Sequence record: MT612988.1
DNA: 64,000 nt
Strand: one strand, 5' to 3'
The notes under the pieces are model-generated. The model ran no database searches. It had not been told where the DNA came from and saw only the letters and a list, made by a program, of their open reading frames with translations. Below, in pieces: positions 1 through 64,000 of the stretch. Made by a program: the position numbers and the translations under genes. Positions within the stretch are counted from its first letter, which is position 1. The number at the start of each line of letters is the position of its first letter.

Positions 1-96
1 CGAAGCGGATTAGATTTTCACAAATGGTGTAAGGTTTTAGACTGCCGCGTACCACACAGGAGCCGATGAGACTTTCACCAATTTTTCACTAAAAAG

Positions 97-205
97 TTAT
101 CCACATTATCCACAGACTTATGCACAGCTAAATCATGTTTTTATACACAGATTTCAGACACTTATGCACAATCTCATACACATATTATCCACAGATTTAT
201 ACACA
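97..205 (+). repeat. Array of DnaA-box nonamers (TTATNCACA x7 plus one with a single mismatch)
   Basis: TTATCCACA at 97, 106, 185; TTATGCACA at 118, 162; TTATACACA at 141, 197; TCATACACA at 174. All on the same strand in non-coding DNA and matching the TTWTNCACA consensus. Confidence 0.9.
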
Positions 206-584
206 TGTGCATTTAAACGAGGCATGGTGCGATATATTAAAAACAATACTATCTGTACCATGATCTGAGACGCTGTGAGAGCGATTCTAAGCGTTTTTAG
301 TCATCGTTTGATATATCGCTCAGGCACCAACCGGCTATAGCTGCTAGAGCACATAGAACAAGCATGAGGTAGCCGATAGGTATATCGTTTAGTAGATTGA
401 TTAGTGTTTGCATTACGATAGTTTAAAGCTCAATGATAGAATATCAATTAGGTAATACTGAATGATACAGTTAAACGCAGTTGTTATTAGCAGAGCCACG
501 AATGGAACTGTTCGTTTTGATTTATCGGTTACAAACAGATATGTAGTGAGAATCAGAATTAAGATTGATAGTGCGAACATGAGT

Positions 585-800
585 TTATCCTATTGATAGA
601 TTAAAGCGTGCAGCGACATAGCTTGCTCGTTGGTTGTTGTCATTAGTAATACGAATCATAGGTGGTTTATTTGTATGTTCGTTTACGTTATACATGTGAA
701 CGACATATTCTTTGCCTAGAGTAATGCCGCTTGGTGGTTCTGGTTTATCGATACGAGTTGAAGTATTGTCTATGCATATTGCTTTGATAGTTTGATTCAT
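585..800 (-). CDS. Hypothetical protein (71 aa)
   Basis: ORF in the dominant minus-strand direction; no family recognised. Confidence 0.6.
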   Translation of the reverse strand: MNQTIKAICIDNTSTRIDKPEPPSGITLGKEYVVHMYNVNEHTNKPPMIRITNDNNQRASYVAARFNLSIG

Positions 801-957
801 ATTGCGCCTGCCGTTACGTGTAGTAGAACATACGAGACAAAGCCTAGAACAGCAGTGATTACTAGTTTCACGAATCTAGGTTTGTTAATGAAGCTGAAGA
901 TACTCATGCCAGTGAGTATTGCACAGCATAGAAGTGTCATTAGTAGTATTGTCAAGC

Positions 958-1131
958 TCATAGTGTTATTCCGTATTTGTGAATCACAATCATGTTAGCT
1001 AGATTGACTATACAGCAAATGGCATTGAATATCAAGACAAAGTTTCTGTATTCTTTAGACATGATTTGCTCGTGTGAGTCTATCATTAGCACGACGCTGA
1101 ATACTGCGATGATAATAGATAGTCCAATCAT
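958..1131 (-). CDS. Small hypothetical membrane protein
   Basis: Start moved to MIGLSII (AGGA SD upstream); two hydrophobic segments; first gene after the promoter at 1160-1200. Confidence 0.6.
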   Translation of the reverse strand: MIGLSIIIAVFSVVLMIDSHEQIMSKEYRNFVLIFNAICCIVNLANMIVIHKYGITL

Positions 1132-1159
1132 AGTGTTTTCCTTTCTTGATTTGATATGT

Positions 1160-1200
1160 GTATGATACGCGAAAGGGCTGACATCTGTCAACCCTTTTCT
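1160..1200 (-). promoter_or_regulatory. Early promoter with embedded stem-loop (PeSL-like terminator/promoter)
   Basis: Minus strand: AAAAGGG-TTGACA-GATGTCAGCCCTTT...TATCAT; the -35 hexamer lies in the hairpin stem. Confidence 0.75.
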
Positions 1201-1560
1201 TTAGTATAATTCATATGATCTGAGATTATTCATATCGAAGATATAGAAGTCTCTATTGCCACTACCGTCATCGGCAGTAGTCAACATGTATTTGTTATCA
1301 GTTGATAGCCACACGCTTGTGCCGTAAACTTCTACTGCATAGCAATCGCCTTCTTCTAATGCATTAGCGTCTTCAAAGCCGTATTGGAACTCACGTATTT
1401 GATTAATGACGGTATGCATATCTTTCACGTCGTCAGTTACTAGATCGCATGTGAATAGCACATCGGTGCAGTCTACTAGTCCGTGCCATAGATGGTCGAG
1501 ACCAAACTTCGCTGCGATGGCTTCTTCAGTTTCTTTCATTGTTTTAAGTAGTTCTTTCAT
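1201..1560 (-). CDS. Hypothetical protein (119 aa)
   Basis: Packed minus-strand ORF with GAGAG SD. Confidence 0.7.
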   Translation of the reverse strand: MKELLKTMKETEEAIAAKFGLDHLWHGLVDCTDVLFTCDLVTDDVKDMHTVINQIREFQYGFEDANALEEGDCYAVEVYGTSVWLSTDNKYMLTTADDGSGNRDFYIFDMNNLRSYELY

Positions 1561-1562
1561 GA

Positions 1563-1733
1563 TTAAGCTCTCTTGACGTGAATTTCGCAGCGGCTAACTG
1601 TCTTTTGTACAGTATGGAATCGTGCTTTGATTGATTGTAGGTAATCGATGACTAATGCTTTATCGCGTGCTGAGTCTACTGTAATTACGTTTTCGTTTAC
1701 TTTGATGTGTTGTAAGTATTCTGGTAATTTCAT
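1563..1733 (-). CDS. Hypothetical protein (56 aa, not in ORF track)
   Basis: Hand translation MKLPEYLQHIK...HVKRA*; fills the gap between neighbours. Confidence 0.6.
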   Translation of the reverse strand: MKLPEYLQHIKVNENVITVDSARDKALVIDYLQSIKARFHTVQKTVSRCEIHVKRA

Positions 1734-1735
1734 TG

Positions 1736-1948
1736 TCAAGCCTTATAGTAGTTTTCTACTAGTTGCAGAGTGATTTTACATTCTATGTATTCAGTGCCGT
1801 TTTGAGTTTCTTCAGCGATAGTGACATAGAATATTTGTTTGTCTTCATCGTACTCGATGTCATCAATGAATTCATATGATTTGAGTTGGCATAACTCAGT
1901 GACTATGTTCATGATGCGACGATGTTCGATGATAATGTCATGTATCAT
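1736..1948 (-). CDS. Hypothetical protein
   Basis: Overlaps the upstream ORF by 4 bp (ATGA coupling). Confidence 0.65.
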   Translation of the reverse strand: MIHDIIIEHRRIMNIVTELCQLKSYEFIDDIEYDEDKQIFYVTIAEETQNGTEYIECKITLQLVENYYKA

Positions 1949-2163
1949 TTGTTATTATGCATCCATTTTTCGAGCGCGACTGTAGTTACAATGACTTCTT
2001 GTACTGTTTCACCATCGAAGTATTGCACTTCCCATAGTTGTTCGTCATCATCGAAGTAATCTGCATATTCGATATGACCTTTGCCGTTGAACTCATCGTC
2101 AAGCATGGCAATAAGTGCATCTTGAATTTCAGCGTGTTGTGACATTACATTTGATACGTTCAT
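1945..2163 (-). CDS. Hypothetical acidic protein
   Basis: Coupled ORF. Confidence 0.65.
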   Translation of the reverse strand: MNVSNVMSQHAEIQDALIAMLDDEFNGKGHIEYADYFDDDEQLWEVQYFDGETVQEVIVTTVALEKWMHNNK

Positions 2164-2357
2164 AGTTTCTTTTCCAATGGTTGTAGTTCGATTACGCGAA
2201 AGCCTTGTTTGTCGAAATCATATTTGTACAGCACACGATTTGCATCTTCGATTTCAGAAAAGATTGCCATGACTTTTATATCATTGTCAATGTCTAGCAC
2301 AAGTAGATATCTGCCTTCTCGGTCAATGATGCCGTAATTTCTCATTTGCGTCTCCAT
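2160..2357 (-). CDS. Hypothetical protein
   Basis: Coupled ORF. Confidence 0.6.
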   Translation of the reverse strand: METQMRNYGIIDREGRYLLVLDIDNDIKVMAIFSEIEDANRVLYKYDFDKQGFRVIELQPLEKKL

Positions 2358-2968
2358 TCATCACGAACAGTATTGGTTAGTTGTAGATAGAAAGTATCAA
2401 GACCTTCGAAGGATCTAGCATACGTTGGTGAGTCATCGATCATGATATTGATTTGATTCTCACGGCAGTATTCAGCTTTCTTGTTGTTCCAGATTTCGTC
2501 ATCGACCCATGGGCGACCTTTCTCGTCGTACAAGATTTCAACGCCGTCGTCTTCACATGATTGATGAATGCTAAACCAGTGGTCATACTCTAAGTCATCT
2601 GGTACATCAGTATCGAGTTCTTCTTTAATGCCAGTGATGATATGCACTTCAACTGGTAGTTTGCTTAACAGCGCGAAGAACTCTGGTGATTGATCAATTA
2701 CGCCATGAATATCGATGCCGACTTTGATAACGCCAGTTTCGATAGCGTTCATGCCACGAGTATCAGACAACTCAACAATCTTATTTGTGATTCGCTCATC
2801 GAGGTCTTGAACTTCAACCATGATGGTAGTGATGTAGGCATCATTGCCACCATCGAGTGCATAGTCTTGACAGCGCATGAGATACTTTCTAGCGTTGCGC
2901 AATTGTTCAATCGTCGTGCATGATTCAACGACTTTTTGCATTTTTCTTACTAAATCGTATGGGTTCAT
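2342..2968 (-). CDS. HAD-superfamily hydrolase-like protein with N-terminal helical extension
   Basis: GIDIHGVID (HAD motif I-like) and IMIDDS (motif IV). Confidence 0.55.
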   Translation of the reverse strand: MNPYDLVRKMQKVVESCTTIEQLRNARKYLMRCQDYALDGGNDAYITTIMVEVQDLDERITNKIVELSDTRGMNAIETGVIKVGIDIHGVIDQSPEFFALLSKLPVEVHIITGIKEELDTDVPDDLEYDHWFSIHQSCEDDGVEILYDEKGRPWVDDEIWNNKKAEYCRENQINIMIDDSPTYARSFEGLDTFYLQLTNTVRDEWRRK

Positions 2969-2969
2969 G

Positions 2970-3320
2970 TTAGCCTCTAAGTTTCTCGTTTAGCTTTTTG
3001 ATTGTATGATCAACGTCATTGATTTGATGAGTAATGGTTGTCATTTGCTCGACCAATGCTTGTCGAAACATATTCAACGACTCGATGTTTGTTTGGTATT
3101 GTTTCTGCCAATGTTCGATGAGTTCAGGGATTTCTTCTTCAGTTACATCAATTTCATTGTACAGATGTTTGAAATTTAAAATCAATGCGTGGCACAATGG
3201 TGCACGGCTCGGATCTCTAGCCATGACGAACTGTTCTGAATCGAATGGGCTTTGCACAAACACATCGTGTTTTTCAATTGCTAGATCTTCTATTGATGTG
3301 TTGATTCGGTATGCTTTCAT
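2970..3320 (-). CDS. Hypothetical protein with C-terminal coiled coil
   Basis: Coupled ORF. Confidence 0.65.
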   Translation of the reverse strand: MKAYRINTSIEDLAIEKHDVFVQSPFDSEQFVMARDPSRAPLCHALILNFKHLYNEIDVTEEEIPELIEHWQKQYQTNIESLNMFRQALVEQMTTITHQINDVDHTIKKLNEKLRG

Positions 3321-3592
3321 ACGAAGTTCTCTAGTGAATTGCCGTTTGGTAGTCGTTGATATAGCTTACGACCAGTTTCAGTTTGACCGATTGCTTTCCA
3401 ATTACTAGACTCATCAAGCGCACGAGCGATTTCACGACGTAATGTGCTGTTCTTCATTGTGCCGTCATTGCGTTGATTACACGCACGAGCAGCAGGGAAC
3501 TTTTCAAGCATATCGTCCATTAAATCGTATGCAGTTGCGTAACGACTTGTATTGTTTTTAACTTCATTTCGAATGAGTAGTTTAATATTCAT
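3317..3592 (-). CDS. Hypothetical protein
   Basis: GAGG SD; follows a hairpin at about 3607-3623. Confidence 0.65.
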   Translation of the reverse strand: MNIKLLIRNEVKNNTSRYATAYDLMDDMLEKFPAARACNQRNDGTMKNSTLRREIARALDESSNWKAIGQTETGRKLYQRLPNGNSLENFV

Positions 3593-3628
3593 GTTAATTT
3601 CCTCAAAGGGGCATTACTGCCCCGTTAG

Positions 3629-4654
3629 TTAGATGCCAGTGAAGTACTGAATAATTTGAAGATGATCGTCATACAAACGTTCTTGCATGTCCATTACTTC
3701 ACTCAGTGAGTACCATTTCGCTGATACAGCATCATCGGCTGGCTTCACTTTCGGGAAAGTGTTGTCAGGGTTTGGCTGCACTTTGAAGTGATATGCCATT
3801 GTGATACGAGTGTGTGGGTAAGAGCGATTGGGGTTATCGAACATCTTCTCACCTTTGAGAGAGCCACGCAAGACTTTCTCTGGGACTTTGATGTTAGTTT
3901 CTTCTTGTAGTTCACGAATCGCAGCAGTTAAGAATGTTTCTTTCTCATGCTTATGACCGCCAGGTAATGCTAAACAGCCTTTGCCTGGGTTGAACTTACG
4001 CTCGACAAGAAGAACATGACCTGCACACATCACAACGCTGTCAGCACACGCGATATTCAAGTGACCTTTATAAGGATAGTCTAAGAACTTCCCGATTTCT
4101 TCAACTGATTTGTCGTATTCAGCTTTCATTTCAGCGAAATTCTCTGTTTTGCTCCAACGATCAAGAAACATCATTGTTTGCTTAGGAATCAGCCCAGACA
4201 TCACAGGATGATTCAACAGAACCTCGCTGAAATATAGTTCTCTGAAGTCAGTAGCAGAGATAACTTTGTTATACATTGTTACTGGTTCAGGTTGAAACAA
4301 CTTCAGTTCTGGGAATAGCTTGAGATAGTAGCTGCTTTCGTCTTTGTCGTAACCAACGATGTGAGTTGCGCCTTTTGCATGAAAGCGAACGTTTGACTGC
4401 CAAACATCGTCTTTTGCGTAATCACCAAGTGGTACAAAGCGAACTTTGCCTCGAATATCGTCAGGTAGAGCAATACCCATCATATCACGTACTTCTTCGA
4501 ACGTGAAGGGGTTTTTAACTGAGCGATGTCGATTAGAGCTACCGATTAAGATAGTCATCTTGTCTAGATTAAGCGATTCGAACGCTTGGGTGATTGCAGA
4601 TAGATGACCGTTGTGGAATGGACGAAAGCGTCCGATAAAGATTGCGTGTGACAT
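3629..4654 (-). CDS. natV: Bifunctional NMN adenylyltransferase / Nudix ADP-ribose pyrophosphatase
   Basis: N-terminal GRFRPFHNGH (HxGH); C-terminal Nudix box GGHKHEKETFLTAAIRELQEETN; NadM-Nudix architecture as in KVP40 NatV. Confidence 0.9.
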   Translation of the reverse strand: MSHAIFIGRFRPFHNGHLSAITQAFESLNLDKMTILIGSSNRHRSVKNPFTFEEVRDMMGIALPDDIRGKVRFVPLGDYAKDDVWQSNVRFHAKGATHIVGYDKDESSYYLKLFPELKLFQPEPVTMYNKVISATDFRELYFSEVLLNHPVMSGLIPKQTMMFLDRWSKTENFAEMKAEYDKSVEEIGKFLDYPYKGHLNIACADSVVMCAGHVLLVERKFNPGKGCLALPGGHKHEKETFLTAAIRELQEETNIKVPEKVLRGSLKGEKMFDNPNRSYPHTRITMAYHFKVQPNPDNTFPKVKPADDAVSAKWYSLSEVMDMQERLYDDHLQIIQYFTGI

Positions 4655-4723
4655 ATTGGGCTCCCCATTTTGTCATTGATTGAGATTAGATTATTACATC
4701 TATTATTGTTTGTGTCAAATACT

Positions 4724-5239
4724 TTAAAACTCTTGACCTGCATCAGAACAAATTGCGTTATTAAGTATTGCAGCAGCTTTTGCGACTACTCGATCCGTCA
4801 TACCGATCTCAGGGTCGCAGTTTACATAGTTATGACGTTGCCATAACAACATATCAGTGTCATCATCTAAGATGACATAGCTTCGAAAGTCGTATCGCTT
4901 ACCAAGCAACTCTTCATTGTCTTGAATCCATTTAAGAATCTCATTACCACGAAAAGCCCATGAGTATTGATGGTCGAGCATATCTGTCTTGCCGATACAT
5001 TCACCATTAACACCCATATCATTAAGCACTGTATTGATCTCATCGATACTAAGACCACAACGCCACACACTTGTAAGCACAATGCGTGCGTCAGTTCTTT
5101 TAATGAGATCATTTAAACGGTCGACGCATCGAGGCGAATAAATCCCTTGATACTCGCCATTCAATAGCACGTCCATGTGCTCATCGACTTCTAAAGCGTT
5201 GTTTAGAACGCCGTCTATGTCCAAGAATATAACTTTCAT
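4724..5239 (-). CDS. HAD phosphatase (Swiss-army-knife RNA repair-like HAD family)
   Basis: Start moved to MKVIFLDIDGVLN; also IVLTSVWR, RGNEILKW, YVILDD. Confidence 0.75.
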   Translation of the reverse strand: MKVIFLDIDGVLNNALEVDEHMDVLLNGEYQGIYSPRCVDRLNDLIKRTDARIVLTSVWRCGLSIDEINTVLNDMGVNGECIGKTDMLDHQYSWAFRGNEILKWIQDNEELLGKRYDFRSYVILDDDTDMLLWQRHNYVNCDPEIGMTDRVVAKAAAILNNAICSDAGQEF

Positions 5240-5243
5240 TTTG

Positions 5244-5705
5244 TTACCACTTGCATAATTCACCGAGTGCGTCATATGCATCATTCATGCCGTGTAGACT
5301 AAAATGATACGAGTATGACACACCGTGCCCGTTGTTTACAACATATTCGAGCATATTTCCTGTTTTGAGCGTATCGATAACATCATCACTATTACCAAGA
5401 TAAGTCGTGACAGATGATTGTTGTTGTAACTGATTACTCTCGACTCGCACGTATGGGTTCCCATCTAGTGAATACCAGATTTCGTCCGGTTTTGCAGCGG
5501 TCAGGTATGCTCTCGTTTCATACAACGTGATTGCTTTATCACAGTCAATTGTGAGCACAGCAAGACGATTGACTGAGTTCGTGCTTGCAGTGTGTATTGG
5601 CTCATGTGTGCGAACATCAACACGATGAACAGTCATCCAATCATCGTGTACGTGTGCGTTCGCAATCAATGGCATTATTGCCAAGCTTAACAATGCGAAC
5701 TTCAT
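5244..5705 (-). CDS. Exported hypothetical protein
   Basis: Signal-peptide-like N-terminus MKFALLSLAIMPLIANA. Confidence 0.65.
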   Translation of the reverse strand: MKFALLSLAIMPLIANAHVHDDWMTVHRVDVRTHEPIHTASTNSVNRLAVLTIDCDKAITLYETRAYLTAAKPDEIWYSLDGNPYVRVESNQLQQQSSVTTYLGNSDDVIDTLKTGNMLEYVVNNGHGVSYSYHFSLHGMNDAYDALGELCKW

Positions 5706-5756
5706 ATTGTGCTTCCTTGTGCTTGTTGCACACGTGCAAATATGGCGCTGTTAGTT

Positions 5757-6518
5757 TTACACTGTATGCATACCACTGCGTCGCAATGAAGACAGTTCAT
5801 GGGAGCGCAGTGAGCCACTTTTCTTGAGCTTTGTCTCTTTAGGTTGAACGATTTTCTTTGCTTCTTCAGTGATGATTTCGACTAATTCAATATCGGTATA
5901 ATGAGTATCGAGTAGTCGACCTTCTTTACTCACGGGTTGAATACCAACCGAGATTGTCCCGTTTGCTTGATTGAAAATGGCAGTGACTAAGCCAGTTGCG
6001 CCAGTTGCCATGCATCGAGCTTTTTGCAGCAATTCCACTTTAAGCTCATCACGCTCACGCTTTTGACGATTGTTGATGATCTTATCGTGAATCGAGTGAC
6101 CTGTTTGCTTACAGCTAATGACCCGCGCAGATGCATAAATATTCGTTTCATGCTCTGCGTATGGCTTAATCAAAAGCACATTAGGTGCTGCGTTCACTGA
6201 GTATTGAATTTCAGTTACGATACCTTTCGCTTCTGAAACTGTGTCTTCAACTTCATCACCAAGACGAATTGGCATTGTAGTATTTGTCTCTGCGAAGATA
6301 GCTTCATACTCTTCAACTCGATTAGAATTGACGATTTCGACTAATTTCGAGCTAAAAACATGAGTTTTCACTTCATTTTTAGCGTCCTTTGCTCGAACTT
6401 CAAGCAATTCACACCCTGCGATGCACTGTGTGATACCGATTACCGTACCTTCGATGCCAGTTGTGATTGATTTAACAAGCATGCCGAAGCGATGCCCAGA
6501 TGTAGTTGCAATACTCAT
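5757..6518 (-). CDS. Hypothetical protein with three repeated SH3-like beta-barrel units
   Basis: Three similar segments: FGMLVKSITTGIEGTVIG, LGDEVEDTVSEAKGIVTE, LLQKARCMATGATGLVTA. Confidence 0.6.
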   Translation of the reverse strand: MSIATTSGHRFGMLVKSITTGIEGTVIGITQCIAGCELLEVRAKDAKNEVKTHVFSSKLVEIVNSNRVEEYEAIFAETNTTMPIRLGDEVEDTVSEAKGIVTEIQYSVNAAPNVLLIKPYAEHETNIYASARVISCKQTGHSIHDKIINNRQKRERDELKVELLQKARCMATGATGLVTAIFNQANGTISVGIQPVSKEGRLLDTHYTDIELVEIITEEAKKIVQPKETKLKKSGSLRSHELSSLRRSGMHTV

Positions 6519-6582
6519 AATATATCACTCTTATTTATTGGAATTTAACACATTATTCACATGATTTCATATGAATTTGCTA

Positions 6583-6762
6583 TTAATCTCGCTTTTGTTT
6601 CAAATTGTAGATTGTTTTACCGTCTACGTTTGCTAATGCTTCTGCATATGCCGTACGAGCCACAGACTTACAATCGTTGAACATTCTACCAGACGGCGTG
6701 CATAACCATGCACGCGCTTTGTCTAAGTATTCTTGAACTTCTTCAGCAGTTGCTAAGATCAT
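6583..6762 (-). CDS. Hypothetical protein (59 aa, not in ORF track)
   Basis: Hand translation MILATAEEVQEYLDK...KQKRD*; ATGA overlap with the upstream gene. Confidence 0.55.
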   Translation of the reverse strand: MILATAEEVQEYLDKARAWLCTPSGRMFNDCKSVARTAYAEALANVDGKTIYNLKQKRD

Positions 6763-7082
6763 AGAGCCAATTCCTCTAGTTCTTCAGCAGAACCTGCGCC
6801 AACGTCCATGACTTTCTCTAATGCAATCCAACGAGTGCCATTGTAGTATTGACAGTTATTGTTCCACATGTTGTGACGCCACAAATCCCATGGTACAGAT
6901 TGATCGATTACAGCAGTCCATGTACACGATGCAATTGCAGGTACACGAGTATAACTGACATAACCAAGTGCTAATACAGCTACAAGAACAGCAGCAGTGA
7001 TACGAGGGTGTGATTTAGCTTCTTGAGCGAGAATCACAGTGTTGTCAAGCCAGTTAGGCATTTTCGGCATTTTGAATTTCAT
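6759..7082 (-). CDS. Membrane-anchored hypothetical protein
   Basis: One TM segment; first gene after a TTGACA-17-TAATAT promoter at about 7120-7148. Confidence 0.65.
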   Translation of the reverse strand: MKFKMPKMPNWLDNTVILAQEAKSHPRITAAVLVAVLALGYVSYTRVPAIASCTWTAVIDQSVPWDLWRHNMWNNNCQYYNGTRWIALEKVMDVGAGSAEELEELAL

Positions 7083-7160
7083 GATTTTGTTCTCTTGTTT
7101 CGTTAGGCGTTGAGTGACATATTACTGCCACTCACACGTTTTGTCAACTACTTTTTGAAA

Positions 7161-8426
7161 TTAATTGTACAATGCCCAATCTGTTGGTCGAGTTAGTGCA
7201 ACATAAGCAAGTTGCTGAACAATCTCTGGCTCGGCGTATCCCATGTCTTGAGTGTAGATACACACACCTTTAACAGTCGTACCTTGTGACTTGTGAGTTG
7301 TTGATGCACCAAGAGACTTAGTTTCAATCATCTGCTCTTTCAAGCCCCAGAAAGCACGCCAGTAGCGTTTAGTATTACCACGCATCGACTTGTAAGTACC
7401 AGCAGCAACCATCAAGTAACGCGCAAAGCGTTCTTTCTGTAGGTCATCCCACAGAACAGTGAACTCATACACATTACCATCGTCTTTCTCAACAGTTAGC
7501 ACAGCAACATCAAACGATTCGTTGTCTACTTTTGGTAACATACCATCGATTGTTTTCTGACGAACATCAAGAATCTTAACGATTTCACCATTGTCAATGA
7601 CACAAACAGGGTACTTCCCGTTTGACTGCATAACTGGCATTTGTGTTACAAGATACTCATTCGGGATAAATGGTTCGCTCGTGTTGTAAATGTGCTCACG
7701 AATAATACCATTGAACGTATCAACACAATCGTTTGTGTAAGCAAGAATACGATAGTCAAGCAAGTCTTCAGGTGTGTTGATTTTACTCAAGTAAGTGTCT
7801 AGCATTTTATTCACGTTCGGAACGTGCAAAACGCCTTGACGCAGCTCTTTTGACCAGTTAGTGCGTAGCCATTCACCTTGACGTACTTCAGTTGCGACTT
7901 GAATCAACGGGTTGTCTTTTGCTTGTCGTACAACTTCAGTCATTTCATAAGTGTTGAACTTAGTGAACATCGGTGAGATAATACCAGGCTCATGTTTCAC
8001 TGGTTGAAGCTGATACTTATCACCAACACCTAGAATGCGACACTTGCGTGGCATTGTTTTACCCATGATGTCGTATAGCTCATTGTCGATCATACTTGCT
8101 TCTTCGACCACAAGCACATCAATTTCGTCTAGACCTTCAACATCACCAGCTTGCTTGAAGTGCTTCTGATCTTCATACGTGTCTGGGTGAATTTTCAGTA
8201 GACTGTGAATCGTTGATACATCACGACCTGTCATTTTGTGTAGCACGTTCTTTGCTTGGTGAGTTGGTGCTACCATTGCTACGTTCTTGCCTTTTGCGTC
8301 AAGTGCCGCGAGTATAGACTTCATTAAGAATGTCTTACCAGAACCCGCGGGACCAGAAATAGTCATATGCCCATCAGAGTCGAGAAACGCATTCATTGCA
8401 CCTTGTTGGCAATTAGTTAAACCCAC
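7161..8426 (-). CDS. dda: Dda-like SF1B DNA helicase
   Basis: Walker A GPAGSGKT, VEEASM, GDKYQL, TTHKSQG, YVALTR; probable GTG start at 8426 behind GAGGA. Confidence 0.9.
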   Translation of the reverse strand: MGLTNCQQGAMNAFLDSDGHMTISGPAGSGKTFLMKSILAALDAKGKNVAMVAPTHQAKNVLHKMTGRDVSTIHSLLKIHPDTYEDQKHFKQAGDVEGLDEIDVLVVEEASMIDNELYDIMGKTMPRKCRILGVGDKYQLQPVKHEPGIISPMFTKFNTYEMTEVVRQAKDNPLIQVATEVRQGEWLRTNWSKELRQGVLHVPNVNKMLDTYLSKINTPEDLLDYRILAYTNDCVDTFNGIIREHIYNTSEPFIPNEYLVTQMPVMQSNGKYPVCVIDNGEIVKILDVRQKTIDGMLPKVDNESFDVAVLTVEKDDGNVYEFTVLWDDLQKERFARYLMVAAGTYKSMRGNTKRYWRAFWGLKEQMIETKSLGASTTHKSQGTTVKGVCIYTQDMGYAEPEIVQQLAYVALTRPTDWALYN

Positions 8427-8436
8427 TATCTTTTCC

Positions 8437-8811
8437 TCATCTATATTTCCAATTGATCGTATGCACTTTGATTGAACGCTCTCGACAAATGTCAATCATG
8501 TTCTGAGTGCCGCGACCGCCTTTGAATGCCAAACATATGTCTGGCTTGAGATCAGCCATGTCGGAGTTGCGTTTAAAACCCGCAGAATCGCCATATTTGT
8601 CCCACTCAGCTTCGCACGTGATTAAATCAACATCGATGTGCGCTTGATTCGCCCAATCTTGCGCAAGTCGATCAGCACCAAGTGCGCCGCCTTCTATAAT
8701 AGTCATTCGCCCTATATAGAAGCTATTGTATAGCTTATCTAACGCAGCATAAACAAGTTTTCTATCTCTGAACTTACGACCACCACAGACGAGTACTCTC
8801 GGTGACATCAT
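8437..8811 (-). CDS. SLOG-family (DUF2493/YspA-like) protein
   Basis: VLVCGGRKF, IEGGALGAD, RNSDM, AFKGGRGT motifs. Confidence 0.75.
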   Translation of the reverse strand: MMSPRVLVCGGRKFRDRKLVYAALDKLYNSFYIGRMTIIEGGALGADRLAQDWANQAHIDVDLITCEAEWDKYGDSAGFKRNSDMADLKPDICLAFKGGRGTQNMIDICRERSIKVHTINWKYR

Positions 8812-9263
8812 TGGTCAATTAACCAACCATATAGACAGAACTCAAGTAATTGATGAGGCATGAGCGATGTGCTATCACCAAAATGTCCGTCGAAATGAAA
8901 CTCAAGTTCTTTACCAGTCTCTTGGTTGAATATGTTTGTTGTGGTATCATGAACCCCACCGCAGCATTCACAATGCCAGTGATGTTCTTCTTGAGTCACA
9001 TCGACGTGAGGGAATAGGTCTGTGATTAACTCGAACTCGTCTGGTTCTAGTTCGCGTGTTTTAAGCAGTGTTTCGATTATATTACGAGCGTCGTTTTTTT
9101 CGCGTACGACAGTGCAGCCAATTGAAGGGATTTCAACCATAGCTGTCTTGTACATTTCACAGTTGTAGTTTTGATCGATGTATGATTCCCATGTTGCAGA
9201 TAGCAAAAGGTCATCATTGAACATGAATTGAAGGGAGTTTTGGTCTTGAATTAGTGTAATCAT
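8808..9263 (-). CDS. Hypothetical protein
   Basis: HWHCECCGG motif; GAGAG SD. Confidence 0.65.
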   Translation of the reverse strand: MITLIQDQNSLQFMFNDDLLLSATWESYIDQNYNCEMYKTAMVEIPSIGCTVVREKNDARNIIETLLKTRELEPDEFELITDLFPHVDVTQEEHHWHCECCGGVHDTTTNIFNQETGKELEFHFDGHFGDSTSLMPHQLLEFCLYGWLIDQ

Positions 9264-9277
9264 ATATTTCTCTCAAT

Positions 9278-9300
9278 AAAAAAGCGCCCGTAGGCGCTTT
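9278..9300 (-). terminator. Intrinsic terminator
   Basis: AGCGCC-TACG-GGCGCT followed by T-run on the minus strand; the same hairpin occurs at 26218-26233. Confidence 0.75.
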
Positions 9301-9305
9301 GTGTT

Positions 9306-9557
9306 TTACGGTAAACGTAAGTCTTTTGCAGTGATGTAGATGTCTGTGTCAGGGTCGTAGTACATACCCTCACGTGCATCGTAGTAATAAACTTTACCAT
9401 TCAGGTCAGTATATGGACCCTCTAGACCTGAATTAGACAAGTCTGGGTAACGGCTATCATCTACTTTACGATGTTTGACAACACGCTCGTGAAACTCTTG
9501 TTCAGTTTCTTGCAGTTTGACTTCACCTTTTTTGAAAAAATCGTTAAAACCTTTCAT
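9306..9557 (-). CDS. Small late protein with capsid-targeting-like N-terminus (83 aa)
   Basis: Start moved to MKGFNDFFKKGEVKLQE (GAGGT SD); TATAAATA late promoter at 9583-9590; C-terminal YYYD/YYDP repeat. Confidence 0.7.
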   Translation of the reverse strand: MKGFNDFFKKGEVKLQETEQEFHERVVKHRKVDDSRYPDLSNSGLEGPYTDLNGKVYYYDAREGMYYDPDTDIYITAKDLRLP

Positions 9558-9582
9558 GTTAAACCTCTTTATTTGTTTAACG

Positions 9583-9590
9583 TATTTATA
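9583..9590 (-). promoter_or_regulatory. T4-type late promoter TATAAATA
   Basis: Exact consensus 26 bp upstream of the ATG at 9557. Confidence 0.75.
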
Positions 9591-9591
9591 A

Positions 9592-10605
9592 TCAATTGTA
9601 ACTATATACTGAAGGGAAGTAGAATTCGTCAAGCCAGTCATCATACCACTCGTAGAAATCATTAACCAATTCAGGTGTGTGATTCGGAAGTGACGTTGTA
9701 TCTTTTGCATTTTCTAGCACTTCAAGACGTTCTTGCAGCACTTCAGACACATATTCCCACTTGTACTTACCTTGTTTCACGTCACGATAGAACGCTGCGT
9801 TCTTCAAAGGGAATTCCAACTTACCTACTGTTAGTATATCGATTGCTTGATCGATTACACGCATGGCATGTGATATCGCTTTCCAATCTGAACCACTTGC
9901 AGCACGCGCTTGATATGCACGAGCACCATATTTGCTCATCATCTTCTCAAGACGACCCGCAGCTTCTTCAAACGTTATCTCAAGACCGAATACTTTCTCA
10001 AGCACACTGAATGCAGGGTCTTTCAAATCGCTCGCGTCTTTAGTTTTAGGCCCATGATACCACTGAAAACGCACGTGAGCGTCTTCTGCACACAGTTCCC
10101 ATAGTTGTTTGCACAACTCAGGGCTTGAACCCAACTTCGCTTTAGAATCGACGTTGTGCGTCTCTACAGCACGGGCGAATTGCATAAGGCTGTTTAGTCG
10201 CGTACCTTTGATGCCGTACTTCTGTGCTTGATTGAGCGCGTAACCAGTCATTGCTTTAACGTTTGATGTCAAATACGTACTTGTTAACTCACGACACATA
10301 GCAGAGAATGCAGGGTTGCAGTCATCTGGGTTCTGTAGTGCATTAAATGCCAATTCAATTGCATACGACTGACCTGCAAGAAAGTCACGCATGAACACTT
10401 GAACTGGTATATATTCAAAGTCTTCATCGTCTGCACCGTTCTTCTCAAACGATTTGCCAGTCGTGTGTACTGAGTTCTTTATTGCAACACCGCGCAACAG
10501 TTTACGTATTTCAGGTTGAAAGACAGCTTTGTAGTCTGTATCTGACTCTGGCGTGTCTGTGCCATAGAGTTTCGAGCCGAATAGACTCGTGAATAGTACA
10601 TTCAT
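9592..10605 (-). CDS. Nucleotidyltransferase (T4 NrdC.11-like, Pol beta superfamily)
   Basis: FGSKLYGTDTPESDTDYKAVF (GS...DxD) and KAISHAMR motifs. Confidence 0.75.
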   Translation of the reverse strand: MNVLFTSLFGSKLYGTDTPESDTDYKAVFQPEIRKLLRGVAIKNSVHTTGKSFEKNGADDEDFEYIPVQVFMRDFLAGQSYAIELAFNALQNPDDCNPAFSAMCRELTSTYLTSNVKAMTGYALNQAQKYGIKGTRLNSLMQFARAVETHNVDSKAKLGSSPELCKQLWELCAEDAHVRFQWYHGPKTKDASDLKDPAFSVLEKVFGLEITFEEAAGRLEKMMSKYGARAYQARAASGSDWKAISHAMRVIDQAIDILTVGKLEFPLKNAAFYRDVKQGKYKWEYVSEVLQERLEVLENAKDTTSLPNHTPELVNDFYEWYDDWLDEFYFPSVYSYN

Positions 10606-10877
10606 TGTACACTCTCCCGCATAGCGATCATTGCGGTGTAGTTCATTACACTCACGTGATCATTATCTTCAAGTGCTTTATCGCGCAACTCATAGAGATA
10701 GTCGATAGAGCACACATTAGGGTCGAACCAACCATGACGACCTTTCTTGCGTGCATCAGCAAGTTTTCTAGCCATTTCGTGACTAGAAGCAATGATCAAT
10801 TGCTTATCAGCCCACTCTTCGTCTGGTTCAATTGATGGGTCAATAGCTAAATTCATGCTTATTTGAAAGAAGTTCAT
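10602..10877 (-). CDS. Hypothetical protein
   Basis: Coupled ORF; KKGRHGW motif. Confidence 0.65.
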   Translation of the reverse strand: MNFFQISMNLAIDPSIEPDEEWADKQLIIASSHEMARKLADARKKGRHGWFDPNVCSIDYLYELRDKALEDNDHVSVMNYTAMIAMRESVQ

Positions 10878-10879
10878 AA

Positions 10880-11344
10880 TTACCCCAGTGTCAATGTATT
10901 CATCATTTGTGTTTTATAGTTATCACCTAGACCGCTACTGCGTGCAGCTTGAATACCGATGTAGATGCGCTTGTTGAATGGTTTCACGATTGACTCTAGA
11001 ATTTCAACGATGTCGTGACCTAACATAGGCTGCACGTGCTCGATGAAGATATGTTCACGATCTTGAGTACATGCAAATGAAACTGCCTCAATGAGTTTTT
11101 CAAGATTCAGTCCACCACATACAACCAATGCACCAACACCAATTTTATTAGCCATATTAGCGGGATGTGTTTCTGTAACGATCATTGTACAGTTGTCGAT
11201 GCCACGTTGCATCATCATACCCAATAGCATAGTGTTTTTACCACTTGCAGGTGAGCCTAGAACAACTGTGCTGTACTCGCCATTTAAAATACTCAGCTTA
11301 GAAACAGTAGTGTTCGCAGCGCGTAGAATGTCTTTTGGTGTCAT
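10880..11344 (-). CDS. P-loop-like hypothetical protein
   Basis: Start moved to MTPKDIL; Walker A-like GSPASGKN. Confidence 0.5.
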   Translation of the reverse strand: MTPKDILRAANTTVSKLSILNGEYSTVVLGSPASGKNTMLLGMMMQRGIDNCTMIVTETHPANMANKIGVGALVVCGGLNLEKLIEAVSFACTQDREHIFIEHVQPMLGHDIVEILESIVKPFNKRIYIGIQAARSSGLGDNYKTQMMNTLTLG

Positions 11345-11479
11345 AATATAAATCTCTTTTTGTTGGATTATTGAACGTTTAATCAGAATATGCCTTATGA
11401 TAAGCATTTTTTACACTTTAGTCAACAATTATTTTGTCTTTTTTATGAGAAAATTGTAAATCAAGTAGTGTTGTAGCAC

Positions 11480-11485
11480 TAAATA
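11480..11485 (+). promoter_or_regulatory. Late promoter core TAAATA
   Basis: Upstream of the plus-strand structured region and ORF 11610. Confidence 0.55.
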
Positions 11486-11512
11486 TATCATACACAATAT
11501 TTTATTCAGTTT

Positions 11513-11586
11513 CGAGGGTCGTGACTATGTATCGCATTGGTCACTGCGAGTATTGGTTCCAACTATAGTCGCTTCCCTCGTTTTTT
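11513..11586 (+). ncRNA. Candidate three-way-junction RNA or 5-prime leader
   Basis: Outer stem CGAGGG/CCCTCG encloses two hairpins (GTGACTATG/CATTGGTCAC; GCGA...TTG/CAA...TCGC) and is followed by T6. Confidence 0.45.
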
Positions 11587-11609
11587 ATTACTGACAACAA
11601 AGGAATACC

Positions 11610-12170
11610 GTGATGGAACTTAAAACATTTGATGAATATAAAGAAACAGAGCTTAAAGAAGCTACAATAAAGCAATGGGCTGGTCGTTCTGCATTAGCTG
11701 GTGCATCTCTCGGTGCTGCATTTGGCTTTATGACCGCAGCAGCGGGTGCGACAGCAACAGGTGGTTTGGCAGTCGCTGTACCACTTGCAACATGGGGTGC
11801 AATTAGTCTCGGTATTCATGGTCTTATTGGTGGTGCGTTATTTGCAGGCGGTCAAGCACGCAAAGACTACAGTGAACTCAAAAAGACTATGAAGAAAATC
11901 GAGAAGTATCGCTCACTGAAACAAGACGATATCACTGAGAAGAAAGTAGCAGCATTTGAAAAAGACTTAGAGCGTTCGCTGTTCTTAGTTCGTAAGCTTC
12001 GCACAAGTCTCAACAGTGACATTGATATTGCAACAGCGAAAGGCGTATTTCGTAGCGACATCAAGCAATCTGATCAATATCTTCAAGGTCTTGAGAAGAT
12101 GGAAGCAGAGCTGATAAAGATTGAAAAGGCTACTAAACGTGCTAAAAAAGCCGCTAAGAAGTCAAAATAA
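11610..12170 (+). CDS. Late protein: CTS-like N-terminus, Gly/Ala hydrophobic hairpin, C-terminal coiled coil
   Basis: MMELKTFDEYKETELKE; GxxxG-rich residues about 25-80; AAGGA SD; opposite strand to neighbours. Confidence 0.75.
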   Translation: MMELKTFDEYKETELKEATIKQWAGRSALAGASLGAAFGFMTAAAGATATGGLAVAVPLATWGAISLGIHGLIGGALFAGGQARKDYSELKKTMKKIEKYRSLKQDDITEKKVAAFEKDLERSLFLVRKLRTSLNSDIDIATAKGVFRSDIKQSDQYLQGLEKMEAELIKIEKATKRAKKAAKKSK

Positions 12171-12171
12171 C

Positions 12172-12202
12172 AAAAAAAGGGAGCTAATTGCTCCCTTTTT
12201 TT
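12172..12202. terminator. Bidirectional intrinsic terminator
   Basis: A7-GGGAGC-TAATT-GCTCCC-T7 between convergent genes. Confidence 0.85.
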
Positions 12203-12692
12203 ATCTGCGACGTTTTTTAAACTTCGATTTTTTCACTTTTTTGACTGCTCGATTTAAAAAGCTTTCTTTTTTCTGTTTCTTCTTGACTACAGTCTTTGTT
12301 ATCTTCTTCGCTTCTACCTTTTTAGGTTCAACACGTTTAATCACTGGCGCTTTCTTTACAGGCTGCTTGATTACAACTTGCTTAACGTGCGTCTTCTTCG
12401 ACTCAAAAGAATCACCTACTTCGTCGATTAACTCAGCAGCAACAAAACCAATCGCTGCATCACCTAAATCAAACCCGTCATCTTGCTGTACAACGACTGT
12501 CTGTGGTTGTTGCGGTTGTTCTTCAACAACAGGCGGCGTCACATCAAACTTTTCAGTAGTTGGTGCGTCAACTAGTAGCTGTTCATCTTCTTGTTCAGCA
12601 TAGTAAGCGTTAGTATCAAGCGTCGCAGGTTTGTTGTCACATGCGGCAAGTGTCAGTGTTGCTAGTGCAACGAGTATAATTTTACGAATCAT
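12201..12692 (-). CDS. Lipoprotein with Lys-rich C-terminal tail
   Basis: Lipobox LAAC after a signal peptide; tail ends KKVKKSKFKKRRR. Confidence 0.7.
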   Translation of the reverse strand: MIRKIILVALATLTLAACDNKPATLDTNAYYAEQEDEQLLVDAPTTEKFDVTPPVVEEQPQQPQTVVVQQDDGFDLGDAAIGFVAAELIDEVGDSFESKKTHVKQVVIKQPVKKAPVIKRVEPKKVEAKKITKTVVKKKQKKESFLNRAVKKVKKSKFKKRRR

Positions 12693-13372
12693 AATAGCTC
12701 CGTGTGAAATAATTCACTAGTTTCTTCAAAGAATTTAACAGCATCTTTTTCATTGATGAAAGTATGCCACTTCATTGATGTATGTTGCGTTTCGACTATT
12801 AGCTGATTTATTGCTACGACATATCGACCGCTATCATCTTGACCAAGTGTAACAAATCTATCGGCTTTATCGTTGCTGTCAAAATACTGGTCAATTATTG
12901 TATCTATACCATGTGCATCTTTATCAAATCGAACTTCTTGATCGATGCCTAAATGCGTCTCAAGACGGTCTAGTTTGTGCAATAATGCATCGTTCTGACT
13001 CTTCAACACGCGATTCTGAATGCTTTTATCAAACTTGGACACGACCCATGAGTTGATAATACCAATAGTCAAACCCAGTAACGATGTACCAACAACAAAC
13101 ATACACCCGATGACATATCGACCACCTGTAGTGACAGGGTACTTGTCACCAAAACCGATTGTACTCATTGCCATCCATACTGTCCAGAAAGAATCACCCG
13201 GTGTTGTGATGTTCGCGTCAGGGTTTTGTATTTCGAATGAAAATAATATATTTGCCGCAGTAAGTGCTATTGATAGAGCGATTACTATCATCAAACCGAA
13301 TATCATCAGCATATTATACTGAGCAACTCCATGCTCATCGTATTTTCGAATATGTTTCTTAAATCGTTTCAT
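12689..13372 (-). CDS. Two-TM potassium channel (KcsA-like)
   Basis: TM1, pore helix DSFWTVWMAMS, filter TIGFGDKYPVT, TM2, cytoplasmic tail. Confidence 0.88.
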   Translation of the reverse strand: MKRFKKHIRKYDEHGVAQYNMLMIFGLMIVIALSIALTAANILFSFEIQNPDANITTPGDSFWTVWMAMSTIGFGDKYPVTTGGRYVIGCMFVVGTSLLGLTIGIINSWVVSKFDKSIQNRVLKSQNDALLHKLDRLETHLGIDQEVRFDKDAHGIDTIIDQYFDSNDKADRFVTLGQDDSGRYVVAINQLIVETQHTSMKWHTFINEKDAVKFFEETSELFHTELL

Positions 13373-13703
13373 TGTCGTTCACCGCCAGTGCAATTGTGAA
13401 TTGAAAGTATTCTTTAAGTTCTGCATAATCAGAATCACTTAGAGTTTCTTTGATGAATTTGATAGTTGCCTTCAATGCACCGTGAGGCAAGATAACTTGA
13501 TCATCGTTGCAGTACTCAATGTCATAACGCTCGGCTAACACATTCAGATGATAATCGCGATATACTGAACGTTGAATACTGTTCATGCAGCCATATGCGA
13601 AAGCAAGAGCACTGCGGTATTTTTCTTTATTAACGACCGCTGCGTCATTCTGTTCGACAAGTGCTTCAACAGCGCGTAAGTCAGTAGCGTTCATAACTTT
13701 CAT
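13359..13703 (-). CDS. Hypothetical protein
   Basis: GAGGA SD; packed ORF. Confidence 0.65.
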   Translation of the reverse strand: MKVMNATDLRAVEALVEQNDAAVVNKEKYRSALAFAYGCMNSIQRSVYRDYHLNVLAERYDIEYCNDDQVILPHGALKATIKFIKETLSDSDYAELKEYFQFTIALAVNDNETI

Positions 13704-13715
13704 AATGTTTTCCTC

Positions 13716-13973
13716 TTATAAGCAATCAATGTGAACTTCGATAGAATTTAGGTCATCAGACGAGAACCACGTAATATCATACGGTTGAACGTCATCAGTA
13801 TCGTCATCGTGAACATAACCAACACCGATGCTACCACGACGTGGTGAAACTACAAGACAGCCGATGATTTCACGATACTCAGTGATTGTGTGAACTTCAC
13901 CATCAGTAGTTGTACAAGCATAGTCGATGTCATATGTTGATTCTAGTGAAGCGATAATTTGTTGTGCAGTCAT
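13716..13973 (-). CDS. Hypothetical acidic protein
   Basis: First gene after the PeSL-like promoter at 14009-14047. Confidence 0.65.
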   Translation of the reverse strand: MTAQQIIASLESTYDIDYACTTTDGEVHTITEYREIIGCLVVSPRRGSIGVGYVHDDDTDDVQPYDITWFSSDDLNSIEVHIDCL

Positions 13974-14008
13974 AATGTTCTCTTTCGTTGTTTCGTTTCA
14001 GTAGTTGT

Positions 14009-14047
14009 ATAATACACAAAAGGGCTGACCGAAGTCAACCCTTTTTT
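14009..14047 (-). promoter_or_regulatory. PeSL-like terminator/early promoter
   Basis: Minus strand AAAAAAAGGG-TTGACT-TCGGTCAGCCCTTTT-GTG-TATTAT; UUCG loop; directly after the rIIB stop. Confidence 0.8.
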
Positions 14048-14051
14048 AAAA

Positions 14052-15092
14052 TTATTTCAAAGTATTTTTGTCTAGCTCTTTCAGAACTAGATATTCGCTA
14101 CAGCGCAACTTGGTGTTGTTGTAATCAGATGGTACAGACACAACATCACGTGGGTTGACTTTACAAAGCACGACGCGATTACCCGCAGCACCACCAAAGT
14201 GTGGCAAGTAACCTTTCGAACAGACATGCAGACCAGCCGAACAAGTTTGATCTTTGTTGTCGTTCACTTGGTGACGCAACATCCATACACGTGTACCTGG
14301 CTTATTGCACATTTTGTTACTGTGAATGTCTTTGTAGTTGTCGCGAATCTTTTTGTACGCTAAGAAGTGACCATCATCGGTTAGTTCGATATCAGCAGCT
14401 TCTAAGAAGCCGTAAAGCTCTTCGACAGCGCGACGCGATGGGTTCTCGATTAGATTCTCGAAGAACTTCACGAGTTTAGTCACTTGAGTCTTGTCACCAT
14501 CTTCCATAGCTTCAAGAATGCGACCAGTCATACCACCATCGATATCAAGGTCTTTGTACTTAACAACGCCACCTTTCACTTTGACATTACCAAGCATAAA
14601 CTCTTCAATGCCTTTTGCTACATCTAGAAGTTCAACTGCGGTAGCACCGTCATTGTCTAGCAATGCTTCAACGATCTTGCTGTAGTTCGGTGCTGTGATA
14701 TCGGCAGAATAAGCTTGACCGTCAACAGTAAAAGACACGTTAACTGGCGTGATTACATAAGCGAATTCTTCAATCGCCTCGTCAAGCTTTTGATCAAGAG
14801 TCTTTTCAGGCTCAGGTGCTTTCGTCTTAGGCGTTGGCTCTTTAGTACCAGTAGTGTCTAGCAACTTCTCTAGGTTTTCTTTGAATACGTCTTGACAATG
14901 TTGTTTACGGCGCGGGCGTTTGACAACTTGCTTTGCAGTATTCAAGCTGAATTTACCATCACGATGTTCAGCAAGAACACGGCGTAGAGTGGTTGGCGAA
15001 GTCCCATGCTTCGCCGCGTTGTCTTTCTGTGTCATACCATTAGCAGATGCTTTAACGATAGACTGTTTTGTTTCGAGTGGCAAGTTAACCAT
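14052..15092 (-). CDS. rIIB: RIIB protein
   Basis: N-terminal HTH; GHFLAYKKIR, CSAGLHVC, VNPRDVVSVPSDYNNTKLRCSEY. Confidence 0.92.
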   Translation of the reverse strand: MVNLPLETKQSIVKASANGMTQKDNAAKHGTSPTTLRRVLAEHRDGKFSLNTAKQVVKRPRRKQHCQDVFKENLEKLLDTTGTKEPTPKTKAPEPEKTLDQKLDEAIEEFAYVITPVNVSFTVDGQAYSADITAPNYSKIVEALLDNDGATAVELLDVAKGIEEFMLGNVKVKGGVVKYKDLDIDGGMTGRILEAMEDGDKTQVTKLVKFFENLIENPSRRAVEELYGFLEAADIELTDDGHFLAYKKIRDNYKDIHSNKMCNKPGTRVWMLRHQVNDNKDQTCSAGLHVCSKGYLPHFGGAAGNRVVLCKVNPRDVVSVPSDYNNTKLRCSEYLVLKELDKNTLK

Positions 15093-17154
15093 TGCGTTTT
15101 CCTCTCAAGAGTTTAATTAGTTTTGTAGTTGATTCTTCACACGTGTTAGAACCAACAAGTTTGAATAGCAATTCATATTTCGATTCATTTTGAATCTTTT
15201 TCAACTTCTCTAAGTGCTTTTCTTGCTCTTGTGTTCGAACGTCGCGAATAGCAGAGAAGTGGTCGCACAGTCGATCAATCGTCTGATTACACGTGTGATA
15301 AGAACGAGCGTAACCGAAATGATTACGAACAGCATCATTATTCCACGTCATCACAAGCGCACTGCGATACCCGTACAGATTGTTATCAACTGTGTATGAT
15401 TTCCAATCAATTTTACTACGCAATTCACGCTTGTTAAACTTAATATCAAAGATATTTACAGCATTTTCATTACCTTTGATGTGAACGTACTCAGGACGTC
15501 GAGCGATGTAAACAACATCAATGCCTTTAATACGCATAATCGTCTCGATCATACCCAACGAACGATGGTAATCAAGACCATGACCACACTCTGGTACTTT
15601 CTCAATGTAATCACGGAACAGACTTACGTAATGAAACGAACCGCTCTTTAATACTTCGCGTTTAACGTCAGATGCTTTAACTGTACGCTCGCCGTCTTCA
15701 TTAATTCGCATTTCATACAAACGAATTGTAGCTGACACTGGTTTTTTCTTGACGCTCTTCTTCTGAGGCGTGTAATTCGCTTTCAAATCAGACGTTTTCA
15801 ACACGCGATACTCACAATCACGAAGACGTTCTTTGAAGAATGCCAACGGTGCAGTCGTAGACGGCTTATCGTCATGATGATAGAAAATACTCACGTTTTC
15901 TTGACGAATATATTCTTTTGTGATTGCAACACCACCAGACTTCAAATCGTCAACAATGACCGTAATCGGTTTTTTAGAGTAATCATTACGCGGGTTGACC
16001 AAGTCGTACGGACGCGCAGCACGGGTATTGCGTTGAACACCTTCTTTATTGCTGCACTCAGGTCGCATACGTACAGTTTTACCCATAATCGGGAAATCTT
16101 TAAGCATACGACTTGCATAAGTCGCCACAAGCTCGTCATTAAACTTCAGCTTCTTCAGCACAACGTCATTGAAACGATTGTCACAAGCGCGATATGCATC
16201 ACCGATATAATCAAAGTTTTGATCATCAACCCATTTCTGTGCTTCAGCTAGAAACTTAGAATTGATTTCATTCACACGCTTATTGATATTGTCAATCGTA
16301 TAGTCATCATAGTGAAGCTCTTCACGAGACGCACTGACATCGAGTTCACCAATCGGGAATTCAATGTATAGATCAGAGTTCTTGAAGTAGTTTCGAACTA
16401 GATGAATATCTTGAATGTGATATTCACTTAGTGGGTAACAAACATTGCCCATTACTGCGTAAACATCACCAGAACGCCATGAATTCTTCTTGTTTTCAGT
16501 GAAGTAACCGTCCATATGAGTGAAATTACGCTCAGAAAGAGTGATATTCGTCTCAACAGCAGGTGCTTTGAAGTACGGCATTACTTTGTTTGCAGCTTCT
16601 TTGAAGCGATTGAAGTCTTCTTTACGTACTGGTACGATTACTTCAACACCATCAGGCTCATCAGTTGGTGCAGGCTCTGACATACAAGTGATTGCAGGTT
16701 CGCCATTATCAAGATAAGCAGAGTAAACCGCTTTAAGACCGTTCTTTGTTGACTTAACAGTGAACGATTGACCGTTGTTATAGCTAAACGGTGTCTTAGA
16801 ACCAAGACCCATTGCACCAATCACGTCGTTCGAGTCGTCTTTCGTCGAATCAAAAACAGTCGTGTACACGCCAAAGATCTCGTCATCGCTCATACCACAA
16901 CCGAAATCTTTCACTGCAAACCATGGTTCAAACTGATTCGGCAAGTGTACTTCGATTGCTTTATCGATATTTTTGTTCATTTGATGAGCATCCCAGCCGT
17001 TACATGTCAATTCACGTACAATAGCTAGAATAGGGTCTTTGTATAGTGTAGTCGAAATAATACGAAAGCCTTTTGCACTTGCTTTCATATTAAAGCCAGC
17101 CGTTCGCATCTTACCAGATGTTTGGACTTTACTTTCAGGGGTATGAATAATCAT
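15085..17154 (-). CDS. rIIA: RIIA protein (N-terminal GHKL ATPase-like domain)
   Basis: LYKDPILAIVRELTCNGWDAH, VKDFGCGM, GAMGLGSKTPFSY; adjacent to rIIB. Confidence 0.92.
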   Translation of the reverse strand: MIIHTPESKVQTSGKMRTAGFNMKASAKGFRIISTTLYKDPILAIVRELTCNGWDAHQMNKNIDKAIEVHLPNQFEPWFAVKDFGCGMSDDEIFGVYTTVFDSTKDDSNDVIGAMGLGSKTPFSYNNGQSFTVKSTKNGLKAVYSAYLDNGEPAITCMSEPAPTDEPDGVEVIVPVRKEDFNRFKEAANKVMPYFKAPAVETNITLSERNFTHMDGYFTENKKNSWRSGDVYAVMGNVCYPLSEYHIQDIHLVRNYFKNSDLYIEFPIGELDVSASREELHYDDYTIDNINKRVNEINSKFLAEAQKWVDDQNFDYIGDAYRACDNRFNDVVLKKLKFNDELVATYASRMLKDFPIMGKTVRMRPECSNKEGVQRNTRAARPYDLVNPRNDYSKKPITVIVDDLKSGGVAITKEYIRQENVSIFYHHDDKPSTTAPLAFFKERLRDCEYRVLKTSDLKANYTPQKKSVKKKPVSATIRLYEMRINEDGERTVKASDVKREVLKSGSFHYVSLFRDYIEKVPECGHGLDYHRSLGMIETIMRIKGIDVVYIARRPEYVHIKGNENAVNIFDIKFNKRELRSKIDWKSYTVDNNLYGYRSALVMTWNNDAVRNHFGYARSYHTCNQTIDRLCDHFSAIRDVRTQEQEKHLEKLKKIQNESKYELLFKLVGSNTCEESTTKLIKLLRGKRNG

Positions 17155-17355
17155 GTATTTCTCACATATCGTTAATTACCTCGTTTAGAGCGTCCACTGC
17201 TTCTATATGAGGCATCTTGTATTGCTTTTCAAGACAATGAATGATGTCATCGAATTCATATTCAGACTCAATCATGTCGCGTATCATGTTGTCAATCATA
17301 GTAGTTCTCCTTCATTTTAAGAGCATTATACACAATTGACAACTCACGTCAACAA

Positions 17356-17664
17356 CTATCGAGGGATTACCGTGCGAAGATTTGCAGCTTCTACTAACGC
17401 AGCGCGATAAGCATCTGGATACTTTTGCTCGACGATTTCAGGTTCGACAATCGTCGCTGAACTACCGCAAGGTAATTTGGCATTGTTGCTAACACCACCA
17501 TAAGTTCTGAGTTCTAGGTATTTACGACGATCATCAGGCAAGTCAACAACGAGCAGTACGCTCATTGAGTAAGAACGACCTGAGTTCTTTGCACGCAATA
17601 CAAAGTCACCGTCTTTAATTTCTCGACCGAAAAAATCTGTTTGTCTAGTCATCACATGCCTCAC
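17356..17664 (-). CDS. Hypothetical protein
   Basis: TDFFGREIKDGDFV N-terminus typical of phage SH3-like proteins. Confidence 0.6.
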   Translation of the reverse strand: MRHVMTRQTDFFGREIKDGDFVLRAKNSGRSYSMSVLLVVDLPDDRRKYLELRTYGGVSNNAKLPCGSSATIVEPEIVEQKYPDAYRAALVEAANLRTVIPR

Positions 17665-17917
17665 TCAGTGTTGATTGACCGAAATACCAGCTACCTGCAA
17701 ATGTAAGTTTCTTGCAGCCGTCTTTGGTGAAATCTTGCCAGAAGTCTACTTGCCAACCGTTTGTCTCAAGATCATGAGCTTCGTAGCCAATTTCTTGTAA
17801 GTAGTTGACAATATCAAACGGAGTAAACTCTTGCACGCTGTGTGCAATATTTGAACCTGCTTCAATTTTTTCAATCGCGAGGTCAATTACTTCTTTGATT
17901 CGAGTTTTATCTACCAT
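17645..17917 (-). CDS. Hypothetical protein
   Basis: TNGWQVDFW motif; packed ORF. Confidence 0.65.
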   Translation of the reverse strand: MVDKTRIKEVIDLAIEKIEAGSNIAHSVQEFTPFDIVNYLQEIGYEAHDLETNGWQVDFWQDFTKDGCKKLTFAGSWYFGQSTLSEACDD

Positions 17918-18267
17918 TTTCGAATAATATCCCCGTTGTTTGTGCTTACATTACCAGCAACATCACCACATTTGATATCACCGTTTGTTGATGATACTGA
18001 ACCATCAACATCGTCACATTCAATATCGCCATTAGTCGTTGTCACGTCACCTTGTACGTTACGACATGCAATATTGCCGTTCTCGTTTTGAACAAGAGTA
18101 CAGTCACCATCAATGTACACGTTTACCACGCGGTCATCAATATCACCTTGCAAACGACCGTCAACAACGACTTTGCCGTTCTTAACTGTCACGCTTGTAC
18201 CGTGATACTCAGTACCATTGATCTTAATCGTACTACGACTTGCTAGATTTGCTTTAAAATTGGACAT
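17911..18267 (-). CDS. Beta-solenoid repeat protein (DUF4097/bactofilin-like)
   Basis: Repeats of V.G.V.T.NG.I; start moved to MSNFKANL (AAGGGA SD). Confidence 0.6.
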   Translation of the reverse strand: MSNFKANLASRSTIKINGTEYHGTSVTVKNGKVVVDGRLQGDIDDRVVNVYIDGDCTLVQNENGNIACRNVQGDVTTTNGDIECDDVDGSVSSTNGDIKCGDVAGNVSTNNGDIIRKW

Positions 18268-18284
18268 AGATTCCCTTATTTTTC

Positions 18285-18500
18285 TCATTTTCGTAAACGA
18301 CATGCCACTCTCCACATGTAAACATCACCGAGCGTAGATTCAGTTGAAACCAAGTAGGTCTCTAGCAATAGTTCGCTTTTGCGACTAAACAACTGAGTGC
18401 CGAATAGTGAATAATGAACATCACCATCTACGATTTTCATTTGTTGTGGTTTGTCGAATGTGTCTAGTAGACCTTCATAAGTTTCAACTGAAGTAATCAT
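18285..18500 (-). CDS. Hypothetical protein
   Basis: Coupled to the MTase stop. Confidence 0.55.
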   Translation of the reverse strand: MITSVETYEGLLDTFDKPQQMKIVDGDVHYSLFGTQLFSRKSELLLETYLVSTESTLGDVYMWRVACRLRK

Positions 18501-19075
18501 ATTACTATAATCTCTGCTTTACCTGCGTAACCTTTTTGAAATACAAAGTGCGCATACTCAATCGAGTCTGTGCCTTTTGTACCGTGAAATGATGGTCTTC
18601 GATGATGAACCATCACTGCTCTCAGGGGTGCTTCATCCCAGAAAGGCTTTCGTTTGATACTACCTAGCCAGTTAAGACGTTGTAGCATGACAACATAACC
18701 ACCATTCTTGACTTCGCTCAGTGCTTTCTCTGCAAAATCAACTGATAAGCTGAACGGTGGGTTAGTCATGATCATATCGTAGTAATTCACTTGAACATCA
18801 GCTTCAAGATAGTTCGCGATAATTTGCGCGTGACTGTCTTCGCGAATGTCCATTGTGTCAATATCAACATGATACAAACTCTTGTATGCTACGGGATATG
18901 CTGCTTTGTGTTCTGAACAACCACCACATGATGGGTCGAGCACGTACATACCTGCCATGCTCTTCTCGTGCTCATGCTGAATGCGAGTTTCAAACTCTAG
19001 TAGAAACTCTTCAACAATCCAGTCTGGCGTAGCGTAGTAATCGTCTTTGTTGACTTTACCTTTTGTGCTACTCAT
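18497..19075 (-). CDS. DNA N6-adenine (amino) methyltransferase
   Basis: DDYYATP, VLDPSCGG (motif I), MTNPPF (motif IV). Confidence 0.85.
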   Translation of the reverse strand: MSSTKGKVNKDDYYATPDWIVEEFLLEFETRIQHEHEKSMAGMYVLDPSCGGCSEHKAAYPVAYKSLYHVDIDTMDIREDSHAQIIANYLEADVQVNYYDMIMTNPPFSLSVDFAEKALSEVKNGGYVVMLQRLNWLGSIKRKPFWDEAPLRAVMVHHRRPSFHGTKGTDSIEYAHFVFQKGYAGKAEIIVI

Positions 19076-19077
19076 TT

Positions 19078-19611
19078 TTAACCGTGTACTGTTAAGTATT
19101 TGTCGCGACCAATTTCGTAGATATTACCTTCTGCGTCAAGGTCGATGAATACATCACGCCAGTTGATGTTGCTGCTTACAATGACAGGCATATCTTCTAA
19201 GCGAATACCCATTAGCTCAGACGTTACATGTCTTGCATAGTCTTCGCTTGTGCCTTCGAACACCCAACAGTCACTGATTTTCTCGGCTGCATCTTCGAAT
19301 GACATACAAACGTTGTTATTATACAATGCTTCGCAGATTTCACGTTCTTGTTCATCGAGATTAAACCAAGCAAGTAGACCGTCGAAGTCTAATTCTTCGT
19401 CTTGTAAATCACATGGCATGTTGTGCCATTCAAATGCTACATAAGCTGTTCCCTCATGGTTGTCCAAAAAGTCTTTGAACTCTGACGGGCAAACAGTGTA
19501 GTAATTCAGCATGCCAGCACATGAGACAGTAACAGCAACTTCATCGTCCACATGCTCAATCGATAACGATCTTAGCTCTTCTTCACGTTCACTCAAGTTC
19601 ATAGTCTTCAC
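19078..19611 (-). CDS. ArdA-like antirestriction (DNA mimic) protein
   Basis: Very acidic; C-terminal pattern FEGTSEDYARHV...LEDMPVIVSSNINWRDVFIDL resembles ArdA; first gene after a promoter. Confidence 0.55.
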   Translation of the reverse strand: MKTMNLSEREEELRSLSIEHVDDEVAVTVSCAGMLNYYTVCPSEFKDFLDNHEGTAYVAFEWHNMPCDLQDEELDFDGLLAWFNLDEQEREICEALYNNNVCMSFEDAAEKISDCWVFEGTSEDYARHVTSELMGIRLEDMPVIVSSNINWRDVFIDLDAEGNIYEIGRDKYLTVHG

Positions 19612-19635
19612 TCACATAAATTGTTTCAAGGACTG

Positions 19636-19665
19636 TATAGTACGATCAAAAAAGGGGACTGTCAA
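19636..19665 (-). promoter_or_regulatory. Sigma70-type early promoter
   Basis: Minus strand TTGACA-17 bp-TACTAT. Confidence 0.65.
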
Positions 19666-19692
19666 CAACTTTCTCAAGTTATTTTCAATCCC

Positions 19693-19741
19693 CTAATATT
19701 ACTAATATCTCTAACTTCACTAAAACTACTAATACTACTAA
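19693..19741. repeat. Degenerate 9-bp tandem repeat (CTAA core x6)
   Basis: CTAA at 19693, 19702, 19711, 19720, 19729 and 19738; intergenic. Confidence 0.8.
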
Positions 19742-19771
19742 GATGATGCCCAATTTTTGGGCCTCAGTTGG

Positions 19772-20323
19772 TTATTTCGCTTCGCTCTTCTTGTTCTTTT
19801 TAACCAGATTCCAGAATCGAAAGCCCAATTTCTTGATTTGCTTTAACTGCTCTTCGATTGTCATCTTTCCACCATGTAGACGTTTTGGCATTCTTACTTC
19901 TCTTGCATTGAGAAAACCATCTACTTCGATTATACCAGCCCACTCAGGTACATCAGCATGGTCTACAAGACCTTGCGGGAATGCATACCAGAAGTAATTG
20001 CTCATTTTACCATCTTGCAATGCATCACGTTTTGGTGTTTTGGTATACTTGTCACGCCAGTGATCGTAAGACTCATTTTCGATTAGAACAGTTTTCTGCT
20101 CGTCAACTCGATAATCTGCTTTAGATACTTTGATTTCAATCTCATCACATAAACCACTTGGTCGAATACCAAATAAATCAGCTTCATTATCGAACTTGGT
20201 GTAACAGTTTGGTATAACCGCTGTGTATCTCTTGTGAATCCATACGCTTTGTACGGCAATTGCGTACTGTACATCTGCTTCTGTAATGTCTTTTGTGTCT
20301 TTCTCTTTTTTCATAAATGCCAT
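19772..20323 (-). CDS. MmcB-like PD-(D/E)XK nuclease
   Basis: EADLFGI...EIEIKVSKADYRVD, NYFWYAFP, WAGII motifs. Confidence 0.7.
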   Translation of the reverse strand: MAFMKKEKDTKDITEADVQYAIAVQSVWIHKRYTAVIPNCYTKFDNEADLFGIRPSGLCDEIEIKVSKADYRVDEQKTVLIENESYDHWRDKYTKTPKRDALQDGKMSNYFWYAFPQGLVDHADVPEWAGIIEVDGFLNAREVRMPKRLHGGKMTIEEQLKQIKKLGFRFWNLVKKNKKSEAK

Positions 20324-20375
20324 GATAAGTCTCACTCATATACTGTTATGAGTACTTATGTCATGTTTCAGATAC

Positions 20376-20399
20376 AAAAAAAGCTCCCGAAGGAGCTTT
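20376..20399 (-). terminator. Intrinsic terminator
   Basis: GCTCC-TTCG-GGAGC plus T7 on the minus strand. Confidence 0.8.
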
Positions 20400-20523
20400 A
20401 TCTATCGCGATAATTATCATCGCCGCAGTCAGGACACGACCAGAATATAATGCCACATACACTTGTTTCATTCCTGTTCGTGTGCTTGCAGTATAGTTTA
20501 CGAAAGTGTTTAAAAAGTACCAT
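20398..20523 (-). CDS. Small Cys-rich protein (41 aa, not in ORF track)
   Basis: MVLFKHFRKLYCKHT...VCG...WSCPDCG; overlaps the rnl2 stop. Confidence 0.45.
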   Translation of the reverse strand: MVLFKHFRKLYCKHTNRNETSVCGIIFWSCPDCGDDNYRDR

Positions 20524-21517
20524 CAACGATATTCAACCAGTTCTTACGCAAGATCTCGTTGGCTACATTGACTAGAGAACGCTTGATAACATCCCAATCA
20601 TCACGAGGGATTGCTACTTCGTCTCGTTCGTCACGTTCAAACTCATCTTTCGCGTCTTTGACAAACAAACCACTTACCATACCGAACTGCTTCGCTTCAA
20701 CTTTGCCGATCTTACTCAGTACATTGCGCAAGCGGTTTTCAGTTAGATAACAACTAAATGCAGCGTGCAGTTTTTCTTGTTCTTCTGTAAGAACAACTTT
20801 AGCTCGCGGCGTTTTTCCCTGCTTATTCTTTTTCTCTTTGAATTTCTCATTCTTAACCTTCAAGATTGCACGAGAACCGTTGTGTAAGCGTTTCTCCGCT
20901 TTCAATTGCTTAACTACGAACCCTTCTGCTACGTTTTCACTATCAACGTCAGCGGGCGTGTGAAAGCTTCTGAAGAGGGGATCGATTTTAAGTAGTTCAT
21001 CAAGTGTACCGCGTGCGATTTCGTGAGTCGTCTTGACTCCAGCAAACTTACATGCTTTGAGCACAACATCCCAATCTAGAAACTCACCGGTTTCTGGGCA
21101 TAAGATATCGTAAGCCCAGAAATCTTTATCACCGTAGTTGACTTCTTTTTGAATGCCTTTACCTGCAAGTTCACCATAGACGATGATCGTTTCATCGTTT
21201 TTGATAAAATCATTGGCAAATAGCCAATTTGAGATATCTTGCATTTTTTCGATGTGAGCTTCTACAACGCTCGTACAACCGTAGAAGTCGTAATCACCCA
21301 TAGCATTAGCGCCAATAGTAGAAGTGCGTTTAGCGGGCGTTACAGACATCTCTCCAGGTACTTCCTCAGTGCTTGGTTTGAATTCGACGATAAAACTGAA
21401 GTTGGCACCGTGGATCTTCTCAAGAGCTACCCATTCTTTGACGCCAAGCATGTCACATTTGTCTACGAATGCTTGACGGTAGCTGTTTTCTAATGATGTG
21501 TATTTCACAAAGCTCAT
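20510..21517 (-). CDS. rnl2: RNA ligase 2
   Basis: Motif I EKIHGANFS, YGELAG, EGFVVK, ILKVKNEKFKE. Confidence 0.92.
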   Translation of the reverse strand: MSFVKYTSLENSYRQAFVDKCDMLGVKEWVALEKIHGANFSFIVEFKPSTEEVPGEMSVTPAKRTSTIGANAMGDYDFYGCTSVVEAHIEKMQDISNWLFANDFIKNDETIIVYGELAGKGIQKEVNYGDKDFWAYDILCPETGEFLDWDVVLKACKFAGVKTTHEIARGTLDELLKIDPLFRSFHTPADVDSENVAEGFVVKQLKAEKRLHNGSRAILKVKNEKFKEKKNKQGKTPRAKVVLTEEQEKLHAAFSCYLTENRLRNVLSKIGKVEAKQFGMVSGLFVKDAKDEFERDERDEVAIPRDDWDVIKRSLVNVANEILRKNWLNIVDGTF

Positions 21518-21526
21518 AATTTTACC

Positions 21527-21787
21527 TTAAATTCCTAAAAAACGTTCACGATGTGCAAGCTCTTCATGACTTGCGATTTCTTTTTCTATTTCGATCTCAT
21601 TGTAAGAGATTCGACCTTTTGAATCTGACAACATGATGATTGTCACTTCTGGGTTGAATTCGATTTCGAACTCTGGCGTGATATAACGCTCTCGACCATC
21701 TTCAAAGTATCGAACTTCGACGACGCTGAATTCACATATCGCAAGAGTTTCGAGTCGTTGTCTTAAATGTCTCAATTTCATTGTCAT
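21527..21787 (-). CDS. Hypothetical protein
   Basis: Start moved to MTMKLRHL (AAGGA SD); TTGACT-17-TACAAT promoter at about 21814-21842. Confidence 0.6.
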   Translation of the reverse strand: MTMKLRHLRQRLETLAICEFSVVEVRYFEDGRERYITPEFEIEFNPEVTIIMLSDSKGRISYNEIEIEKEIASHEELAHRERFLGI

Positions 21788-21859
21788 ATTCCTTATATGA
21801 ATTTGCCTTCTCATTGTACATATAAACAATAGCATAGTCAATAACTTTTTGAGAAAAAC

Positions 21860-22366
21860 ATGAGCAAACAACTTAAACAATCAGAACTGACAGAATGCCG
21901 TAATGAACTAATCATGGATCAATTGGACAGATGTGTGTTGTGCGGTACTAAATTGAGTGAAGAGAAAAGCACGCCACATACTGACCACGACCACAACACG
22001 GGGCATATTCGAGGCGTTCTGTGTCGAGCGTGCAATACTTACGAAGGCGTTGTGATTCATAAGTTTACAAGAAGTGGTTTGAAAGGTCGTGGAATTGATT
22101 ACATTCAGTGGCTTAAAAATCTAGTAGAATACCTAGAAGCTGATTACTCAGATAATGATTATCACCCTCAGCACCCAAAAGATCAAACTAAGATCTTCAG
22201 TCGATTAAAACTGCAAGAGCAAAAAGAACATTTAGACAGTCTAGGTATTAAGTACCCAGAGGGTGCGAAGAAAAGCGAATTGGAAAAGATTTACAGAAAG
22301 AGTTTCTTGAATAACCCGCGTTGTGATTTTGACAACAACAAGTATGGTTATGGAGATGACGAATAG
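21860..22366 (+). CDS. 49: Endonuclease VII (Holliday junction resolvase, gp49 homolog)
   Basis: CxxC...DHDH...RGVLCRACN, plus the T4 gp49-type RSGLKG.G.DY..WL.NL..YL..DY...HP dimerisation region. Confidence 0.85.
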   Translation: MSKQLKQSELTECRNELIMDQLDRCVLCGTKLSEEKSTPHTDHDHNTGHIRGVLCRACNTYEGVVIHKFTRSGLKGRGIDYIQWLKNLVEYLEADYSDNDYHPQHPKDQTKIFSRLKLQEQKEHLDSLGIKYPEGAKKSELEKIYRKSFLNNPRCDFDNNKYGYGDDE

Positions 22367-22367
22367 C

Positions 22368-22397
22368 AAAAAGGGAGCAATTAGCTCCCTTTTTTTT
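22368..22397. terminator. Bidirectional intrinsic terminator
   Basis: A5-GGGAGC-AATTA-GCTCCC-T8; exact inverted copy of the hairpin at 12172. Confidence 0.85.
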
Positions 22398-22785
22398 ATA
22401 CAATGATAGTTTCAGTACCGATTGTAATGACTGTTTGTGTCTTGACTTCAATCGTGTTGTTCATGTCTTCGTTCAAGCTGATCATTTCTTCAATGTCATC
22501 GCTCTCGAATGCTTCATGGTCGAACATGATTTCAGTGATTGACCAATCTTCGCCTTGAGACTCACTCCAAGCCAGTGCCATATCGCGCTGTTCTTCATGA
22601 ATGAAAACTTCAGCTTCTGTTTCAGAATGCTTACCGTCTAGGTCACTGAAATAAAAGCTAAATGCGCAAATCGCATCTTCATATTTCTCAACGAACTCAG
22701 CCGTAACCCAGCACGTGTGTGCTGCGGTCGCGTTGCTGTAGTAGCCAGTTGCTGATACTTCAATTAGTCTAAGATTGTCGTTCAT
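22396..22785 (-). CDS. Hypothetical acidic protein
   Basis: Start moved to MNDNLRLIEV (GAGG SD). Confidence 0.65.
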   Translation of the reverse strand: MNDNLRLIEVSATGYYSNATAAHTCWVTAEFVEKYEDAICAFSFYFSDLDGKHSETEAEVFIHEEQRDMALAWSESQGEDWSITEIMFDHEAFESDDIEEMISLNEDMNNTIEVKTQTVITIGTETIIV

Positions 22786-22787
22786 TG

Positions 22788-23126
22788 TTATGCCTCGTCG
22801 TCGCGATATACAGCCGCGATGTTTTTGTAGTGTGTATGCACCCATAGCGCACGATCTTGATCGTCTGGCTTCATGATACCTTCGATAATGCGTGGGTCAG
22901 GTACGTTTTTGATATTACCTAGTGGTAATAGAACTTTGTCACCTACTTTGATGACCTTTTGGTCTACGTCTTCGCCGACAGAAATCACAATACCGTGAAG
23001 CGGAACTTCGGGTTGAGTAGCACGCCCGAGAACGATACCACCTTCAGATTTGATTTCTTCACCTTCTTTAACTGCTTTAGTGTCGATGATGATTTGTTCG
23101 CCCATTGCGTGTGCTTTAAGTGTCAT
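22788..23126 (-). CDS. 31: GroES-like co-chaperonin gp31
   Basis: LKAHAMGEQIII...EIKSEGGIVLG...GIVISVG...KVGDKVLLP, THYKNI. Confidence 0.88.
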   Translation of the reverse strand: MTLKAHAMGEQIIIDTKAVKEGEEIKSEGGIVLGRATQPEVPLHGIVISVGEDVDQKVIKVGDKVLLPLGNIKNVPDPRIIEGIMKPDDQDRALWVHTHYKNIAAVYRDDEA

Positions 23127-23332
23127 TATTTCTCTCGTCTTTTGTATTTGTTTCGTGTTGCTTCAAATGCTGCAATGCGTTCGTCTGTAGCTTTCTTTCG
23201 CTCTTCAAACTCACGACATTTCTTGCGCATATTACCATCTTCGATGTCATAATCTCGACTCTCAGGACCACGTTGGTCCCAACCAATCCAGAAGTTATTC
23301 ACGTCATCGAGTAATTCTTTTTCTGTAGCCAT
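23126..23332 (-). CDS. Hypothetical protein
   Basis: Coupled to gene 31. Confidence 0.6.
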   Translation of the reverse strand: MATEKELLDDVNNFWIGWDQRGPESRDYDIEDGNMRKKCREFEERKKATDERIAAFEATRNKYKRREK

Positions 23333-23426
23333 TATATAGTTCTCACGAAAGTTGATGATTTGATGAGTTAGGGCCCATCACTCCTATTTGTTGATCGCTG
23401 TTTTATCAGCGCACTGCGACCGTCTC

Positions 23427-23636
23427 TCAGTGCGGACTATTTAGTTCAAACCCGCGGAAGTCGTCGTATGTTCTTGTGTATACGTCGCCTAGTTCGCTCG
23501 TGTAAGTGATAGCATTGTACCACTTACCGTCGAACTTGAGTTTGCCTTTACTCGTTACTGTATACACATTGCTCGTCTTCTTGTGAATAATACACTGTCC
23601 GACGCGCAAGTGTTCAGCAAACGGGTCTTTAATCAA
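23427..23636 (-). CDS. Hypothetical protein (DUF1653-like)
   Basis: HKKTSNVYTV...AITY...VYTRTYDDF pattern. Confidence 0.5.
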   Translation of the reverse strand: MIKDPFAEHLRVGQCIIHKKTSNVYTVTSKGKLKFDGKWYNAITYTSELGDVYTRTYDDFRGFELNSPH

Positions 23637-23904
23637 ACGATTTCACTTCGCGTAAATTAGCTCGTTTAAACGAACGCCAGCCATTAGCTTCGAGATCGAA
23701 GTAACCGCATGTCGCTTTTTGCTTTTCTGTTTTCTCTGGCTTTGTCTCACCTTCAGCTAAAGGCTTTTCTTTCGGGTGAAACTCAGCAGGGATGAAATCG
23801 AGATTGCGCGTACCAGTTACAGTCTTAATAGAACCATCTGCTTTCTCAAATTCAAATGTGACTTTACCATTTTTCAGCAAGTCGTCGATATTCACTTCAA
23901 TCAT
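23629..23904 (-). CDS. WYL-like/SH3 phage protein (DUF2693-like)
   Basis: FEFEKADGSIKTVTGTRN...YFDLEANGWRSF. Confidence 0.7.
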   Translation of the reverse strand: MIEVNIDDLLKNGKVTFEFEKADGSIKTVTGTRNLDFIPAEFHPKEKPLAEGETKPEKTEKQKATCGYFDLEANGWRSFKRANLREVKSFD

Positions 23905-23913
23905 GTTTTAACC

Positions 23914-24522
23914 TCACATAAAGAAATAGGGATTTTCAAGAGTCTTGAACTCGTTTACGACTGTCATCTTAAACGTCTTCAAGTCGATGTTAAACACTTT
24001 ATTTGGCTCAACATGCTCTGGAGTTAAAATCGTTCGCGTGCTGCTAAACGATGTACCGTCTTCGCTCATGAACAACGGGCTAATTTCATTACGAAATACA
24101 CGCAAATTGCCGTTAATGAAGTGAAAACAAGCAAACGTACCGTCAAGTTCGTTTAATTTGCCGTAGCAAATCGCTTCAGCGATGTGTGCAGTATCCCATT
24201 CTTGAGTCTGTTTTTTCATGTAATGATCTTTAAGAATGCCATTATGCCACACGTGTGAATCATGCAACTGACCGTTCTCTTCAATTGTTACAATAGCGGG
24301 ATGTGCTTGAGCACTTGTTCCCGTTGGTGCTTGTACATGACAGATATAAAAATCTGCACTATCAGGCACATTAGTTGTATTGAACGCCCCTGTAAACTTG
24401 TGAACCGTCACATGACCGTTCTTAAACGTACTCACAGAGTGAGTACGCGAACCACGATGAATATTACTCTTTGACAATTCAATAAGCTCTTGCTTGCTTC
24501 TAGCAGCAAATAGTCCACACAT
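23914..24522 (-). CDS. Class II (Ntn) glutamine amidotransferase domain protein
   Basis: N-terminal MCG nucleophile, RG.., AHP, WHNGI, DT and GTFA motifs; coupled to queC. Confidence 0.75.
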   Translation of the reverse strand: MCGLFAARSKQELIELSKSNIHRGSRTHSVSTFKNGHVTVHKFTGAFNTTNVPDSADFYICHVQAPTGTSAQAHPAIVTIEENGQLHDSHVWHNGILKDHYMKKQTQEWDTAHIAEAICYGKLNELDGTFACFHFINGNLRVFRNEISPLFMSEDGTSFSSTRTILTPEHVEPNKVFNIDLKTFKMTVVNEFKTLENPYFFM

Positions 24523-25238
24523 TAATGACCTGCCTTAGCAAATACTTGTTCCCATGGGATATCAATCGAGTAAGGTGCTGGGTCTTTAATACCCGCTTTA
24601 CCGAAGTTCATGATGCGTTCAGCACATGACGGACATTTACCACAGCTTTCACCTGCTTCGTTAGGGTCGTAACACGTTAGACTATCTTCAAACGGTACAC
24701 CGAGCTTAACACCAATAGCGATTTCATCTGCCTTTGACATACGAGCGAACGGAGCAAGTAATGCAATCTCGTGTTGACGATTCAGTGCAGATAGATTGTT
24801 CATGCCGTCAAGAAAGTCTTGTGTGCAGTCCCAGTAACCGTATGCGTCATGCACTTGAATGCCAGTAAAAACCGCTGCACAGCCATTTGCTTGCGCGAAT
24901 GAGAACGCGATTGTGTTCAATAGCATATTACGATATGGAACTTCAGTTGGCGGTTGAGGGTCGCCTAGAACGTCTTGAATAGTTGGCATAGCAACATCTG
25001 AACCAGCGATATTTGCACATACAGGTGCTACCACTTCACCTAAGAATGAGATGTCGATTAGACGATGCTCGATACCGAGCTTTTGACAAGTCAATTTAGC
25101 TTTTTCTAGCTCAATTGACTGTTTTTGACCGTAGTAGAACGATAATGCAAACACATTGTCTTTGCCGTATTCATCTACTAGTTTGTACGTAAGGATTGTT
25201 GAGTCCAAGCCACCGCTTAGAACAGATACTACTTTCAT
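24522..25238 (-). CDS. queC: 7-cyano-7-deazaguanine synthase
   Basis: Start moved to MKVVSVLSGGLDS; YGQK, VPYRN, YWDC, TCY, CGKCPSC. Confidence 0.92.
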   Translation of the reverse strand: MKVVSVLSGGLDSTILTYKLVDEYGKDNVFALSFYYGQKQSIELEKAKLTCQKLGIEHRLIDISFLGEVVAPVCANIAGSDVAMPTIQDVLGDPQPPTEVPYRNMLLNTIAFSFAQANGCAAVFTGIQVHDAYGYWDCTQDFLDGMNNLSALNRQHEIALLAPFARMSKADEIAIGVKLGVPFEDSLTCYDPNEAGESCGKCPSCAERIMNFGKAGIKDPAPYSIDIPWEQVFAKAGH

Positions 25239-25293
25239 TTTTAACCTCTCAAGTATATGAGTGCTCACAATTGAACACTCATCATAGCTCTTA

Positions 25294-26202
25294 TTACTGA
25301 CGGAATAAACAACTTCCGTTAGTGTGCGAGACAACTTCACTACCAAGTGCTTCTGGTAGTAGTTCTTCATGCGTTGCACGTGCTGGGCAGATATTCCAAC
25401 CGCCGCGACGTGTGTATAACGCTGTTACCATAAGCTCTTGTGGGTCGAACTTATCAAGTAACGCTTTGTAAATCATTTCAACACATTCTTCATGGAAATG
25501 ATTCTCTTTACGGAATGACACGATGTATTGCATGAGACTGTCAATAGTTGGTGTTTTTTCACCTTTCATGTATACATACAGATCACCGAAATCTGGTTGA
25601 TGCGTCACGCGACAGTTAGAACGTAGATTCGGCGTGAACACTTTCATGCGCTTCACGTGAGATTCTTGCAGTAAATCAGCATCTGCACCGCTTTCTGAGT
25701 CGAATACAGTGTCTTCAGATACGTATTTGTCGAGTTCTGCATACCCTGTCATACCGTGCGGTTGTGTTGATCTGACTGTGAAGAAGCTCACTTGTACTTC
25801 AGCACCGATGACTTCAGATAGATCACGCGACGCGATAGCTTCAATTGCACCTTGTACTTCAGCACGAGTCGCAGCGACTTTAGCCATGTTGAAGCTGTTC
25901 CAATACAGTTTCATTGATTTACTTTCAACGATATTCGGTGAATCGCTTGGGTACACGACTTTCGCCATACCAGATACAGGCAGACCTTGTTCAGTCAGTG
26001 CCGATACTTCGAAGCCATGCCATGTATCAAACCCTGCAAAGTCTTCGTTTGTGATACCGTAATCAGTTCGATTTAGCTCACGCGGGATTGGTACAAGTAA
26101 ATCTGGTCGAACGTCTACGATATTAACGAAATCGCTGTAATCGCCAGCTTTTTTACCTAAATGCTCAGCCGCAATAGCTGATACTTCATCATAATTGCTC
26201 AT
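25294..26202 (-). CDS. queF: NADPH-dependent preQ0 reductase (bimodular QueF)
   Basis: VESKSMKLYWNSF; catalytic SNCRVTHQPD; HFHEECVE; YTRRGG. Confidence 0.88.
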   Translation of the reverse strand: MSNYDEVSAIAAEHLGKKAGDYSDFVNIVDVRPDLLVPIPRELNRTDYGITNEDFAGFDTWHGFEVSALTEQGLPVSGMAKVVYPSDSPNIVESKSMKLYWNSFNMAKVAATRAEVQGAIEAIASRDLSEVIGAEVQVSFFTVRSTQPHGMTGYAELDKYVSEDTVFDSESGADADLLQESHVKRMKVFTPNLRSNCRVTHQPDFGDLYVYMKGEKTPTIDSLMQYIVSFRKENHFHEECVEMIYKALLDKFDPQELMVTALYTRRGGWNICPARATHEELLPEALGSEVVSHTNGSCLFRQ

Positions 26203-26231
26203 GTATACCTCATAAAGAGCGCCCGTAGGCG

Positions 26232-27611
26232 CTATTCTTGTTCTTTGAAAGCTGGGAATTCAGCAGTTGTACCGCGACGAATACGCATAGATGGTAGCTT
26301 GTCAATATGACTTGCGTGCCATCGCTGATATGCAGCAACGTCTTTCACATCAAGTAATTTGTTTAAAACGTCTAGACGACGTTCTTTCGACCAATGCTTG
26401 AAGCCCGATTGCGGCTCTTTTTTCTCAACAGAACCATCGAAGAATGATGATAAATCAACTGCTTTCGGTGTATTCAAGTCAAACGTTTCGGAGATGATTG
26501 CTTGGAAATTATTGACTTGTGATAAGATTATACACATATTACAAGCAACTTCAAACACAATATCTTCGTCTGTCATCGTTTCTTTGTCGAGTTCTTTCAA
26601 CCACAATCGTGTTGCGAACTCTTTGAACTCTTCCTTACCCCGAGGTAACACATGACCGAAACGACCCCACACTTCATCTAGCATTTCATCTAGTTCACGC
26701 GACGGTAATTTCTTACCATCTTTAAAGATGCCGTGACCTGAGATCTTACGACGACGACCGAGCTTATCTGTGTATTCACGATTGGTTAAACAACCAGTGT
26801 GAGTTGATGAGTCGTAGCTAATGTGAAAATCATCACCGAAATAACCGCTTCTGATAAGAGCTACAGCAGGCAACAATCGCTTAACAGAACCGACACCTAG
26901 CATATGCACAGATTTCTTTGCTTTATCTGGGATGTTGAGCTTCGGAATGACACTCATCATGTCAATAGACTCACGCACGCCATTACCAATACATGTATCG
27001 GCAGCAGCACACCCAGCAATGTGATGCTCAACGCCTTCAAGTTGTGACATTATACCATCACTGAATGCCTTAAAGTCATCGTCTGAGTTGCCTTGTAAGA
27101 TTATGTACGGTTTACAATCGCTTTCTTTCTCAAGATATGTTTCAATCTGAGCGCGTATGTTCTTACCTGTTTTAACACCGTATTTGTACGCTAGATCATA
27201 CATGAAGACCTTGTCTTTCGTGTTGATACGAGCAGAACCACCACCTTGTGCTTCATTGTGCAACGGGATTTCATCGAAACACATGCCAATATCACCAGAC
27301 TCTGCTTGATTCTCGTAAACTGCTTTACGAAGTTCTGGTGTATTCTCTAGACCTAAGTTAACAATCTGAAGACCGCCAGAATCGACATGAATCTTGTATA
27401 CAGAATCACCGAACAAGTCTTTAATTTGCTTACCGACTTTCTTTTCAGTGTATGCGTTATACAACATACTGATTTTATGAACACCGTCGAGATCTTGTGC
27501 TGTGTCTAGTATTTTACGCAAATAGGACGTGTCAACCACGTCCATTAGTTTATGTGCTGCACCAAGACGAGCATGACCCGTCGCAGACATAACGTATTCA
27601 ATTATCATCAA
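26232..27611 (-). CDS. TGT-fold guanine transglycosylase (DpdA-like, probably DNA-modifying)
   Basis: HVDSGGLQ, MCFDEIP, ILQG, HMLGVG, SYDSST TGT-family motifs; lies inside the que/folE cluster. Confidence 0.72.
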   Translation of the reverse strand: MMIIEYVMSATGHARLGAAHKLMDVVDTSYLRKILDTAQDLDGVHKISMLYNAYTEKKVGKQIKDLFGDSVYKIHVDSGGLQIVNLGLENTPELRKAVYENQAESGDIGMCFDEIPLHNEAQGGGSARINTKDKVFMYDLAYKYGVKTGKNIRAQIETYLEKESDCKPYIILQGNSDDDFKAFSDGIMSQLEGVEHHIAGCAAADTCIGNGVRESIDMMSVIPKLNIPDKAKKSVHMLGVGSVKRLLPAVALIRSGYFGDDFHISYDSSTHTGCLTNREYTDKLGRRRKISGHGIFKDGKKLPSRELDEMLDEVWGRFGHVLPRGKEEFKEFATRLWLKELDKETMTDEDIVFEVACNMCIILSQVNNFQAIISETFDLNTPKAVDLSSFFDGSVEKKEPQSGFKHWSKERRLDVLNKLLDVKDVAAYQRWHASHIDKLPSMRIRRGTTAEFPAFKEQE

Positions 27612-28280
27612 TTACCCTCGTGCTAGAGACATGAATTCGGCGCGTGCTTCTGGTTCGGTACGAAATGCACCTGATAGGTGACTTGTAACAGTGCTTGAGT
27701 TGTTGTCTTCAACACCGCGTGCCTTGACGCAATAGTGTTTTGCGTCGATCAATACTGCCACGTCTTCAGTTTCAAGAATGAACTTCAGTGCTTCAGCGAT
27801 TTGAACAGTCAAACGCTCTTGAATCTGTGGGCGTCGAGCAAAGTACTCGACGATGCGATTCATCTTAGAAAGACCAAGTACTTTCTTATTTGGGATATAT
27901 GCAACTGTTGCAAAGCCGTCGATTGTTACGATGTGATGCTCACATTGTGAAAGAACAGTAATGCCTTTTTCACAAACCATCTGATCGTAGTTCATTTTGT
28001 TGTCTACAGCAGTACATTTAGGGAACATATCTGGTGATAGACCGCTCATGAGTTCATTGACCATCATCTTAGCCCAACGCTTCGGTGTATCAACAAGCGA
28101 ATCGTCAGTAAGGTCAAGACCTAGAGCTTGCATGATGTCAGTGAATCGATCTTCAAGAATTACTTTCTTTTCATCATCAGTTAGACCGTTTTCAACAGTC
28201 GGCGTGTGCATTCCGATTTCACGAAGATGCGCTTCAACTTTTTGTCCAAGAATTGGATCTACTTTATTTTTGTCTAACAT
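27612..28280 (-). CDS. folE: GTP cyclohydrolase I
   Basis: DTPKR, CEHH, GLSKMNR, RPQIQERLT, HYCVKARGV. Confidence 0.95.
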   Translation of the reverse strand: MLDKNKVDPILGQKVEAHLREIGMHTPTVENGLTDDEKKVILEDRFTDIMQALGLDLTDDSLVDTPKRWAKMMVNELMSGLSPDMFPKCTAVDNKMNYDQMVCEKGITVLSQCEHHIVTIDGFATVAYIPNKKVLGLSKMNRIVEYFARRPQIQERLTVQIAEALKFILETEDVAVLIDAKHYCVKARGVEDNNSSTVTSHLSGAFRTEPEARAEFMSLARG

Positions 28281-28347
28281 TCTATTTCCTCTTAGTCAGA
28301 AAACAATAATAGCACGCCGAAGCGTGCTACTAAACATTAATTGTTGA

Positions 28348-29280
28348 TTACTTATAGAGTAATTCTTTGTTGATTTTGATGTCAACGACTGCGCCTTTCG
28401 AAAGACCTTCAGATACCCATACACGCTGTACACCCATACGCTGAAACTCGTCTTCGTATGTTTTTGCAATGTAGTTCGCGAGATTTTCAACTGTAGTTTC
28501 AGTGTTGATTACGATTGTTTCTTCTGAATCGATGTTCAAATAGAAATTACCACGCTGTGAACAATACGCTACCGCACCTTCCGCAGTTAGATTGTCGTTC
28601 CATACGATGTAGCCGCTCATTTCTTCAGCAATGCGCTCCAGTACTTTGCGACCACGACTGTTTAACATGGCATCAACTGCAATGAACGAACGATGTCCAT
28701 GTGCAATGTTCTGACACCCATAAGAAGAGCTAGAACGCAAGCCATGAGCGTAATGAAATGAAACGTGCGTGTTTGCCCATGATGGCAAGTCAAAGCTCTC
28801 TGAAAGCTCTACAGTGACGTGTGTGACCGGATAGCCTTGTAGTTTAAGCTGCTTCAGCAACATATTTTCAAGATACTCGGTTAGATAGTTCATGTACAGC
28901 GTATCCGACGGGATGTGAAGATCAGTATCGAATAGCGATACATCGACGATCTCTTGATACCAGTCATTGACAGACGAAACAGCAGTGAATAACGGAGAGT
29001 CGATTTGTGTACGGTCACGATTTTCAATATCGCTTAACACATATTCACTGTATCCGTTGACAAGAACTAGACGGTGATCAATTGCGTGTTCAGATTCGTC
29101 TACTAACTGCTTGATCGCTTTCTTGCAACCGCTGAAGTCAATTACGACTTGCTCAGTTTCATCTACTTCGCCGGTGATTTCAACACATAGATTGTAACTC
29201 ATACCGTTAATTTTACCGTTTTCATCAACGTATGCGTGATCGATGCATGTGATGTTGTTTAAAAACATTGTACTTTTCAT
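28348..29280 (-). CDS. queD: QueD-like 6-carboxytetrahydropterin synthase with tandem T-fold domains
   Basis: N domain IDHA...VVIDF...DHR; C domain YAHGL...CQNIAHGH...TTVENLA. Confidence 0.72.
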   Translation of the reverse strand: MKSTMFLNNITCIDHAYVDENGKINGMSYNLCVEITGEVDETEQVVIDFSGCKKAIKQLVDESEHAIDHRLVLVNGYSEYVLSDIENRDRTQIDSPLFTAVSSVNDWYQEIVDVSLFDTDLHIPSDTLYMNYLTEYLENMLLKQLKLQGYPVTHVTVELSESFDLPSWANTHVSFHYAHGLRSSSSYGCQNIAHGHRSFIAVDAMLNSRGRKVLERIAEEMSGYIVWNDNLTAEGAVAYCSQRGNFYLNIDSEETIVINTETTVENLANYIAKTYEDEFQRMGVQRVWVSEGLSKGAVVDIKINKELLYK

Positions 29281-29334
29281 ATGTTTCTCTCTTGTTAAAG
29301 CTCTATTATAAGTCCGAATTACTTATATTAAACA

Positions 29335-29787
29335 TTATTCGTCTTCGAACATAATAACTTTCACACCACGAGCATCTAGCCAATGCCACCAATCGGGTTG
29401 TGAACCGCTGTAAATCGAACCTACAATGAGAATTTTGATACCAGCCGCGACTATCAGCTTGGCACAGTTATGACACGGCGACGTTGTAACATACATAGTC
29501 GCGCCTTCAGTAGATATGCCAGCGCGTGCAGCGTAGCAAATCGCGTTTTGTTCCGCATGTATCTCGTGAATTTCTGACCATTGACGGTGAGTTAAATCAC
29601 CGAAGTCATCGGTATCTTTACAGTGAAGCATACCTGACGGTGTACCATTGTAACCGTGTGAGATAATACGATCATTCTTGACGATGACAGCACCTACTTG
29701 CTTCTGTGTGCAGGTGCTTTTCTTAGCAAATGACTTGGCGATGTCAAGATACACCAAGTCATAATAGCTTTTGTTCTTCGGGAACAT
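29335..29787 (-). CDS. cd: dCMP deaminase
   Basis: QVGAVIV, GYNG, HAEQNAI, SPCHNC. Confidence 0.92.
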   Translation of the reverse strand: MFPKNKSYYDLVYLDIAKSFAKKSTCTQKQVGAVIVKNDRIISHGYNGTPSGMLHCKDTDDFGDLTHRQWSEIHEIHAEQNAICYAARAGISTEGATMYVTTSPCHNCAKLIVAAGIKILIVGSIYSGSQPDWWHWLDARGVKVIMFEDE

Positions 29788-30104
29788 TACGATAACAGAG
29801 CAGCTTTAACTAGTTCATCAAACTTCGCATCAGCTTTCTTTACGTAAACTGGTGCGTTGATTGTGTTGAAGTCAGCAAGAGCAACAGCAGATAGGTTACG
29901 AATGTGGTATACTGCGTTGCGCGTCTCTGCGTATACTTTGTTGTCGATTACTTTGAATGATTCAATCGGCGCAGTTAATGCGTGCTCGCCTTGCTCATGA
30001 CCAACCATTGAATTGAAGAAACGACCTTTGATGCGATTCGTCTCAACGAATTCTTTAGAAGTAAGTTCGATTGCAGCAGTGAAGTTAACGTTGAATGTAG
30101 TCAT
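29787..30104 (-). CDS. Hypothetical protein (paralog of 30166-30465)
   Basis: G..ALTAPI..F......YAETRNAVYHI pattern. Confidence 0.6.
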   Translation of the reverse strand: MTTFNVNFTAAIELTSKEFVETNRIKGRFFNSMVGHEQGEHALTAPIESFKVIDNKVYAETRNAVYHIRNLSAVALADFNTINAPVYVKKADAKFDELVKAALLS

Positions 30105-30165
30105 AATATATTTCTCTCAAAAAGTAATCAAAAATAGTGAATTCGTTTGTATTAAAGCAGAATTT

Positions 30166-30465
30166 CTAGTTGTTGTAAAGCGGAATGTTAATACCGCGTT
30201 CAGCAGCGTCTTTAATCATTTGCGTAATCTCGTCAAAAGACACGTTGGTTAGTTGATAACGACTCTTAGAGTGCGTCACAGCATACACAATACCGCCATT
30301 GATTTCAACATACATGACATTAGAAGTCATGATTTCGCCTGCGTCATTGAATCGCTCGATTGAGTGACCGCTTGCTTGACCAACTAGAATGTGAGTTTTA
30401 TTCGGGTTGAACCCTGTGTTCACAAACTGCTTCATTGATAGTTCTAACTTACCAGTAATATCCAT
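30166..30465 (-). CDS. Hypothetical protein (paralog of 29787-30104)
   Basis: F.DAGEIMTSNV......VYAVTHSKSRYQL pattern. Confidence 0.6.
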   Translation of the reverse strand: MDITGKLELSMKQFVNTGFNPNKTHILVGQASGHSIERFNDAGEIMTSNVMYVEINGGIVYAVTHSKSRYQLTNVSFDEITQMIKDAAERGINIPLYNN

Positions 30466-30477
30466 GTTTGTTACCTC

Positions 30478-30672
30478 TTAAAATTCGATGTTTGATGCTT
30501 GAACTGTCTGAACAGCACCGATTTTAGCAGGTTTGCCGAAACAGTCAACACCGCCTGTGATTCTAACAGTGTAGTTGTCTTTGTTACCAAGACGGTTTAC
30601 TGAGTTTTCGTCGTGTGAAACGATTTCAACTTCAGTGTATTTGCCAAAACCTTGATTGATGCGTGCTTTCAT
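30478..30672 (-). CDS. Hypothetical protein
   Basis: First gene after a TTGCAT-17-TATTAT promoter with the conserved leader. Confidence 0.65.
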   Translation of the reverse strand: MKARINQGFGKYTEVEIVSHDENSVNRLGNKDNYTVRITGGVDCFGKPAKIGAVQTVQASNIEF

Positions 30673-30766
30673 AATGTTCTCTCTTTGTTAGTAGTCGATG
30701 TCGTTTCGATGTAGCTATAATAGGCGTTTCGTGAAATTCATGCAACCGTTTTTTTGCTCTAAAACG

Positions 30767-30791
30767 AAAAAAGGTAGCCGAAGCTACCTTT
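30767..30791 (-). terminator. Intrinsic terminator
   Basis: GGTAGC-TTCG-GCTACC plus T-run. Confidence 0.8.
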
Positions 30792-30797
30792 CTGTAT

Positions 30798-31673
30798 TTA
30801 AGCACCAATTCGTTCTAACGTTGCTTGACTCAATTTCGAATCACTTTGGGCTTCAAGAGAACTAACATCACTCCAAACGGTGATCTCATTTCCATTGATT
30901 ACCCAGATCTTACCAGAAATCATTGCTATACGTTGCTCATCATCGTAGAAAAGCTCGTCTTCAGGTTCATAATACCACTCTAACGGGTAAAATGATTTAT
31001 ACCAAGCAACATCATCATTGATGCTACCTGCCGAAAGTTCAACAATACCAGCTTCGATGTTTAACGAGTGACCGCCACGAAGATACCAAATACCATCACC
31101 ACCCGTTACTTTAACAATAGCAGCGTCGTTGATTGTAGGTAAATCGAGCAATTCAGTTCCCATTTCTGTATCATAACCAGTCGGGTTATCAGTGTAAACA
31201 GGCTTTGGGTCTTCAATAGGAACGATTCGTTCCATCACGAATGACGCACCTTCAGATTCATTTGATACTCTCAATTTGAAACCTAAATCTTTGGCAAATC
31301 GTTCAGCCATTCTTTTGTATAATCGAGTACGCTTACGGGAATCAGAACGATTTGTGTCATTAAATGCTGCGAATGTGATTCGATTTACGATGTTGTTTTG
31401 CATCACGTGCTTAATTTCAGAAATAACCGTGGCGAAAACAGTCATCGCGTCTTTAGAATCACCCTTTGCTAGGCTGTAATTGTAAGACATTGCACCCGCT
31501 GGCTTATGCATAAAATCCACGCCTAGAGCTTTGCGATCTTCTTCATAATACAGACCAATCATATACTCCGCGCCGTCTATTTCGAAGTAACTCTGATTAC
31601 CACGTCGTGCTGTTATGGGTGCAGCGCGGTTAAACGCTTCTGTTAGCTCGTTTTGATATTCGCTAAATTTCAT
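30798..31673 (-). CDS. Putative internal virion protein, family A
   Basis: MKFSEYQNELTE N-terminus; N domain similar to 31675 and 40360. Confidence 0.65.
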   Translation of the reverse strand: MKFSEYQNELTEAFNRAAPITARRGNQSYFEIDGAEYMIGLYYEEDRKALGVDFMHKPAGAMSYNYSLAKGDSKDAMTVFATVISEIKHVMQNNIVNRITFAAFNDTNRSDSRKRTRLYKRMAERFAKDLGFKLRVSNESEGASFVMERIVPIEDPKPVYTDNPTGYDTEMGTELLDLPTINDAAIVKVTGGDGIWYLRGGHSLNIEAGIVELSAGSINDDVAWYKSFYPLEWYYEPEDELFYDDEQRIAMISGKIWVINGNEITVWSDVSSLEAQSDSKLSQATLERIGA

Positions 31674-31674
31674 T

Positions 31675-32595
31675 TTAAGATTCCATTATTTCTGGGTTTA
31701 ACCACGGCGCATCGAATGCATTCACGTATTTGGTAAACGCTGCATCGTCGGTGTATATTTTTAGACTTGTTTGACTAGTCAAGACGATATAGAAGTTCTT
31801 GAATGCACCAACCAGATATGTTCTATCTTCTTCGGGACCCTCGCCATAGTCGAAAATTGGGTGCTGTAGTGCTGCTAACCAACCTTCCCTGTCCGACATT
31901 TCATACACAACGCGATTTACACGTAACCTAGCTGCAATTTCGTCAGCCGCTTTTACAACTGCACGACCTTGCCCTAGAACACCACTAATCATCGAACCAT
32001 CTTCAACTTCAAACGCTCTTACAAATGCATATGCATTGGCGTGAGATAAATTAACTTCAACATGGTCGCTATGTTCTTCAAACCCGACTGGACGACGTGC
32101 TCGACGTGAAAAGTCATCTACACGTTGTTGATAACCCACATCATACACAATGAATTCACGACCTACGTTTCTGTAATCATACTGAGGGAATTCTCTAAGT
32201 TTCGCCTTTGTCATGATCTTATACAGTCTGAGACGTTTATCTGCATCACGCTGATCAGCGTCATTGAACGCGCTATATGTTATTTGAGCAGGTGAATTGT
32301 CTCTAACAAAACTGAAAATAGCATCGACAACCGTTGATAATACGATACGAGCTGTTTTATCATCTTTCTTAGTTAGATTATAACCACTACCATCAAGAGC
32401 TTTGAACGACACCTCAGCCTTCATAGACTTCATCCCGTTCGGTTCACGTATAATACCTTTCTGAATGTCTATTTCATAATAAACACCATCAACTTGAAAC
32501 GCATACACGTTTAAATTTGGTAACTCTCGGACGAGTTTATATTTCGCAGGGCGATCTAACGACTCGTTGAGTCTTTGATATTCGCTAAATTTCAC
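31675..32595 (-). CDS. Putative internal virion protein, family A
   Basis: MKFSEYQRLNE N-terminus; TVVDAI..F......ITYSAFND...KRLRLYK shared with 30798. Confidence 0.65.
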   Translation of the reverse strand: MKFSEYQRLNESLDRPAKYKLVRELPNLNVYAFQVDGVYYEIDIQKGIIREPNGMKSMKAEVSFKALDGSGYNLTKKDDKTARIVLSTVVDAIFSFVRDNSPAQITYSAFNDADQRDADKRLRLYKIMTKAKLREFPQYDYRNVGREFIVYDVGYQQRVDDFSRRARRPVGFEEHSDHVEVNLSHANAYAFVRAFEVEDGSMISGVLGQGRAVVKAADEIAARLRVNRVVYEMSDREGWLAALQHPIFDYGEGPEEDRTYLVGAFKNFYIVLTSQTSLKIYTDDAAFTKYVNAFDAPWLNPEIMES

Positions 32596-32885
32596 TCTAA
32601 AAATTCCCCGTCTGGTATCGTGTCTTTGTCGATATTACCATTCAATGGTAGATCATCATCAAGACCGACATCTATTGATTTTAAATGTATTTCTAAGTCG
32701 TCGATTGATTGTTCAGTATAGAGGTACTTGCTTCTGTAATCGAAAAATGAGTAGCAATCTTCAGTGTATTCTACTTTCAAAATCGTTTCATGACCTGCAT
32801 GAACATATACTACGGGGTCGCCGAACGCGCTAATATCCGTATAACTCATCTTCGTGTTTTTCAATAATGCAATTGCTTCTCTCAT
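32592..32885 (-). CDS. Hypothetical protein
   Basis: Coupled ORF. Confidence 0.6.
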   Translation of the reverse strand: MREAIALLKNTKMSYTDISAFGDPVVYVHAGHETILKVEYTEDCYSFFDYRSKYLYTEQSIDDLEIHLKSIDVGLDDDLPLNGNIDKDTIPDGEFLE

Positions 32886-32888
32886 AGA

Positions 32889-33173
32889 TTAACCTATAAA
32901 ATTGTTTAATGGGCTGCTCAATCTATCAAGTTCTTCTAGTATTACATCACCATGACACGCTTTAGGCTTACAATGACAACCGAGAATCTTTCCTTTTAGT
33001 TGCATAAACTGCTTTTTAAATTCGTCGTCTTGTAATTGAATGCGTAACCACTCGCGATAAAGCTCAATAACTTCGCTTCGAGTGCCGTCAATCCCTGATT
33101 TAAATGGGTTCCCAAACGGGGTGCCGCGACCAATGTACACATCAAAAGAATGATGAGCAATGTTAACTATCAT
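32889..33173 (-). CDS. DUF4326-family protein
   Basis: DVYIGRGTPFGNPF, LKGKILGCHCKPKACHGDV. Confidence 0.85.
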   Translation of the reverse strand: MIVNIAHHSFDVYIGRGTPFGNPFKSGIDGTRSEVIELYREWLRIQLQDDEFKKQFMQLKGKILGCHCKPKACHGDVILEELDRLSSPLNNFIG

Positions 33174-33489
33174 TATTTAGCACCACTCTAAACCCAACAC
33201 CGTGAATGACATTAACACAATCAACAAGACTACCGACAATCGGCACTGCTTTAACTTCAGCACGCTCGTAACCTGCGTATCGTACAAGCTGAAGAACAAC
33301 CTTTTCATCACAATCTTTGTACATCGTGTAAGAACCGACTAAGAAGATGTCATTGTCATCGGCTATATTGTTGATGATCTCTCTTCGAGCGTATCTAGCT
33401 GCTTGCGTGCGCATATAACGCTCGAAATCACCATTATCGTTTTTCATTCTATTGATTTGTCGTCTCATAATAACCTCAAAAAGCGCCAT
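33163..33489 (-). CDS. Hypothetical protein
   Basis: Packed ORF. Confidence 0.55.
   Translation of the reverse strand: MALFEVIMRRQINRMKNDNGDFERYMRTQAARYARREIINNIADDNDIFLVGSYTMYKDCDEKVVLQLVRYAGYERAEVKAVPIVGSLVDCVNVIHGVGFRVVLNNDS
33174..33179 (-). promoter_or_regulatory. Late promoter core TAAATA
   Basis: Nearest late-promoter match upstream of the family A pair. Confidence 0.45.
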
Positions 33490-33497
33490 AAAGGCGC

Positions 33498-33677
33498 TTA
33501 CTGTTCTGAATATCTAACACCTTTGAGAAATGCCTCAAGGCAATATTCATTATACGATTCGTAAACAACTTGACCGTTGTCTTTTATCTGCCATAGTGAT
33601 TGATTGTGTTCGTCAATTTCTTCGTTCAGAATGAACCCTTGACGTTCAACCATATCTCGTATTTCATGCTTTCTCAT
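33498..33677 (-). CDS. Hypothetical protein (59 aa, not in ORF track)
   Basis: MRKHEIREMVERQGF...RYSEQ*; GAGG SD. Confidence 0.6.
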   Translation of the reverse strand: MRKHEIRDMVERQGFILNEEIDEHNQSLWQIKDNGQVVYESYNEYCLEAFLKGVRYSEQ

Positions 33678-33722
33678 AATAACCTCGTTTTAGAGTGGCG
33701 ACTCAAGCCGCCACTATTTTAA

Positions 33723-35099
33723 TTAAAGGACTCGACCACCACAGTGTTCGCCTTTCTCTAGTTTAGTACGTACATATGGAATACGTTCTTCACTCAGATC
33801 TTTCCAGTATTGATCAGTGTTCGGTGTTGTGCTGTGACCGTAACCGTAGTTGTGACCGATTTCGTGCAAGAATACACGAGTGTTGTGGTCATAGTTTGCA
33901 AGATCATACATCTTAGATTCAGTCTTGGTGTTTGCAGCCCATGCGAAAATCGCAAAGGTTGTGTGCTCGTCGTATGACGGTGCAACGCCGTAGATTGAAG
34001 TTACCCCACCTGTATAACCAGGTGAAGGCAAGTAACCTTCATCACCAGTCATGATCATATTCGCACGACATGACTCAAAGTTGTTATTGAACCCTGCGTA
34101 TGCTTTCATCGACGCGCTTACTAATGCGTTTTCACGCTGCATCTTCAAGATCTCAATAGCACGCACTGAACTGTATTCATACAGTGGAATACGACCTTCC
34201 AAGTGAGGGAAGTTTCTCAGGTCATCAGTCTGCGGTGAGTAAGTCTGATATAGACCAGAACTGTTACCAGTCAGAATCGGTTCAATTAAGCCTAGTTTGT
34301 AACCAACCTGTACTGAGTTCGAGTTCACTTGTTTTTGCCATGTTTCCCACCACTTCGGGTCTGCCATGTGGAAGTATGATAGATTACCATCACCACCCAT
34401 CCCCGGGATTAATGTCGCGTTCACCATCAAGTACGGACGGTCAAACGTCTTATTCGCTTGATCAATCGATGTCTTGATGCTTGATAGATCTTCAGTTGTG
34501 TGTAACCAGTTCAACGCTTTAATCCAGAAGCCTGCCAGATCACCACCGTAGTTCATGTCGTTAACTGTGTAACATACACGTTTACCGAGCTGATAACGAC
34601 AGCTCTCGCGGCGTAAGTTAGCCCAACCCACATCAAGCGAGCCGTTTACATCAAACTTGCTTGAGTCTGCATTCATGCGAAGCGTGTATTCAAAGCCGTT
34701 ATCAAAACATGCGCTACCTGATACAGAACATGCCCACTTCAATGGTGCCATAGCAAGTGTACTAAGAGCACGCATATCATCACTTGGTGACATTGTACGC
34801 ATGTCTGTTGAATCTTTCCAGAACCCGTAACCGTTACTGTCCATCGAAATGTAAGTGCTATTGACGGTCTGACTGATTTCACCGGTTTTCTTATACTCAG
34901 CGTCAGCTTCTTGCATCGCGCTGTTTAACCAGGTACGTAACACTGAGTTGTGATAACCGTTCGTCATATGAGGGAACGTGAACTCAGTTGTGAAAGGACT
35001 CGGTGTTTCGACACCTTCAGCCGGTAGTCCCGTGAATGTAGCCGCTGTCGTTGACGCAGTAGAACATAACAATGCTAATGAAAGCCAAAGTTTTTTCAT
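33723..35099 (-). CDS. Exported protein with a C-terminal metzincin-type Zn motif
   Basis: Signal peptide MKKLWLSLALLCSTASTTA; HEIGHNYGYGH matches HExxHxxGxxH. Confidence 0.7.
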   Translation of the reverse strand: MKKLWLSLALLCSTASTTAATFTGLPAEGVETPSPFTTEFTFPHMTNGYHNSVLRTWLNSAMQEADAEYKKTGEISQTVNSTYISMDSNGYGFWKDSTDMRTMSPSDDMRALSTLAMAPLKWACSVSGSACFDNGFEYTLRMNADSSKFDVNGSLDVGWANLRRESCRYQLGKRVCYTVNDMNYGGDLAGFWIKALNWLHTTEDLSSIKTSIDQANKTFDRPYLMVNATLIPGMGGDGNLSYFHMADPKWWETWQKQVNSNSVQVGYKLGLIEPILTGNSSGLYQTYSPQTDDLRNFPHLEGRIPLYEYSSVRAIEILKMQRENALVSASMKAYAGFNNNFESCRANMIMTGDEGYLPSPGYTGGVTSIYGVAPSYDEHTTFAIFAWAANTKTESKMYDLANYDHNTRVFLHEIGHNYGYGHSTTPNTDQYWKDLSEERIPYVRTKLEKGEHCGGRVL

Positions 35100-35174
35100 T
35101 TTATACCTATATTTTTAAGTTTTATTTTTATCTGTACAACCTAACCAGACGTGAATTGCAGTACATCGCTGCAA

Positions 35175-35222
35175 TGTGAAACTAGTATAGCATCATGTCG
35201 TTGATATTAAACTAGTTTCACA
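35175..35222. repeat. Perfect 12-bp inverted repeat with 24-bp spacer
   Basis: TGTGAAACTAGT (35175-35186) and ACTAGTTTCACA (35211-35222). Confidence 0.8.
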
Positions 35223-35228
35223 ATCTTT

Positions 35229-35510
35229 TTAAATTCGTTTACCCCATTCAGAGAAGTCACGACCAGTCCAAATGAACTCGCGGTTGGTCAACTCTTCGAT
35301 AGCTTTTTGAGTTGGTTCGAATGTAAATACGTCACCGATATATTCATAGCCGTACTTCGCTTTTGCTGCAATTTCTCGCATTTCAGCACCTTTTTTCAGC
35401 ACTTCAGCTTCGCTTTTCGCGATGATGTAACCATCTGGTCGAGTGCCCCAACCATGCTCAACTTCAGTTACAAGTGCACCGTAACAGACAATCTTTGTTT
35501 CAAAACTCAT
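35229..35510 (-). CDS. Hypothetical protein
   Basis: EVEHGWGTRPDG motif. Confidence 0.65.
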   Translation of the reverse strand: MSFETKIVCYGALVTEVEHGWGTRPDGYIIAKSEAEVLKKGAEMREIAAKAKYGYEYIGDVFTFEPTQKAIEELTNREFIWTGRDFSEWGKRI

Positions 35511-35842
35511 GATAAACCTCTTACTTTGATGTTTTCATACACAGGCGCGACTTTTTCAAACACGACTGATTTAATCGTTGGTTGATTGTTGTCGATGTTA
35601 ATCGCATTGATGAACGCAACTATACCGTCAATCGTGTTGAATTCCATTGATTCGAACCCAATCACATAACGACATTTCACTAGACGCCATTTGCCTTGCT
35701 TTTCAAGTGCAATGTAGTTCGATTGGCATGCTTTAGACAACCCCATACCCGATAGATCATAATCTTCGTCTCTCAACGTAGTATCAGCTACGATTGCAGT
35801 GCGTGGGTTTTGATAATCAACATATAATACAATTTGTTGCAT
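35507..35842 (-). CDS. Hypothetical protein
   Basis: Coupled ORF. Confidence 0.6.
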   Translation of the reverse strand: MQQIVLYVDYQNPRTAIVADTTLRDEDYDLSGMGLSKACQSNYIALEKQGKWRLVKCRYVIGFESMEFNTIDGIVAFINAINIDNNQPTIKSVVFEKVAPVYENIKVRGLS

Positions 35843-36135
35843 TAAATTTCTCTCATTTTAGAAATGTTTTGCCAGAATTTCGTTTGCTCGATTTTACATA
35901 TGATAAACAGAATAAACATAACAATTGACACTAGTAGTGTACCGATAAACCCATATAACATGATCATAATCATGGGTATATTGTATGTTCGTTCGAATAT
36001 TATATGCAGACCCGTGAAAATTGCGATAATGTTTGAAATTACAAACGTGATAATGAACATAAGAAATAAAAATTCGCCCATGAGATTAACCCTCGTACTT
36101 GTATGTGTAATCTGGTGTTGGTCGAATAAAGTCAC
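35842..36135 (-). CDS. Two-TM membrane protein
   Basis: Two long hydrophobic stretches; start uncertain. Confidence 0.55.
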   Translation of the reverse strand: MTLFDQHQITHTSTRVNLMGEFLFLMFIITFVISNIIAIFTGLHIIFERTYNIPMIMIMLYGFIGTLLVSIVMFILFIICKIEQTKFWQNISKMREI

Positions 36136-36478
36136 GACCTTGACGTTGACCTACTAACCAAATTTCTTGAGCACAAGACTCGCAGTAATACGCTCTCATT
36201 GCAGTGTTGTAAGAGCTTGCACCTGGTTTTTGACACTGAGTTACGTTACAGTCGCCGCCTTTCTTACCTTTACGATCATTGCGTTTAGCAAGGTCAATCA
36301 TTGCTTCATGACGCTCACGAGAACCTAGACGTTCAATGCGCTCACGTTCATGAATGCGATCCATGATTTCTGCTTGCTTCTTGGCAGTTTCTTGCATTCG
36401 ATTCCACTCTTTATCATAGTCGCGTGGCTTGTTTTTCTTTACTTTACGCAATTTGCCGTTGATTACTTGATATGCCAT
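36086..36478 (-). CDS. Hypothetical protein with Zn-finger-like C-terminus
   Basis: CNVTQCQ...YYCESCA. Confidence 0.65.
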   Translation of the reverse strand: MAYQVINGKLRKVKKNKPRDYDKEWNRMQETAKKQAEIMDRIHERERIERLGSRERHEAMIDLAKRNDRKGKKGGDCNVTQCQKPGASSYNTAMRAYYCESCAQEIWLVGQRQGRDFIRPTPDYTYKYEG

Positions 36479-36480
36479 GA

Positions 36481-37176
36481 TTAAGCTCCGTATGCTTCAA
36501 TTAGTTGTTGGCGTTTTGCTTGGCGACGTTTCTCTTCTTTCGCTCGCTTCTTAGCAAGAATATCGTTGATTCGAGAACTCACGAGATTTGAAATTGCACT
36601 GCAAAGTGCTTTCTCTTCGTTATTGGTAAACACGTTTGCAGGCGTTGCGAGACGCCTCAATTCGCCAGTATAGCGAAAATCTTGATACTTCACAACGAAT
36701 TTCACATCAGTATCACGATCAATTAGCACAATTGAATCATTATTCTCACTAACACACATTTCATTGTTGACGTACTTTGCAACGTGAAAACGCTTCGGTT
36801 TATTCAGCATCTTGTCGATGATTGCAAGGGTCGGCTCTTCAACACCATAGTCGTAATCAAGATACGTCTTAGTCACGTAATTTGCGTATTCAGCTTTGCG
36901 CTTTATAATTTCTTTCGCTACGCTCGACCAAGTACCTTCGATTTTGTCACAATCATCACGAACATCATGAGACCAACAAGAACGTCCGTACTCGGATGCA
37001 TGTCGCTTACTCACGAACATAACAAATCGTAGTTTGCGTAGATGTGTGTCAGTCAGATAACCGAGAAGTGGTTTACCATTTGAACCTTTGATTTTAAATG
37101 CGTCTAGATTCACAGACGGCTTTTGAAGCTCATCATGGAAGATGTCGTACACATATTTGCGAGCTGCATTAGTCAT
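36481..37176 (-). CDS. Hypothetical protein
   Basis: Conserved early leader and GAGAG SD upstream. Confidence 0.7.
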   Translation of the reverse strand: MTNAARKYVYDIFHDELQKPSVNLDAFKIKGSNGKPLLGYLTDTHLRKLRFVMFVSKRHASEYGRSCWSHDVRDDCDKIEGTWSSVAKEIIKRKAEYANYVTKTYLDYDYGVEEPTLAIIDKMLNKPKRFHVAKYVNNEMCVSENNDSIVLIDRDTDVKFVVKYQDFRYTGELRRLATPANVFTNNEEKALCSAISNLVSSRINDILAKKRAKEEKRRQAKRQQLIEAYGA

Positions 37177-37215
37177 AGTGTTCTCTCTTTCGTTTCGATG
37201 CGATAGATATTAACC

Positions 37216-37221
37216 TAAATA
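37216..37221 (+). promoter_or_regulatory. Late promoter core TAAATA
   Basis: 33 bp upstream of plus-strand ORF 37254. Confidence 0.6.
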
Positions 37222-37253
37222 AGTAATACAGTCAACCGAATTCGAGAAAAAAG

Positions 37254-38309
37254 ATGATTATTTTTGAAAGCGTTCAATCGCAGCGTGCATTAGAGTACGC
37301 ATCTAAGTTTATCGTCGATAAGCTTGAAACACAATTAGAAGCTGCTCTGAGTAGCCCACCATTCGACCCGAACAAACTCGCACTTAATACCAAGAATCTG
37401 AACATCAAAACTGGTGAAACTGAGTTCGATGCGCTTCTTGCGCGTGGTATCGTTGCTTATCTTAAACTTGATAACCAAAACCCAACCGAAATGGGTGTTT
37501 GGCGCGGTGCTTTACACGACCCAGAAGCAGGTGAAGCAGGGAACTTGCAAATCACCGTTGATATAACCGGTGTCACTGCGGTGAGTCAGATTATGGCTAA
37601 GTTTAGAGTCGAGAAAGAACAGATGTACAGCACTACATTACATGAACTTCAACATGCTTATGATAACTGGCGTTCTGGTGATATAGAAGACTTCGAGACA
37701 CGCGACGAAGAGGGTGTATATCAACACTCAGGGCGTAATAGAGCTTATATCGATAAAGAGTTCATTCGACATGCTAAAGCAGGTCACAAAGCGACACACG
37801 ACGAATATCAGAACTATTCGCACGAGATAAACGCTCGTTATGCACAAGCGATTGCAGATACTAAAGCAGATTTTAAAAATTCACCAGCCACTGCTCAAGC
37901 ATGGATTAATCGATTTAAACACAACTTTGATGGGTGGGACAATATACCAGAAGAGTCTAAGAAACGATTGATTTCGCGTGCAGGGGCTGAACACAGTGAG
38001 TCGAGACAACCGTTTAAAGGTAAAGAAAGCAGCTTGATGTATGCATTGAAAGGGTTTGATGTGAGATACACCAGAGATAAGAAGTTTAGTAAGATTGGTT
38101 ATTGGTTCAGTCAGTTTAAATACGACGGTCGTAATTCTAGCGAATTGCTAGATAAACTTGAATTACTAGCACATAAAACTGAAGGTGTAGTTGCACTACC
38201 ACTTGATGATATACGAGCAAACTCAGCATTATTCGCTGAAATGCGTAATCGTATGAATCTAGGTTCATGGGAACGAATGGGTTCTAATCATATGATCTAC
38301 CGACCATAA
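37254..38309 (+). CDS. Zincin-like metallopeptidase-domain protein
   Basis: TTLHELQHAYD (HExxH) with downstream HEINARY glutamate; late promoter; own terminator. Confidence 0.65.
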   Translation: MIIFESVQSQRALEYASKFIVDKLETQLEAALSSPPFDPNKLALNTKNLNIKTGETEFDALLARGIVAYLKLDNQNPTEMGVWRGALHDPEAGEAGNLQITVDITGVTAVSQIMAKFRVEKEQMYSTTLHELQHAYDNWRSGDIEDFETRDEEGVYQHSGRNRAYIDKEFIRHAKAGHKATHDEYQNYSHEINARYAQAIADTKADFKNSPATAQAWINRFKHNFDGWDNIPEESKKRLISRAGAEHSESRQPFKGKESSLMYALKGFDVRYTRDKKFSKIGYWFSQFKYDGRNSSELLDKLELLAHKTEGVVALPLDDIRANSALFAEMRNRMNLGSWERMGSNHMIYRP

Positions 38310-38334
38310 AAAGGGGCGAAAGCCCCTTTTTTTT
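38308..38334. terminator. Bidirectional intrinsic terminator
   Basis: A5-GGGGC-GAAA-GCCCC-T8 between convergent genes. Confidence 0.85.
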
Positions 38335-38953
38335 ATTCTTCATCGCAAATTGTATATGCTTCATCTTCGACGACCATGTGATATGTCCATCTGATTTCTC
38401 GTTCAGCGTATAGCAAGTTATCCACAAGAAATCCACAGCCATGTGATGCACGATGCCAGTCGTTGTATGGTTTGTCAGGTCGAACGTCTTCCCAGTAAGA
38501 TTCTCGCTTGAATACTAACGAGTCATCTCGAAGATCTTCATAACCGAATTTCCAATTGTGGTCGCGAAGCGTATCAAGACCTTCAACTTCCCAATCGCGA
38601 TGATCCCCGAAGTCCCAACCTTCGCGCTTCACACCGTGTGACTCAACACACTTACAGAGTGGGATGTCCCCAGTCTTTTTGTTGACGATAGCAACAACTA
38701 CGCCACGTTCAAAGCACGATACTACGTTTTTGATGATCAGAACGTCGTGTTCTTCTTTGTATTTCACATACGCTGGCTCGATTGATACATATACATCAGC
38801 ATCACCATACCAGATTTCTTTATTGTACCCGATTTTCAATTTCACATGTTCGTAAATTGAAAGAATATTCGGCTTCATTGCTTCATTTACGATGCGAGTG
38901 TAAACCTTGTTGTTAATTTGATTCAACTCTCGCAATGTTTGTTCAACGTTCAT
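38333..38953 (-). CDS. Hypothetical protein
   Basis: Packed ORF with GAGAG SD. Confidence 0.65.
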   Translation of the reverse strand: MNVEQTLRELNQINNKVYTRIVNEAMKPNILSIYEHVKLKIGYNKEIWYGDADVYVSIEPAYVKYKEEHDVLIIKNVVSCFERGVVVAIVNKKTGDIPLCKCVESHGVKREGWDFGDHRDWEVEGLDTLRDHNWKFGYEDLRDDSLVFKRESYWEDVRPDKPYNDWHRASHGCGFLVDNLLYAEREIRWTYHMVVEDEAYTICDEE

Positions 38954-38965
38954 GTATTCTCTCTA

Positions 38966-39343
38966 TTAGCTATTGTAAAAGAATAGCCCATCTAGTGTTT
39001 TAACTGATTCTTCATTGAAGAACCATGCGATTGCGTCTTCACGACGCTTAAAGCGTTTCATGTATGATGAATTGTCTGTACCGTAAAGCACAATTAACCA
39101 CTCATAACCTTTATTGATTCGCTTCTGTTCGCGTTCTTCTTCATCTGAGCGTGTCGCTTGTTGCTCAGAGTCGAATAAATGGACAGCGCACCAGCGATGG
39201 TCACTCTCAGGTACGTACATTCCCCAAGAATCGCTGGGCGCTGTAATCGGCATGAATCCCAAGAATATCGTACCTTGCACGAATTGAGAACTCATGTAAT
39301 TAACCATGTTCATAAAACGATTGGTCGAATATTTGTGTAACAT
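38966..39343 (-). CDS. Hypothetical protein
   Basis: Packed ORF. Confidence 0.6.
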   Translation of the reverse strand: MLHKYSTNRFMNMVNYMSSQFVQGTIFLGFMPITAPSDSWGMYVPESDHRWCAVHLFDSEQQATRSDEEEREQKRINKGYEWLIVLYGTDNSSYMKRFKRREDAIAWFFNEESVKTLDGLFFYNS

Positions 39344-39387
39344 AACATGTTTACTCTATTATAAGAAAAACACAGCAAATTTAAACA

Positions 39388-40065
39388 TCATTTGCGAAGT
39401 TTTTTAATGATTTTGTCGATTTCACCAACGTTTTCTTTCCACGACAGAACTCCACGAGCGTAGAATTTTTCTGTGTCAGATGAATCTTCAGTTAGTTCAT
39501 ATGGTGTCGCGTTGACAATGCAATCTCTGAAGTACTCAAGCTGCTCGATTGTGTCATCATACTTCGATTTTTCAAAGTCATACATCGGGATGTAGCGACG
39601 CTCACCACCCCATGCATACACCTCAAGTCGTGTTAAATCGGGTTGAATTTTGTATGCTTCGTCAATGTTGCACAGACGTTCGATTGTTCGCTCGTCTTCT
39701 GCCATATGAGATTCTAAACGCTTCTTCAACTTTTCTGTTGCTTCGGGGTACTCATCACCGATTTCTTTAATCACACGAGCACACCACCCAAGTCTATAAT
39801 CTGAAGAGTCTTTCACATGTTGAATAATCTCTTCACGCGATAAACGTGTAGGCTCTTTGACTTGCCGAGTCTCGAAATCCATGATATAACCATCTTTGAG
39901 AGTAATCCCATTACCGTTCGTAGCGAAAAGATGATCTAGTACTGAAAATCGAGTCGGGAAAATCGTGTGATATTCTTGCATCACGTGTTTAATGTAGTCA
40001 GCTAATAACATCTTAATTCTCTCTAATTTCAAATTCAATTTCACCAATCTCGTCACCAAACTCAC
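39388..40065 (-). CDS. Hypothetical protein
   Basis: Long ORF; start uncertain (40065 or 40011). Confidence 0.65.
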   Translation of the reverse strand: MSLVTRLVKLNLKLERIKMLLADYIKHVMQEYHTIFPTRFSVLDHLFATNGNGITLKDGYIMDFETRQVKEPTRLSREEIIQHVKDSSDYRLGWCARVIKEIGDEYPEATEKLKKRLESHMAEDERTIERLCNIDEAYKIQPDLTRLEVYAWGGERRYIPMYDFEKSKYDDTIEQLEYFRDCIVNATPYELTEDSSDTEKFYARGVLSWKENVGEIDKIIKKLRK

Positions 40066-40285
40066 TCTGTAGTTTCTCGATGACGAATTCTTGATACTTT
40101 TCTAATTCAAGCGTTTCGTCGTCAAACTTCTCGAAAAAGATGCTCACGCCTTGTGTAAAGGGCATAAACACACCGTGTACGTCGTCTCGATCAATAGATG
40201 CTTCGATTCGATCTAATGTCTCATCAACGTCATAATGCTCGTCGTGAATGTTGATGAATATTTCTGTTAAGTCATTAATGTTCAT
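40013..40285 (-). CDS. Hypothetical acidic protein
   Basis: Start moved to MNINDL; first gene after a PeSL-like promoter. Confidence 0.6.
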   Translation of the reverse strand: MNINDLTEIFINIHDEHYDVDETLDRIEASIDRDDVHGVFMPFTQGVSIFFEKFDDETLELEKYQEFVIEKLQSEFGDEIGEIEFEIREN

Positions 40286-40315
40286 ATTATTCTCTTTTTC
40301 GTTTTCGATAAAGCT

Positions 40316-40355
40316 ATAATACAAAAAAGGGCTGACATCTGTCAACCCTTTTTTT
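40316..40355 (-). promoter_or_regulatory. PeSL-like terminator/early promoter
   Basis: AAGGGTTGACAGATGTCAGCCCTTT identical to the copy at 1172-1196, followed by TATTAT. Confidence 0.8.
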
Positions 40356-40359
40356 AATA

Positions 40360-41811
40360 TTATTCTTCGTCTTCGTCGTCTTTGTACTCAGATACATCAA
40401 CGCCGTTTTCTTCAGCAAGCTCAATAAGTGCTTCATCAAATGACGGACCGAAGTTACCATTTATAGCGTATTCAAACACCTCTTCTTGATATGGATCTGA
40501 GTTATTCATCAAGAACTCAGCAGCTTCGCGACCATCTAACCCCAGTACGTTAAATACCGCACCAATTGCAGATTCGCGCACGTCTTCATCATGGTCTGCT
40601 AGAAGTTCCTCAACTCGATAACCTTGTTCGGCTACGTATTGGCGTTCTTCGTAATCATCTGTATCATCGATCATTCTATCCCAGATATCTTCTGCCATAT
40701 CGCGACCGAATTCACTTTCGTAGCGTTTCGCATATGTGATACGTGTGTCTGCATCGTCGTTTGAGAATGACCAATCCCACGCTGTGTCCCGTACATCTTC
40801 ATCTGAGTCAAGAACAAGATCCCAAATACCAAAACCCATGTCCGCAGCTTGTTTACGGTGTTGCCAATCGCCAGATGAAGCAAGTTTATCGCCCATTTCG
40901 TAATCTGACTCAACTACCGCTGCACGAACGTCTTCGTCATCGTGGAAAATCAGCTCTTCGTGCATCAGACCCCAACTAGCAATACGAACTAGAGTTTGCC
41001 AATCTGCGTGTTCAATGATTTCATCTTCACGACCTTCATTGATCCATGCTTCGATTTGATATTGATCTGCTTCATCAACAAAATCTTCAAGAGACGGTCC
41101 GCCACCGAATGCTGTATCGTAGCTGCTAGAACGCTCGTTCTCGTTGGTAAGAGTGAAAGAGACAGAACCACTCATGCTCATCAACGCTTGGTTAACGTCG
41201 CTGTCGCTCATTGAAAGAATACTGCGCGTCACGTTCTTACGAACAGAGCGGAAATCGTTTGCACCACCTGCTAGACGTGCAAGCCAACGGTCGCTAATCT
41301 CAGTCGAATAGCCGTATTCTTTACCAAACGTCAACGATAGAGCGTAGTAAAGCATCGGACGAGAAATCAAGTCTTTCAATAGCTTTTTCTTGCTTTCTTC
41401 ATCTAAACGAGTCGCTTCGCGTCGATTGTTAACAAGTGCGTAGTACTCGTGATTCTTTGGTAGTTCATAAGCTGCGCTGAAGTCATATTCATACGGCTTC
41501 ATGCCCATTTCTTCTTCATACGTCTCGGTGAATTCACGTAGAGTCGTCAATACACCAGAGAATACCGCAGCCGCAGAGTGTCCTGCTTTACCTGTCTGAG
41601 CATAACCACCTGAGTTTTGGAATGTAATAGTGAAATAACCAGGGTTGCTTTCTTCAACACCAACTTCAAATCGCTCACCAGCAGCGTCGAATCGCGCTGA
41701 AGTCTCGCCCGTCCCGTTCTCATGACCCCAATCCCAATCAATGTCGATATTCGCACGATCAGAAATCTCATCAAGGCGAACTTCTTGATAAAATTCGTTA
41801 AATTGTTTCAT
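40360..41811 (-). CDS. Putative internal virion protein, family A, with C-terminal HEAT/LRV-like repeats
   Basis: MKQFNEFYQEVRLDE; repeats LIFHDDEDVRAAV, LVLDSDEDVRDTA, LLADHDEDVRESA; late promoter at 41840. Confidence 0.7.
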   Translation of the reverse strand: MKQFNEFYQEVRLDEISDRANIDIDWDWGHENGTGETSARFDAAGERFEVGVEESNPGYFTITFQNSGGYAQTGKAGHSAAAVFSGVLTTLREFTETYEEEMGMKPYEYDFSAAYELPKNHEYYALVNNRREATRLDEESKKKLLKDLISRPMLYYALSLTFGKEYGYSTEISDRWLARLAGGANDFRSVRKNVTRSILSMSDSDVNQALMSMSGSVSFTLTNENERSSSYDTAFGGGPSLEDFVDEADQYQIEAWINEGREDEIIEHADWQTLVRIASWGLMHEELIFHDDEDVRAAVVESDYEMGDKLASSGDWQHRKQAADMGFGIWDLVLDSDEDVRDTAWDWSFSNDDADTRITYAKRYESEFGRDMAEDIWDRMIDDTDDYEERQYVAEQGYRVEELLADHDEDVRESAIGAVFNVLGLDGREAAEFLMNNSDPYQEEVFEYAINGNFGPSFDEALIELAEENGVDVSEYKDDEDEE

Positions 41812-41839
41812 TTAATTAACCTTTTAATGTTGTTTCTTC

Positions 41840-41845
41840 TATTTA
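41840..41845 (-). promoter_or_regulatory. Late promoter core TAAATA
   Basis: 29 bp upstream of the ATG at 41811, just downstream of a terminator. Confidence 0.65.
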
Positions 41846-41853
41846 GACAAAAC

Positions 41854-41883
41854 AAAAAAATCCCGTCTTAACCGACGGGATTT
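41854..41883 (-). terminator. Intrinsic terminator
   Basis: TCCCGTC stem pair plus T7 on the minus strand. Confidence 0.75.
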
Positions 41884-41885
41884 AA

Positions 41886-42320
41886 CTAGATTTGATTGTC
41901 AATTTCGAATTCTAATTCATCATCATCGAAGAACTCTCGCGCTTTTCGCTTGTACCATTCAATAAACTCGTATGTGTGTTGAATGAATGCATCATCAAGC
42001 TCGATTGTTAGATTCGCAATGTCTTCTTCAGACATACGCGCTTCGAAGTGGTGACGTTCTTCAGCTACGTTCAATACTAGTAAGTCGCCGTAGAAGTGAC
42101 CAACATACGGGTGCTCACGTTCTTGTGTTTCAGCTTCAACGATGAAATCAATAAAGTTATCAACGTCGTCGCCAGAAATATTATCACTTACAATTTCAAT
42201 GACCTGAACACCGAAGTTATGACCAGCGATTTCAGTTGACTTGATGATATTTGGGTTGAGTAGTACTACATCTAAATCAAGCATCTGATACCACCTTAAT
42301 ATTTTCAAATCGACGGTCAA
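41886..42320 (-). CDS. Hypothetical acidic protein
   Basis: Packed ORF; start uncertain. Confidence 0.6.
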   Translation of the reverse strand: MTVDLKILRWYQMLDLDVVLLNPNIIKSTEIAGHNFGVQVIEIVSDNISGDDVDNFIDFIVEAETQEREHPYVGHFYGDLLVLNVAEERHHFEARMSEEDIANLTIELDDAFIQHTYEFIEWYKRKAREFFDDDELEFEIDNQI

Positions 42321-42468
42321 ACGCAGCTAGACATGCATCAGCATAGTTTGTTGCAGTTGATGTTTCTTTACAGTCATTTGCGTTCGCAGTATGACACCAT
42401 GCTTTCAACCACACGTCGCGTCGTTGCATTTCATGTTCAACTTCGTGTGCGTAAAGTAATTTAGCCAT
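42277..42468 (-). CDS. Hypothetical protein
   Basis: Start moved to MAKLLYAHEV. Confidence 0.6.
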   Translation of the reverse strand: MAKLLYAHEVEHEMQRRDVWLKAWCHTANANDCKETSTATNYADACLAAFDRRFENIKVVSDA

Positions 42469-42691
42469 TTGTTTTTCCTTTTCCAGAATTTGTGTATAAA
42501 CCGAATATCGCTGCACCTGCACCGACAATAGTCGATACAAATGCAGATTGTGTTGCTGAAGGGTCAGGCAGTGCCATGAACCATATTGCTGTAGTATAAA
42601 GCAAGTAGCAATACATTGCAACTAAAATTCGAGGGACAATGCGCCACGAGTCGAAAGCTTCAGCAAGTTTTTTATTTGTTTCAAAACTCAT
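42461..42691 (-). CDS. Two-TM membrane protein (holin-like size)
   Basis: DSWRIVPR followed by two TM helices. Confidence 0.55.
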   Translation of the reverse strand: MSFETNKKLAEAFDSWRIVPRILVAMYCYLLYTTAIWFMALPDPSATQSAFVSTIVGAGAAIFGLYTNSGKGKTNG

Positions 42692-42861
42692 TTAGGTAAT
42701 CTCTTTCTAGCTCGTTGCCTTATGATCTTATGACGTAGTTTAACACGTTTTGCCTCACTCTTGTCAAGCATTTTCATAATAAAATATACAAATAATGCAA
42801 CCAATGACAGGATAAGTAATAAAATCAATGCATTAAACGCAAGTTCTGAAATGAACATAAA

Positions 42862-43374
42862 TCACCAGTCGATTAATGTGTCTTTTTCAAAGTGTACGAT
42901 GACTACTTCTTTATCACCACTTGCCTTGTCGATGATGTGACGAATGATTTCCCAGTCACCACCCGCTAGACCTGCACCAATAAGAGGTAAGAAGATTTTG
43001 TCGTCATTGCCTTCTAGAAACCGCACAACGCCTTTCACTGCTTCTTTGATTGCTGAATATTCAGCATGTCGCTCAGTTGTTCCCATACTGAACTGCGTGT
43101 ACATGTTGAACACAACAGCTTGAGGGACCGTTCCGTGTTCATCAAACAACGCAACCGAGTATTCACCGAGTTTCAGTGGGTCACCTTCACGACCGAAGTC
43201 GATATCAGCTTGGTAAACTTCAGGAAAACGTCGCAACTGACCTGCAATACCAGAACCTTGTCTGATAAAGCAATTACAACCTTGTCCCATGATAAAAGTG
43301 CGTTGATGATTAGGGTTTTCAATCGCGTGAGCGAGAGTGGCGACTAAATCGCCACGAATCTCAGATACAATCAT
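42862..43374 (-). CDS. Macrodomain protein (T4 tk.4-like ADP-ribose-processing)
   Basis: IRGDLV, QGCNC...GSGIA, NMYTQ, PLIGAGLAGGDW. Confidence 0.85.
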   Translation of the reverse strand: MIVSEIRGDLVATLAHAIENPNHQRTFIMGQGCNCFIRQGSGIAGQLRRFPEVYQADIDFGREGDPLKLGEYSVALFDEHGTVPQAVVFNMYTQFSMGTTERHAEYSAIKEAVKGVVRFLEGNDDKIFLPLIGAGLAGGDWEIIRHIIDKASGDKEVVIVHFEKDTLIDW

Positions 43375-43931
43375 TAATCAAAACCCCCGCCTGAACTACT
43401 TGAGCTGCTATCACTGCTTGAGTAGCTTGAGCCACTATCGCTCGAACTTGAGTAGCTTGAGCTGCTATCAGAACTACCACCGAATGAGTAACTACCCGGG
43501 CTAGACACGCGCTCTGGTTCGCTGTAACTCGGCTCAGGTGCAGAGTAGCTTGGTTCAGGGCGTGAGCGTGTTGGCTCGTCTTCAGAATACAGACCTACAG
43601 GGTCAGTAATCGGGTTTAGAGGATGCAGCGGATTTGTCACGATGTCATCATCTTCACGACGCTTACGAGAAGTACGCGACAGTGATTGAGTTTTTGGTAC
43701 ATTATGACGCACTGAATGAGTCACGCGAGATTTTGCATTGCTTGATGTACCATTCAACGAACGAAGTTCTTTTGCATCGCGGTCACGCAGATGGTCGAGA
43801 ATGTCAGGGTTTGCTTGTTCACGCATCGACTTCGCGTTTTCTGCTTTTTGCTTGTCTGCCGCACGTTTGTACATGTAAATTACAAACAATACAAACAAGA
43901 TTGCTGCTACTGTTACTGATAATTCAATCAT
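43374..43931 (-). CDS. Membrane-anchored protein with Ser-rich disordered tail
   Basis: Start moved to MIELSV; N-terminal TM; PEPSYS repeats; ends SSSDSSSSSSGGGFD. Confidence 0.65.
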   Translation of the reverse strand: MIELSVTVAAILFVLFVIYMYKRAADKQKAENAKSMREQANPDILDHLRDRDAKELRSLNGTSSNAKSRVTHSVRHNVPKTQSLSRTSRKRREDDDIVTNPLHPLNPITDPVGLYSEDEPTRSRPEPSYSAPEPSYSEPERVSSPGSYSFGGSSDSSSSYSSSSDSGSSYSSSDSSSSSSGGGFD

Positions 43932-43941
43932 ATTTTTACCT

Positions 43942-44859
43942 TTAAAAGTTACCTGGTTGTACTTGGAACACTTCAACACCTACTTCACGTAGAGTATTGA
44001 CTACTTGGTCACGGTCATCGAACATCACAATAGGACGACGGAAACCGCGTTCTGCTAATTCTAGCAGCAATTCGAGTTTGATTACCCAATCTGGGCGAGA
44101 ATCGCCTTTCTTGCGCATTACCAAATCAAAGCCACTTGAGCGTGTGAATGGCATGTGCTTAGATAACCAACGGCGCGTATGCTCTTCACAAATACCATCA
44201 CGACCGCTCATGAAGATGATTGGGTAATGAATGCTTAGAAGATCAAGCATTTCGATTACAGTTTCGCGCGGTGAATCTTCTTCGACACGAAGCCATTCAA
44301 ACGGGCTACGACGACCTTTCACACCTTTATGCATTTCAGCAACTGTGCCGTCAATGTCAGACAACACGCACAACTCAGTACCCGATTTCCACAGAGGTTC
44401 AAGCAAAGACTTGAAATGCGCGATGATCAAGTCGCGGTTATTCTGGTGATAATTCTGGAACATAGTAGTTAGAACTTTACCACCGACTGACATTTCACGA
44501 GCTTTATCGCGTGCAAATGCTTCATCAAACGAGATATGAAACAACTTCTCTTCGTATTCAGCACCTAATTCTTGTGCGATATTGCGCCACACTTCACGAC
44601 GCTCTGGTACAAGGTTTGTATCAGAGATAACAACACTTTTACCTTGACGAAGTGCAAGTAATGCTTTGTCTTTGTTGACTTTCGTCACAAGTTCTTCGTT
44701 TTTCTTCGTGAACTTGTATTCGCCCCATTTAAAGGGACCGAATAGTTCTTGGCGCGTATCGTCGCGATTGACGTTTACTGCTTTCCCGTTTGCACAGAAT
44801 TTCTCAGCCCACGTAGTTTTACCGGACGCAGGCACACCGACTGTCACAATCAATTTCAT
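43942..44859 (-). CDS. pseT: Polynucleotide 5-prime kinase / 3-prime phosphatase
   Basis: GVPASGKT, NRDDTR, SDTNL; HAD DIDGT, SGR, FDDR. Confidence 0.93.
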   Translation of the reverse strand: MKLIVTVGVPASGKTTWAEKFCANGKAVNVNRDDTRQELFGPFKWGEYKFTKKNEELVTKVNKDKALLALRQGKSVVISDTNLVPERREVWRNIAQELGAEYEEKLFHISFDEAFARDKAREMSVGGKVLTTMFQNYHQNNRDLIIAHFKSLLEPLWKSGTELCVLSDIDGTVAEMHKGVKGRRSPFEWLRVEEDSPRETVIEMLDLLSIHYPIIFMSGRDGICEEHTRRWLSKHMPFTRSSGFDLVMRKKGDSRPDWVIKLELLLELAERGFRRPIVMFDDRDQVVNTLREVGVEVFQVQPGNF

Positions 44860-45284
44860 TACAATGTCTCAACTGTTTTGTATAAATGTTTAGAGTTAAC
44901 GAGCTTCAATAAATCGCCGTAAACATGCAAGCGAATAAAATACCCGTCTATTTCTTCGCTTTTGATTACTTCACTTGAAATCGAGCAGTTTGCACACTTT
45001 ATCGCAAGTTCAGCATATTTCAAAGCTAACGATTCAGACTTGAAATAGCAAATACCTTCATAATCGTCTGTAAGCGTCTCAGTGAGTTCAATCAGTTCAC
45101 GAATACGTGAAGCTGGCACAGCCCCGAAAGACCTTAATTCATTGCGCATAGACGCAATAAAAGGGGTTGTAGCAAATTTATCACTAACAAAGTCAAGCAA
45201 GTCGTCTGTCAAATCAATATCAATGATACCAAACTGTTCAAATTGAATTCTTGCTTCTGTTGATGCTTTTTTCAAGTCTTGCAT
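44859..45284 (-). CDS. Hypothetical protein
   Basis: First gene after a PeSL-like promoter. Confidence 0.6.
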   Translation of the reverse strand: MQDLKKASTEARIQFEQFGIIDIDLTDDLLDFVSDKFATTPFIASMRNELRSFGAVPASRIRELIELTETLTDDYEGICYFKSESLALKYAELAIKCANCSISSEVIKSEEIDGYFIRLHVYGDLLKLVNSKHLYKTVETL

Positions 45285-45348
45285 AATATACCCCGTTTGT
45301 TTTTAAGTAAACATCATTTTCAATCAACGATGTCGTTTCGATGTAGCT

Positions 45349-45388
45349 ATAATACGAAAAAAGGGCTGCCGACGCAACCCTTTTCTTT
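45349..45388 (-). promoter_or_regulatory. PeSL-like terminator/early promoter
   Basis: AAAAGGG-TTGCGT-CGGCAGCCCTTTTTTCG-TATTAT (17-bp spacer). Confidence 0.75.
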
Positions 45389-45716
45389 AATTATTTTCAA
45401 TTTTTTTCTGAATGTTCGGATCTTGCTCTTTATAAAGCTTTATCACTTCAAGCAAATCAAGGTTATATGCTTTGTAAGAGTGCATCCACTTCGCGAAGTC
45501 AAGCCACTGGTCATACTCAAATCCCACATATGCCTTTTGTTTCTCGATAGTGTCAGTAGTAATGACCAATATCTTCACACCTGGATTTTGTGGTGGGGTT
45601 GGTAGACTAGGGTGAGCAAATTCATTCTTTGGCGGCTCTGGTACAGGTTCTTTTGATGTACTACCACAACCCATCAACAGAGCAGCTAGAAATATAGCTA
45701 TAATTTTATTGAGCAT
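45387..45716 (-). CDS. Outer-membrane spanin (o-spanin, PseT.2-like)
   Basis: Lipobox LLMGC and Pro-rich segment; overlaps the i-spanin end; syntenic with T4 pseT.2. Confidence 0.78.
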   Translation of the reverse strand: MLNKIIAIFLAALLMGCGSTSKEPVPEPPKNEFAHPSLPTPPQNPGVKILVITTDTIEKQKAYVGFEYDQWLDFAKWMHSYKAYNLDLLEVIKLYKEQDPNIQKKIENN

Positions 45717-46089
45717 TGCGCACCTCGTCGAAGAATTTATCAAGAGCTTTTTGCTCTTTTATTTGAACTAGACCAGGTTTTTGAAATACGATATCTTGAC
45801 GTGATTTGTATGTGTCAATAGTCGCGGTTAACTTGTCCAATTCTGTTTGAAGAGTTTTGCGATATTGTTCCTGTTCACGGTAAACACTTCGCCATTGATC
45901 TATGGTTAAGTTTTTGTTCTTGATAGTTGTTTGCAAACGCTCATTATCACCCGTTAGTCGCTCAACTTCAGCAGTTTGAGTAACTAAATCTTTCTCAAGA
46001 CTTACATTCTCATACTTCAAGTAACCAATAGAACCAATGAAAACAGCAGCAACCGCCAAGAGCACGTAAATTTTATATTGTGAAAACAC
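45706..46089 (-). CDS. Inner-membrane spanin (i-spanin, PseT.3-like)
   Basis: N-terminal TM plus coiled coil; TAAATA late promoter at 46123-46128. Confidence 0.78.
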   Translation of the reverse strand: MFSQYKIYVLLAVAAVFIGSIGYLKYENVSLEKDLVTQTAEVERLTGDNERLQTTIKNKNLTIDQWRSVYREQEQYRKTLQTELDKLTATIDTYKSRQDIVFQKPGLVQIKEQKALDKFFDEVRNAQ

Positions 46090-46131
46090 GATAGGTACTC
46101 CCGTATTAGTTGTATACGAGAGTATTTATTA

Positions 46132-46401
46132 TTAAGAATAGAAGACTGGAGCGAACGTCTGTGTGAAGGGATTTAGATAAAACGTAGATACGACACCATT
46201 CTTGTCTGATATTTGAACGTCAAGACCTTGAATAGTATCTGTTTTTGATGGGCCCACGTAGACGATTTTACCGCCTCGATTTTTTGGGTCTTCTTCGAGT
46301 TTCTTCTGCAACGCAGGTAAAAACTCTTCTTGTAACTTTTTAATGAATACATTCGGGTCACCGACTTGCATCGGCTCCCCGTCTTGAAATACAAAATGCA
46401 T
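46132..46401 (-). CDS. Hypothetical protein at the position of T4 alc
   Basis: Between rnlA and the i-spanin; no Alc sequence similarity recognised. Confidence 0.6.
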   Translation of the reverse strand: MHFVFQDGEPMQVGDPNVFIKKLQEEFLPALQKKLEEDPKNRGGKIVYVGPSKTDTIQGLDVQISDKNGVVSTFYLNPFTQTFAPVFYS

Positions 46402-47547
46402 TTACACCCCGTTTAGATATTTCTCTGGGATTGCTAGTTCTGGTCGCTTCAGATATGCAGTAACTAAAGATTCATAGACACCTTCGACTGTCTGCTTCTG
46501 ATACGCGATCATAGCTACCCCGAATTCCCATGGTTTTAATACTTTCTGACCTGCAATTGCATAGTCTTTACGCGCTAGATGACGATTACGAGCATAGAAC
46601 TGACGAACTGCATTGAATGAATTCGTAAGAGTCTTCGTCACGTGAGAATCAAATTCACGAATACGCTCAATCGTCGGTTTGTCATCTGCGAATAGCGCAT
46701 AGAGATCATCGTGATTGCCGTTCAAGATAGTTGTTACCAACTTCTTCGGAACATTCACTGAGTCTTTTTGCGAGTGTAAATCAACATACCATTGAGTTTT
46801 GATTTTCACAGATTGACCGTTTGCAAGACGCAAGATCATGCCTTCAATACCTTTCGTATCTCGCAATTTCTCAACGAAATCTGGTTCATGTGCAGTCGCT
46901 GGGTCGTACTCGTCAACAAGCCACTGTTTAACACGCATCAACGCAGATTGTGGAATGTCGTCGAAACTTACATAATCACCTGTTTCGTTGTCACGAATAT
47001 TCAAGATAACCAGTTTAGCTTCTGGGTACTCAAGAACGATGCGGTTGTTAGGCGCACACCATTCCATGTTGACAGTCAAACCCGCTTGAGTACAATCGTC
47101 ACAGAATTCCCACAAGTCACGATTCTCTGGTTTTTTGATGTAGCGATTAGCCGCAACAGCTTGCTCCGAAAAGATGCTTGTTTTTGACTTCAGCGCGAAG
47201 TTCTCACCTGACAAATACGTGCTAATCAATGAACCATCAGCTTTGTCCATTAGTTGTACAGTGGTCGTCAAGTCAAGTTCCATCGTAAAGGGATTCTCGT
47301 TTAGATTGAAGAATTTCTCCATCGGACGAGATACGATACGAATCATTTCATCATTGTCATCTAATTGAAACATGATACCACGCGCTTCAAGAGCACCCGG
47401 CAAAAGCCAATCAGAATATGAAGCAATATGATAGCTAAACACGCGAAACTTTTCACCAAGCGGTGAAAGATGATCAGCAAAGAAGAACTTGCCTTCAGCG
47501 TCATCAGCTAGAGACATCAAATTTTTGTATAATTCTTGTACGTTCAT
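46402..47547 (-). CDS. rnlA: RNA ligase 1 / tail fibre attachment catalyst
   Basis: EARGIMF, PMEKFFN, KADGSLI, EGMIL, KIKTQWY. Confidence 0.93.
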   Translation of the reverse strand: MNVQELYKNLMSLADDAEGKFFFADHLSPLGEKFRVFSYHIASYSDWLLPGALEARGIMFQLDDNDEMIRIVSRPMEKFFNLNENPFTMELDLTTTVQLMDKADGSLISTYLSGENFALKSKTSIFSEQAVAANRYIKKPENRDLWEFCDDCTQAGLTVNMEWCAPNNRIVLEYPEAKLVILNIRDNETGDYVSFDDIPQSALMRVKQWLVDEYDPATAHEPDFVEKLRDTKGIEGMILRLANGQSVKIKTQWYVDLHSQKDSVNVPKKLVTTILNGNHDDLYALFADDKPTIERIREFDSHVTKTLTNSFNAVRQFYARNRHLARKDYAIAGQKVLKPWEFGVAMIAYQKQTVEGVYESLVTAYLKRPELAIPEKYLNGV

Positions 47548-47610
47548 GTTATTTTCCTCTCAAAATAGTCTTTTAACAGTGTACATGAGTTCATGCACAC
47601 TGTCAACAAC

Positions 47611-47913
47611 TTATTTCAAGATTTCTGTGATGATTTCTTTAACCTTTGATAGGTTAAGTTCGACTCGGGGCGGAATGACGATGCCATGAATCGACGGCTC
47701 TTCGTTTTTAAACGTCAACGATAATACATTATTATCATGATCAACATACCAAGATGAAATATCGAGTTGAATGTCACGCTCGTATTTGACGTATCTTATT
47801 TCATCAATACCAAGTTCACGGGCAAAATCAGTGCGCATTTCTGCGCTACTGATTTCAATTTTATCTACATTAGCCAAAGAAGCTCTCCAATGTGATGGTT
47901 TTCTTGTAGTCAA
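47611..47913 (-). CDS. Hypothetical protein
   Basis: Overlaps the gene 43 end; start uncertain. Confidence 0.45.
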
Positions 47914-50422
47914 ACTTGATTGCTTCAGAAATCGCAGTCAATGGTTTGATGAACTTATCTTCGTACAAACGATTGTAATCTACGTGGTCAATCAAGTATG
48001 AGATTGGTTCAGGTAGTTTACCACCAGATGGGTAAGCAATACGGTCAATGCCGTGTTTGTTTCGAGTCAAGAACACAACAGCGATTTTATCACCTTCGTT
48101 GATCTTGTCGAACCCATGTTGTGCAGCTAGTTTGTTGTAGTACAACGCACCTTTTACATGACCTGGACAACCTTTACCTGGGTTACCTTGCTCGTCAGAG
48201 TATTTGTTCATGTTGTTCGCGCTAGACACAAACGACACTTCTTGATACGGAGCTACTTTGAACTCTTTCTCATACTCTTTAACGAATTCTTGAAGCTTCT
48301 CTTCGCCTTCTTGCAGAATCAAACGAATTGCTTCTTTAAGACCTTTTTGGCAAAGTGGTGGTGTTGAACTACGTTGAGTTTCAATACCCATGATTTTCAG
48401 CTTCGGTTTACGAATGCCTTCGTTATCTTGTACGTCAAGCGCGTAACGCTTTTTCGCGATAAAGAAGCCAGTACGTGCTAGAACTTCTCGGTCCATGAAC
48501 ATTTGACGCTCATACGTGTTCATGTACTTGTGCAGTGCTTCGTATGACGGGTTGATAACTTTCGTTTCAACTGTTTCACAGACTTTAGAGAATTTATCTG
48601 TGTATTCATCACCTTCAAGTTTGTTAACGCCAGTAAGTTCAAGAAGCGGATCAAAGTTAACGTAGATTGAGTCGGTATCACCGTAAATCACGTAGTCTTT
48701 GTCAGTTGTCTTACAAACTTTGTTCAACCAGATGTTAACGTCACGCGCTACCCATTTGATTGCAAGCTGACCGTATGCTGTTACAGCTTCTGCATTACGT
48801 AGATCGTAGAAGCGGAAGTATTCGTTACCTAACGCACCATAGAGTGAGTTGATCAAGATCTTACGAGCCATTTGCTGTACGTCGTAGATCTTCGCTTCAT
48901 GTTTCGCGTGCTCGTATGCTTCACGAAGTTCAGGTGTTTCACCTTCTTCGTCCATCTTTTTCTTGATGTCGATTGCTTGCTGTTCGTATTCGAACGCTTT
49001 CTTCTTATTAGCTTTACGCTGGAAGAAGACTTTCTCAATCTCAATCGGGATTACACCACGCACGTCTTTGCGATATTGCATACCGTTCGCGCTGTTTGAA
49101 ATGTCATCAGCAGGGAACGTAATAGCCATGTCAACAATCTTGTCGATACGATCTTCAAGTGTACCTTCATAGTCAAGCTGACCAACGATTGTTTCTGGTG
49201 AAATGTTACACTCACGAATAATCGACGGGTACAGTGATGTTAAGTCGAAAGAGCCAATGCCACGATGATAACCCACTTGTGGTGCTTTTACAAACGCGCC
49301 CATGAATCGACCACCTTCGTGGGATGTCATCATAGGTACTACTTTCTTCTCAGCTTTCAAACTGTTGAAGATGATTGCATCCCACGGTTTAATCGTACCA
49401 AGTACTGTCTGATAGTTGATACCAGCATAGTACGCTAGAGAAACAGTCAAAAGCATCAACTGAAGTTTCTCATCAAGTCGTTTAACCAAGTTAACGTCTT
49501 GAATCTGATAGTCAATGAAGTTCTGATAATCTTGCTCATAGAACTCTAAGTAGTTCGCTTGTGTAAACTCAACTTTTTTCTCATCAAGTTCAACTTCACC
49601 GATGTAATCAAGACGATAAGATGGTCGAGTCACGTAAGTGAATTTCTTGTAAAGCTGAAGATAATCGAGTTCAGATACGCCGACGATATTCACTTTACAA
49701 ATTTCTTGCCCGTAATCGTTAGTCATCGTCGAAATGTGAACTTTACCCCACGGTGACAAGCTATTCATCACCTTCTCACCAAACAGATTTTTGTATCGAT
49801 TGACAATGTATGGCATATCGAACGATTCAATGTTCCAACCTGTTACGATTGCTGGGGTCTTTTCGCGCCAGAATTGCAGATACTTAACAAGTAACTCTTT
49901 TTCAGTTGCACAGCGAATATACACTGTTTTTTCTAGAAGTTCTGGCTTAACGATGCTGCTTTCACGCGACCATTCTTCATTTGATGGAATACCGTAAACG
50001 TAGAATTTATCGTCGATGTTGTCATAGTGACCGATTGAAGTAATAGGCACTGGAGCGTGCGCTGCTTCAGGGAACTCAACAGACGGGGTTTCGATATCGA
50101 TATTTGCAATTCGAATACGATTGATGTCGAAGTTACGTTCTTTGTAAGTATCAGAGATATAAGTTACAACGAAGTCGTCCATACCGAGTACTTCATGATG
50201 CTGCTTAGTGTCTTTGATGTACTTACTAGCTTCGCCCATTGTGTCAAACATCTTTGGGCGACAGTTGCGACCGTAGATGTCGTTGTAACCAGTTTCTTCG
50301 TTACAGTGAATGAACAGAGTCGGTTCATATTTGACTTTGCGCATATGCTCAAACCCGTCATCATCTAAATAACGTTCACAAAGATTAGAGCCGATTCGTT
50401 CAATTGATGTATAGATTGCCAT
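47870..50422 (-). CDS. 43: Family B DNA polymerase gp43
   Basis: ExoI DIET, FDMPY, YQIQDV; [30 protein letters not shown]. Confidence 0.97.
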
Positions 50423-50482
50423 GATATTCCTTCACAAGTTGTTACGTGTTGCTATGCTATCAGAGAAAAATGAAGTTCTAAA

Positions 50483-51001
50483 CTACCATTTCCCTAAAAA
50501 GTGTTGTTCTTCGATAAGCCAAGCCTTGAACTCGCCTTTCGGGTTCTTATATTCGCGAAACGCATCGATTTTCATATCAATCGGGTTGTCTTTTGAAAAA
50601 TAAGCCGAGCGTGTTTCTTCGTCGCCAAACACATAGAATATACCATCGAATCCCATGTGGCGAACTGCGTCGCGATACTCTTTAACTTTGTATGAGTCGA
50701 TTACGCCATATAGTTTACCATCTGAGTGGCGATAAAAGCGTTTCTTGCACTTGATTTCAACACAGAATTGCTTGCCTTTTGTGAAAACAAACACGTCTGG
50801 TAGCATGAAGCTTGCGGATGTGTCTTGACAGAACATTAAACGCTGACCACGATTATGTTTCTGATCTGTTTTTGATGTAGCTGTATTGATTAGCATTGCT
50901 AGCGGGTCTGCATGACAGAACACACGTGCTATCTTAGGCTCAACGGCAGCTTCGAATTCGCCACCGAATTGTAGTAGTTCTTGAAAACGTTCATCGTTCA
51001 T
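50483..51001 (-). CDS. PD-(D/E)XK nuclease-like protein
   Basis: LPDVFV...VEIKCK motif. Confidence 0.55.
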   Translation of the reverse strand: MNDERFQELLQFGGEFEAAVEPKIARVFCHADPLAMLINTATSKTDQKHNRGQRLMFCQDTSASFMLPDVFVFTKGKQFCVEIKCKKRFYRHSDGKLYGVIDSYKVKEYRDAVRHMGFDGIFYVFGDEETRSAYFSKDNPIDMKIDAFREYKNPKGEFKAWLIEEQHFLGKW

Positions 51002-51060
51002 ATTGTATTCCTCAAAATTAAGAGGCTTGCACCTCTTAATTTTATTAGCAAGTTGAATAC

Positions 51061-51498
51061 CTACTTAACGTATCCCCACTCAAGGAAATATCCCTCAGTG
51101 AAGAGTTGTTTAGCAAGTACAACTTGACTGATCACATGATAACGCTCATCGTCGTTTGAAATTTCACTTGAATAGTCGCGAGACTCTTGATGCGATTTTG
51201 CATAATTCTCGACAATCGTAACCCAATCGCCTGAGTTGATTACGCTGACGTGCTCGGGACATGCGCGATAGATTTTAACTTTCGCATTCGGGTTTCCGTG
51301 ACAGCGTTTGATGATTTGATACGCCTCGCGCTCATCGCGATCATTGTGATTGCCGTACCATCGTAGACCGTTCGCTTCGTATACATCTTCAGGGAATGTT
51401 CCCGTCAATGAGATATCGTACAGAGGGCTGTCATCAGGAGGTGACGGCGCTCGGTGTTGCATGTGATATTCGCTCAAAAATTCAGTGTAAGTTTTCAT
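51061..51498 (-). CDS. Putative internal virion protein, possible ADP-ribosyltransferase fold
   Basis: MKTYTEFLSE (close to T4 MKTYQEFIAE); IYRA...GDWVT...YA...EWGY. Confidence 0.6.
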   Translation of the reverse strand: MKTYTEFLSEYHMQHRAPSPPDDSPLYDISLTGTFPEDVYEANGLRWYGNHNDRDEREAYQIIKRCHGNPNAKVKIYRACPEHVSVINSGDWVTIVENYAKSHQESRDYSSEISNDDERYHVISQVVLAKQLFTEGYFLEWGYVK

Positions 51499-51881
51499 TA
51501 TGCACCTATCTTATACTTGTATCGTAGATTCCAGTTTTTAGAATCGCGGAACGAGATCACGCGAAACTTATTATCGCCAGTAAATTCGTGCGACTCAGGG
51601 TGCGCGATTTTACATAGATTCCAGTCTTCAAGTAACTTGGCAATGTTATTACGACGTTCAATATCTTCGTCAGTAATTTCTACACATCGACCGTCAAGTG
51701 CTAGAAGCTCTTTAAAGTGAACTAGAAAATACACGCCACGTTTCTGAAGAATATGGCACGATTGATATAGAGTATTTGTTTTGTTATTGGCGATGCCAAT
51801 TCGCGTTAAAGTCTCGCGAATTTTTAGAAATGCATCGTCGTCTGGTAATTGAATTTCAAGTTTGTTAATGTAATCTGCCAT
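51498..51881 (-). CDS. regA: RegA translational repressor
   Basis: FLKIRETLTRIGIAN, LYQSCHILQKRG.Y..VHFKELL.LDG. Confidence 0.95.
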   Translation of the reverse strand: MADYINKLEIQLPDDDAFLKIRETLTRIGIANNKTNTLYQSCHILQKRGVYFLVHFKELLALDGRCVEITDEDIERRNNIAKLLEDWNLCKIAHPESHEFTGDNKFRVISFRDSKNWNLRYKYKIGA

Positions 51882-51912
51882 TGCAGCCTCGTAATCATTA
51901 TGTATGTCTCAC

Positions 51913-51924
51913 TATTTATAAATA
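51913..51924. promoter_or_regulatory. Palindromic back-to-back late promoters TATTTATAAATA
   Basis: TATAAATA on plus (51917-51924) and on minus (51913-51920), between divergent regA and the GIY-YIG gene. Confidence 0.7.
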
Positions 51925-51947
51925 TCAGAAAATAAAGAGAATTTATT

Positions 51948-52532
51948 ATGTTTCATATCGTATATAAAATAATAAACAACATAAACAATAAAGTTTATAT
52001 TGGTAAACACTCAACGAATAACATCGACGACGGTTACATGGGTTCTGGAAAGATTATATTTCGCTCAATTGATAAATACGGTGTTTATAATTTCACAAAG
52101 ATAATTTTAAAAACGTTCGACTGCGAAGAAGACGCATATGAATACGAATCTCTGATAGTGAACGAAAAATTTGTAAGTAGTAAAAACACCTATAATCTCA
52201 AAATAGGCGGCGAAGGCGGTAGTGTAAAGGGAACTAAACGTTCCGAAACAACTCGCCGAAATATTTCAGACTCTCTTAAAGGCAAGCCCAAGAGCAATGA
52301 ACATAAACAAAAGCTCAGTGATGCTAAAGTAGGGAAGCCTAGTAATCGTAAGGGTGTACCGTCTACATTCAAAGGAATTGAGAGAACACGCGATGTAAAG
52401 AAAAAGATTAGTGACAGTTGGGATGAGAGACCAATTTCAGTTTGTATTCATTGCGGCAAATCTTCAAAGAATGCCGCAACTATCAAACGTTGGCACAATG
52501 ACAACTGCAAACATAAACCCGATTCTGTTTAG
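51948..52532 (+). mobile_element. Free-standing GIY-YIG homing endonuclease (Seg-like) with NUMOD3 repeats
   Basis: IVYKIIN..NNKVYIGKH, YMGSG, YNLKIGG; NUMOD3-like SETTRRNIS and SNEHKQKLS; inserted between 62 and regA on the opposite strand. Confidence 0.88.
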
Positions 52533-53023
52533 CGTGTTAAGCCCCCCGTTCGTGAGTCGTACCATTCTTGTAATTGATTCAACTCTTCGGGCGTTAGACG
52601 ATTTGAAATACTAATTGCATGTGATTTATTGACGTTGTATACATCAACAATTAGATCAACATAGTCATATTTCGGTTCTTTTGCCCATGAATTGAATCGC
52701 TTACCTTTACGAACTGCATGATACAAATAATCATATTGCATTTCATTCGGTAACTTACTACCAACCGAATCCATGATATACGCATGAAGAACTGTATCGA
52801 TGCCGTTGCTCAATGCGCGATTCACCATAAATGGTAGATATTGCTCATCAACAACAGCATCTGGTAAACGTTTCTTCATGTAGATACTGTCAACGAAATC
52901 AAACGGTGAATATTTCTCTGCTTTCTTCGCTTTCTTCAGCTCTTCTTCGTATTCTTTTTCTTCTTCAGCGATTCTCGCTTCAGTTTCTTCGCCTTTCGCT
53001 AGGAATTCAAAGATGTCCATCAA
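52529..53023 (-). CDS. 62: Clamp loader small subunit gp62
   Basis: YLPFMVNRALS, QYDYLYHAVRKGKRF..WAK; follows gene 44. Confidence 0.88.
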   Translation of the reverse strand: MMDIFEFLAKGEETEARIAEEEKEYEEELKKAKKAEKYSPFDFVDSIYMKKRLPDAVVDEQYLPFMVNRALSNGIDTVLHAYIMDSVGSKLPNEMQYDYLYHAVRKGKRFNSWAKEPKYDYVDLIVDVYNVNKSHAISISNRLTPEELNQLQEWYDSRTGGLTR

Positions 53024-53029
53024 ACCCCC

Positions 53030-53980
53030 TTATACGAAAGTACACTCAAGCATGATTTGAACAAGCGTGTACGCTAGTAGAATTTCAGTATCGACACAAG
53101 TTGTAGCGTTGTTGTTTGCTTCGCCTACAATTTGAATGAATGTCGGGATGCTATTACCGTCTAAGTCAGTATATGCCGCTTTGTAAAGATTATGTAGAAA
53201 CGACGCAAGATCTCCAGAGTATTTCGGAATTAGACCGCGAATCGTTTTGAAGTCTTTCGATTTCAAAGCCGCAATCATTTCAGAAATATCATCGTTTGCC
53301 GTGATCTCTGAAAGAATACCTTCGTCGATAACACCTTTACGAGAATAATTCTGCAACGCAACAACAGTTTTACGATTGTCTGGGTAATTGCGTTTTACAA
53401 GCTCTTTCAACACCGCTGCATTAGTCACAGAAATGCCTTCTTGCTTACAAATACTCATCGAACGCAGAATCATTTGCTTGATACACGATAGTCGCTCGTC
53501 TTTGTCGTATACAAACTCGAATGTCTGTAGACGTGAACGAATCGGTGTTAAGATTTTCTGAGAATAGTTACATGTCAGAATAAAGCGAACGTTTTTGCTG
53601 TATTGCTCAATCAAACCACGTAGTGCTTTCTGAGCATCTGGTGTTAAGTTGTCTGCCTCATCAAGAATGATTGCTTTTGGCTTACCAGAGAATGATACAG
53701 TCGAACAGAATGCAGGTAAATCGTTCTGTACAAGCTTGATGCCGCGACTAGATGATGCGTTAATGAAAAGCACTTCATAACCCATATCTGCAAGCACAGC
53801 ACGCGCAACAGTCGTTTTACCAGTACCAGGTGAAGAACTTGCTAACAGCATATTTGGGATTTCACCCGAATCAATCATCGCTTGAAAGTGTTCACGCACG
53901 CGCTCGGGTAATACACAGTCGTTGATTGTTTGTGGACGGTAGCGTTGTTCCCATAGAAGTTCTTTCGGATCAAAATTCAT
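53030..53980 (-). CDS. 44: Clamp loader large subunit gp44
   Basis: WEQRYRP, SPGTGKTT, IILDEAD, PIRSR. Confidence 0.95.
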   Translation of the reverse strand: MNFDPKELLWEQRYRPQTINDCVLPERVREHFQAMIDSGEIPNMLLASSSPGTGKTTVARAVLADMGYEVLFINASSSRGIKLVQNDLPAFCSTVSFSGKPKAIILDEADNLTPDAQKALRGLIEQYSKNVRFILTCNYSQKILTPIRSRLQTFEFVYDKDERLSCIKQMILRSMSICKQEGISVTNAAVLKELVKRNYPDNRKTVVALQNYSRKGVIDEGILSEITANDDISEMIAALKSKDFKTIRGLIPKYSGDLASFLHNLYKAAYTDLDGNSIPTFIQIVGEANNNATTCVDTEILLAYTLVQIMLECTFV

Positions 53981-54046
53981 TTAGTCGTTTCCCATAATAA
54001 AATTTTCAAAAAAGGGGCTTTGCAGCCCCGATAACTTACAAATAAC

Positions 54047-54712
54047 TTAAAGTGCTTCGGTTGCAATGAAGTACTCAAGTGATAGACCCAAGAAGCGAGA
54101 AATACCCGCTGGGTGAATCGAAACTTTGTAGTCTTGGTCAACGATGTTCAAACGCTCTGCTTTGAAGAAGAACTTGAATTCAACGTCTGATTCAACTTCA
54201 CCAACGTTGATTTCAAACGTGTGTTTGCTTGAACCTTGTGCATCAGTAGCTGATAGCGTGATTGCAGTGCTACCCGCTTCAGTTCGAACACAAATGTCAG
54301 AAAGACCTAGTGTCGCAGACGCTTTTTTAACGCGCTGTAGATCTTCACCTTTGAGATCAAACTCAGCACCGCCGTCTAGTTCAGTAGGGAAGTTTACTTT
54401 TTCAGGTGCTTCAGTTACAAACTCAGCGTTTGCATATTGGAACGTAAGCTTCGTACCACCATCACCAGTAACGACAACGTATTTTTCTTGGAAATCAAGT
54501 TCAGCATTGTCAAGCAAGTTCAACGCGCTTAGAAACTCACCCAGATCGTACACTGCAAACTCTACAGGGAACGAATCTTCGATGTCAGCGTAAGCGATTT
54601 GCTTGTTCAAGTTGTCTTGAGTACGTAGTCGAGAACCTTGATGGATAACCATGCCGTTGTTGATGCCTGCAAAGTTTTTCAGTACTTCGATTGTAGATTT
54701 AGATAGTTTCAT
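54047..54712 (-). CDS. 45: Sliding clamp gp45
   Basis: MKLSKSTIEVLKNFAGIN, AVYDLGEFLS. Confidence 0.93.
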   Translation of the reverse strand: MKLSKSTIEVLKNFAGINNGMVIHQGSRLRTQDNLNKQIAYADIEDSFPVEFAVYDLGEFLSALNLLDNAELDFQEKYVVVTGDGGTKLTFQYANAEFVTEAPEKVNFPTELDGGAEFDLKGEDLQRVKKASATLGLSDICVRTEAGSTAITLSATDAQGSSKHTFEINVGEVESDVEFKFFFKAERLNIVDQDYKVSIHPAGISRFLGLSLEYFIATEAL

Positions 54713-54746
54713 TCTTTTACCTTCAAGATTATGATATTTTATTCAA

Positions 54747-55013
54747 TTAAAGTTTAAAGCCACGTTCAGTATATTCAAAGTTATACTCGTAAGCAGTAAA
54801 GTAGTCGTCTAGACCAGATGTGATTTTCAACCAACGCTCTTTACCGAACGCTTCTAGTAGTTGAGCCTCAGGGATGATTTTTTCTTCGCCAGTGAATGCA
54901 TCAATGATAACCCAATGTTTTATCTCTGGCATAGATTGATAATTGTCTAAGTTCATTTGCATTTCCTCAATAGCTGCGCTTATATTAGCACGGCTATTTA
55001 CCGGTCTAAACAC
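54747..55013 (-). CDS. gp45.2-like conserved hypothetical protein
   Basis: Synteny between 46 and 45; FGKERWLKITSG pattern. Confidence 0.55.
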   Translation of the reverse strand: MFRPVNSRANISAAIEEMQMNLDNYQSMPEIKHWVIIDAFTGEEKIIPEAQLLEAFGKERWLKITSGLDDYFTAYEYNFEYTERGFKL

Positions 55014-55477
55014 TATTGAATGAAGAAAAACGCAGTTTTCTTGTTAAACTCACGATGCAAAATATGCATCAATTCATCTACTTTCGTAGATACACCGCGA
55101 ATGCGTTGTTCAGCAAACGAATATGTGTCAAACAAGATGATGTCTGGCATATTTGCATTGCCACGACCTACGAATGCGTTGTGATAAACCCCATCACGAA
55201 CGATCTTGTCATAAGTCGTTGCCATGTCATGATTACAACCACGGCGATTCATCGAACGATTTAATTCGTTGTAATAGACTTCAAGCACATTGAAACCTTC
55301 GCGTCGTAGACGCTCTGCGGCTTTTACCATCGAAGTTGTATGACCAGTCGCACGACCGAGCATAAAGCGCCCGATCTTCGTTTCTGGACATTCTGTGTGT
55401 GTGTCGTTAAGTAAAAGATACTTACACATCGTGTAAATATCTTCACTGTAATCGACCGTCATCGGTACGAGTTTCAT
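55013..55477 (-). CDS. Hypothetical protein (degenerate P-loop-like)
   Basis: GRATGHTT and IILFD segments. Confidence 0.5.
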   Translation of the reverse strand: MKLVPMTVDYSEDIYTMCKYLLLNDTHTECPETKIGRFMLGRATGHTTSMVKAAERLRREGFNVLEVYYNELNRSMNRRGCNHDMATTYDKIVRDGVYHNAFVGRGNANMPDIILFDTYSFAEQRIRGVSTKVDELMHILHREFNKKTAFFFIQ

Positions 55478-57711
55478 TTGACCTCTCTTGTGAAATTACC
55501 TTTCTTGGCAAATTTAATATGCTTATCGAACATGCTTTGTTCATGCTTCTCACTGTGTGAGATAATAAACACGTTATCTTGAATACTGCTCAAGATTTGG
55601 TTGATAGAATCAACACCATCAGTATCAGCAGCCGAATCAAATACTTCATCGAGTACTAATAGGTTGGTCATTGAGCCTGTACGAGCACTTACTAAGTCAC
55701 GAAACGCGAATAGCAATGCCAAGTCAATACGACAACGTTCGCCTTGAGAGAATGACGTGTAACTAAAGTCGTCACGACCACGAGATTTAATCGTCTCGTT
55801 GAATTCTTCATCAAGAACAAAGTTGTAGTTTGCATTCATGGTCTTCAAGTAGTCATTGATATACTTGTTGATCATCGGAATGTACTGGCGAACGATCATC
55901 GACTTCACGCCGTCATCTTTCAATAATGTACCAACGATGGTACGACAGTGCTTAGTCTGCAAATCATTTTGCAAGCCTGCCTTCACTTCACGAACTTCAG
56001 CAGTCAGTTTCTTGATCAGCGCCGAGCGGTCTTCCGTTGCAGCTTTCGCTTTTACGTCTTCAATGTCTGCATTGATAGTCGCAATCTTGGACGTCAAGTT
56101 CTGCTCGTTAGTTATTGCTTTCGCTAATTCAGCTTTGTCTTTAGCGATGTTATTCGCTAATTCTTCGCGTTCACTCGCACCCTTATCGGTCAATGACGCT
56201 TTGATGTCAGCAAACTGCGCAACTGATTCTGCACGAGCTTTAGATTGTTCTTCACGTAACAACGTCAGTGTATCGTTGAAAATACTGGTTTTCTTCGACA
56301 TTTCTTCACGCTGCGCTTCGATTACTTCAGCACGCTTCTCTGATTGCTTTTTAACAAGCACAGAACGCTCTGTACGCTGTTTCTCATCTAAATCTGAACG
56401 TTCACTCGCACGAGTGCTAATATACTCACTACGAGCTTTAGACTGCGCTTGAGCAGCACGAATCTTTTCAGCAAGTGCTTTGCTTTCTTCAGTAAGAGTT
56501 GCGATCTGCGAATCAGCCATATCAATGACACTTTGCGCGAAATCAGACGAAATTGTTTGCTTACACGTCGAACATTCACAGTCACCGTTCTTCTCGAAGA
56601 ATTCTTTATTCTCTTTGAGCTTCGCGATTTCTTTCTTGTTGCTCAACACCGTCGAAGTATCAGCAGCAATAGCATCAGCATCGGGTGCTTCTGGTGTGTT
56701 TTTCTCGGTCTCTTTATCGAAATCAATCAATTCTTGTGAGTGTTCTTTGTCGAGGTCGAGAACTTCTTGTTCATTCAGCTCGTCGATTACGTTCTGTTCG
56801 CTTGTTTGCTTAGCCTTGAGTTCATCAAGTTCTTCTTTCTGTTTAGATTCGATCTCGTTGATATTGGCACGGTGCTCAGAATCTAACGCAGCAAGTTCAG
56901 TTTCGTGCTCTTCTTCTGCCGCTGACAGTTCAAAGTCAAGCTTCTGTTTCAGATCACGTAGAATCTTGCTATCGCCGCTGATTTGATTTTCAAGCTCTGC
57001 GATTGCAATACCAATAGGTACAAGCTCTGCTTCAGCTTCTTTCTTACGCGCTTCAAGTTGAGCAAGATCACCATCACGGTTATCTTGCTGTTCTTTCTGA
57101 AACTGAATGTGTAGTTTAAGCTCACCCATTCGACGTTCGATTTCAGCTTCGGTATCTTTGATCTTCTCATTGAGTTGTTTCAGCGCAACTTTGTTCAACG
57201 CTGCCATATCACTGAAGATACCGATATCAAGCAAGTCTTCTACAATCTCACGACGTTTACCAGCAGGTAAAAGCATAAATGGTGTATAACCCGCTGTGCC
57301 TAGCACCGCAATCTGTTTAAACGTGCTTAGACTCATTTTCAAGATGTTCTTTTCGAGCATGTCTTGATAATCAGCAACAGCAGCTTCTTGCGGGATTAGT
57401 TCATCGTCTTTGTAGATTTCGAACTTGTTTGGTTTAATACCGCGAATGATTTTATAAACATGCTTATTGTCTTGAAATGTAATTTCAACCAATAGCTTTT
57501 TCTTATTCACGGCGTTGACTATCTGAGTCTTTTTGATATTACGGAATGGTTTACCGTACAACGCGAAACAAACTGCTTCGATAAACGTCGATTTACCAGC
57601 ACCGTTTGTACCAGTAATCAATGTCTTATTAAACTCAGATAAATCTACTGTAATAGGCGTGTTGCCTACTGACATGATATTACTATATGTTACGTCTTTA
57701 AACTTAATCAT
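55474..57711 (-). CDS. 46: Rad50/SbcC-like ATPase gp46
   Basis: GTNGAGKST, zinc hook CSTC, signature FSQGE, Walker B LVLDEVFD; 745 aa. Confidence 0.95.
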   Translation of the reverse strand: MIKFKDVTYSNIMSVGNTPITVDLSEFNKTLITGTNGAGKSTFIEAVCFALYGKPFRNIKKTQIVNAVNKKKLLVEITFQDNKHVYKIIRGIKPNKFEIYKDDELIPQEAAVADYQDMLEKNILKMSLSTFKQIAVLGTAGYTPFMLLPAGKRREIVEDLLDIGIFSDMAALNKVALKQLNEKIKDTEAEIERRMGELKLHIQFQKEQQDNRDGDLAQLEARKKEAEAELVPIGIAIAELENQISGDSKILRDLKQKLDFELSAAEEEHETELAALDSEHRANINEIESKQKEELDELKAKQTSEQNVIDELNEQEVLDLDKEHSQELIDFDKETEKNTPEAPDADAIAADTSTVLSNKKEIAKLKENKEFFEKNGDCECSTCKQTISSDFAQSVIDMADSQIATLTEESKALAEKIRAAQAQSKARSEYISTRASERSDLDEKQRTERSVLVKKQSEKRAEVIEAQREEMSKKTSIFNDTLTLLREEQSKARAESVAQFADIKASLTDKGASEREELANNIAKDKAELAKAITNEQNLTSKIATINADIEDVKAKAATEDRSALIKKLTAEVREVKAGLQNDLQTKHCRTIVGTLLKDDGVKSMIVRQYIPMINKYINDYLKTMNANYNFVLDEEFNETIKSRGRDDFSYTSFSQGERCRIDLALLFAFRDLVSARTGSMTNLLVLDEVFDSAADTDGVDSINQILSSIQDNVFIISHSEKHEQSMFDKHIKFAKKGNFTREVK

Positions 57712-57928
57712 TGGCTATTTCATCCCATCGGTCAACTGCTTCTTCTTTCGTAGAACCATAGACGACTAGACTATGCTCAACGAAAGGAGGAGTGCGCTGA
57801 TCATCATCGTCGTTGTCACATTCAACAATCCACGCTGTGAAACTACACCCATTTGCCATTACTGGCGCCTTATGAATAAACGGAAGTTTGCCGCAGATTT
57901 TACAAGGACTTACTAGTTCACGTTCCAT
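57704..57928 (-). CDS. Small protein, Lar (restriction alleviation)-like
   Basis: SPCKICG...IVEC...STKEEAVDRW pattern. Confidence 0.45.
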   Translation of the reverse strand: MERELVSPCKICGKLPFIHKAPVMANGCSFTAWIVECDNDDDDQRTPPFVEHSLVVYGSTKEEAVDRWDEIAND

Positions 57929-58971
57929 TATGCATTCTCCAAAGCTTCAGCACGAAGCGCCGAGAAGATAGATTTAACTTTCGTCTTAACATCAGTCGAT
58001 TCGTCAAGCGTATCTGCATACTCAGCAACATAGTCGTCAATGTCTTTGATCGATTTGATGTCTTCAGCAACATCTTTCTTGATATCTAATTCATCAAGTG
58101 TTTGACACGCATGTGCGATTTGTGCAATACGGTCTTCGACGACATCAAACGAGATTTCTCGCTTGTCGCTTGAACGACGTTCAACGATAATCTTGACGTT
58201 ACGGTTTTCATAGCTCGGGATTGTTTTCGGGTCAAACGTCTCGGCATCAAAGTAAAGCTTTGTATGCCAACAGTTAGGGTTCTCGATAAACTCCATTTCA
58301 TGAGTTTCAGTATCGAACAACCAAAAACCACGCTTGTCGTCAGCATCTGCAAGTGTCAATGTATACGGAGTACCAAGATACTTGATGTTGCCTGCTTCAG
58401 ACTGAGTGTGAAAGTGACCAGACCATACTTGCTTGTACTTCTTCAAGAAGCCAGCATCAAGACAGCCCGTTGCTTTCTGACCGCGATGAAATTCAAAACC
58501 ATTTAGTTCGAAGTGACCGACACAGTATTCAGATGTCGATTTTTTGATGAATTCATCGATTTCAACCGCATTTTCTTTACAAATCCACGGAATAATGTCG
58601 ATTTTCACGCCATCAAACTCAACCGTTGTCGGTTTTTCATAGATAGTCACATCAGGGACAATGCTCAGTACTTCATACGGTGTATTAGGTACAATGCATT
58701 CACGCAAGTGCATGTCATGGTTACCCACTAGAACGTGAGTGTCATATCCCTTCAGCATGCCATTTAGATACGTTCGCTGAAACATCAATGTTTCTTGAGT
58801 CGCACCGCGTCGAACATCAAACCAGTCGCCTAGCTGAATGATCTGTTTTACACCGCGCTCTTCAAGTTCAGCAAACATAAAATCGAAGAATTCTCGTTGG
58901 TAGTTTTGAACCCACAAGTCGTCATCTTTAATGCCGATATGTAAGTCACCAACCAGTGCTATTTTGCTCAT
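57928..58971 (-). CDS. 47: Mre11/SbcD-like nuclease gp47
   Basis: GDLHIG, GDWFD, GNHD, GHFE, SGHFH. Confidence 0.95.
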   Translation of the reverse strand: MSKIALVGDLHIGIKDDDLWVQNYQREFFDFMFAELEERGVKQIIQLGDWFDVRRGATQETLMFQRTYLNGMLKGYDTHVLVGNHDMHLRECIVPNTPYEVLSIVPDVTIYEKPTTVEFDGVKIDIIPWICKENAVEIDEFIKKSTSEYCVGHFELNGFEFHRGQKATGCLDAGFLKKYKQVWSGHFHTQSEAGNIKYLGTPYTLTLADADDKRGFWLFDTETHEMEFIENPNCWHTKLYFDAETFDPKTIPSYENRNVKIIVERRSSDKREISFDVVEDRIAQIAHACQTLDELDIKKDVAEDIKSIKDIDDYVAEYADTLDESTDVKTKVKSIFSALRAEALENA

Positions 58972-59477
58972 TTTTTCTCACTCGTAAGGTAAGTCACAAC
59001 CGAAGCCCAATCAGGGAATTCGTCTGTGCCAAAGTGAATGTGTTCGCCCATAAACTCACCTGCACCGTTTTTAGTGCGGTCGTCGATGAGATAATGACCG
59101 AAGTTTAACTGCTTATTGTGTGACAAGATCAGTCGTTTGTAAGCGCCTTTACCTAAGTAACGCTCAACCCACAATCGTTTATCTTGCCATGCACCGGGAT
59201 TATCCCACGGTGCGGTAGATAGTATATAGCAATCGAAGTGTTTGTTCAACATTTCAAATGCAGAAACTGCACCGTTGAGTGGTTTCATGTGAGCGAAAAT
59301 ACCCGGGCATTCATCGTAGCGACCTTCATATTGATTGCGCTCCCATATTGAAAGAGCATCAATACCGCTTTTGAAGTCAACAAGCACATTGTCCATATCA
59401 ATGTAAACAATCGGCTTTGCTTTCTTAGCGCGAGTGATCGCACGAATCATCAATTTAACTACGTTCATAAGCTTCAT
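58968..59477 (-). CDS. 5-prime(3-prime)-deoxyribonucleotidase (NT5C family)
   Basis: YIDMDNVLVDF, ILSTAPW, YLIDDR. Confidence 0.85.
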   Translation of the reverse strand: MKLMNVVKLMIRAITRAKKAKPIVYIDMDNVLVDFKSGIDALSIWERNQYEGRYDECPGIFAHMKPLNGAVSAFEMLNKHFDCYILSTAPWDNPGAWQDKRLWVERYLGKGAYKRLILSHNKQLNFGHYLIDDRTKNGAGEFMGEHIHFGTDEFPDWASVVTYLTSEKK

Positions 59478-59919
59478 TCTGCAAATGTTCCCGAATCTCT
59501 GTCAATCGGCTACAGAATTCTTGTACAGTTAAAACCGTCTCTGTCTGCTTCTTACGCCCGATTGAATGAGTAAGGGTAGCTTTACCAGTAGCAAGCAGTG
59601 CCTTTTGAAATTTGACGTTCTGAGCCAACGCAGCGTACGCATCATCGAGTAACGATTGATAACCAACCGAACCTCTCTGAATCGGCTCACCTTGCCAATA
59701 AAGTGTCTGAGTGCGCTGCCAGTTCTTCTTTGCACCGCGTGCTTTAGCAACTTTACCTACAAGCTTGCAGACTTCACGTTGCATATCAGGGTTTTTAAAC
59801 TTCAGTGACTGAAGAAACCCTTCCATTGAAGCACATTCAACGCCACGCACAGTGAATGCGTGTGGCGCAAAGTTCGACAGCGCACTGGCTGGGTAACCAG
59901 CGCCTGATTTGATGTCCAT
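59455..59919 (-). CDS. NADAR-family protein (T4 gp30.3-like)
   Basis: Start moved to MDIKSGAGYPASALSNFA; SMEGFLQSLK, TLYWQG, ALLAT...LTHSIG. Confidence 0.8.
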   Translation of the reverse strand: MDIKSGAGYPASALSNFAPHAFTVRGVECASMEGFLQSLKFKNPDMQREVCKLVGKVAKARGAKKNWQRTQTLYWQGEPIQRGSVGYQSLLDDAYAALAQNVKFQKALLATGKATLTHSIGRKKQTETVLTVQEFCSRLTEIREHLQNEAYERS

Positions 59920-60269
59920 TACTGACCCGCTTTCGCTTCTGCGAAAGAGCGTACGATAGTCAATACTTGTTCGCGACTTGTTTCCCAAAGCGTCTCAAGC
60001 ACATCGTCACCGACAGTTTGACCAGTAATAGAACGCAGCTTACGAATTGCGTAGATATAACCCGCTTTGTTCTCTTCAATTAAACACTTTTCAGCGTGCT
60101 TACGCAGACGTTTAATCTCACGCGAGTTCTTTTTGATGCGTCGTTTAGCTTCTTTCTCAATCAAAGCACGGCGTTGAGCGTTAATCTGTTCGAGATATTC
60201 TTGTACCTCTTGATCATCGACTACATCAACAATTTCGTCGTCTTTAAGTAAATCTGGCTTTTCTTGCAT
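59919..60269 (-). CDS. T4 a-gt.4-like conserved hypothetical protein
   Basis: EAKRRIKKNSREIKRLRKHAE...YIYAIRKLR; synteny between 55 and 47. Confidence 0.7.
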   Translation of the reverse strand: MQEKPDLLKDDEIVDVVDDQEVQEYLEQINAQRRALIEKEAKRRIKKNSREIKRLRKHAEKCLIEENKAGYIYAIRKLRSITGQTVGDDVLETLWETSREQVLTIVRSFAEAKAGQ

Positions 60270-60730
60270 TACTGCTCCTTAGTATCGACCTGAATCTTTA
60301 AATGGTCGATGATGAATTGAAATTGTGTATGTGTTGAAAATGGAAGAATCTTACCATCTTTCTGAGCGTGAAGCTTCAGTTCATGACGATCTTCAGCAAT
60401 CAATAGTGTATCGCGAGTATGCTCGACTTCTTGAAAGTCAGTGTACATTACATCAACGTTTAATTGCTTACCGAGCGTATCAAACCAAGCGCGTTGTTGT
60501 TCAGCAATAACCGAAACTTTGCTCAAAACGGCAATGAATGAAATCTTTTGATTTAAGAGAAAATCAAGGACAGCAGTTGACGGTAGACGCTCATAAAGCT
60601 TGACTTCAATTGCTTTATTGAGTACGTTGTCACGCTCTTTTTTCTCAAGCTGGTCGATTTGAGGCGCACCTGCAATTGCAAACCCAAGAGTGTCATCAGA
60701 TAGAATGTTGCTCGTTTCAATATAAATCAT
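60269..60730 (-). CDS. Hypothetical protein (possibly degenerate HAD-like)
   Basis: LLIAED...AQKDG pattern. Confidence 0.55.
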   Translation of the reverse strand: MIYIETSNILSDDTLGFAIAGAPQIDQLEKKERDNVLNKAIEVKLYERLPSTAVLDFLLNQKISFIAVLSKVSVIAEQQRAWFDTLGKQLNVDVMYTDFQEVEHTRDTLLIAEDRHELKLHAQKDGKILPFSTHTQFQFIIDHLKIQVDTKEQ

Positions 60731-60777
60731 AATGTTTCCTTCAATGTTTGAGTATTATATCTAACAAATAAGAGCAG

Positions 60778-61044
60778 TTAAACTATTCGTTTTGCTCGTT
60801 TTGCTCGTTCTGTAAGTGCATCTGAGAATTCCGCTTCTAATGTTTCTAATGTATCGTCTAATGTTACAGTAACAACACACATAGAGTCAAGAAGAATAAA
60901 TGTCACTTTTTCTTCGTCTGTCTTGATTGTTAAATCTTCGTCAGGCATAATCATGAATTCTCGCGACCAGAATGCGAAAGACGTAGCAGGGCAGTCTAGC
61001 ATATCACGTACAGTAGTAAGGCGAATTGATTCAGTAATCATCAT
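60778..61044 (-). CDS. Hypothetical protein
   Basis: First gene after a PeSL-like promoter. Confidence 0.6.
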   Translation of the reverse strand: MMITESIRLTTVRDMLDCPATSFAFWSREFMIMPDEDLTIKTDEEKVTFILLDSMCVVTVTLDDTLETLEAEFSDALTERAKRAKRIV

Positions 61045-61085
61045 AATGTACTCTCTTTGTTTTCGTATCTCGTTTCGATAGAGCT

Positions 61086-61121
61086 ATAATACGCAAAAAG
61101 GGTTGCCGAAGCAACCCTTTT
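61086..61121 (-). promoter_or_regulatory. PeSL-like terminator/early promoter
   Basis: AAAAGGG-TTGCTT-CGGCAACCCTTTTTGCG-TATTAT (17-bp spacer; UUCG loop). Confidence 0.75.
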
Positions 61122-61138
61122 ATTCAAATAATTTCAAA

Positions 61139-61786
61139 TTATTTTGTCCAAACTACCGAAGCACCTGAACCAGATTTCTTGTAACCGTACTTTGAAAGGT
61201 CTGGAATACGTTGAAAGCTGTCTTTCGCTGTAACTACACCGCGAGTAGCAATTTCTTTAGCCACGTCTCTTGTTGCATTACCTGCTTCAATCTGCATAGA
61301 CAGATCTGGATATTCTTGAGCAATGAATTGCATCATGATATCGTTTTTGCTTTTACCACTGATCACGTTCAACACAGTTTGAGTAATGTCAGTACCGCGA
61401 GTGATATGGAAAACTTTACCACGAGCACGAGACTCAACATCACGAATAATCTCTGCTTCGACTTCTTCAGGTACAACGTTCAGTACGTAAGAAGTAAACG
61501 CCGTATCGAATGATTCCCCATTTGGGATAGTCAGACTGACATCAGTCCAACCATCAGCAGATGTACCATTGAATTTGTCATATGCATACGTTTTGATGCC
61601 TTCAGAGCGTAAAAATTCAGCGTTACGACCGTATTTACCAGCACCATAGTCAAGAGCAGTACCACCCGGTGTAAACATACCTTTCTTGTATAGTTTAACC
61701 AGTGCTGCTACTTCTTTACCACGTATCGACGTTGCTGCGGAACTGTACTTTTGTACTTCAGTTAAAAATTCACCAAATTTCTTCAT
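61139..61786 (-). CDS. Class I SAM-dependent methyltransferase with CTS-like N-terminus
   Basis: Start moved to MKKFGEFLTE; ALDYGAGKYG, YAYD, FDTAFTSYVLNVV. Confidence 0.75.
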   Translation of the reverse strand: MKKFGEFLTEVQKYSSAATSIRGKEVAALVKLYKKGMFTPGGTALDYGAGKYGRNAEFLRSEGIKTYAYDKFNGTSADGWTDVSLTIPNGESFDTAFTSYVLNVVPEEVEAEIIRDVESRARGKVFHITRGTDITQTVLNVISGKSKNDIMMQFIAQEYPDLSMQIEAGNATRDVAKEIATRGVVTAKDSFQRIPDLSKYGYKKSGSGASVVWTK

Positions 61787-61793
61787 TGTGCAC

Positions 61794-63239
61794 CTACTTA
61801 ATATCAATATCAATCAGATAGTTCGTTGCGTTAACGCTGAACTCAATCAAAGTACCGTCAACCGAAACGTCAACGCCGTTTTCAACGATGTTTTCCATCA
61901 TCGAGTAAAGTGTTTCTTGATCAAGCATCGCTTCAGAGAAAGATTGACCAACCTTGAATGAACTGAACTGATCATTTGCAAGAGCACGAATCAGTGAATC
62001 AACATCATCAACCATTTCAGTCACTGGACGTAGACTAGACATGATATTCGGGTGGAATACACGATTCGACTCAGCCATTGTTGAAAATGCAGTCACTGTT
62101 TGACGCTCAGGGGTAACACAACCATCGAACGATAGCATAGCTTCAGCAAATGCTTTACAGTCAAAACGTTTCACGCCTTTACGTTCCATCATCGCAATCA
62201 TATCAAGAAGCGGGTAACCTGCTTCAGATAATTCAACGCGATATTCTTCACACACACGACCTGCACGCATAGCATGTTCCGCGTTTGTTAGAACAATACT
62301 TGTGTTGTTGTGTTTCAGCTTCCAACCGTTGTCAAAATACGCTTCTTTCACATCAACAAGATTTTGCCATGCAGTCGATGTCAGTGGCGCAGTCGCGATT
62401 TCTTTCGTGAAAACGTTCTGAGCATGTTCAATCATGGTGATGTTCTGTTTCAGATCGTATGCTTTGAATCCTTCTAGCATCGGCAAGCCAGTATCGTCTT
62501 TACGTTCACGAGCGTATGATACGTCTTTCGCTTCTTTTACAATGAACAAGTCCATGATTTTACGGTTCAGTGCAGCCAATGTAAGTGCATTTTTACCAGA
62601 CTTGATTTTCATCTCAGTGATGTCAGACAGTTCGGCTTTTGAATCAACCGATTCAACAGTCACATAAACGTCACCAAGCTCGATGTTTTCAGCCATTGAC
62701 AGTATTTCAGATGCTGAATTGTCATCAATTGATAGCGATTCAATTACAAGCTTATCAGAATCAGCAAGATTAATTTTCATTTCACGCATAGGGAAAACAA
62801 CGTGAATGTCATTTTTCTTATAACCAAGCTTAGTCGCTTCGGCAACAACCTGATCTAAGTAACCGCCTTTAATCACGATGCTAGGAAGACGAGCTTCAGT
62901 ACACATGATCATAGACTTAACTTGCTGTAGCTCATGTGCTGGCAATGATAAGAATTCGTTTTCCATAAGCAAGTTGATTGTGCTTACGTTCTCGCTCAGA
63001 TTAATATCGAAGTTTTTCTCATCGACGTTTTTATCTTCAGCAAGTTTAGTACTCATGATAGATTTAAGCTCATTTGCCTTTTCCATCATGCCGATAGTTG
63101 TTTCAACGCCTTTGCCTTTGCTGAACTCAGTAGATGCAGTGCCTAGCTCAACAATAACTTGACCAAACTTAGGGTAGATTTTACCACCCTGAGTTTGACG
63201 GCGATTTTCACTCAGAAATGAGTCAAAGTTACCTAACAT
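61794..63239 (-). CDS. Large hypothetical protein with CTS-like N-terminus
   Basis: MLGNFDSFLSE; possible degenerate P-loop start KFGQVIVELG; TAAATA within gene 55 at 63421-63426. Confidence 0.65.
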   Translation of the reverse strand: MLGNFDSFLSENRRQTQGGKIYPKFGQVIVELGTASTEFSKGKGVETTIGMMEKANELKSIMSTKLAEDKNVDEKNFDINLSENVSTINLLMENEFLSLPAHELQQVKSMIMCTEARLPSIVIKGGYLDQVVAEATKLGYKKNDIHVVFPMREMKINLADSDKLVIESLSIDDNSASEILSMAENIELGDVYVTVESVDSKAELSDITEMKIKSGKNALTLAALNRKIMDLFIVKEAKDVSYARERKDDTGLPMLEGFKAYDLKQNITMIEHAQNVFTKEIATAPLTSTAWQNLVDVKEAYFDNGWKLKHNNTSIVLTNAEHAMRAGRVCEEYRVELSEAGYPLLDMIAMMERKGVKRFDCKAFAEAMLSFDGCVTPERQTVTAFSTMAESNRVFHPNIMSSLRPVTEMVDDVDSLIRALANDQFSSFKVGQSFSEAMLDQETLYSMMENIVENGVDVSVDGTLIEFSVNATNYLIDIDIK

Positions 63240-63248
63240 GTTAATTCC

Positions 63249-63761
63249 TTAATCGTAAAATTTCTGTAAGTTAAGTGGTTCTTTCTGTTCATCTGGTTGA
63301 GCTTTAGCAGTCTTGCCAGATTCGTAAGAATTGACACGTTCTAACATCTGTTGAAGAAAATCGAAATCAGTTTCTTCACCATCAATCGAGTAGTTAGACG
63401 AATCACATAAGAATACTTTATATTTAATCGCTGTATCTTTTCTTTCTTTCTTAATACGTTGTACAAACGCATTGAAGCAAATACGAGTGATATAAGCGTG
63501 TGGGTTGTTATACTTGTCAGTGTCGAAGTTCTTGATATAGCGCAAGCAATGTTCAATCGCGTCACCAATCATCTCTTCTTTCCATGTTGCAGTATACCCA
63601 CTAAAATTGTAACGGCGAGATAAATTCTCGCTGATCTTCATGATGCTGATTGCTACCACGTCAGGGACGGGAATTGCAGCATCAGGGTGTTTCTTCATTT
63701 CGTTTTTCCATTCGCACAAAGATGCGTACAGAGCTTTATTATCTACATAATGATTTTTCAT
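63249..63761 (-). CDS. 55: Late transcription sigma factor gp55
   Basis: YVDNKALY, YNFSGYT..WKEEMIGDAIE, NPHAYIT.ICFNAFVQRIKKE. Confidence 0.95.
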   Translation of the reverse strand: MKNHYVDNKALYASLCEWKNEMKKHPDAAIPVPDVVAISIMKISENLSRRYNFSGYTATWKEEMIGDAIEHCLRYIKNFDTDKYNNPHAYITRICFNAFVQRIKKERKDTAIKYKVFLCDSSNYSIDGEETDFDFLQQMLERVNSYESGKTAKAQPDEQKEPLNLQKFYD

Positions 63762-63769
63762 GTCACACC

Positions 63770-64000
63770 TTATACCGTTACTGCGTGAGTGTATGACAGC
63801 TTAGAACTGTTCGCAAGAACACCAAGATTATCCCAGTCGATTTCAACGGCACCCGTTTGATTGTCTTCTAATGGGGCTACGGTCAATGCGTATCGAGCAA
63901 TCACACCGTAAATTGGGTGGAATGATTTTGAGTCTTGTGTTTTATATTGATATGCAATACCAGCGTCTGTTGCTTTGTCAAAGTTGTATGGGCTGAATAC
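63770..64000 (-). CDS. Partial CDS (C-terminal 76 aa), hypothetical
   Basis: Open frame from the window edge to a TAA at 63770-63772. Confidence 0.55.
   Translation of the reverse strand, partial: VFSPYNFDKATDAGIAYQYKTQDSKSFHPIYGVIARYALTVAPLEDNQTGAVEIDWDNLGVLANSSKLSYTHAVTV

What the first reader, a model, noticed from the sequence alone, without database searches (positions are those of the whole stretch)
97..205. Phased array of perfect DnaA boxes in a T4-like phage that has its own replisome
Seen: seven exact TTATNCACA nonamers and one single-mismatch copy lie in 109 bp of non-coding DNA, all on one strand. Start-to-start spacings are 9, 12, 23, 21, 12, 11 and 12, and a further degenerate TTTCAGACA at 152 fits an approximately 11-bp grid. 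I noticed only one other match in the window (38418, inside a gene), so the cluster is not chance. Established: this is the DnaA-binding consensus, and T4-type phages replicate without DnaA using their own polymerase, clamp and loader (genes 43, 45, 44/62 here). Inference: the array may be a DnaA sink like datA or a DARS. As phage DNA amplifies it could titrate host DnaA, or alter its ATP/ADP state, and so block host initiation. Alternatively it is a DnaA-assisted phage origin. Only one GATC lies nearby (about 262), unlike the GATC-rich oriC, which favours a decoy role.
Basis: partly seen in the sequence, partly recalled or inferred. Interest (0 to 1): 0.92.

Follow-up and report, generated by a model that had tools for sequence, protein, structure and literature searches.

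The report
Conserved DnaA-box array in vibriophage
A T4-like Vibrio phage that has its own replication machinery keeps, under strong selection, a tight row of eight binding sites for the host replication initiator DnaA in non-coding DNA; why it recruits this host protein is untested.

Summary
The window is Vibrio phage vB_ValM_R10Z (KVP40-like, Schizotequatrovirus). Seven exact TTATNCACA boxes plus one one-mismatch copy lie on the + strand at 97-205. This is the only such cluster in the 247-kb genome (chance about 4e-16).

The array is homologous in 14 phages of two genera (Schizotequatrovirus, Mylasvirus). Across them, only 8% of the eight specified box positions vary, against 50% of the free N positions and 57% of spacer positions. 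That is the signature of selection for DnaA recognition. No DnaA homologue is encoded by the phage.

The array is dispensable. KVP40-species phages keep both flanks but carry an unrelated 114-bp segment there, and KVP40 has no box cluster anywhere.

Similar box clusters are already described, and still unexplained, in T5-like phages. They also occur in many IMG/VR viral contigs.

Function cannot be settled by computation. I rank an accessory DnaA-assisted initiation site slightly above a DnaA sink. DARS-like, datA-like (IHF site) and oriC-like (GATC, 13-mers) features are not met. An apparent GC-skew step at the site is a local gene-composition effect.

Verdict: a genuine, selected host-DnaA landing pad. 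It is a new member of a known kind and of moderate interest.

The parts
97..205 (+). Array of eight co-oriented DnaA boxes: seven perfect TTATNCACA and one with a single mismatch. It forms a discrete cassette of about 110 bp.
   Evidence: Searches give sequence and statistics. Searches show homologous arrays in 14 phages, with core positions 8% variable against 57% for spacers. One search shows KVP40 is 41-46% identical here against 67-84% in the flanks.
97..105 (+). Box 1, TTATCCACA. It reads TTATCCACG in the VS1/QD01/VS2 and nt-1 lineages.
106..114 (+). Box 2, TTATCCACA, abutting box 1. It reads TAATCCACA in the VS1 and nt-1 lineages.
118..126 (+). Box 3, TTATGCACA. With box 2 it forms the 21-mer pair TTATCCACAGACTTATGCACA (3-bp gap).
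   Evidence: The identical 21-mer occurs in the T5-like Vibrio phage Achelous and in more than 120 bacterial loci.
141..149 (+). Box 4, TTATACACA (TTATCCACA in other lineages; only N differs).
162..170 (+). Box 5, TTATGCACA, invariant in all seven aligned phages.
174..182 (+). Box 6, TCATACACA, a weak box 3 bp after box 5. It is imperfect in every lineage but at different positions (TTACACACA, TCACCCACA).
185..193 (+). Box 7, TTATCCACA, invariant.
197..205 (+). Box 8, TTATACACA (TTATGCACA or TTACCCACA in relatives), 3 bp after box 7.
231..260 (.). A+T-rich block of 30 bp, 26 bp 3' of the last box. It is T-rich on the strand where the boxes read TGTGNATAA. It is a candidate unwinding element but is also conserved in array-less KVP40.
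   Evidence: One search places its helix instability at the 99.6th percentile genome-wide. Searches show its conservation.
216..237 (.). Conserved non-coding block AACGAGGCATGGTGCGATATAT. It is present in all relatives, with or without the array. Function unknown.
54..70 (.). Invariant non-coding block ACACAGGAGCCGATGAG to the left of the array. It is also present in KVP40. Function unknown.
   Evidence: One search shows it is specific to this lineage within IMG/VR.
256..298 (+). Conserved block CATG.TCTGA.ACGC...TTCTAAGCG.TTTT. On the + strand it looks like a weak hairpin followed by a T-run. It abuts the stop codon of the - strand ORF at 297-413.
   Evidence: The terminator scan did not call it.
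1..20 (-). Upstream (UP-like) part of a sigma-70 early-type promoter. Its hexamers lie just outside the window (TTGACA-18-GAGAAT with TG, at Va3 locus L001 3989-3960, equal to window -11 to -40). The promoter transcribes leftwards, away from the array.
   Evidence: 10 of 12 matches. Searches show conservation.

Best explanation
What is shown: the 109-bp segment is a cis-acting landing pad for the host initiator DnaA, maintained by selection. It consists of eight co-oriented 9-mers, seven of them perfect high-affinity TTATNCACA boxes. Three pairs lie 12 bp start-to-start, and one weak box always follows a strong one.

What is inferred: host DnaA fills the strong boxes as soon as the DNA is in the cell and extends cooperatively into a head-to-tail oligomer.

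Most likely use (inferred, not shown): an accessory, non-essential DnaA-assisted initiation site for early phage replication. The array has the same polarity relative to its neighbouring 30-bp easily melted A+T block (231-260) as the left half of E. coli oriC has to its unwinding element. DNA opened or destabilised there could be captured by the phage's own gp32, gp59 and gp41/61. Because T4-type phages use several individually dispensable origins plus recombination-dependent replication, the element can be lost, as it has been in KVP40.

My confidence that the segment is a DnaA-binding array under selection is about 0.85. The confidence given below is for the replication-assist function.
For: - Seven exact boxes and one near-exact box form the only cluster in 247 kb.
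- The homologous array is present in 14 phages of Schizotequatrovirus and Mylasvirus.
- Variable columns: 5 of 64 core positions, 4 of 8 N positions and 21 of 37 spacer positions; Fisher p = 1e-7.
- Box spacing is preserved except for one 1-bp indel.
- The phage encodes no DnaA-like protein but has a full T4-type replisome.
- A 30-bp block in the 99.6th percentile of helix instability lies 26 bp 3' of the last box. It is T-rich on the TGTGNATAA strand (polarity compared with E. coli oriC from established knowledge).
- T4 origins are short promoter+DUE modules without a dedicated initiator (PMC3016281), so a host-initiator-assisted variant is mechanistically plausible.
- The same 12-bp-spaced box pair recurs in bacterial chromosomes, 7 of 120 sampled loci lying within 300 bp of dnaA.
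- An intergenic 5-box array is also present in an unrelated rIIA-encoding viral contig (L034).
Against: - KVP40 and VH1_2019 keep both flanks, including the A+T block, but have no box at the site. KVP40 has no cluster anywhere. The A+T block therefore has a box-independent role and the array is not required.
- The boxes are almost all consensus (high affinity). There are no 13-mer-like repeats, no conserved GATC and no conserved IHF site.
- Around 86 co-oriented IMG/VR arrays there is no excess A+T on the 3' side.
- The GC-skew step at the site is confined to the two adjacent 2.5-kb bins and is equally present in array-less KVP40.
- In T5-like phages the comparable boxes lie far from the mapped origins (10.1101/866236).
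- The phage does not need DnaB/DnaC loading, which is the usual reason plasmids carry DnaA boxes.
Confidence: 0.33

Rival explanations
1. DnaA sink or decoy. The array does nothing for phage replication. As phage genomes amplify, roughly eight sites per copy over hundreds of copies would soak up host DnaA. This would block new rounds at the host origin or de-repress DnaA-controlled host genes, in the manner of titration at datA or of multicopy DnaA boxes.
For: - The boxes are nearly all consensus high-affinity boxes, which bind both ATP- and ADP-DnaA (established knowledge), in a number comparable to datA.
- The array lies in a hyperplastic early region of small unknown genes.
- A patchy, dispensable distribution fits an accessory host-takeover element.
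- No convincing origin hallmarks were found.
Against: - One copy at the start of infection titrates nothing. By the time copies are numerous, host initiation matters little to a lytic phage, so the benefit is unclear.
- Conserved order, orientation and spacing, and the persistently weak box 6 next to strong box 5, suggest an ordered complex rather than mere site count.
- No conserved IHF site of the kind datA needs.
Confidence: 0.25
2. Transcriptional element. A DnaA-coated array acts as a roadblock or insulator between two leftward early transcription units. Alternatively it couples the nearby early promoter to host DnaA status, and so to host growth state.
For: - The array sits between the end of one - strand gene run (ORF 297-413) and a strong early-type promoter about 110 bp further left.
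- No intrinsic terminator is predicted between them.
- DnaA-box complexes are known to block RNA polymerase and to regulate promoters (established knowledge; PMC8203912 was only listed and was not read).
- In L034 the array also lies just upstream of a promoter-like site.
Against: - The position relative to the promoter differs between R10Z (promoter 5' of the boxes, divergent) and L034 (promoter 3' of the boxes).
- Eight boxes are far more than known DnaA-regulated promoters use.
- KVP40 keeps the promoter and flanks without any box.
Confidence: 0.12
3. Anchor. The array tethers the phage DNA to membrane-associated DnaA, or builds a bulky nucleoprotein knot. This is the proposal made for the injection-stop region of T5.
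For: - T5-like phages, including Vibrio T5-like phages, carry box pairs 3 bp apart in non-coding pre-early DNA.
- The identical 21-mer pair is shared with R10Z.
Against: - The T5 proposal is itself untested.
- T4-type genomes are circularly permuted, so no fixed segment enters the cell first (PMC3016281).
- The T5 architecture of inverted repeats and terminal repeats is absent here.
Confidence: 0.08
4. The 9-mers are bound by a phage-encoded protein that happens to share the DnaA-box specificity, or are iterons for such a protein.
For: Most neighbouring genes are of unknown function, so an unrecognised DNA-binding protein cannot be excluded.
Against: - The conserved and free positions coincide exactly with the DnaA consensus, including the free fifth position.
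- The same 21-mer pair is used by unrelated phages and by bacteria of several phyla.
- tblastn finds no DnaA-like protein.
- No other repeat family or rep-type gene lies next to the array.
Confidence: 0.07
5. Chance, a selfish tandem repeat, or a coding repeat with no DnaA-related role.
For: Some 'triple DnaA-box' hits in viral contigs are coding repeats, for example (PVDN)n in L114. A 21-23-bp two-box unit suggests the array grew by tandem duplication.
Against: - Probability by chance is about 4e-16.
- No conserved ORF spans the array.
- Position-specific purifying selection holds across two genera.
Confidence: 0.01

Closest known systems
DnaA-box clusters in the pre-early (injection-stop) non-coding region of T5-like phages (Heusterspreute 1987; Davison 2020, bioRxiv 10.1101/866236)
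   Same: Both are virulent phages with their own replisome. Both have 7-8 DnaA boxes in non-coding DNA among early host-takeover genes, with boxes in pairs 3 bp apart. The Vibrio T5-like phage Achelous shares the identical 21-mer TTATCCACAGACTTATGCACA. Function is untested in both.
   Different: In T5 the pairs are spread over kilobases inside inverted repeats of the terminal redundancy, and about half are variant boxes. Here eight boxes form one 109-bp direct array in a circularly permuted T4-type genome.
DnaA-oligomerisation region of oriC (E. coli left half: R1, R5M, tau2, I1, I2)
   Same: Both have co-oriented boxes at roughly one helical turn (11-12 bp), a strong box nucleating a neighbouring weak one, and an easily melted A+T segment on the 3' side of the TTATNCACA-oriented run (oriC layout from established knowledge).
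   Different: oriC has few strong and many weak ATP-DnaA sites, 13-mer repeats, many GATC sites and an IHF site. None of these is conserved here. The array is dispensable.
datA, the chromosomal DnaA titration / DnaA-ATP hydrolysis locus of E. coli, and the DnaA-box clusters of Bacillus subtilis
   Same: All are non-origin clusters of roughly 5-8 consensus boxes able to hold many DnaA molecules.
   Different: datA activity needs a specific IHF site and box arrangement. The only IHF-like match here (131-143, one mismatch) is confined to the R10Z clade. The copy-number logic (a lytic phage) also differs.
Tandem DnaA boxes of plasmid and prophage origins (P1 oriR, RK2 oriV, F oriS)
   Same: Direct repeats of consensus boxes on a mobile replicon.
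   Different: Those origins combine the boxes with iterons and a Rep initiator, and use DnaA to bring in host DnaB/DnaC. Here there are no iterons and no rep gene, and the phage has its own helicase and loader.
T4 oriF/oriG-type origins (promoter + downstream unwinding element, R-loop primed; PMC3016281)
   Same: A short non-coding module in an early region with a promoter-like site and an A+T block. It is individually dispensable.
   Different: T4 origins involve no DnaA (no mention of DnaA in the review). No promoter reading through the A+T block is established here.

Membership tests
DnaA-box cluster (DnaA-binding cis element) | Matches to the 9-mer consensus TTATNCACA | tested here: met
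   Seven exact matches and one with a single mismatch, all on one strand.
DnaA-box cluster (DnaA-binding cis element) | Clustering beyond chance | tested here: met
   P is about 4e-16 genome-wide, and this is the only cluster in 247 kb.
DnaA-box cluster (DnaA-binding cis element) | Selective constraint on the specified positions and not on N or the spacers | tested here: met
   8% of core columns vary, against 50% of N and 57% of spacer columns, across three lineages of two genera; p = 1e-7.
DnaA-box cluster (DnaA-binding cis element) | Physical binding by host DnaA | not testable with these tools
   Needs EMSA, footprinting or ChIP with Vibrio DnaA.
oriC-type replication origin | A+T-rich unwinding element next to the box array, in the correct polarity | tested here: inconclusive
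   The 30-bp block at 231-260 is in the 99.6th instability percentile and has the right side and strand. It is short and equally conserved in box-less KVP40.
oriC-type replication origin | Repeated 13-mer-type motifs, GATC clusters and an IHF site | tested here: not met
   There is one non-conserved GATC, no conserved IHF match and no additional repeat family. DnaA-trios were not specifically scored.
oriC-type replication origin | Strand-composition switch at the site | tested here: not met
   The step is limited to the two adjacent 2.5-kb bins and is present without the array in KVP40.
oriC-type replication origin | Supports initiation (autonomous or infection-dependent replication) | not testable with these tools
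   Needs marker-frequency or plasmid assays.
datA-like titration / DnaA-ATP hydrolysis locus | Cluster of high-affinity boxes away from an origin | tested here: met
datA-like titration / DnaA-ATP hydrolysis locus | Essential IHF-binding site between the boxes | tested here: not met
   The one-mismatch WATCAANNNNTTR match at 131-143 occurs only in the R10Z clade. It is absent in the VS1, QD01, VS2 and nt-1 arrays.
DARS (DnaA-reactivating sequence) | Core of three boxes with oppositely oriented members | tested here: not met
   All eight boxes are co-oriented in every lineage.
Iteron/Rep plasmid-type origin | Iterons plus an adjacent initiator gene | tested here: not met
   There is no other repeat family. 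Neighbours are unknown-function PHROGs with no Rep domain.
T5-type iss DnaA-box region | Box pairs separated by 3 bp in non-coding early DNA | tested here: met
   The pairs are 106/118, 162/174 and 185/197.
T5-type iss DnaA-box region | Pairs embedded in the inverted repeats IRC/IRD within the terminal repeat | tested here: not met
   Only direct repeats are present, and no matching inverted repeats. The junction of the linear record is continuous and unique.
T4-type R-loop origin | Promoter reading into a downstream unwinding element | tested here: inconclusive
   The only good promoter reads away from the array. A 9-of-12 + strand match overlaps it but is not conserved in nt-1.

The most novel reading that the evidence does not exclude
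Virulent phages with fully autonomous replisomes (KVP40-like, T5-like and others) carry DNA-only 'DnaA traps'. These would be phased high-affinity box arrays that, once amplified, sequester or remodel the host initiator. They would thereby switch off host chromosome initiation or rewire DnaA-controlled host genes. That would be a host-takeover device made of DNA rather than protein. An equally new alternative is that these arrays make host DnaA an origin-opening factor for a T4-type replisome.
Probability: 0.3. Interest if true: 0.8.

Novelty: new member of a known kind. Interest (0 to 1): 0.55.

Why it matters
T4-type phages are the textbook case of replication that is independent of the host initiator. 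A DnaA-box array held under position-specific purifying selection across two genera shows that some of them still engage DnaA.

With the long-known but unexplained boxes of T5-like phages and the many arrays in viral metagenomes, this points to a recurrent, uncharacterised phage-host interface. The system is experimentally convenient. Array-bearing phages (nt-1, QD01, CZ01) infect the fast-growing laboratory species Vibrio natriegens. Natural array-less relatives (the KVP40 species) provide a built-in comparison.

Either outcome would be new biology for this phage family: a DnaA-assisted origin for a T4-type replisome, or a DNA decoy that manipulates the host initiator. It could also help explain the T5 boxes.

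Tried and rejected
1. GC skew as origin evidence. At 5-kb scale the site has the second-largest skew step in both R10Z (+0.20) and KVP40 (+0.16). At 2.5-kb resolution the step is confined to the two adjacent bins and exists without the array. It is a local gene-composition effect and was rejected.

2. Class-level test for an unwinding element. Eighty-six co-oriented IMG/VR arrays show no A+T asymmetry between the 5' and 3' sides. Uninformative.

3. Host-derived origin of the sequence. The 21-mer pair is found in more than 120 bacterial loci of many phyla, and only 9 of 120 lie within 8 kb of dnaA.

4. Phage-encoded DnaA-like binder. tblastn with E. coli DnaA gave only E >= 0.14 hits. The weak hit region has no Pfam family.

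5. RNA gene or structured RNA. There is no Rfam match, and fold z-scores are -1.5 and -0.9.

6. Small ORF across the array. ORFs differ between lineages. QD01_174 is probably an annotation artefact.

7. IHF site. Not conserved.

8. Dispersed repeat as the cause of assemblies breaking at this spot. None was found.

9. Extra lineage members in IMG/VR via the conserved flanks. Only KVP40 and VH7D were recovered.

10. Cultured relatives of contig L034. None in GenBank phages.

11. Literature. I found no report of DnaA boxes in KVP40-like phages or other T4-like phages in the searchable library. The KVP40 genome paper is not held.

Full report
IDENTITY AND OBSERVATION. The window is positions 1-64000 of Vibrio phage vB_ValM_R10Z (MT612988.1, 100% identity). 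This is a KVP40-like member of Schizotequatrovirus, family Straboviridae. Seven exact TTATNCACA sites start at 97, 106, 118, 141, 162, 185 and 197, and TCATACACA starts at 174, all on the + strand. From base composition, seven boxes in 109 bp have a probability of 7e-22 per window and about 4e-16 over the whole genome.

I fetched the rest of the genome. Its 247,167 bp contain 24 perfect boxes: seven in the array and 17 scattered (13.4 expected). There is no other cluster, even when one mismatch is allowed. Eight other exact matches lie in the window. The 'degenerate' site at 152 is not conserved. The lone GATC at 262 reads GCTC in relatives. The phage replisome genes are present: gp43, gp45, gp44 and gp62 in the window, and primase, gp41, gp59, gp32 and RNase H further on.

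SETTING. All surrounding genes are on the - strand. The array lies in a non-coding gap of about 390 bp. To its right is a run of tiny hydrophobic ORFs (297-1191). To its left is a strong sigma-70 early-type promoter (TTGACA-18-TGaGAGAAT, 10 of 12 matches). Its hexamers sit 11-40 bp outside the window start, and it transcribes away from the array. No terminator is predicted, there is no Rfam family, no significant RNA fold on either strand and no conserved ORF across the array. The flanking proteins are all unknown-function PHROGs.

COMPARATIVE EVIDENCE. This is the decisive part.
- The same array is found at the same place in R10Z, R11Z, Va3, VH7D, PVA23, phi-Grn1, phi-ST2, ValKK3 and XZ1.
- A diverged form (five perfect boxes plus three with one mismatch) is found in VS1, VS2 and QD01.
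- It is also present in nt-1 and CZ01, which belong to a different genus, Mylasvirus.

In a seven-phage alignment, 5 of 64 specified box positions vary, against 4 of 8 N positions, 21 of 37 spacer positions and 42-53% of flank positions. Fisher's test for core against spacer gives p = 1e-7. Order, orientation and spacing are kept apart from one 1-bp indel. Box 6 is imperfect in every lineage but at different positions, and it always lies 3 bp after the invariant strong box 5.

Selection therefore preserves exactly what DnaA reads and nothing else. This makes DnaA far more likely than an unknown protein as the ligand. The phage genomes encode no DnaA-like protein.

THE ARRAY IS DISPENSABLE. KVP40 and VH1_2019 keep both flanks at 67-84% identity. 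In place of the array they have a 114-bp segment that is only 41-46% identical and has no site within one mismatch of the consensus. The complete KVP40 genome has ten scattered boxes and no cluster. The other KVP40-type records aligned only from position 211 onward and are absent from the array BLAST hits.

PRECEDENTS.
- A pattern scan for three closely spaced boxes hit its 120-locus limit in IMG/VR. Most hits are co-oriented with 11-12-bp spacing and have up to ten boxes.
- Some hits are false positives, for example a coding (PVDN)n repeat in L114. Others are genuine intergenic arrays, for example five boxes in L034, an rIIA-encoding 77.7-kb contig.
- BLAST of the array against GenBank phages also hit T5-like phages of Salmonella, E. 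coli and Vibrio, and several microviruses.
- In the Vibrio T5-like phage Achelous, four perfect co-oriented boxes, including the identical 21-mer TTATCCACAGACTTATGCACA, lie in the non-coding DNA beside the pre-early genes A2 and A1.
- This element is described in the literature. T5-like phages carry about eight DnaA boxes in pairs 3 bp apart in the injection-stop region. The proposed role in stopping injection via membrane-bound DnaA is untested, and the author argues against an origin role because T5 origins map elsewhere (bioRxiv 10.1101/866236). A 2026 paper still treats the question as open.
- I found no report for KVP40-like or other T4-like phages.
- The 21-mer pair is also common in bacterial chromosomes of many phyla, so it is a generic DnaA double site.

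MECHANISM. What is shown is a selected, ordered array of DnaA recognition sites. DnaA binding itself is inferred, as is everything about function.

Points for an accessory DnaA-assisted initiation site:
- The boxes are co-oriented and helically phased, with strong-weak pairing, as in the oligomerisation regions of oriC.
- The 30 bp at 231-260 are in the 99.6th percentile of helix instability. They lie on the side and strand that correspond to the unwinding element next to R1 in E. coli (oriC layout from established knowledge).
- T4-type origins are short, multiple and individually dispensable (PMC3016281). This would reconcile a replication role with the loss in KVP40.

Points against:
- The A+T block is conserved without boxes.
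- There are no 13-mers, GATC clusters or IHF site.
- There is no class-level A+T asymmetry.
- There is no real skew switch.
- The phage does not need host helicase loading.

The sink reading fits the all-consensus boxes and the accessory distribution. It has a timing problem, because there is a single copy early in infection, and it does not obviously need the conserved geometry. Roles as a transcription roadblock or regulator, or as a T5-like anchor, remain possible.

I rank them as follows: assisted initiation 0.33, sink 0.25, transcriptional 0.12, anchor 0.08, phage-protein site 0.07, artefact 0.01. The remainder is for functions not listed.

MEMBERSHIP AND NOVELTY. As a DnaA-box cluster, every computable criterion is met. 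As an oriC-type origin, a datA-like locus, a DARS, an iteron origin or a T5-iss region, at least one defining feature was tested and not met. It should therefore not be filed under any of these, although it may work like one of them. It is a new member of a known kind of element, namely DnaA-box clusters on phage DNA. It is new for T4-type phages and has an unusually clean architecture of eight direct repeats.

VERDICT. The feature is genuine and under selection. It is moderately surprising rather than unprecedented, and its function is open and directly testable with V. natriegens phages. Interest 0.55.

Noticed in passing
window 1-31 (and the record ends of related GenBank entries): Independent assemblies break within about 30 bp of each other just left of the array. 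R10Z and R11Z start at window position 1. PVA23, PVA8, vB_ValM_PVA8 and PC-Liy1 end at about position 30-31. PVA23 was a default SOAPdenovo assembly. No dispersed repeat explains the break. It could reflect a coverage or read-end anomaly near the array.
   Followed up: partly
window 54-70, 216-237, 256-298: Three non-coding blocks are conserved in all relatives, including array-less KVP40: ACACAGGAGCCGATGAG, AACGAGGCATGGTGCGATATAT, and CATG.TCTGA.ACGC...TTCTAAGCG.TTTT. The arms CATGGTGC/GTACCATG flank a variable loop. Function is unknown.
   Followed up: partly
window 297-1191, - strand: A run of four very small hydrophobic ORFs (38, 55, 54 and 77 aa) that look like membrane peptides lies immediately right of the array. 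They are annotated in some relatives only.
   Followed up: no
R10Z 244404-245627 (L141 30704-31927, - strand), about 2.5 kb left of the array: A 407-aa protein of unknown-function family phrog_20046, with internal repeats and a weak GIY-YIG nuclease-domain match (26 bits against a cut-off of 22.6).
   Followed up: no
L128 2060-2365 (Vibrio phage QD01, CDS QD01_174): An annotated + strand 'hypothetical protein' spans the whole array. TTATNCACA contains no stop codon in any + frame, and the ORF is not conserved in relatives, so it is probably an annotation artefact.
   Followed up: partly
L148 2401-2567 (Vibrio phage Achelous, T5-like): Four perfect co-oriented DnaA boxes lie in the non-coding DNA beside the A2 and A1 pre-early genes. 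They include a 21-mer identical to window 106-126. Whether this reflects convergence or exchange between Vibrio phages is unknown.
   Followed up: partly
L034 5811-5884 (IMG/VR contig 3300044675_004257, 77.7 kb): An intergenic five-box co-oriented array lies about 50-90 bp upstream of a promoter-like TTGCCA-N17-TATAAT. The contig encodes an rIIA homologue (40% identity to R10Z) and has no GenBank phage relative.
   Followed up: partly
L114 1553-1597: Four 'DnaA boxes' with an exact 12-nt period are the coding repeat (PVDN)n inside a 325-aa ORF of a T4-like contig. This is a warning that pattern scans for box arrays pick up peptide repeats.
   Followed up: yes
R10Z position ~1 and KVP40 ~99,000: This is the second-largest GC-skew step in each genome at 5-kb scale. 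It is caused by the two adjacent 2.5-kb gene blocks: skew is -0.25 (R10Z) and -0.17 (KVP40) to the left, and +0.05 to the right. It marks a compositional boundary between gene modules.
   Followed up: yes
KVP40 whole genome (L143-L147): KVP40 contains no TTATCCACA or TTATGCACA at all. Its ten perfect boxes all have A or T at the N position.
   Followed up: no

Follow-up and report, generated by a model that had tools for sequence, protein, structure and literature searches.

Eight open reading frames (ORFs) of Vibrio phage vB_ValM_R10Z (R10Z), and probably about seven more genome-wide, are likely, by analogy with T4, to carry T4-type capsid targeting sequences and to be loaded into the head as cargo. 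For c9306, c11613, c40360 and c51061, we hold this reading with good confidence; for c61139, c61794, c30798 and c31675, it is evenly poised. Because at least eight scattered genes share a leader of the kind found in T-even internal proteins (Ips), R10Z probably ships a cargo that far exceeds that of T4 in size and variety.

The window analysed is a stretch of 64,000 nucleotides, bases 1-64000 of MT612988.1, from a KVP40-like, T4-like phage (Schizotequatrovirus; genome G+C, 41%). The preliminary description had listed eight ORFs with a shared leader; the ORFs and the quoted N-termini were all found, with three starts corrected (9306-9557, not 9710; 11613, not 11610; 61139-61786, not 61813). All eight are present in the MT612988.1 annotation as hypothetical proteins and fall into PHROGs families of unknown function; by this assignment, none has similarity to Ip1, Ip2, Ip3 or Ip4-10 in its mature part. 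The carriers, 83 to 483 aa in size, are spread over at least 54 kb (Table 1), and their genes vary between close relatives.

Table 1. Leader-bearing ORFs of R10Z and neighboring elements (positions in the window unless marked as record positions)
Feature	Position	Strand	Description
Terminator	9281-9300	-	Intrinsic; directly past c9306 stop
c9306	9306-9557	-	83 aa, acidic
c9306 leader	9507-9557	-	MKGFNDFF...LQE; 17 residues
Late-promoter motif	9583-9590	-	TATAAATA; 25 nt upstream of c9306 start
Late-promoter-like motif	11479-11485	+	CTAAATA; 127 nt upstream of c11613; conserved in KVP40, nt-1, F86
Structured RNA element	11513-11580	+	Conserved; in c11613 5' leader; T-run after
c11613	11613-12170	+	185 aa, pI 9.7
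c11613 leader	11613-11660	+	16 residues
c30798	30798-31673	-	291 aa, phrog_6387 family
c30798 leader	31638-31673	-	MKFSEYQNELTE
c31675	31675-32595	-	306 aa; starts with GTG; paralogue in tandem with c30798
c31675 leader	32563-32595	-	
Motif	37215-37221	+	CTAAATA; 32 nt upstream of 37254 candidate
37254 candidate	37254-38309	+	351 aa; N-terminus MIIFES...ALE
Terminator	38310-38329		After 37254 candidate
Early promoter cassette	40313-40348	-	Terminator stem-loop containing TTGACA, then TATTATAGC
c40360	40360-41811	-	483 aa, pI 4.2
c40360 leader	41767-41811	-	
Late-promoter motif	41840-41846	-	CTAAATA; 28 nt upstream of c40360
Terminator	41860-41881		Precedes c40360 late motif
Terminator	51020-51037		Past c51061
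c51061	51061-51498	-	145 aa, solo protein
c51061 leader	51469-51498	-	MKTYTEFLSE; 10 residues, then widespread domain
regA	51498-51881		Abuts c51061
Motif	51913-51920	-	TATAAATA; 31 nt upstream of regA
Overlapping motif	51917-51924	+	TATAAATA; faces Seg-like endonuclease gene
Terminator and early promoter	61083-61117		Past c61139
c61139	61139-61786	-	215 aa, SAM-dependent methyltransferase family
c61139 leader	61757-61786	-	MKKFGEFLTE
c61794	61794-63239	-	481 aa, acidic
c61794 leader	63207-63239	-	MLGNFDSFLSE; shared pattern, shifted one residue
gp55	63249-63761	-	Late sigma factor; upstream, same operon as c61794/c61139
gp24-like gene	63770 to record 64669	-	Head vertex; upstream, same operon
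Motif	record 64726-64733	-	TATAAATA; heads operon, just beyond window; conserved in 1.081.O and D485

The shared leader and its key positions

A first profile of nine residues, built only from the annotated Ip4, Ip5, Ip7 and Ip9 leaders of phage RB32 (DQ904452.1), placed seven of the eight ORFs among the eight best-scoring of the 108 window proteins, and two of them (c51061, 32.0; c61139, 25.5) outscored all 16,207 interior 9-mers, the highest of which reached 23.5. With a second profile, for which leaders from beyond the window were used, seven of the listed ORFs were the top seven among the window proteins. The reverse control was specific: this second profile picked the four Ips of RB32 and one further ORF, the other 22 CDS scoring 14.5 or less. 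The short protein c9306 scored 15.8 and 16.5 in two leader profiles, and c31675, which failed the ungapped profile score, shares its leader, moved by one residue, with its paralogue c30798. The leader excess in the window is not due to chance.

Genetic work on T4 IPIII ties targeting to residues 4 and 7 and processing to residues 8 and 10 (PMC9026906). Judged by sequence, the R10Z leaders agree with the T-even capsid targeting sequence at these positions. Hydrophobic or aromatic residues at 4 and 7, L or I at 8 and E10 fit exactly in c51061 and c61139; the c40360 leader has F4, F7, Y8 and E10, along with an LDE at position 15; and the other leaders, which are shifted in register or longer, keep the aromatic spacing and (L/I)xE. 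The eight leaders range from 10 to 17 residues. Furthermore, the positions defined in T4 are fixed in diverged orthologues while adjacent residues vary. In six c40360 orthologues, with identity down to 49%, K2, F4, F7, Y8, E10 and E15 are invariant and residues 3, 5 and 6 vary, and in nine sequences of the c30798 family, L10 and E12 are invariant, with the remainder of the protein 46-64% identical; this paralogue family is fast-diverging. Across four phages, c11613 retains KTF(D/E)E(F/Y) and the L-x-E before ATI.QWA, the residues between them being variable. The c9306 orthologue in phage 1.081.O (83% identity) has the same leader. Against the targeting reading, Leu replaces the first aromatic residue in the D485 leader of c61139. 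The protein at the ipI position of Klebsiella phage Marfa begins MKTYQEFLNE.

The leader is modular in two families, in which it is an addition to a domain. The profile of the c51061 domain matches 3,780 representative clusters, many of them internally in proteins of 1200-4000 aa, where it co-occurs with ART-PolyVal, GNAT, SprT-like and NUDIX domains. The domain is internal in Gordonia phage Skog and in giant proteins of 2000-4000 aa, profile matches begin at position 8-10, and gp131 of mycobacteriophage Nala starts at the domain itself; these actinophage and giant multidomain relatives of c51061 lack the leader. In phage 1.081.O, the c51061 homologue occupies another locus, where it has a TATAAATA and a leader of its own. 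For c61139, the match to Pfam Methyltransf_23 is 15.5 bits, under the cut-off of 27; PF13489 is present in many homologues, the 1.081.O orthologue is annotated as a SAM methyltransferase, and c61139 itself has the motif LDYGAGK. In this methyltransferase family, [LI]xE occurs within residues 4-16 in 73 of 116 members, against 12.8% for interior windows, and one homologue is located between tail sheath and terminase genes.

The shared N-terminus might instead be a generic amphipathic helix serving as a membrane or docking element or as a fold cap, with a convergent likeness to T-even leaders. Acidic residues preceded by hydrophobic ones at positions i, i+3 and i+4 would suit any short amphipathic helix, looser versions (for example, MKLSDIFEAK) occur in many methyltransferase homologues, and c11613 has a membrane-like, hydrophobic Gly/Ala-rich stretch, followed by a charged helical tail. 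However, a helix of this kind is an unlikely explanation, given that two proteins match Ip leaders better than every interior 9-mer, that the leader is missing where the c51061 domain occurs in actinophages or larger proteins, and that it co-occurs with late motifs and a fixed-distance (L/I)xE.

Promoters and transcription units

Six of the eight ORFs have conserved late motifs upstream. For c9306, c11613 and c40360, the motif precedes the ORF itself; for c51061 (the regA unit) and for c61794 and c61139 (the gp24-like/gp55/c61794/c61139 operon, with intergenic gaps of 7-9 nt), it lies ahead of an upstream gene or of the operon. The late-motif counts in the window equal chance (3 versus 2.9 expected; 6 versus 9.3 expected), so only placement and conservation carry weight; a late motif lies within about 130 nt of 3 of 8 leader genes compared with 3 of 100 others (p = 0.005). 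The CTAAATA variant is also used by the tail-tube and tail-fibre genes of R10Z. We searched for a convincing late promoter of c30798 and c31675 and found none. The leader genes had been described as late, which agrees with the conserved late motifs above most units and does not extend to these two.

The gene c9306 forms a one-gene late unit closed by its terminator, and its late motif is kept in 1.081.O as ATATAAATA at an equal distance. The outer stem of the RNA element preceding c11613 covaries, and neither a tRNA nor an Rfam match was found for this element. The c40360 unit is insulated (terminator, late motif, gene, terminator), and the cassette past it restarts transcription; its CTAAATA is conserved in KVP40, nt-1, D485 and F86 and is absent in 1.081.O. 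We also identified a candidate unlisted in the preliminary description, the ORF at 37254, with motif and N-terminus conserved in 1.081.O and D485.

Six late-promoter sites had been proposed previously. Those at 9583 and 51913 are perfect TATAAATA motifs and that at 41840 is a CTAAATA conserved in relatives, and all three are retained; the site at 11480, also a CTAAATA conserved in relatives, needs correction, though less clearly. The remaining two are unconvincing: the one at 33174 overlaps the start codon of another gene and reads TTAAATA in phage D485, and the one at 63421 is a TTAAATA inside gene 55, the operon being headed by the TATAAATA beyond the window. The sigma-70-type early promoters reported around the units are borne out by cassettes of a terminator and TTGxxx-N17-TATTATAGC that come after c40360, c61139 and c30798; promoter-stem-loop cassettes comparable to that past c40360 are on record (PMC2839356, PMC4122927). 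Since the annotated Ip genes of RB32 have early-type promoter and stem-loop cassettes upstream, late expression is not a requirement for Ip status, and early-only transcription would not refute cargo status, although it had been proposed as a refutation.

True internal proteins could be restricted to the small ORFs with late promoters (c9306, c11613 and those of the tRNA region), the large or enzyme-like proteins (c40360, c61794, c61139, c30798 and c31675) having a relic or chance leader and working in the cytoplasm of the producing cell. Known T-even Ips have 76-190 aa (PMC12373910; RB32 record), the two tandem paralogues have no clear late promoter, and the c61794 leader of 1.081.O ends in LSA, not LSE, with the cleavage glutamate lost. 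However, the large T4 enzyme Alt is packaged, with processing at both ends (PMC5694885), the insulated late unit of c40360 is conserved in five phages, and a third, leader-bearing c30798 paralogue (record 68388-69269) adjoins an Alt-like gene and has a TATAAATA that is conserved; such a restriction seems improbable as well. Selection on mRNA, with A/U-rich unstructured first codons aiding initiation and the amino-acid likeness as a by-product, is very improbable: MK is the commonest protein start in the window and the leader codons (AAA, ACU, UUU, GAA, UUU) are rich in A/T within a genome of 41% G+C, but residues 4, 7, 8 and 10 are invariant while their neighbors change freely, the aromatic spacing and LxE survive register shifts, and the pattern is missing from most of the 108 window genes.

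Proposed cargo route and comparison with known systems

By analogy with T4, we infer that the eight proteins are packaged, cleaved after LxE and injected. Each would be made with an N-terminal propeptide of 10-17 residues, in which aromatic residues three positions apart are followed by (L/I)-x-E. During prohead assembly, the propeptide would bind the scaffolding core based on gp22, a gp21-type prohead protease would cleave after the glutamate, and the mature protein would remain amid the packaged DNA and enter the next host cell with it. An anti-defence activity, as suggested in the preliminary description, would likewise follow the T4 precedent. The R10Z genome encodes a T4-type prohead protease (Peptidase_S77, E = 2e-98) and scaffold (T4_CASP, E = 5e-71). 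No virion protein data for KVP40-like phages turned up in the literature searched.

The closest parallel is with the Ips of T-even phages (T4 Ip1-3; Ip4-Ip10 of T2, T6 and RB phages), which share with the R10Z proteins a leader of about 10 residues, its key positions and its (L/I)xE end (RB32, MKTYQEFITE and MKTFKEFINE; R10Z, MKTYTEFLSE and MKKFGEFLTE), mature parts without mutual similarity, genes that vary between close relatives, and a T4-type protease and scaffold. T-even Ips are small and encoded in two hotspot clusters, and each of the three T4 Ips acts as an inhibitor of GmrSD-type restriction enzymes (PMC12373910). In contrast, the R10Z carriers are dispersed and reach 483 aa, with a methyltransferase-family protein and a polyvalent-type module among them, and several of their leaders are longer (11-17 residues) or register-shifted. 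Moreover, T-even phages have a glucosyl-hydroxymethylcytosine pathway, whereas R10Z has 7-deazaguanine-pathway genes instead.

T4 Alt is a packaged ADP-ribosyltransferase that is expressed late and loaded in the prohead core; gp21 trims it, and it is injected (PMC5694885, PMC5512222). The Alt-like gene of R10Z, which has a late-like motif, is the neighbor of the third c30798 paralogue; however, the Alt propeptide has 6 residues and is not an Ip-type leader, and no sequence relationship to Alt was found for c51061 or any other of the eight. Polyvalent proteins are predicted to be injected along with DNA (Iyer et al. 2017, PMC5512222), and one giant multidomain protein with the c51061 module also bears Pfam ART-PolyVal, a marker of this class. 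The core of c51061 is shared with such proteins, but c51061 is solo, and its proposed delivery is by a T4-type leader, not by a MuF- or portal-associated fusion. Finally, giant phiKZ-like and SPN3US-like phages load many different ejection proteins in the head, where a gp21-related protease cleaves them behind a glutamate (PMC5694885). Varied head cargo and glutamate processing by a gp21-type protease would be common to both, whereas the cleavage motif there is A/S-x-E, a short shared leader is undefined and the lineage is unrelated to that of R10Z.

Compared with known cargo bearing capsid targeting sequences, the predicted R10Z set appears enlarged, dispersed and partly enzyme-like. Its members would be a methyltransferase-family protein, a polyvalent-type module, an acidic pair of about 480 aa each (c40360 and c61794), the basic c11613 with its hydrophobic Gly/Ala stretch, and the paralogues of a fast-diverging family. 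The two large proteins are very acidic, unlike classic basic internal proteins, and in c40360, HEAT-like repeats lie between an N-terminal domain and the acidic tail. Beyond the window, three small ORFs of the tRNA region (168162, 169460 and 172629) all have the leader and late motifs; one of them encodes a Lys-rich protein of 68 aa with a pI of 10, and the product of the ORF at 168162 matches the PHROG "internal head protein" from residue 1, only via its N-terminus.

Leader-bearing genes in the replication arm

Eight ORFs of Vibrio phage vB_ValM_R10Z (R10Z) begin with an N-terminal leader of the T4 capsid targeting type, ending in (L/I)xE, and are best explained as cargo targeted to the capsid, in an enlarged set with dispersed genes. 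We consider this reading probable, with higher confidence for c9306, c11613, c40360 and c51061 than for c30798, c31675, c61139 and c61794 (ORFs named by coordinate). R10Z is a 247-kb KVP40-like phage (Schizotequatrovirus, family Straboviridae), and the window, identical to bases 1-64000 of MT612988.1, represents the arm devoted to replication and nucleotide metabolism (rIIA/B, DNA polymerase, clamp, clamp loader, regA, gp46/47 and gp55), with almost all genes on the minus strand. The preliminary description had listed the eight ORFs as late genes; all of them exist, each is annotated as a hypothetical protein, and the N-termini were quoted correctly. Three of the coordinates had taken in upstream non-coding codons, and the table gives the true extents of these genes.

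Features of the R10Z window and related loci; "record" marks whole MT612988.1 numbering, and scores are those of the RB32 leader profile
Feature	Position	Product (aa)	Score	Character
c9306	9306-9557	83	16.5	small, acidic
c11613	11613-12170	185	18.0	pI 9.7; Gly/Ala-rich hydrophobic stretch, then charged helical tail
c30798	30798	291	13.8	family with common N-terminal domain of ~140 residues and fast divergence
c31675	31675	306		same family as c30798
c40360	40360	483	21.8	pI 4.2; HEAT-like repeats, acidic tail
c51061	51061	145	32.0	module also in giant multidomain proteins
c61139	61139-61786	215	25.5	methyltransferase family
c61794	61794	481	15.0	acidic
Plus-strand candidate	37254-38309 (+)	351		N-terminus MIIFES
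Potassium-channel-like membrane protein	12689-13372
Structured RNA element	11513-11580 (+)			~70 nt
7-deazaguanine gene cluster	24522-29280
Segment divergent from Va3	29300-33700
Cassette 3' of c30798	30714-30788			terminator fused to early-type promoter
Cassette 3' of c40360	40313-40348			terminator fused to early-type promoter
Cassette 3' of c61139	61083-61117			terminator fused to early-type promoter
Palindrome	51913-51924			TATTTATAAATA
Seg-like homing endonuclease gene	51948-52532
Operon-head motif	record 64726-64733			TATAAATA
Late paralogue of c30798 family	record 68388-69269
Three tRNA-region ORFs	record 168162-173062	80, 91, 68		all annotated hypothetical

According to a review of T4 head assembly, the first 10 residues of IPIII are enough for packaging; residues 4 and 7 are the main determinants of targeting and residues 8 and 10 those of processing, and the propeptides of internal proteins (Ips) span 10-19 residues (PMC9026906). 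T4 Alt is cleaved at ITE-6, with another cut close to the C-terminus (PMC5694885). The leaders of c51061 (MKTYTEFLSE) and c61139 (MKKFGEFLTE) fit this T4-defined leader position for position. Across six orthologues of c40360, down to 49% identity, K2, F4, F7, Y8, E10 and E15 are invariant and residues 3, 5 and 6 vary, and the four orthologues of c11613 (42-66% identity) keep KTF(D/E)E(F/Y) and the L-x-E before ATI.QWA while the intervening residues change. Conservation in the c30798 family is highest over the first 12 residues, with L10 and E12 invariant in nine sequences, orthologues and paralogues counted together.

The sharing of the leader is real and well beyond chance. A profile was built from nine residues (2-10) of the Ip4, Ip5, Ip7 and Ip9 leaders of coliphage RB32, with the letters taken from the database record in which they are annotated (DQ904452.1; accession from PMC3037559), and used to score the first residues of every one of the 108 proteins in the window, with 16,207 interior 9-mers from these proteins as the null. 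Seven of the eight ORFs fell within the top eight, the sole other protein there being the potassium-channel-like membrane protein, and the best interior 9-mer scored 23.5, so that c51061 and c61139 lie above the entire null. A second profile, derived from three small late-promoter ORFs of the R10Z tRNA region and the ipI-position protein of Klebsiella phage Marfa, placed the ORFs at ranks 1-7 of 108; in the reverse direction, on 27 RB32 CDS, it gave 25-34 for the four Ips and one likely Ip, and at most 14.5 for the rest. The remaining ORF, c31675, fails ungapped profile scoring; it lies in tandem with its paralogue c30798 and has that protein's leader displaced by one residue. Genome-wide, an aromatic-x-acidic-aromatic pattern near residue 4 occurs in 12-14 of ~385 annotated starts, against ~2 expected.

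Applied to the whole genome, with the rest of the record read as separate, unjoined pieces, the RB32 profile adds the ORFs at record positions 168162, 169460, 172629, 236113, 193341, 213550 and 116782, bringing the total to ~15 proteins. The first three of these are small ORFs amid tRNA genes outside the window, each with an Ip-type leader and, 27-31 nt upstream, a late motif, and one is Lys-rich with a pI of 10; these are probably the classic internal proteins of R10Z. In RB32 itself, the unnamed ORF133 (DQ904452.1 66618-67091; 157 aa, with direct repeats on either side) has a leader-profile score of 26.2, level with the annotated Ips, and is probably an unannotated internal protein.

Prohead machinery and transcription signals

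R10Z has a protease gene of the gp21 type (Peptidase_S77, E = 2e-98), a scaffold gene of the gp22 type (E = 5e-71) and a gene for an Alt-like ADP-ribosyltransferase. Its known late genes carry TATAAATA upstream of gp23, gp22 and gp18, and CTAAATA upstream of the tail tube and tail fibre genes. Enrichment of the late motifs by count was rejected, as the numbers in the window are at chance level (3 vs 2.9 expected and 6 vs 9.3 expected); only position and conservation count. By these measures, c9306 has TATAAATA 25 nt upstream, kept in the diverged relative 1.081.O, and a terminator after its stop codon; c40360 forms a unit of terminator, CTAAATA 28 nt upstream, gene and terminator that is kept in KVP40, nt-1, D485 and F86; and CTAAATA 127 nt upstream of c11613 is kept in four phages. 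The c51061 gene abuts regA, which has TATAAATA 31 nt upstream. The palindrome listed in the table presents a perfect TATAAATA on both strands; regA and c51061 lie in front of one copy, and the other points to the Seg-like homing endonuclease gene.

The promoters proposed for the remaining units held up less well. The site at 63421 is unconvincing; c61794 and c61139 are the last two genes of a tight operon (head vertex gene, gp55, c61794, c61139; gaps of 7-9 nt), which is headed instead by a TATAAATA beyond the window that is conserved in 1.081.O and D485. For c31675 and c30798, we lean against CTAAATA at 33174, which overlaps the start codon of another gene and reads TTAAATA in D485, though it is kept in 1.081.O. 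A third paralogue of the c30798 family adjoins the Alt-like gene and has a conserved TATAAATA. Its first five residues are also those of the plus-strand candidate, which was absent from the original list of ORFs. This opposite-strand gene has a terminator of its own and, 32 nt upstream, a conserved CTAAATA, and it probably encodes another late or virion protein.

The early promoters reported near the units were borne out as terminator stem-loops fused to TTGxxx-N17-TATTATAGC promoters, located directly 3' of c40360, c61139 and c30798. These cassettes resemble the promoter-stem-loop cassettes of T4-like phages, which have been proposed as mediators of module shuffling (PMC2839356, PMC4122927). 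Early-type cassettes also lie upstream of the annotated Ip genes of RB32, and early transcription would therefore not disprove packaging, contrary to the preliminary description, which listed early-only transcription as a refutation.

Leaders as modules and the nature of the proposed cargo

Each leader could alternatively be a structural helix of its protein's own fold. In two of the families, those of c51061 and c61139, the leader behaves as a module. The core domain profile of c51061 matched 3,780 representative protein clusters, and most matches, those in many proteins of 1200-4000 aa included, begin at profile position 8-10 and are internal to the protein. Mycobacteriophage Nala gp131 has no leader and opens directly with the domain; a fusion protein of Gordonia phage Skog joins an acetyltransferase to the domain as its C-terminal part; and metagenomic solo members have leaders of 8-20 residues (e.g. 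MKSFKQFITE). Phage 1.081.O carries a 217-aa homologue at a different locus, after nrdD, with a TATAAATA motif of its own and MYSFSEFINLAE as leader; the genomic context of the metagenomic homologue P0002 was uninformative. The c61139 family comprises more than 230 proteins, many matching Pfam Methyltransf_23, and [LI]xE occurs within residues 4-16 in 73 of 116 members, compared with 12.8% of interior windows; one homologue is located between the tail sheath and terminase genes.

NUDIX, GNAT and SprT-like domains co-occur with the c51061 domain in large proteins, as does ART-PolyVal in one, a Pfam domain named for polyvalent proteins predicted to be co-injected with DNA (PMC5512222). The adjacency of GNAT and ART domains in polyvalent proteins had prompted the idea that c51061 is an ADP-ribosyltransferase; this was rejected as unsupported, since c51061 has no similarity to the Alt-like protein and the c51061-type domain and ART-PolyVal lie in separate regions of P0070.

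Searches of the eight proteins against Pfam, NCBIfam and PHROGs returned nothing significant beyond families of unknown function, and PDB sequence and profile searches with c61139, c51061, c30798, c40360 and c61794 gave zero significant matches. No similarity was detected between c11613 and the late Gly/Ala-rich protein 113013, and a related-locus search with c61794 matched only KVP40 and VH7D. The orthologue of c30798 in phage Va3 has only 62% protein identity. The DNA of the two phages is ~99% identical over 40-52 kb and only ~90% in the segment spanning this gene, so that a gene with a leader has here undergone local mosaic replacement.

Implications for KVP40-like phages

By inference, the leader-bearing proteins would be packaged, cleaved and ejected, and they may act against host defences. 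The predicted cleavage sites are LQE-17 in c9306, LKE-16 in c11613, LTE-12 in c30798, LNE-11 in c31675, YQE-10 or LDE-15 in c40360, LSE-10 in c51061, LTE-10 in c61139 and LSE-11 in c61794. The leader-tagged internal proteins of T4 are a first line against host restriction, and all three block different GmrSD enzymes (PMC12373910). Searches of the literature found no virion proteomics of KVP40-like phages, and some of the leaders may already have been noted in earlier work; the leaders provide virion proteomics with defined targets and predicted mature N-termini. Tentatively, we suggest a wider possibility, namely that in KVP40-like phages the T4 leader is a general address tag loading ~15 unrelated proteins, including active enzymes (a methyltransferase) and a polyvalent-type module, as a modular, exchangeable first-minute toolkit of phages with 7-deazaguanine-modified DNA, and that many uncultured marine phages of the T4-like type tag homologous families of cargo in the same way. 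If so, marine T4-like phages could be scanned for candidate injected effectors with a short sequence signature alone, hundreds of metagenomic homologues of the methyltransferase and c51061 families included, and enzyme-sized cargo beyond Alt would be normal in the KVP40-like lineage. Phage therapy in aquaculture is a widely proposed use of KVP40-like phages, and whatever they inject is thus of practical interest.

The 7-deazaguanine (queuosine-type) cluster encodes QueC, QueF-like, GTP cyclohydrolase I and QueD-like proteins, together with a 458-aa hypothetical protein whose 1.081.O orthologue is annotated as tRNA-guanine transglycosylase-like. The cluster implies modified DNA, which could have a bearing on the targets that injected cargo counteracts.

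Between the late-type motif CTAAATA (11479-11485) and the start codon of c11613 lies a conserved structured RNA element, the core of which is nearly invariant in R10Z, KVP40, nt-1 and F86, even though the protein encoded downstream shows only 42-66% identity. The element matched no tRNA or Rfam family, and in IMG/VR its core was found only in KVP40 and VH7D. Its outer stem covaries (GAGGG/CCCTC vs GGGAT/ATCCC) and is followed by a T-run, and two mutually exclusive inner pairings are both kept; a small late RNA and an attenuator-like leader are possible identities of the element.

Follow-up and report, generated by a model that had tools for sequence, protein, structure and literature searches.

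The locus and its transcription unit

The window analysed here comprises the initial 64 kb of record MT612988.1, the 247-kb genome of the KVP40-like Vibrio phage vB_ValM_R10Z (hereafter R10Z). Within it, positions 61139-61786 of the minus strand hold a complete coding sequence for 215 amino acids (ATG at 61786-61784, stop codon at 61141-61139) which, from ORF reading, annotation, AlphaFold2 and Foldseek, is predicted to encode a SAM-dependent methyltransferase (MTase) bearing an N-terminal leader. The gene corresponds to the CDS vBValMR10Z_106, an orthologue of KVP40.0066, whose product is annotated as hypothetical and belongs to PHROG 14016 (function category unknown). A longer ORF with a TTG start codon (61813) runs into the upstream gene, and every orthologue begins at the MK... 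methionine. Reading of the sequence revealed a putative ribosome binding site, AGGTG (61791-61795, minus strand), 4 nt 5' of the ATG; since it overlaps the TAG stop codon of the upstream 481-aa gene, translational coupling is possible.

Codons 1-10 (61757-61786, minus strand) encode the leader MKKFGEFLTE, which its likeness to the T4 internal proteins IPII and IPIII predicts to be a capsid targeting sequence (CTS) and propeptide. The rest of the gene (61139-61756, minus strand, including the stop codon at 61139-61141) encodes the predicted mature enzyme (residues 11-215), characterised by a computed mass of 22.4 kDa, a computed pI of 8.9 and its invariant columns. This part contains the TSI motif (T19-S20-I21), motif I (LDYGAGKYGRN), the post-I acidic residue D70, the strand FDTAFTSYVLNVVPE and the motifs HITRG and FQRIP. 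From V11, the predicted mature N-terminus reads VQKYSSAATSIR. The coordinates and sequence strings given in the first-pass annotation were borne out, with MKKFGEFLTE at residues 1-10, LDYGAGKYG at 45-53, YAYD at 67-70 and FDTAFTSYVLNVV at 93-105.

The same gene order is conserved in four diverged Schizotequatrovirus genomes: the late promoter TATAAATA, gp24, gp55, a gene of about 480 codons, the MTase gene and a terminator. In R10Z only the 3' part of gene 24 (head vertex protein) is located in the window (63770-64000, minus strand), and the annotated gene runs past it to 64669. The late promoter, an exact consensus match on the minus strand 5' of gene 24, is found at record positions 64726-64733 and is kept upstream of gp24 in KVP40, 1.081.O and D479. 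A scan for late promoters between 61 and 64 kb gave none, this exact match just beyond the window being the nearest. Downstream of gene 24, the annotated late sigma factor gp55 (63249-63761, minus strand) is separated by gaps of 8-9 nt from the genes on each side. The 481-aa gene that follows (61794-63239, minus strand; PHROG 14490) was picked out by the leader scan and starts with MLGNFDSFLSE/N (slashes mark predicted or known cleavage positions), a leader that is kept in KVP40 and D479. The encoded protein contains nine [LI]xE sites and is probably a second head-targeted protein in the transcription unit of the MTase.

Folding of the region 3' of the MTase gene indicated an intrinsic terminator hairpin (GGGUUGC-UUCG-GCAACCC with a flanking A run and U run; 61095-61121, minus strand) 17 nt past the stop codon. 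Its fold energy is -18.1 kcal/mol (z -3.75), and none of 200 shuffled sequences folded as well. The scan for consensus terminators missed this hairpin because its A run base-pairs with its U run. An identical hairpin is present in KVP40, and 1.081.O and D479 have a hairpin with another stem sequence at the same place. On this evidence the predicted hairpin closes the transcription unit of the MTase.

The layout of the unit bears on whether the protein is a head protein at all. It might be an ordinary intracellular, non-packaged MTase acting after its synthesis on RNA, protein or metabolites of the phage or the host, with an N-terminal helix that is coincidental or serves folding, interaction with a phage protein or translation efficiency. 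The gene belongs to a minus-strand string that includes gp55 and replication or recombination genes. The gp55 protein must exist before late transcription begins, and a sigma-70-like match is located at 63766-63738; the position of the MTase gene behind gp55, together with this site, makes early expression of a non-packaged enzyme possible. We nevertheless consider it unlikely that the protein stays out of the head, for reasons that lie in the leader and in its behaviour among relatives.

The methyltransferase core

A structural model was obtained with AlphaFold2 from a 62-sequence alignment (pLDDT 90.9, pTM 0.86), which replaced a single-sequence model with a pLDDT of only 38.8. Residues ~20-215 form a confident class I Rossmann fold. 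When this model was compared with the PDB using Foldseek, 221 matches were obtained at E<=0.001, and the best 50 of the 221 were all class I SAM-dependent MTases. These matches are generic (TM 0.4-0.55), those listed at the top being small-molecule, protein and tRNA MTases, and they give no clue to the substrate; comparison with BFVD likewise returned generic class I MTases and an orthologue.

The Pfam model Methyltransf_23 scored 15.5 bits with the R10Z protein against a threshold of 27, and it was passed by the relatives P0123, P0137 and P0260 (30-32.5 bits). The best match in a profile search of PDB sequences reached only E = 0.24 (TehB), no NCBIfam model matched above its threshold, and PADLOC gave no match. 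The SAM-binding motifs are intact, with motif I (LDYGAGKYG) and the acidic residue of strand 2 in YAYD present, and ten residues (D46, G48, A49, G50, R54, D70, N103, H127, R130 and Q192) do not vary among the 62 relatives. The invariance of the SAM-binding residues and of the polar residues N103, H127, R130 and Q192 at 34-45% identity argues for catalysis. According to the model, the core of vBValMR10Z_106 is a class I SAM-dependent MTase and, from the fold confidence and the invariant residues, the predicted enzyme looks active.

The N-terminal leader

The start of the MTase was compared with those of the T4 internal proteins, read from NC_000866. MKKFGEFLTE resembles the T4 IPII and IPIII start (MKTYQEFIAE/A) at positions 4, 7, 8 and 10. 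In the T4 CTS, residues 4 and 7 govern targeting and residues 8 and 10 govern processing (PMC9026906), and the gp21 protease cuts after I/LxE (PMC12991175). These are the positions kept in the leaders of the orthologues (F/L at 4, F/Y at 7, L at 8 and E at 10), with variation at positions 3, 5, 6 and 9. T4 IPI starts with MKTFKEFTS...ITE/A, and IPI, IPII and IPIII each have one [LI]xE, which closes the propeptide. The sole [LI]xE of the MTase ends at residue 10, giving a predicted gp21 cut at LTE/V; the mature part has none versus ~1.3 expected (P ~0.24), a depletion that is not significant with such small numbers. In the AlphaFold2 model, residues 1-20 have a low pLDDT (50-57) and include a separate helix at residues 4-11. 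The strict leader pattern occurs at ORF starts at only four sites of the 247-kb genome, one of them doubtful and the other three near-copies of the T4 CTS, and the core leader motif is found within ORFs at a frequency of 4.3e-4 per residue. By these counts, the resemblance of the MTase leader to the T4 signal is in excess of chance expectation.

Other R10Z proteins carry comparable leaders, namely a 145-aa protein (MKTYTEFLSE), an 80-aa protein (MKTFDEFITE), a 91-aa protein, the 481-aa protein already mentioned (MLGNFDSFLSE) and an Alt-like protein (MIGFQQLNE). The leader scan located the gene of the 145-aa protein directly after regA (51061-51498, minus strand); eight of the ten residues of its leader are identical to the IPII/IPIII CTS, and the protein matches the C-terminal part of phrog_2579. 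The presence of this second T4-type leader in the window indicates that the leader is a signal common to several R10Z proteins. Small ORFs with leaders, other than the MTase gene, are found near the tRNA genes of R10Z, as in T4.

The head machinery expected to read such a signal was found by profile search of MT612988.1, which revealed a Peptidase_S77 protease (1.9e-98), a T4_CASP scaffold (4.6e-71), Gp23 and an Alt-like ADP-ribosyltransferase (ART). R10Z gp23 contains the sequence ...GLNE/AVVNGDHGY where, by analogy with T4, its maturation cut would be expected.

Three other roles for the leader were rejected. Synonymous codons and upstream regions differ between the leaders, which rules out a signal at the mRNA or translation level; the different synonymous codons among the R10Z leaders point to selection at the protein level. 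A secretion signal is ruled out by the sequence, which is acidic and amphipathic and not hydrophobic, and leaderless and fused relatives (see below) rule out a piece of the MTase fold.

The N-terminus of the MTase is therefore supported as a T4-type capsid targeting leader by its sequence, its conservation pattern and its comparative behaviour. The proposal that a capsid-targeting leader precedes an MTase core, made earlier from the letters of the DNA, gains from the same three lines of evidence and from the class I fold. Against a non-packaged enzyme stand the agreement with the tested T4 CTS at the functional positions, the occurrence of the leader on unrelated R10Z proteins and the codon differences, which are not those of an mRNA-level feature.

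The core proteins of the prohead follow the same logic of leader and cleavage, gp22 starting with MQIKEQLLE and gp21 with MELQLLIE. This would suit a prohead core component with a structural or vestigial MTase fold that shares the fate of gp22, gp67 and gp68, namely degradation or expulsion during maturation, so that no enzyme would reach the host. We regard such a role as very improbable. A single [LI]xE means that the body of the protein should survive the protease, the cofactor-binding residues and N103, H127, R130 and Q192 would hardly be invariant at the divergence noted above, and fusions of relatives to GNAT and ART domains point to an effector.

Relatives and leaders in other phages

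The family comprises 514 clusters at 50% identity (E<=0.001). A pattern-based scan with three core peptide patterns detected no relative in 185,579 species-representative cellular genomes. Some relatives are leaderless and begin directly at or before the conserved Y.G.PLE.GGTSI segment, so the enzyme can work without a leader, as a non-packaged MTase would. In the fusions P0123, P0125 and P0137 the leader is at the extreme N-terminus and the other domain is inserted between leader and MTase. P0137 is a fusion of GNAT and MTase domains, and P0260, a distant relative encoded between terminase and portal genes, is a fusion of ART-PolyVal and MTase domains. If polyvalent proteins are defined by at least two unrelated effector domains and a context of head or transfer genes, P0260 and P0137 are among them and the single-domain R10Z protein is not.

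Leaders of unrelated neighbouring genes resemble each other within a locus. At L008, where the MTase gene sits between gp4 and the terminase gene, the MTase starts with MKLSEILEE and the product of the next, unrelated gene with MKLSEILET. At L019, the leader M[KR][LF]K.[YF][LI].E is found on at least nine neighbours, among which are a SprT-like protease, a GNAT protein and a kinase of the AAA_33 type, and at L018 there are seven leaders of the form ..A..II.LFE. Genes at the metagenomic loci are crude first-ATG calls and the ORFs of one locus are not independent, which applies to the statistics that follow. N-terminal similarity is higher within loci than between loci (Fisher p = 2.7e-7). Loci of leader-bearing MTases are enriched for [LI]xE at residues 5-14 (p = 4e-5 and 9e-4), an enrichment that loci of leaderless MTases do not show. 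The pattern hydrophobic-hydrophobic-x-acid in residues 2-14 was present in 58 of 132 relatives, against 13.5 +/- 3.5 after shuffling. The leaders in uncultured T4-like phages mostly end in [LI]xE.

These comparisons support a leader that is separable from the enzyme and varies with the phage, not with the enzyme. By gene context, the MTase family is linked to head genes elsewhere (L008 and P0260). The persistence of an N-terminal leader in fusions, its tracking of the phage in other lineages and the presence of the family in head gene modules all argue against the non-packaged alternative. That alternative finds some further room in our literature search, which yielded no proteomic sign of packaging; the search found no virion proteome for any KVP40-like phage.

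The question of the substrate

Modification of the incoming phage DNA had been suggested as one role for a packaged MTase. The motif [DNS]PP[YFWH] was absent from all 264 family proteins examined, and the R10Z MTase contains no cysteine and hence no catalytic Cys of a C5-methylase. Judged by its motifs, the protein is not a canonical DNA base methylase, and this absence makes phage DNA the least likely of the targets that had been put forward. A packaged MTase could still protect the incoming phage DNA in cis from restriction, as a functional analogue of DarB of P1, the precedent outside T4 of a methylase packaged in the head that protects DNA in cis (PMC5512222). The basic pI of the mature protein would fit such a function, and so would the closest named model, that of a putative MTase associated with DNA phosphorothioation. 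We think it quite unlikely, given the missing base-methylase motifs, a mature part of just 205 residues with no target-recognition domain and no helicase partner, the small-molecule, protein and tRNA MTases listed at the top of the Foldseek matches, and the confinement of the match to this closest model, TIGR04096, to the SAM-binding half.

TIGR04096 (dnd_rel_methyl) is the NCBIfam model that matches the largest number of relatives (47 of 62 at E<=1, with 6.6e-8 as the best value), followed here by the TehB model (36 of 62). The scores with TIGR04096 are 11-27 bits against a cut-off of 150 (11.1 for the R10Z protein; 27.3 for the best of 11 members scored individually), and coverage is limited to profile positions 14-87 of 478, that is, the SAM-binding half up to the YVLNV strand. 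The pattern G.G.GRN..L...G..V.A.D is common to TIGR04096, TehB and the MTase family. The likeness to both models is weak and extends over the helix before strand 1, the G.G.GRN motif I, the acidic residue that follows strand 2 and strand 4 of the YVLNV type; it differs from membership in that the scores lie far below cut-offs of at least 150, the conserved C-terminal half (HITRN, FQRIP) is unmatched and there is no dnd context. No dnd genes were found around the MTase gene, whose neighbours are gp24, gp55, gp47 and similar genes. Of the link to phosphorothioation-associated MTases drawn in the first-pass annotation, a real if weak resemblance stands and membership in that family does not.

TehB-type enzymes methylate chalcogen nucleophiles, and TIGR04096 and TehB are the most frequent NCBIfam matches. 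An injected S-methyltransferase acting on a sulfur nucleophile, for instance phosphorothioate host DNA or a thiol metabolite, can be imagined on these grounds. It is a speculative idea to which we give hardly any credence: the matches cover the cofactor-binding half only and fall far under the family cut-offs, no dnd, ssp or sulfur-related genes are located nearby, and PADLOC recognised nothing.

Proposed mechanism and known systems

The reading that we favour, with some reserve, is that the gene encodes a precursor consisting of a 10-residue CTS and a basic class I SAM-dependent MTase of ~22 kDa, which would be loaded into the head and injected. The late transcript starting upstream of gene 24 would supply at least part of this precursor. 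The amphipathic leader, hydrophobic at positions 4 and 7, would dock the precursor to the gp22 scaffolding core within the assembling prohead; the gp21-type protease (Peptidase_S77) would then cut after LTE, at residue 10, and the mature enzyme would be kept in the head with the DNA. The MTase would probably reach the host along with the phage DNA, leaving the head for the Vibrio cell in the manner of T4 Alt and the IP proteins, and could methylate its target with host SAM before phage gene expression. The target would most likely be a host protein, an RNA or a small molecule, and not a DNA base.

The T4 IP proteins offer the closest parallel to this scheme. Like them, the R10Z MTase has a 10-residue leader of the form MK(T)(Y/F).EF(I/L).E that is closed by a single [LI]xE; its mature form is basic, and its genome also encodes homologues of gp21 and gp22. 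The R10Z protein differs from them in its cargo, a folded 22-kDa enzyme where T4 has small proteins that associate with DNA or inhibit restriction, and in the position of its gene, which lies in the gp24-gp55 unit and not at ip loci; its packaging and cleavage are predicted. The earlier remark that the T4 internal proteins are not known to include an MTase is consistent with the list of T4 head proteins (PMC9026906).

T4 Alt is an ADP-ribosyltransferase carried in the head, whose short N-terminal propeptide is cut by gp21 and which begins to act on its host targets as soon as it has been ejected (PMC9026906, PMC9503650). An Alt-like gene of R10Z, with the start MIGFQQLNE, lies 5 kb from the MTase gene. 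Unlike Alt, the MTase would transfer a methyl group from SAM and not ADP-ribosyl from NAD, and it is much smaller. The likeness to P1 DarB consists in the delivery of an MTase from the head with the DNA (predicted for R10Z) and in the distant relative P0260, fused to ART-PolyVal beside the portal gene. In DarB, a very large N6-adenine DNA methylase is joined to a helicase (PMC5512222), whereas the R10Z family lacks [DNS]PP[YFW], the helicase and LPD36. The R10Z MTase also differs from DarB and the polyvalent proteins in having a single domain and predicted targeting by a cleavable leader.

Significance

Proteins injected with the DNA act before phage gene expression and therefore matter for beating host defences and for the takeover of the cell. 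The injected proteins known from the T4 group comprise an ADP-ribosyltransferase and a handful of small proteins. If real, a conserved MTase delivered in this way would add a new chemistry to the first strike of this group; we rate it as what would be a new type of cargo in an already known scheme, that of head proteins borne by T4-type leaders.

A wider proposal can be put forward tentatively. The R10Z gene may represent, in a cultured phage, a large and apparently virus-only family of virion-delivered MTases, and leaders of the T4 superfamily may load 'cargo islands' of host-modifying enzymes. The leaders concerned are short, lineage-specific, N-terminal and removable by the protease, and the enzymes seen with them include an MTase, a P-loop kinase, a GNAT acetyltransferase, a SprT-like protease and a Nudix hydrolase. 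That the leaders track the phage, recur on unrelated neighbours and end in the protease motif suggests a sequence rule predicting virion cargo in metagenomic T4-like phages. If this is true, searching the genome of an uncultured phage for its leader could directly reveal which proteins it injects. The R10Z MTase is a defined and easily testable candidate in a cultivable Vibrio phage system, and its leader could serve to bring foreign proteins into the heads of KVP40-like phages, something already achieved in T4.

The leader and the genes that carry it

The window covers the first 64 kb of MT612988.1, the record of Vibrio phage vB_ValM_R10Z (R10Z), a KVP40-like phage (Schizotequatrovirus, Straboviridae). 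Its methyltransferase is the product of the annotated CDS vBValMR10Z_106 (61139-61786, minus strand, 215 aa) and shares 87% identity with KVP40.0066. The strings quoted in the first-pass annotation are all present in it. The gene is annotated as 'hypothetical protein' in 48 of 49 records, the exception being Vibrio phage 1.081.O (SAM-dependent methyltransferase). The true start is the ATG at 61786: an AGGTG that overlaps the stop of the preceding gene lies ahead of it, and all orthologues start at the same methionine.

The N-terminus, MKKFGEFLTE|V (the bar marking the predicted cleavage point), contains the single [LI]xE of the whole protein. In the T4 record, IPI (MKTFKEFTSTTTPVSTITE|A), IPII and IPIII (both MKTYQEFIAE|A) also have one [LI]xE each, at the propeptide end. 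Residues 1-10 of IPIII are sufficient for packaging, residues 4 and 7 serving targeting and residues 8 and 10 processing (PMC9026906), and gp21 cleaves after I/LxE (PMC12991175). Among the orthologues of the R10Z protein, positions 4 (F/L), 7 (F/Y), 8 (L) and 10 (E) are conserved, in contrast to the freely varying positions 3, 5, 6 and 9. The predicted machinery needed for leader-based targeting and processing is present in R10Z, whose genome encodes a Peptidase_S77 (gp21), a T4_CASP scaffold (gp22), Gp23 and an Alt-like ART. Since R10Z gp23 contains ...GLNE|AVVNGDHGY where analogy with T4 puts the maturation cut, L-x-E cleavage specificity appears to be retained.

A strict leader pattern was found at three clear ORF starts only in the whole R10Z genome, the methyltransferase among them. 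The second is a 145-aa ORF (51061-51498, minus strand; MKTYTEFLSE), identical to the IPII/IPIII capsid targeting sequence (CTS) at 8 of 10 positions. Its start overlaps the regA stop, with an exact TATAAATA upstream of regA (51913-51920, minus strand), and the match of its product to phrog_2579 (label 'ParB C-terminal domain') is confined to the C-terminal part (331-461 of 472). The third, outside the window, is an 80-aa ORF (MKTFDEFITE; MT612988.1 168162-168404, plus strand; L005:4162-4404). A looser pattern detected, in the same outside locus, a 91-aa ORF (MSIKTFSEYLNE; 169460-169735, plus strand; L005:5460-5735) preceded by the late promoter TATAAATA. Both lie in a gene-poor stretch taken as the putative tRNA region of R10Z, the neighbourhood that also holds ipI, ipII and ipIII in T4, and are probably what corresponds in R10Z to the T4 internal proteins. 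The looser pattern also covers the 481-aa gene that immediately precedes the methyltransferase (61794-63239, minus strand; MLGNFDSFLSE|N) and whose product has the same F..FL.E core with a one-residue offset; this leader is kept in KVP40 and D479, and in 1.081.O without the E. The 481-aa protein (PHROG 14490, function not assigned; nine [LI]xE sites) may be a second head-targeted product of the gp24-gp55-methyltransferase late unit. The R10Z leaders differ in synonymous codons and in upstream regions, which argues that selection on them acts at the protein level.

The leader is detachable and follows the phage

Several agreeing lines of sequence comparison support reading the leader as a signal that is both shared and detachable. 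Leaderless family members begin directly at the conserved Y.G.PLE.GGTSI segment, and fusions with a domain ahead of the methyltransferase keep a leader at the extreme N-terminus (MKSTEFITEA in P0123, MRIIEILTES in P0125 and MKITNLFESV in the GNAT fusion P0137). In uncultured T4-like contigs the leader varies by phage and is common to neighbouring unrelated genes. The methyltransferase of locus L008 (MKLSEILEE) lies between gp4 and terminase; the adjacent gene begins MKLSEILET and three others MKL..(L/I/V).... At least nine genes of L019, including a SprT-like protease, an AAA_33 kinase and a GNAT protein, start M[KR][LF]K.[YF][LI].E, and ..A..II.LFE is common to seven genes of L018. The leaders of L018 and L019, and most in L008, end in [LI]xE. 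N-terminal similarity to the methyltransferase leader was five times commoner within than between loci (Fisher p = 2.7e-7), and [LI]xE in residues 5-14 was enriched in leader-type loci (L018, p = 4e-5; L019, p = 9e-4; L007, p = 0.01) and not in loci with a leaderless methyltransferase; these p-values, obtained from our own simple gene calls with ORFs treated as independent, are indicative only. A hydrophobic-hydrophobic-x-acid motif in residues 2-14 was present in 58 of 132 relatives vs 13.5 +/- 3.5 after shuffling. On this comparative evidence the leader tracks the phage and not the enzyme.

In the IMG/VR contigs, L019:6842-17724 and L018:5285-17914 are arrays of 7-10+ adjacent ORFs; within each array the ORFs have a single N-terminal leader in common, specific to the lineage and terminating in [LI]xE. 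With SprT-like protease, AAA_33 P-loop kinase, GNAT and methyltransferase domains identifiable, these arrays appear to be candidate 'cargo islands', in which effectors destined for the head would be grouped. In the Tara contig L007 (9333-16000), the methyltransferase starts MKATDLYIYE and is flanked by ORFs starting MRISELSKTD (faint T7-kinase-like match), MRKLRDLIALIE (Nudix), MRDLINLINE and MRALEFIIEG, possibly another leader family. The Nudix ORF, if packaged, would fit the packaged Nudix predicted in PMC9503650. P0260, a distant relative from a very different phage, is an ART-PolyVal fusion whose gene sits between those for terminase and portal, the classic site of head-packaged effectors (PMC5512222, PMC9503650).

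An apparently virus-only class I methyltransferase family

PHROGs places the protein in a family without known function, and Pfam gave only a sub-threshold Methyltransf_23 match. A search of 5.8 billion proteins returned 233 relatives; with exhaustive HMMER searching, 514 cluster representatives were recovered (E<=0.001). Nearly all are metagenomic. Among 50,697 cultured-phage records, the only carriers were 49 Vibrio schizoT4-type phages, and no relative turned up when 185,579 species genomes of bacteria and archaea were scanned with sequence patterns. The class I core proposed from the sequence was borne out in the predicted structure: AlphaFold2 with a 62-sequence alignment gave pLDDT 90.9 and pTM 0.86 (residues 1-20 at low confidence, with a separate short helix at 4-11), and the best 50 of 221 Foldseek PDB matches were class I SAM methyltransferases only, acting on small molecules, proteins or tRNA (TM-scores modest, 0.4-0.55).

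Motif I (D46, G48, A49, G50), R54 and the acidic D70 following strand 2 are invariant, as are the family-specific T19, N103, H127, R130, G183, Q192 and P195, a conservation that speaks for catalytic activity on a specific substrate. A non-catalytic core protein might bear the same leader; given these invariant residues, we regard it as highly improbable. The [DNS]PP[YFWH] motif is absent from all 264 family proteins and the R10Z protein contains no cysteine, so it is predicted not to be a canonical DNA base methylase. Protection of incoming phage DNA, for which the packaged enzyme DarB is a precedent, is a very unlikely role with these motifs missing.

The earlier suggestion of kinship with phosphorothioation-associated methyltransferases holds as a weak resemblance, not as membership. 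TIGR04096 (phosphorothioation-associated putative methyltransferase) and TehB are the nearest named models, the former matching 47 of 62 members at E<=1 (best 6.6e-8), but scores are 11-27 bits vs cut-offs of 150 or above and the TIGR04096 match covers the cofactor-binding half only (profile positions 14-87 of 478). A sulfur-directed methyltransferase, to which this resemblance might point, is speculative and scarcely to be expected.

Genomic context and expression

The order gp24, gp55, ~480-aa gene, methyltransferase is kept down to ~50% protein identity (KVP40, D479, 1.081.O). In all four genomes, R10Z included, gp24 is preceded by an exact late promoter, TATAAATA, and the methyltransferase is followed by a terminator hairpin; the hairpin sequence is the same in KVP40 and R10Z (-18.1 kcal/mol, z -3.75, in R10Z) and different in 1.081.O and D479. 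The genes beyond the hairpin belong to another unit, which opens directly 3' of it with a repeated leader region of early type (TATTATAGC..ATCGAAACGAGATAC..AGAGAG..ATT-ATG; ~61045-61095, minus strand), resembling the promoter-terminator (PeSL) cassettes of T4-like phages (PMC4122927). The repeat also occurs outside the window, upstream of genes starting at record positions 65956 and 66568. This arrangement suggests that the methyltransferase can be made late, alongside a head protein. A sigma-70-like match ahead of gp55 may also allow earlier expression. A non-packaged intracellular enzyme would suit such expression and the leaderless relatives; set against the leader shared with unrelated neighbours, we consider it unlikely.

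The head vertex gene gp24 itself (63770-64000, on to 64669; minus strand) encodes no [LI]xE anywhere and no leader-like N-terminus in R10Z. T4 gp24 sheds a short (10-20 residue) N-terminal propeptide, according to reviews, and the KVP40 record notes a possible internal deletion. Four genes downstream of the methyltransferase, a gp30.3-family protein with a weak NADAR match (59455-59988, minus strand) is without a leader; NADAR proteins are ADP-ribose-processing enzymes proposed as early-deployed or packaged in myoviruses (PMC9503650).

Proposed role

A packaged, injected methyltransferase with a cleavable capsid targeting leader is the best explanation of these data, and we hold it to be rather probable. 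The leader would load the active enzyme into the prohead core and gp21 would remove it after LTE; the basic mature enzyme (22.4 kDa, pI 8.9) would then be ejected with the DNA and methylate a host target. The company of ART, GNAT, kinase, protease and Nudix domains and the missing DNA-methylase motifs favour a protein, an RNA or a small molecule over a DNA base as the target. CTS-targeted internal proteins and packaged enzymes such as Alt and DarB are a known kind, and an earlier argument holds that myovirus heads often contain packaged enzymes (PMC9503650). Our literature search, which did not cover the KVP40 genome paper, found no published account of a leader-bearing methyltransferase. What would be new is the cargo, an apparently virus-only, uncharacterised methyltransferase family, and the comparative evidence for a leader that follows the phage.
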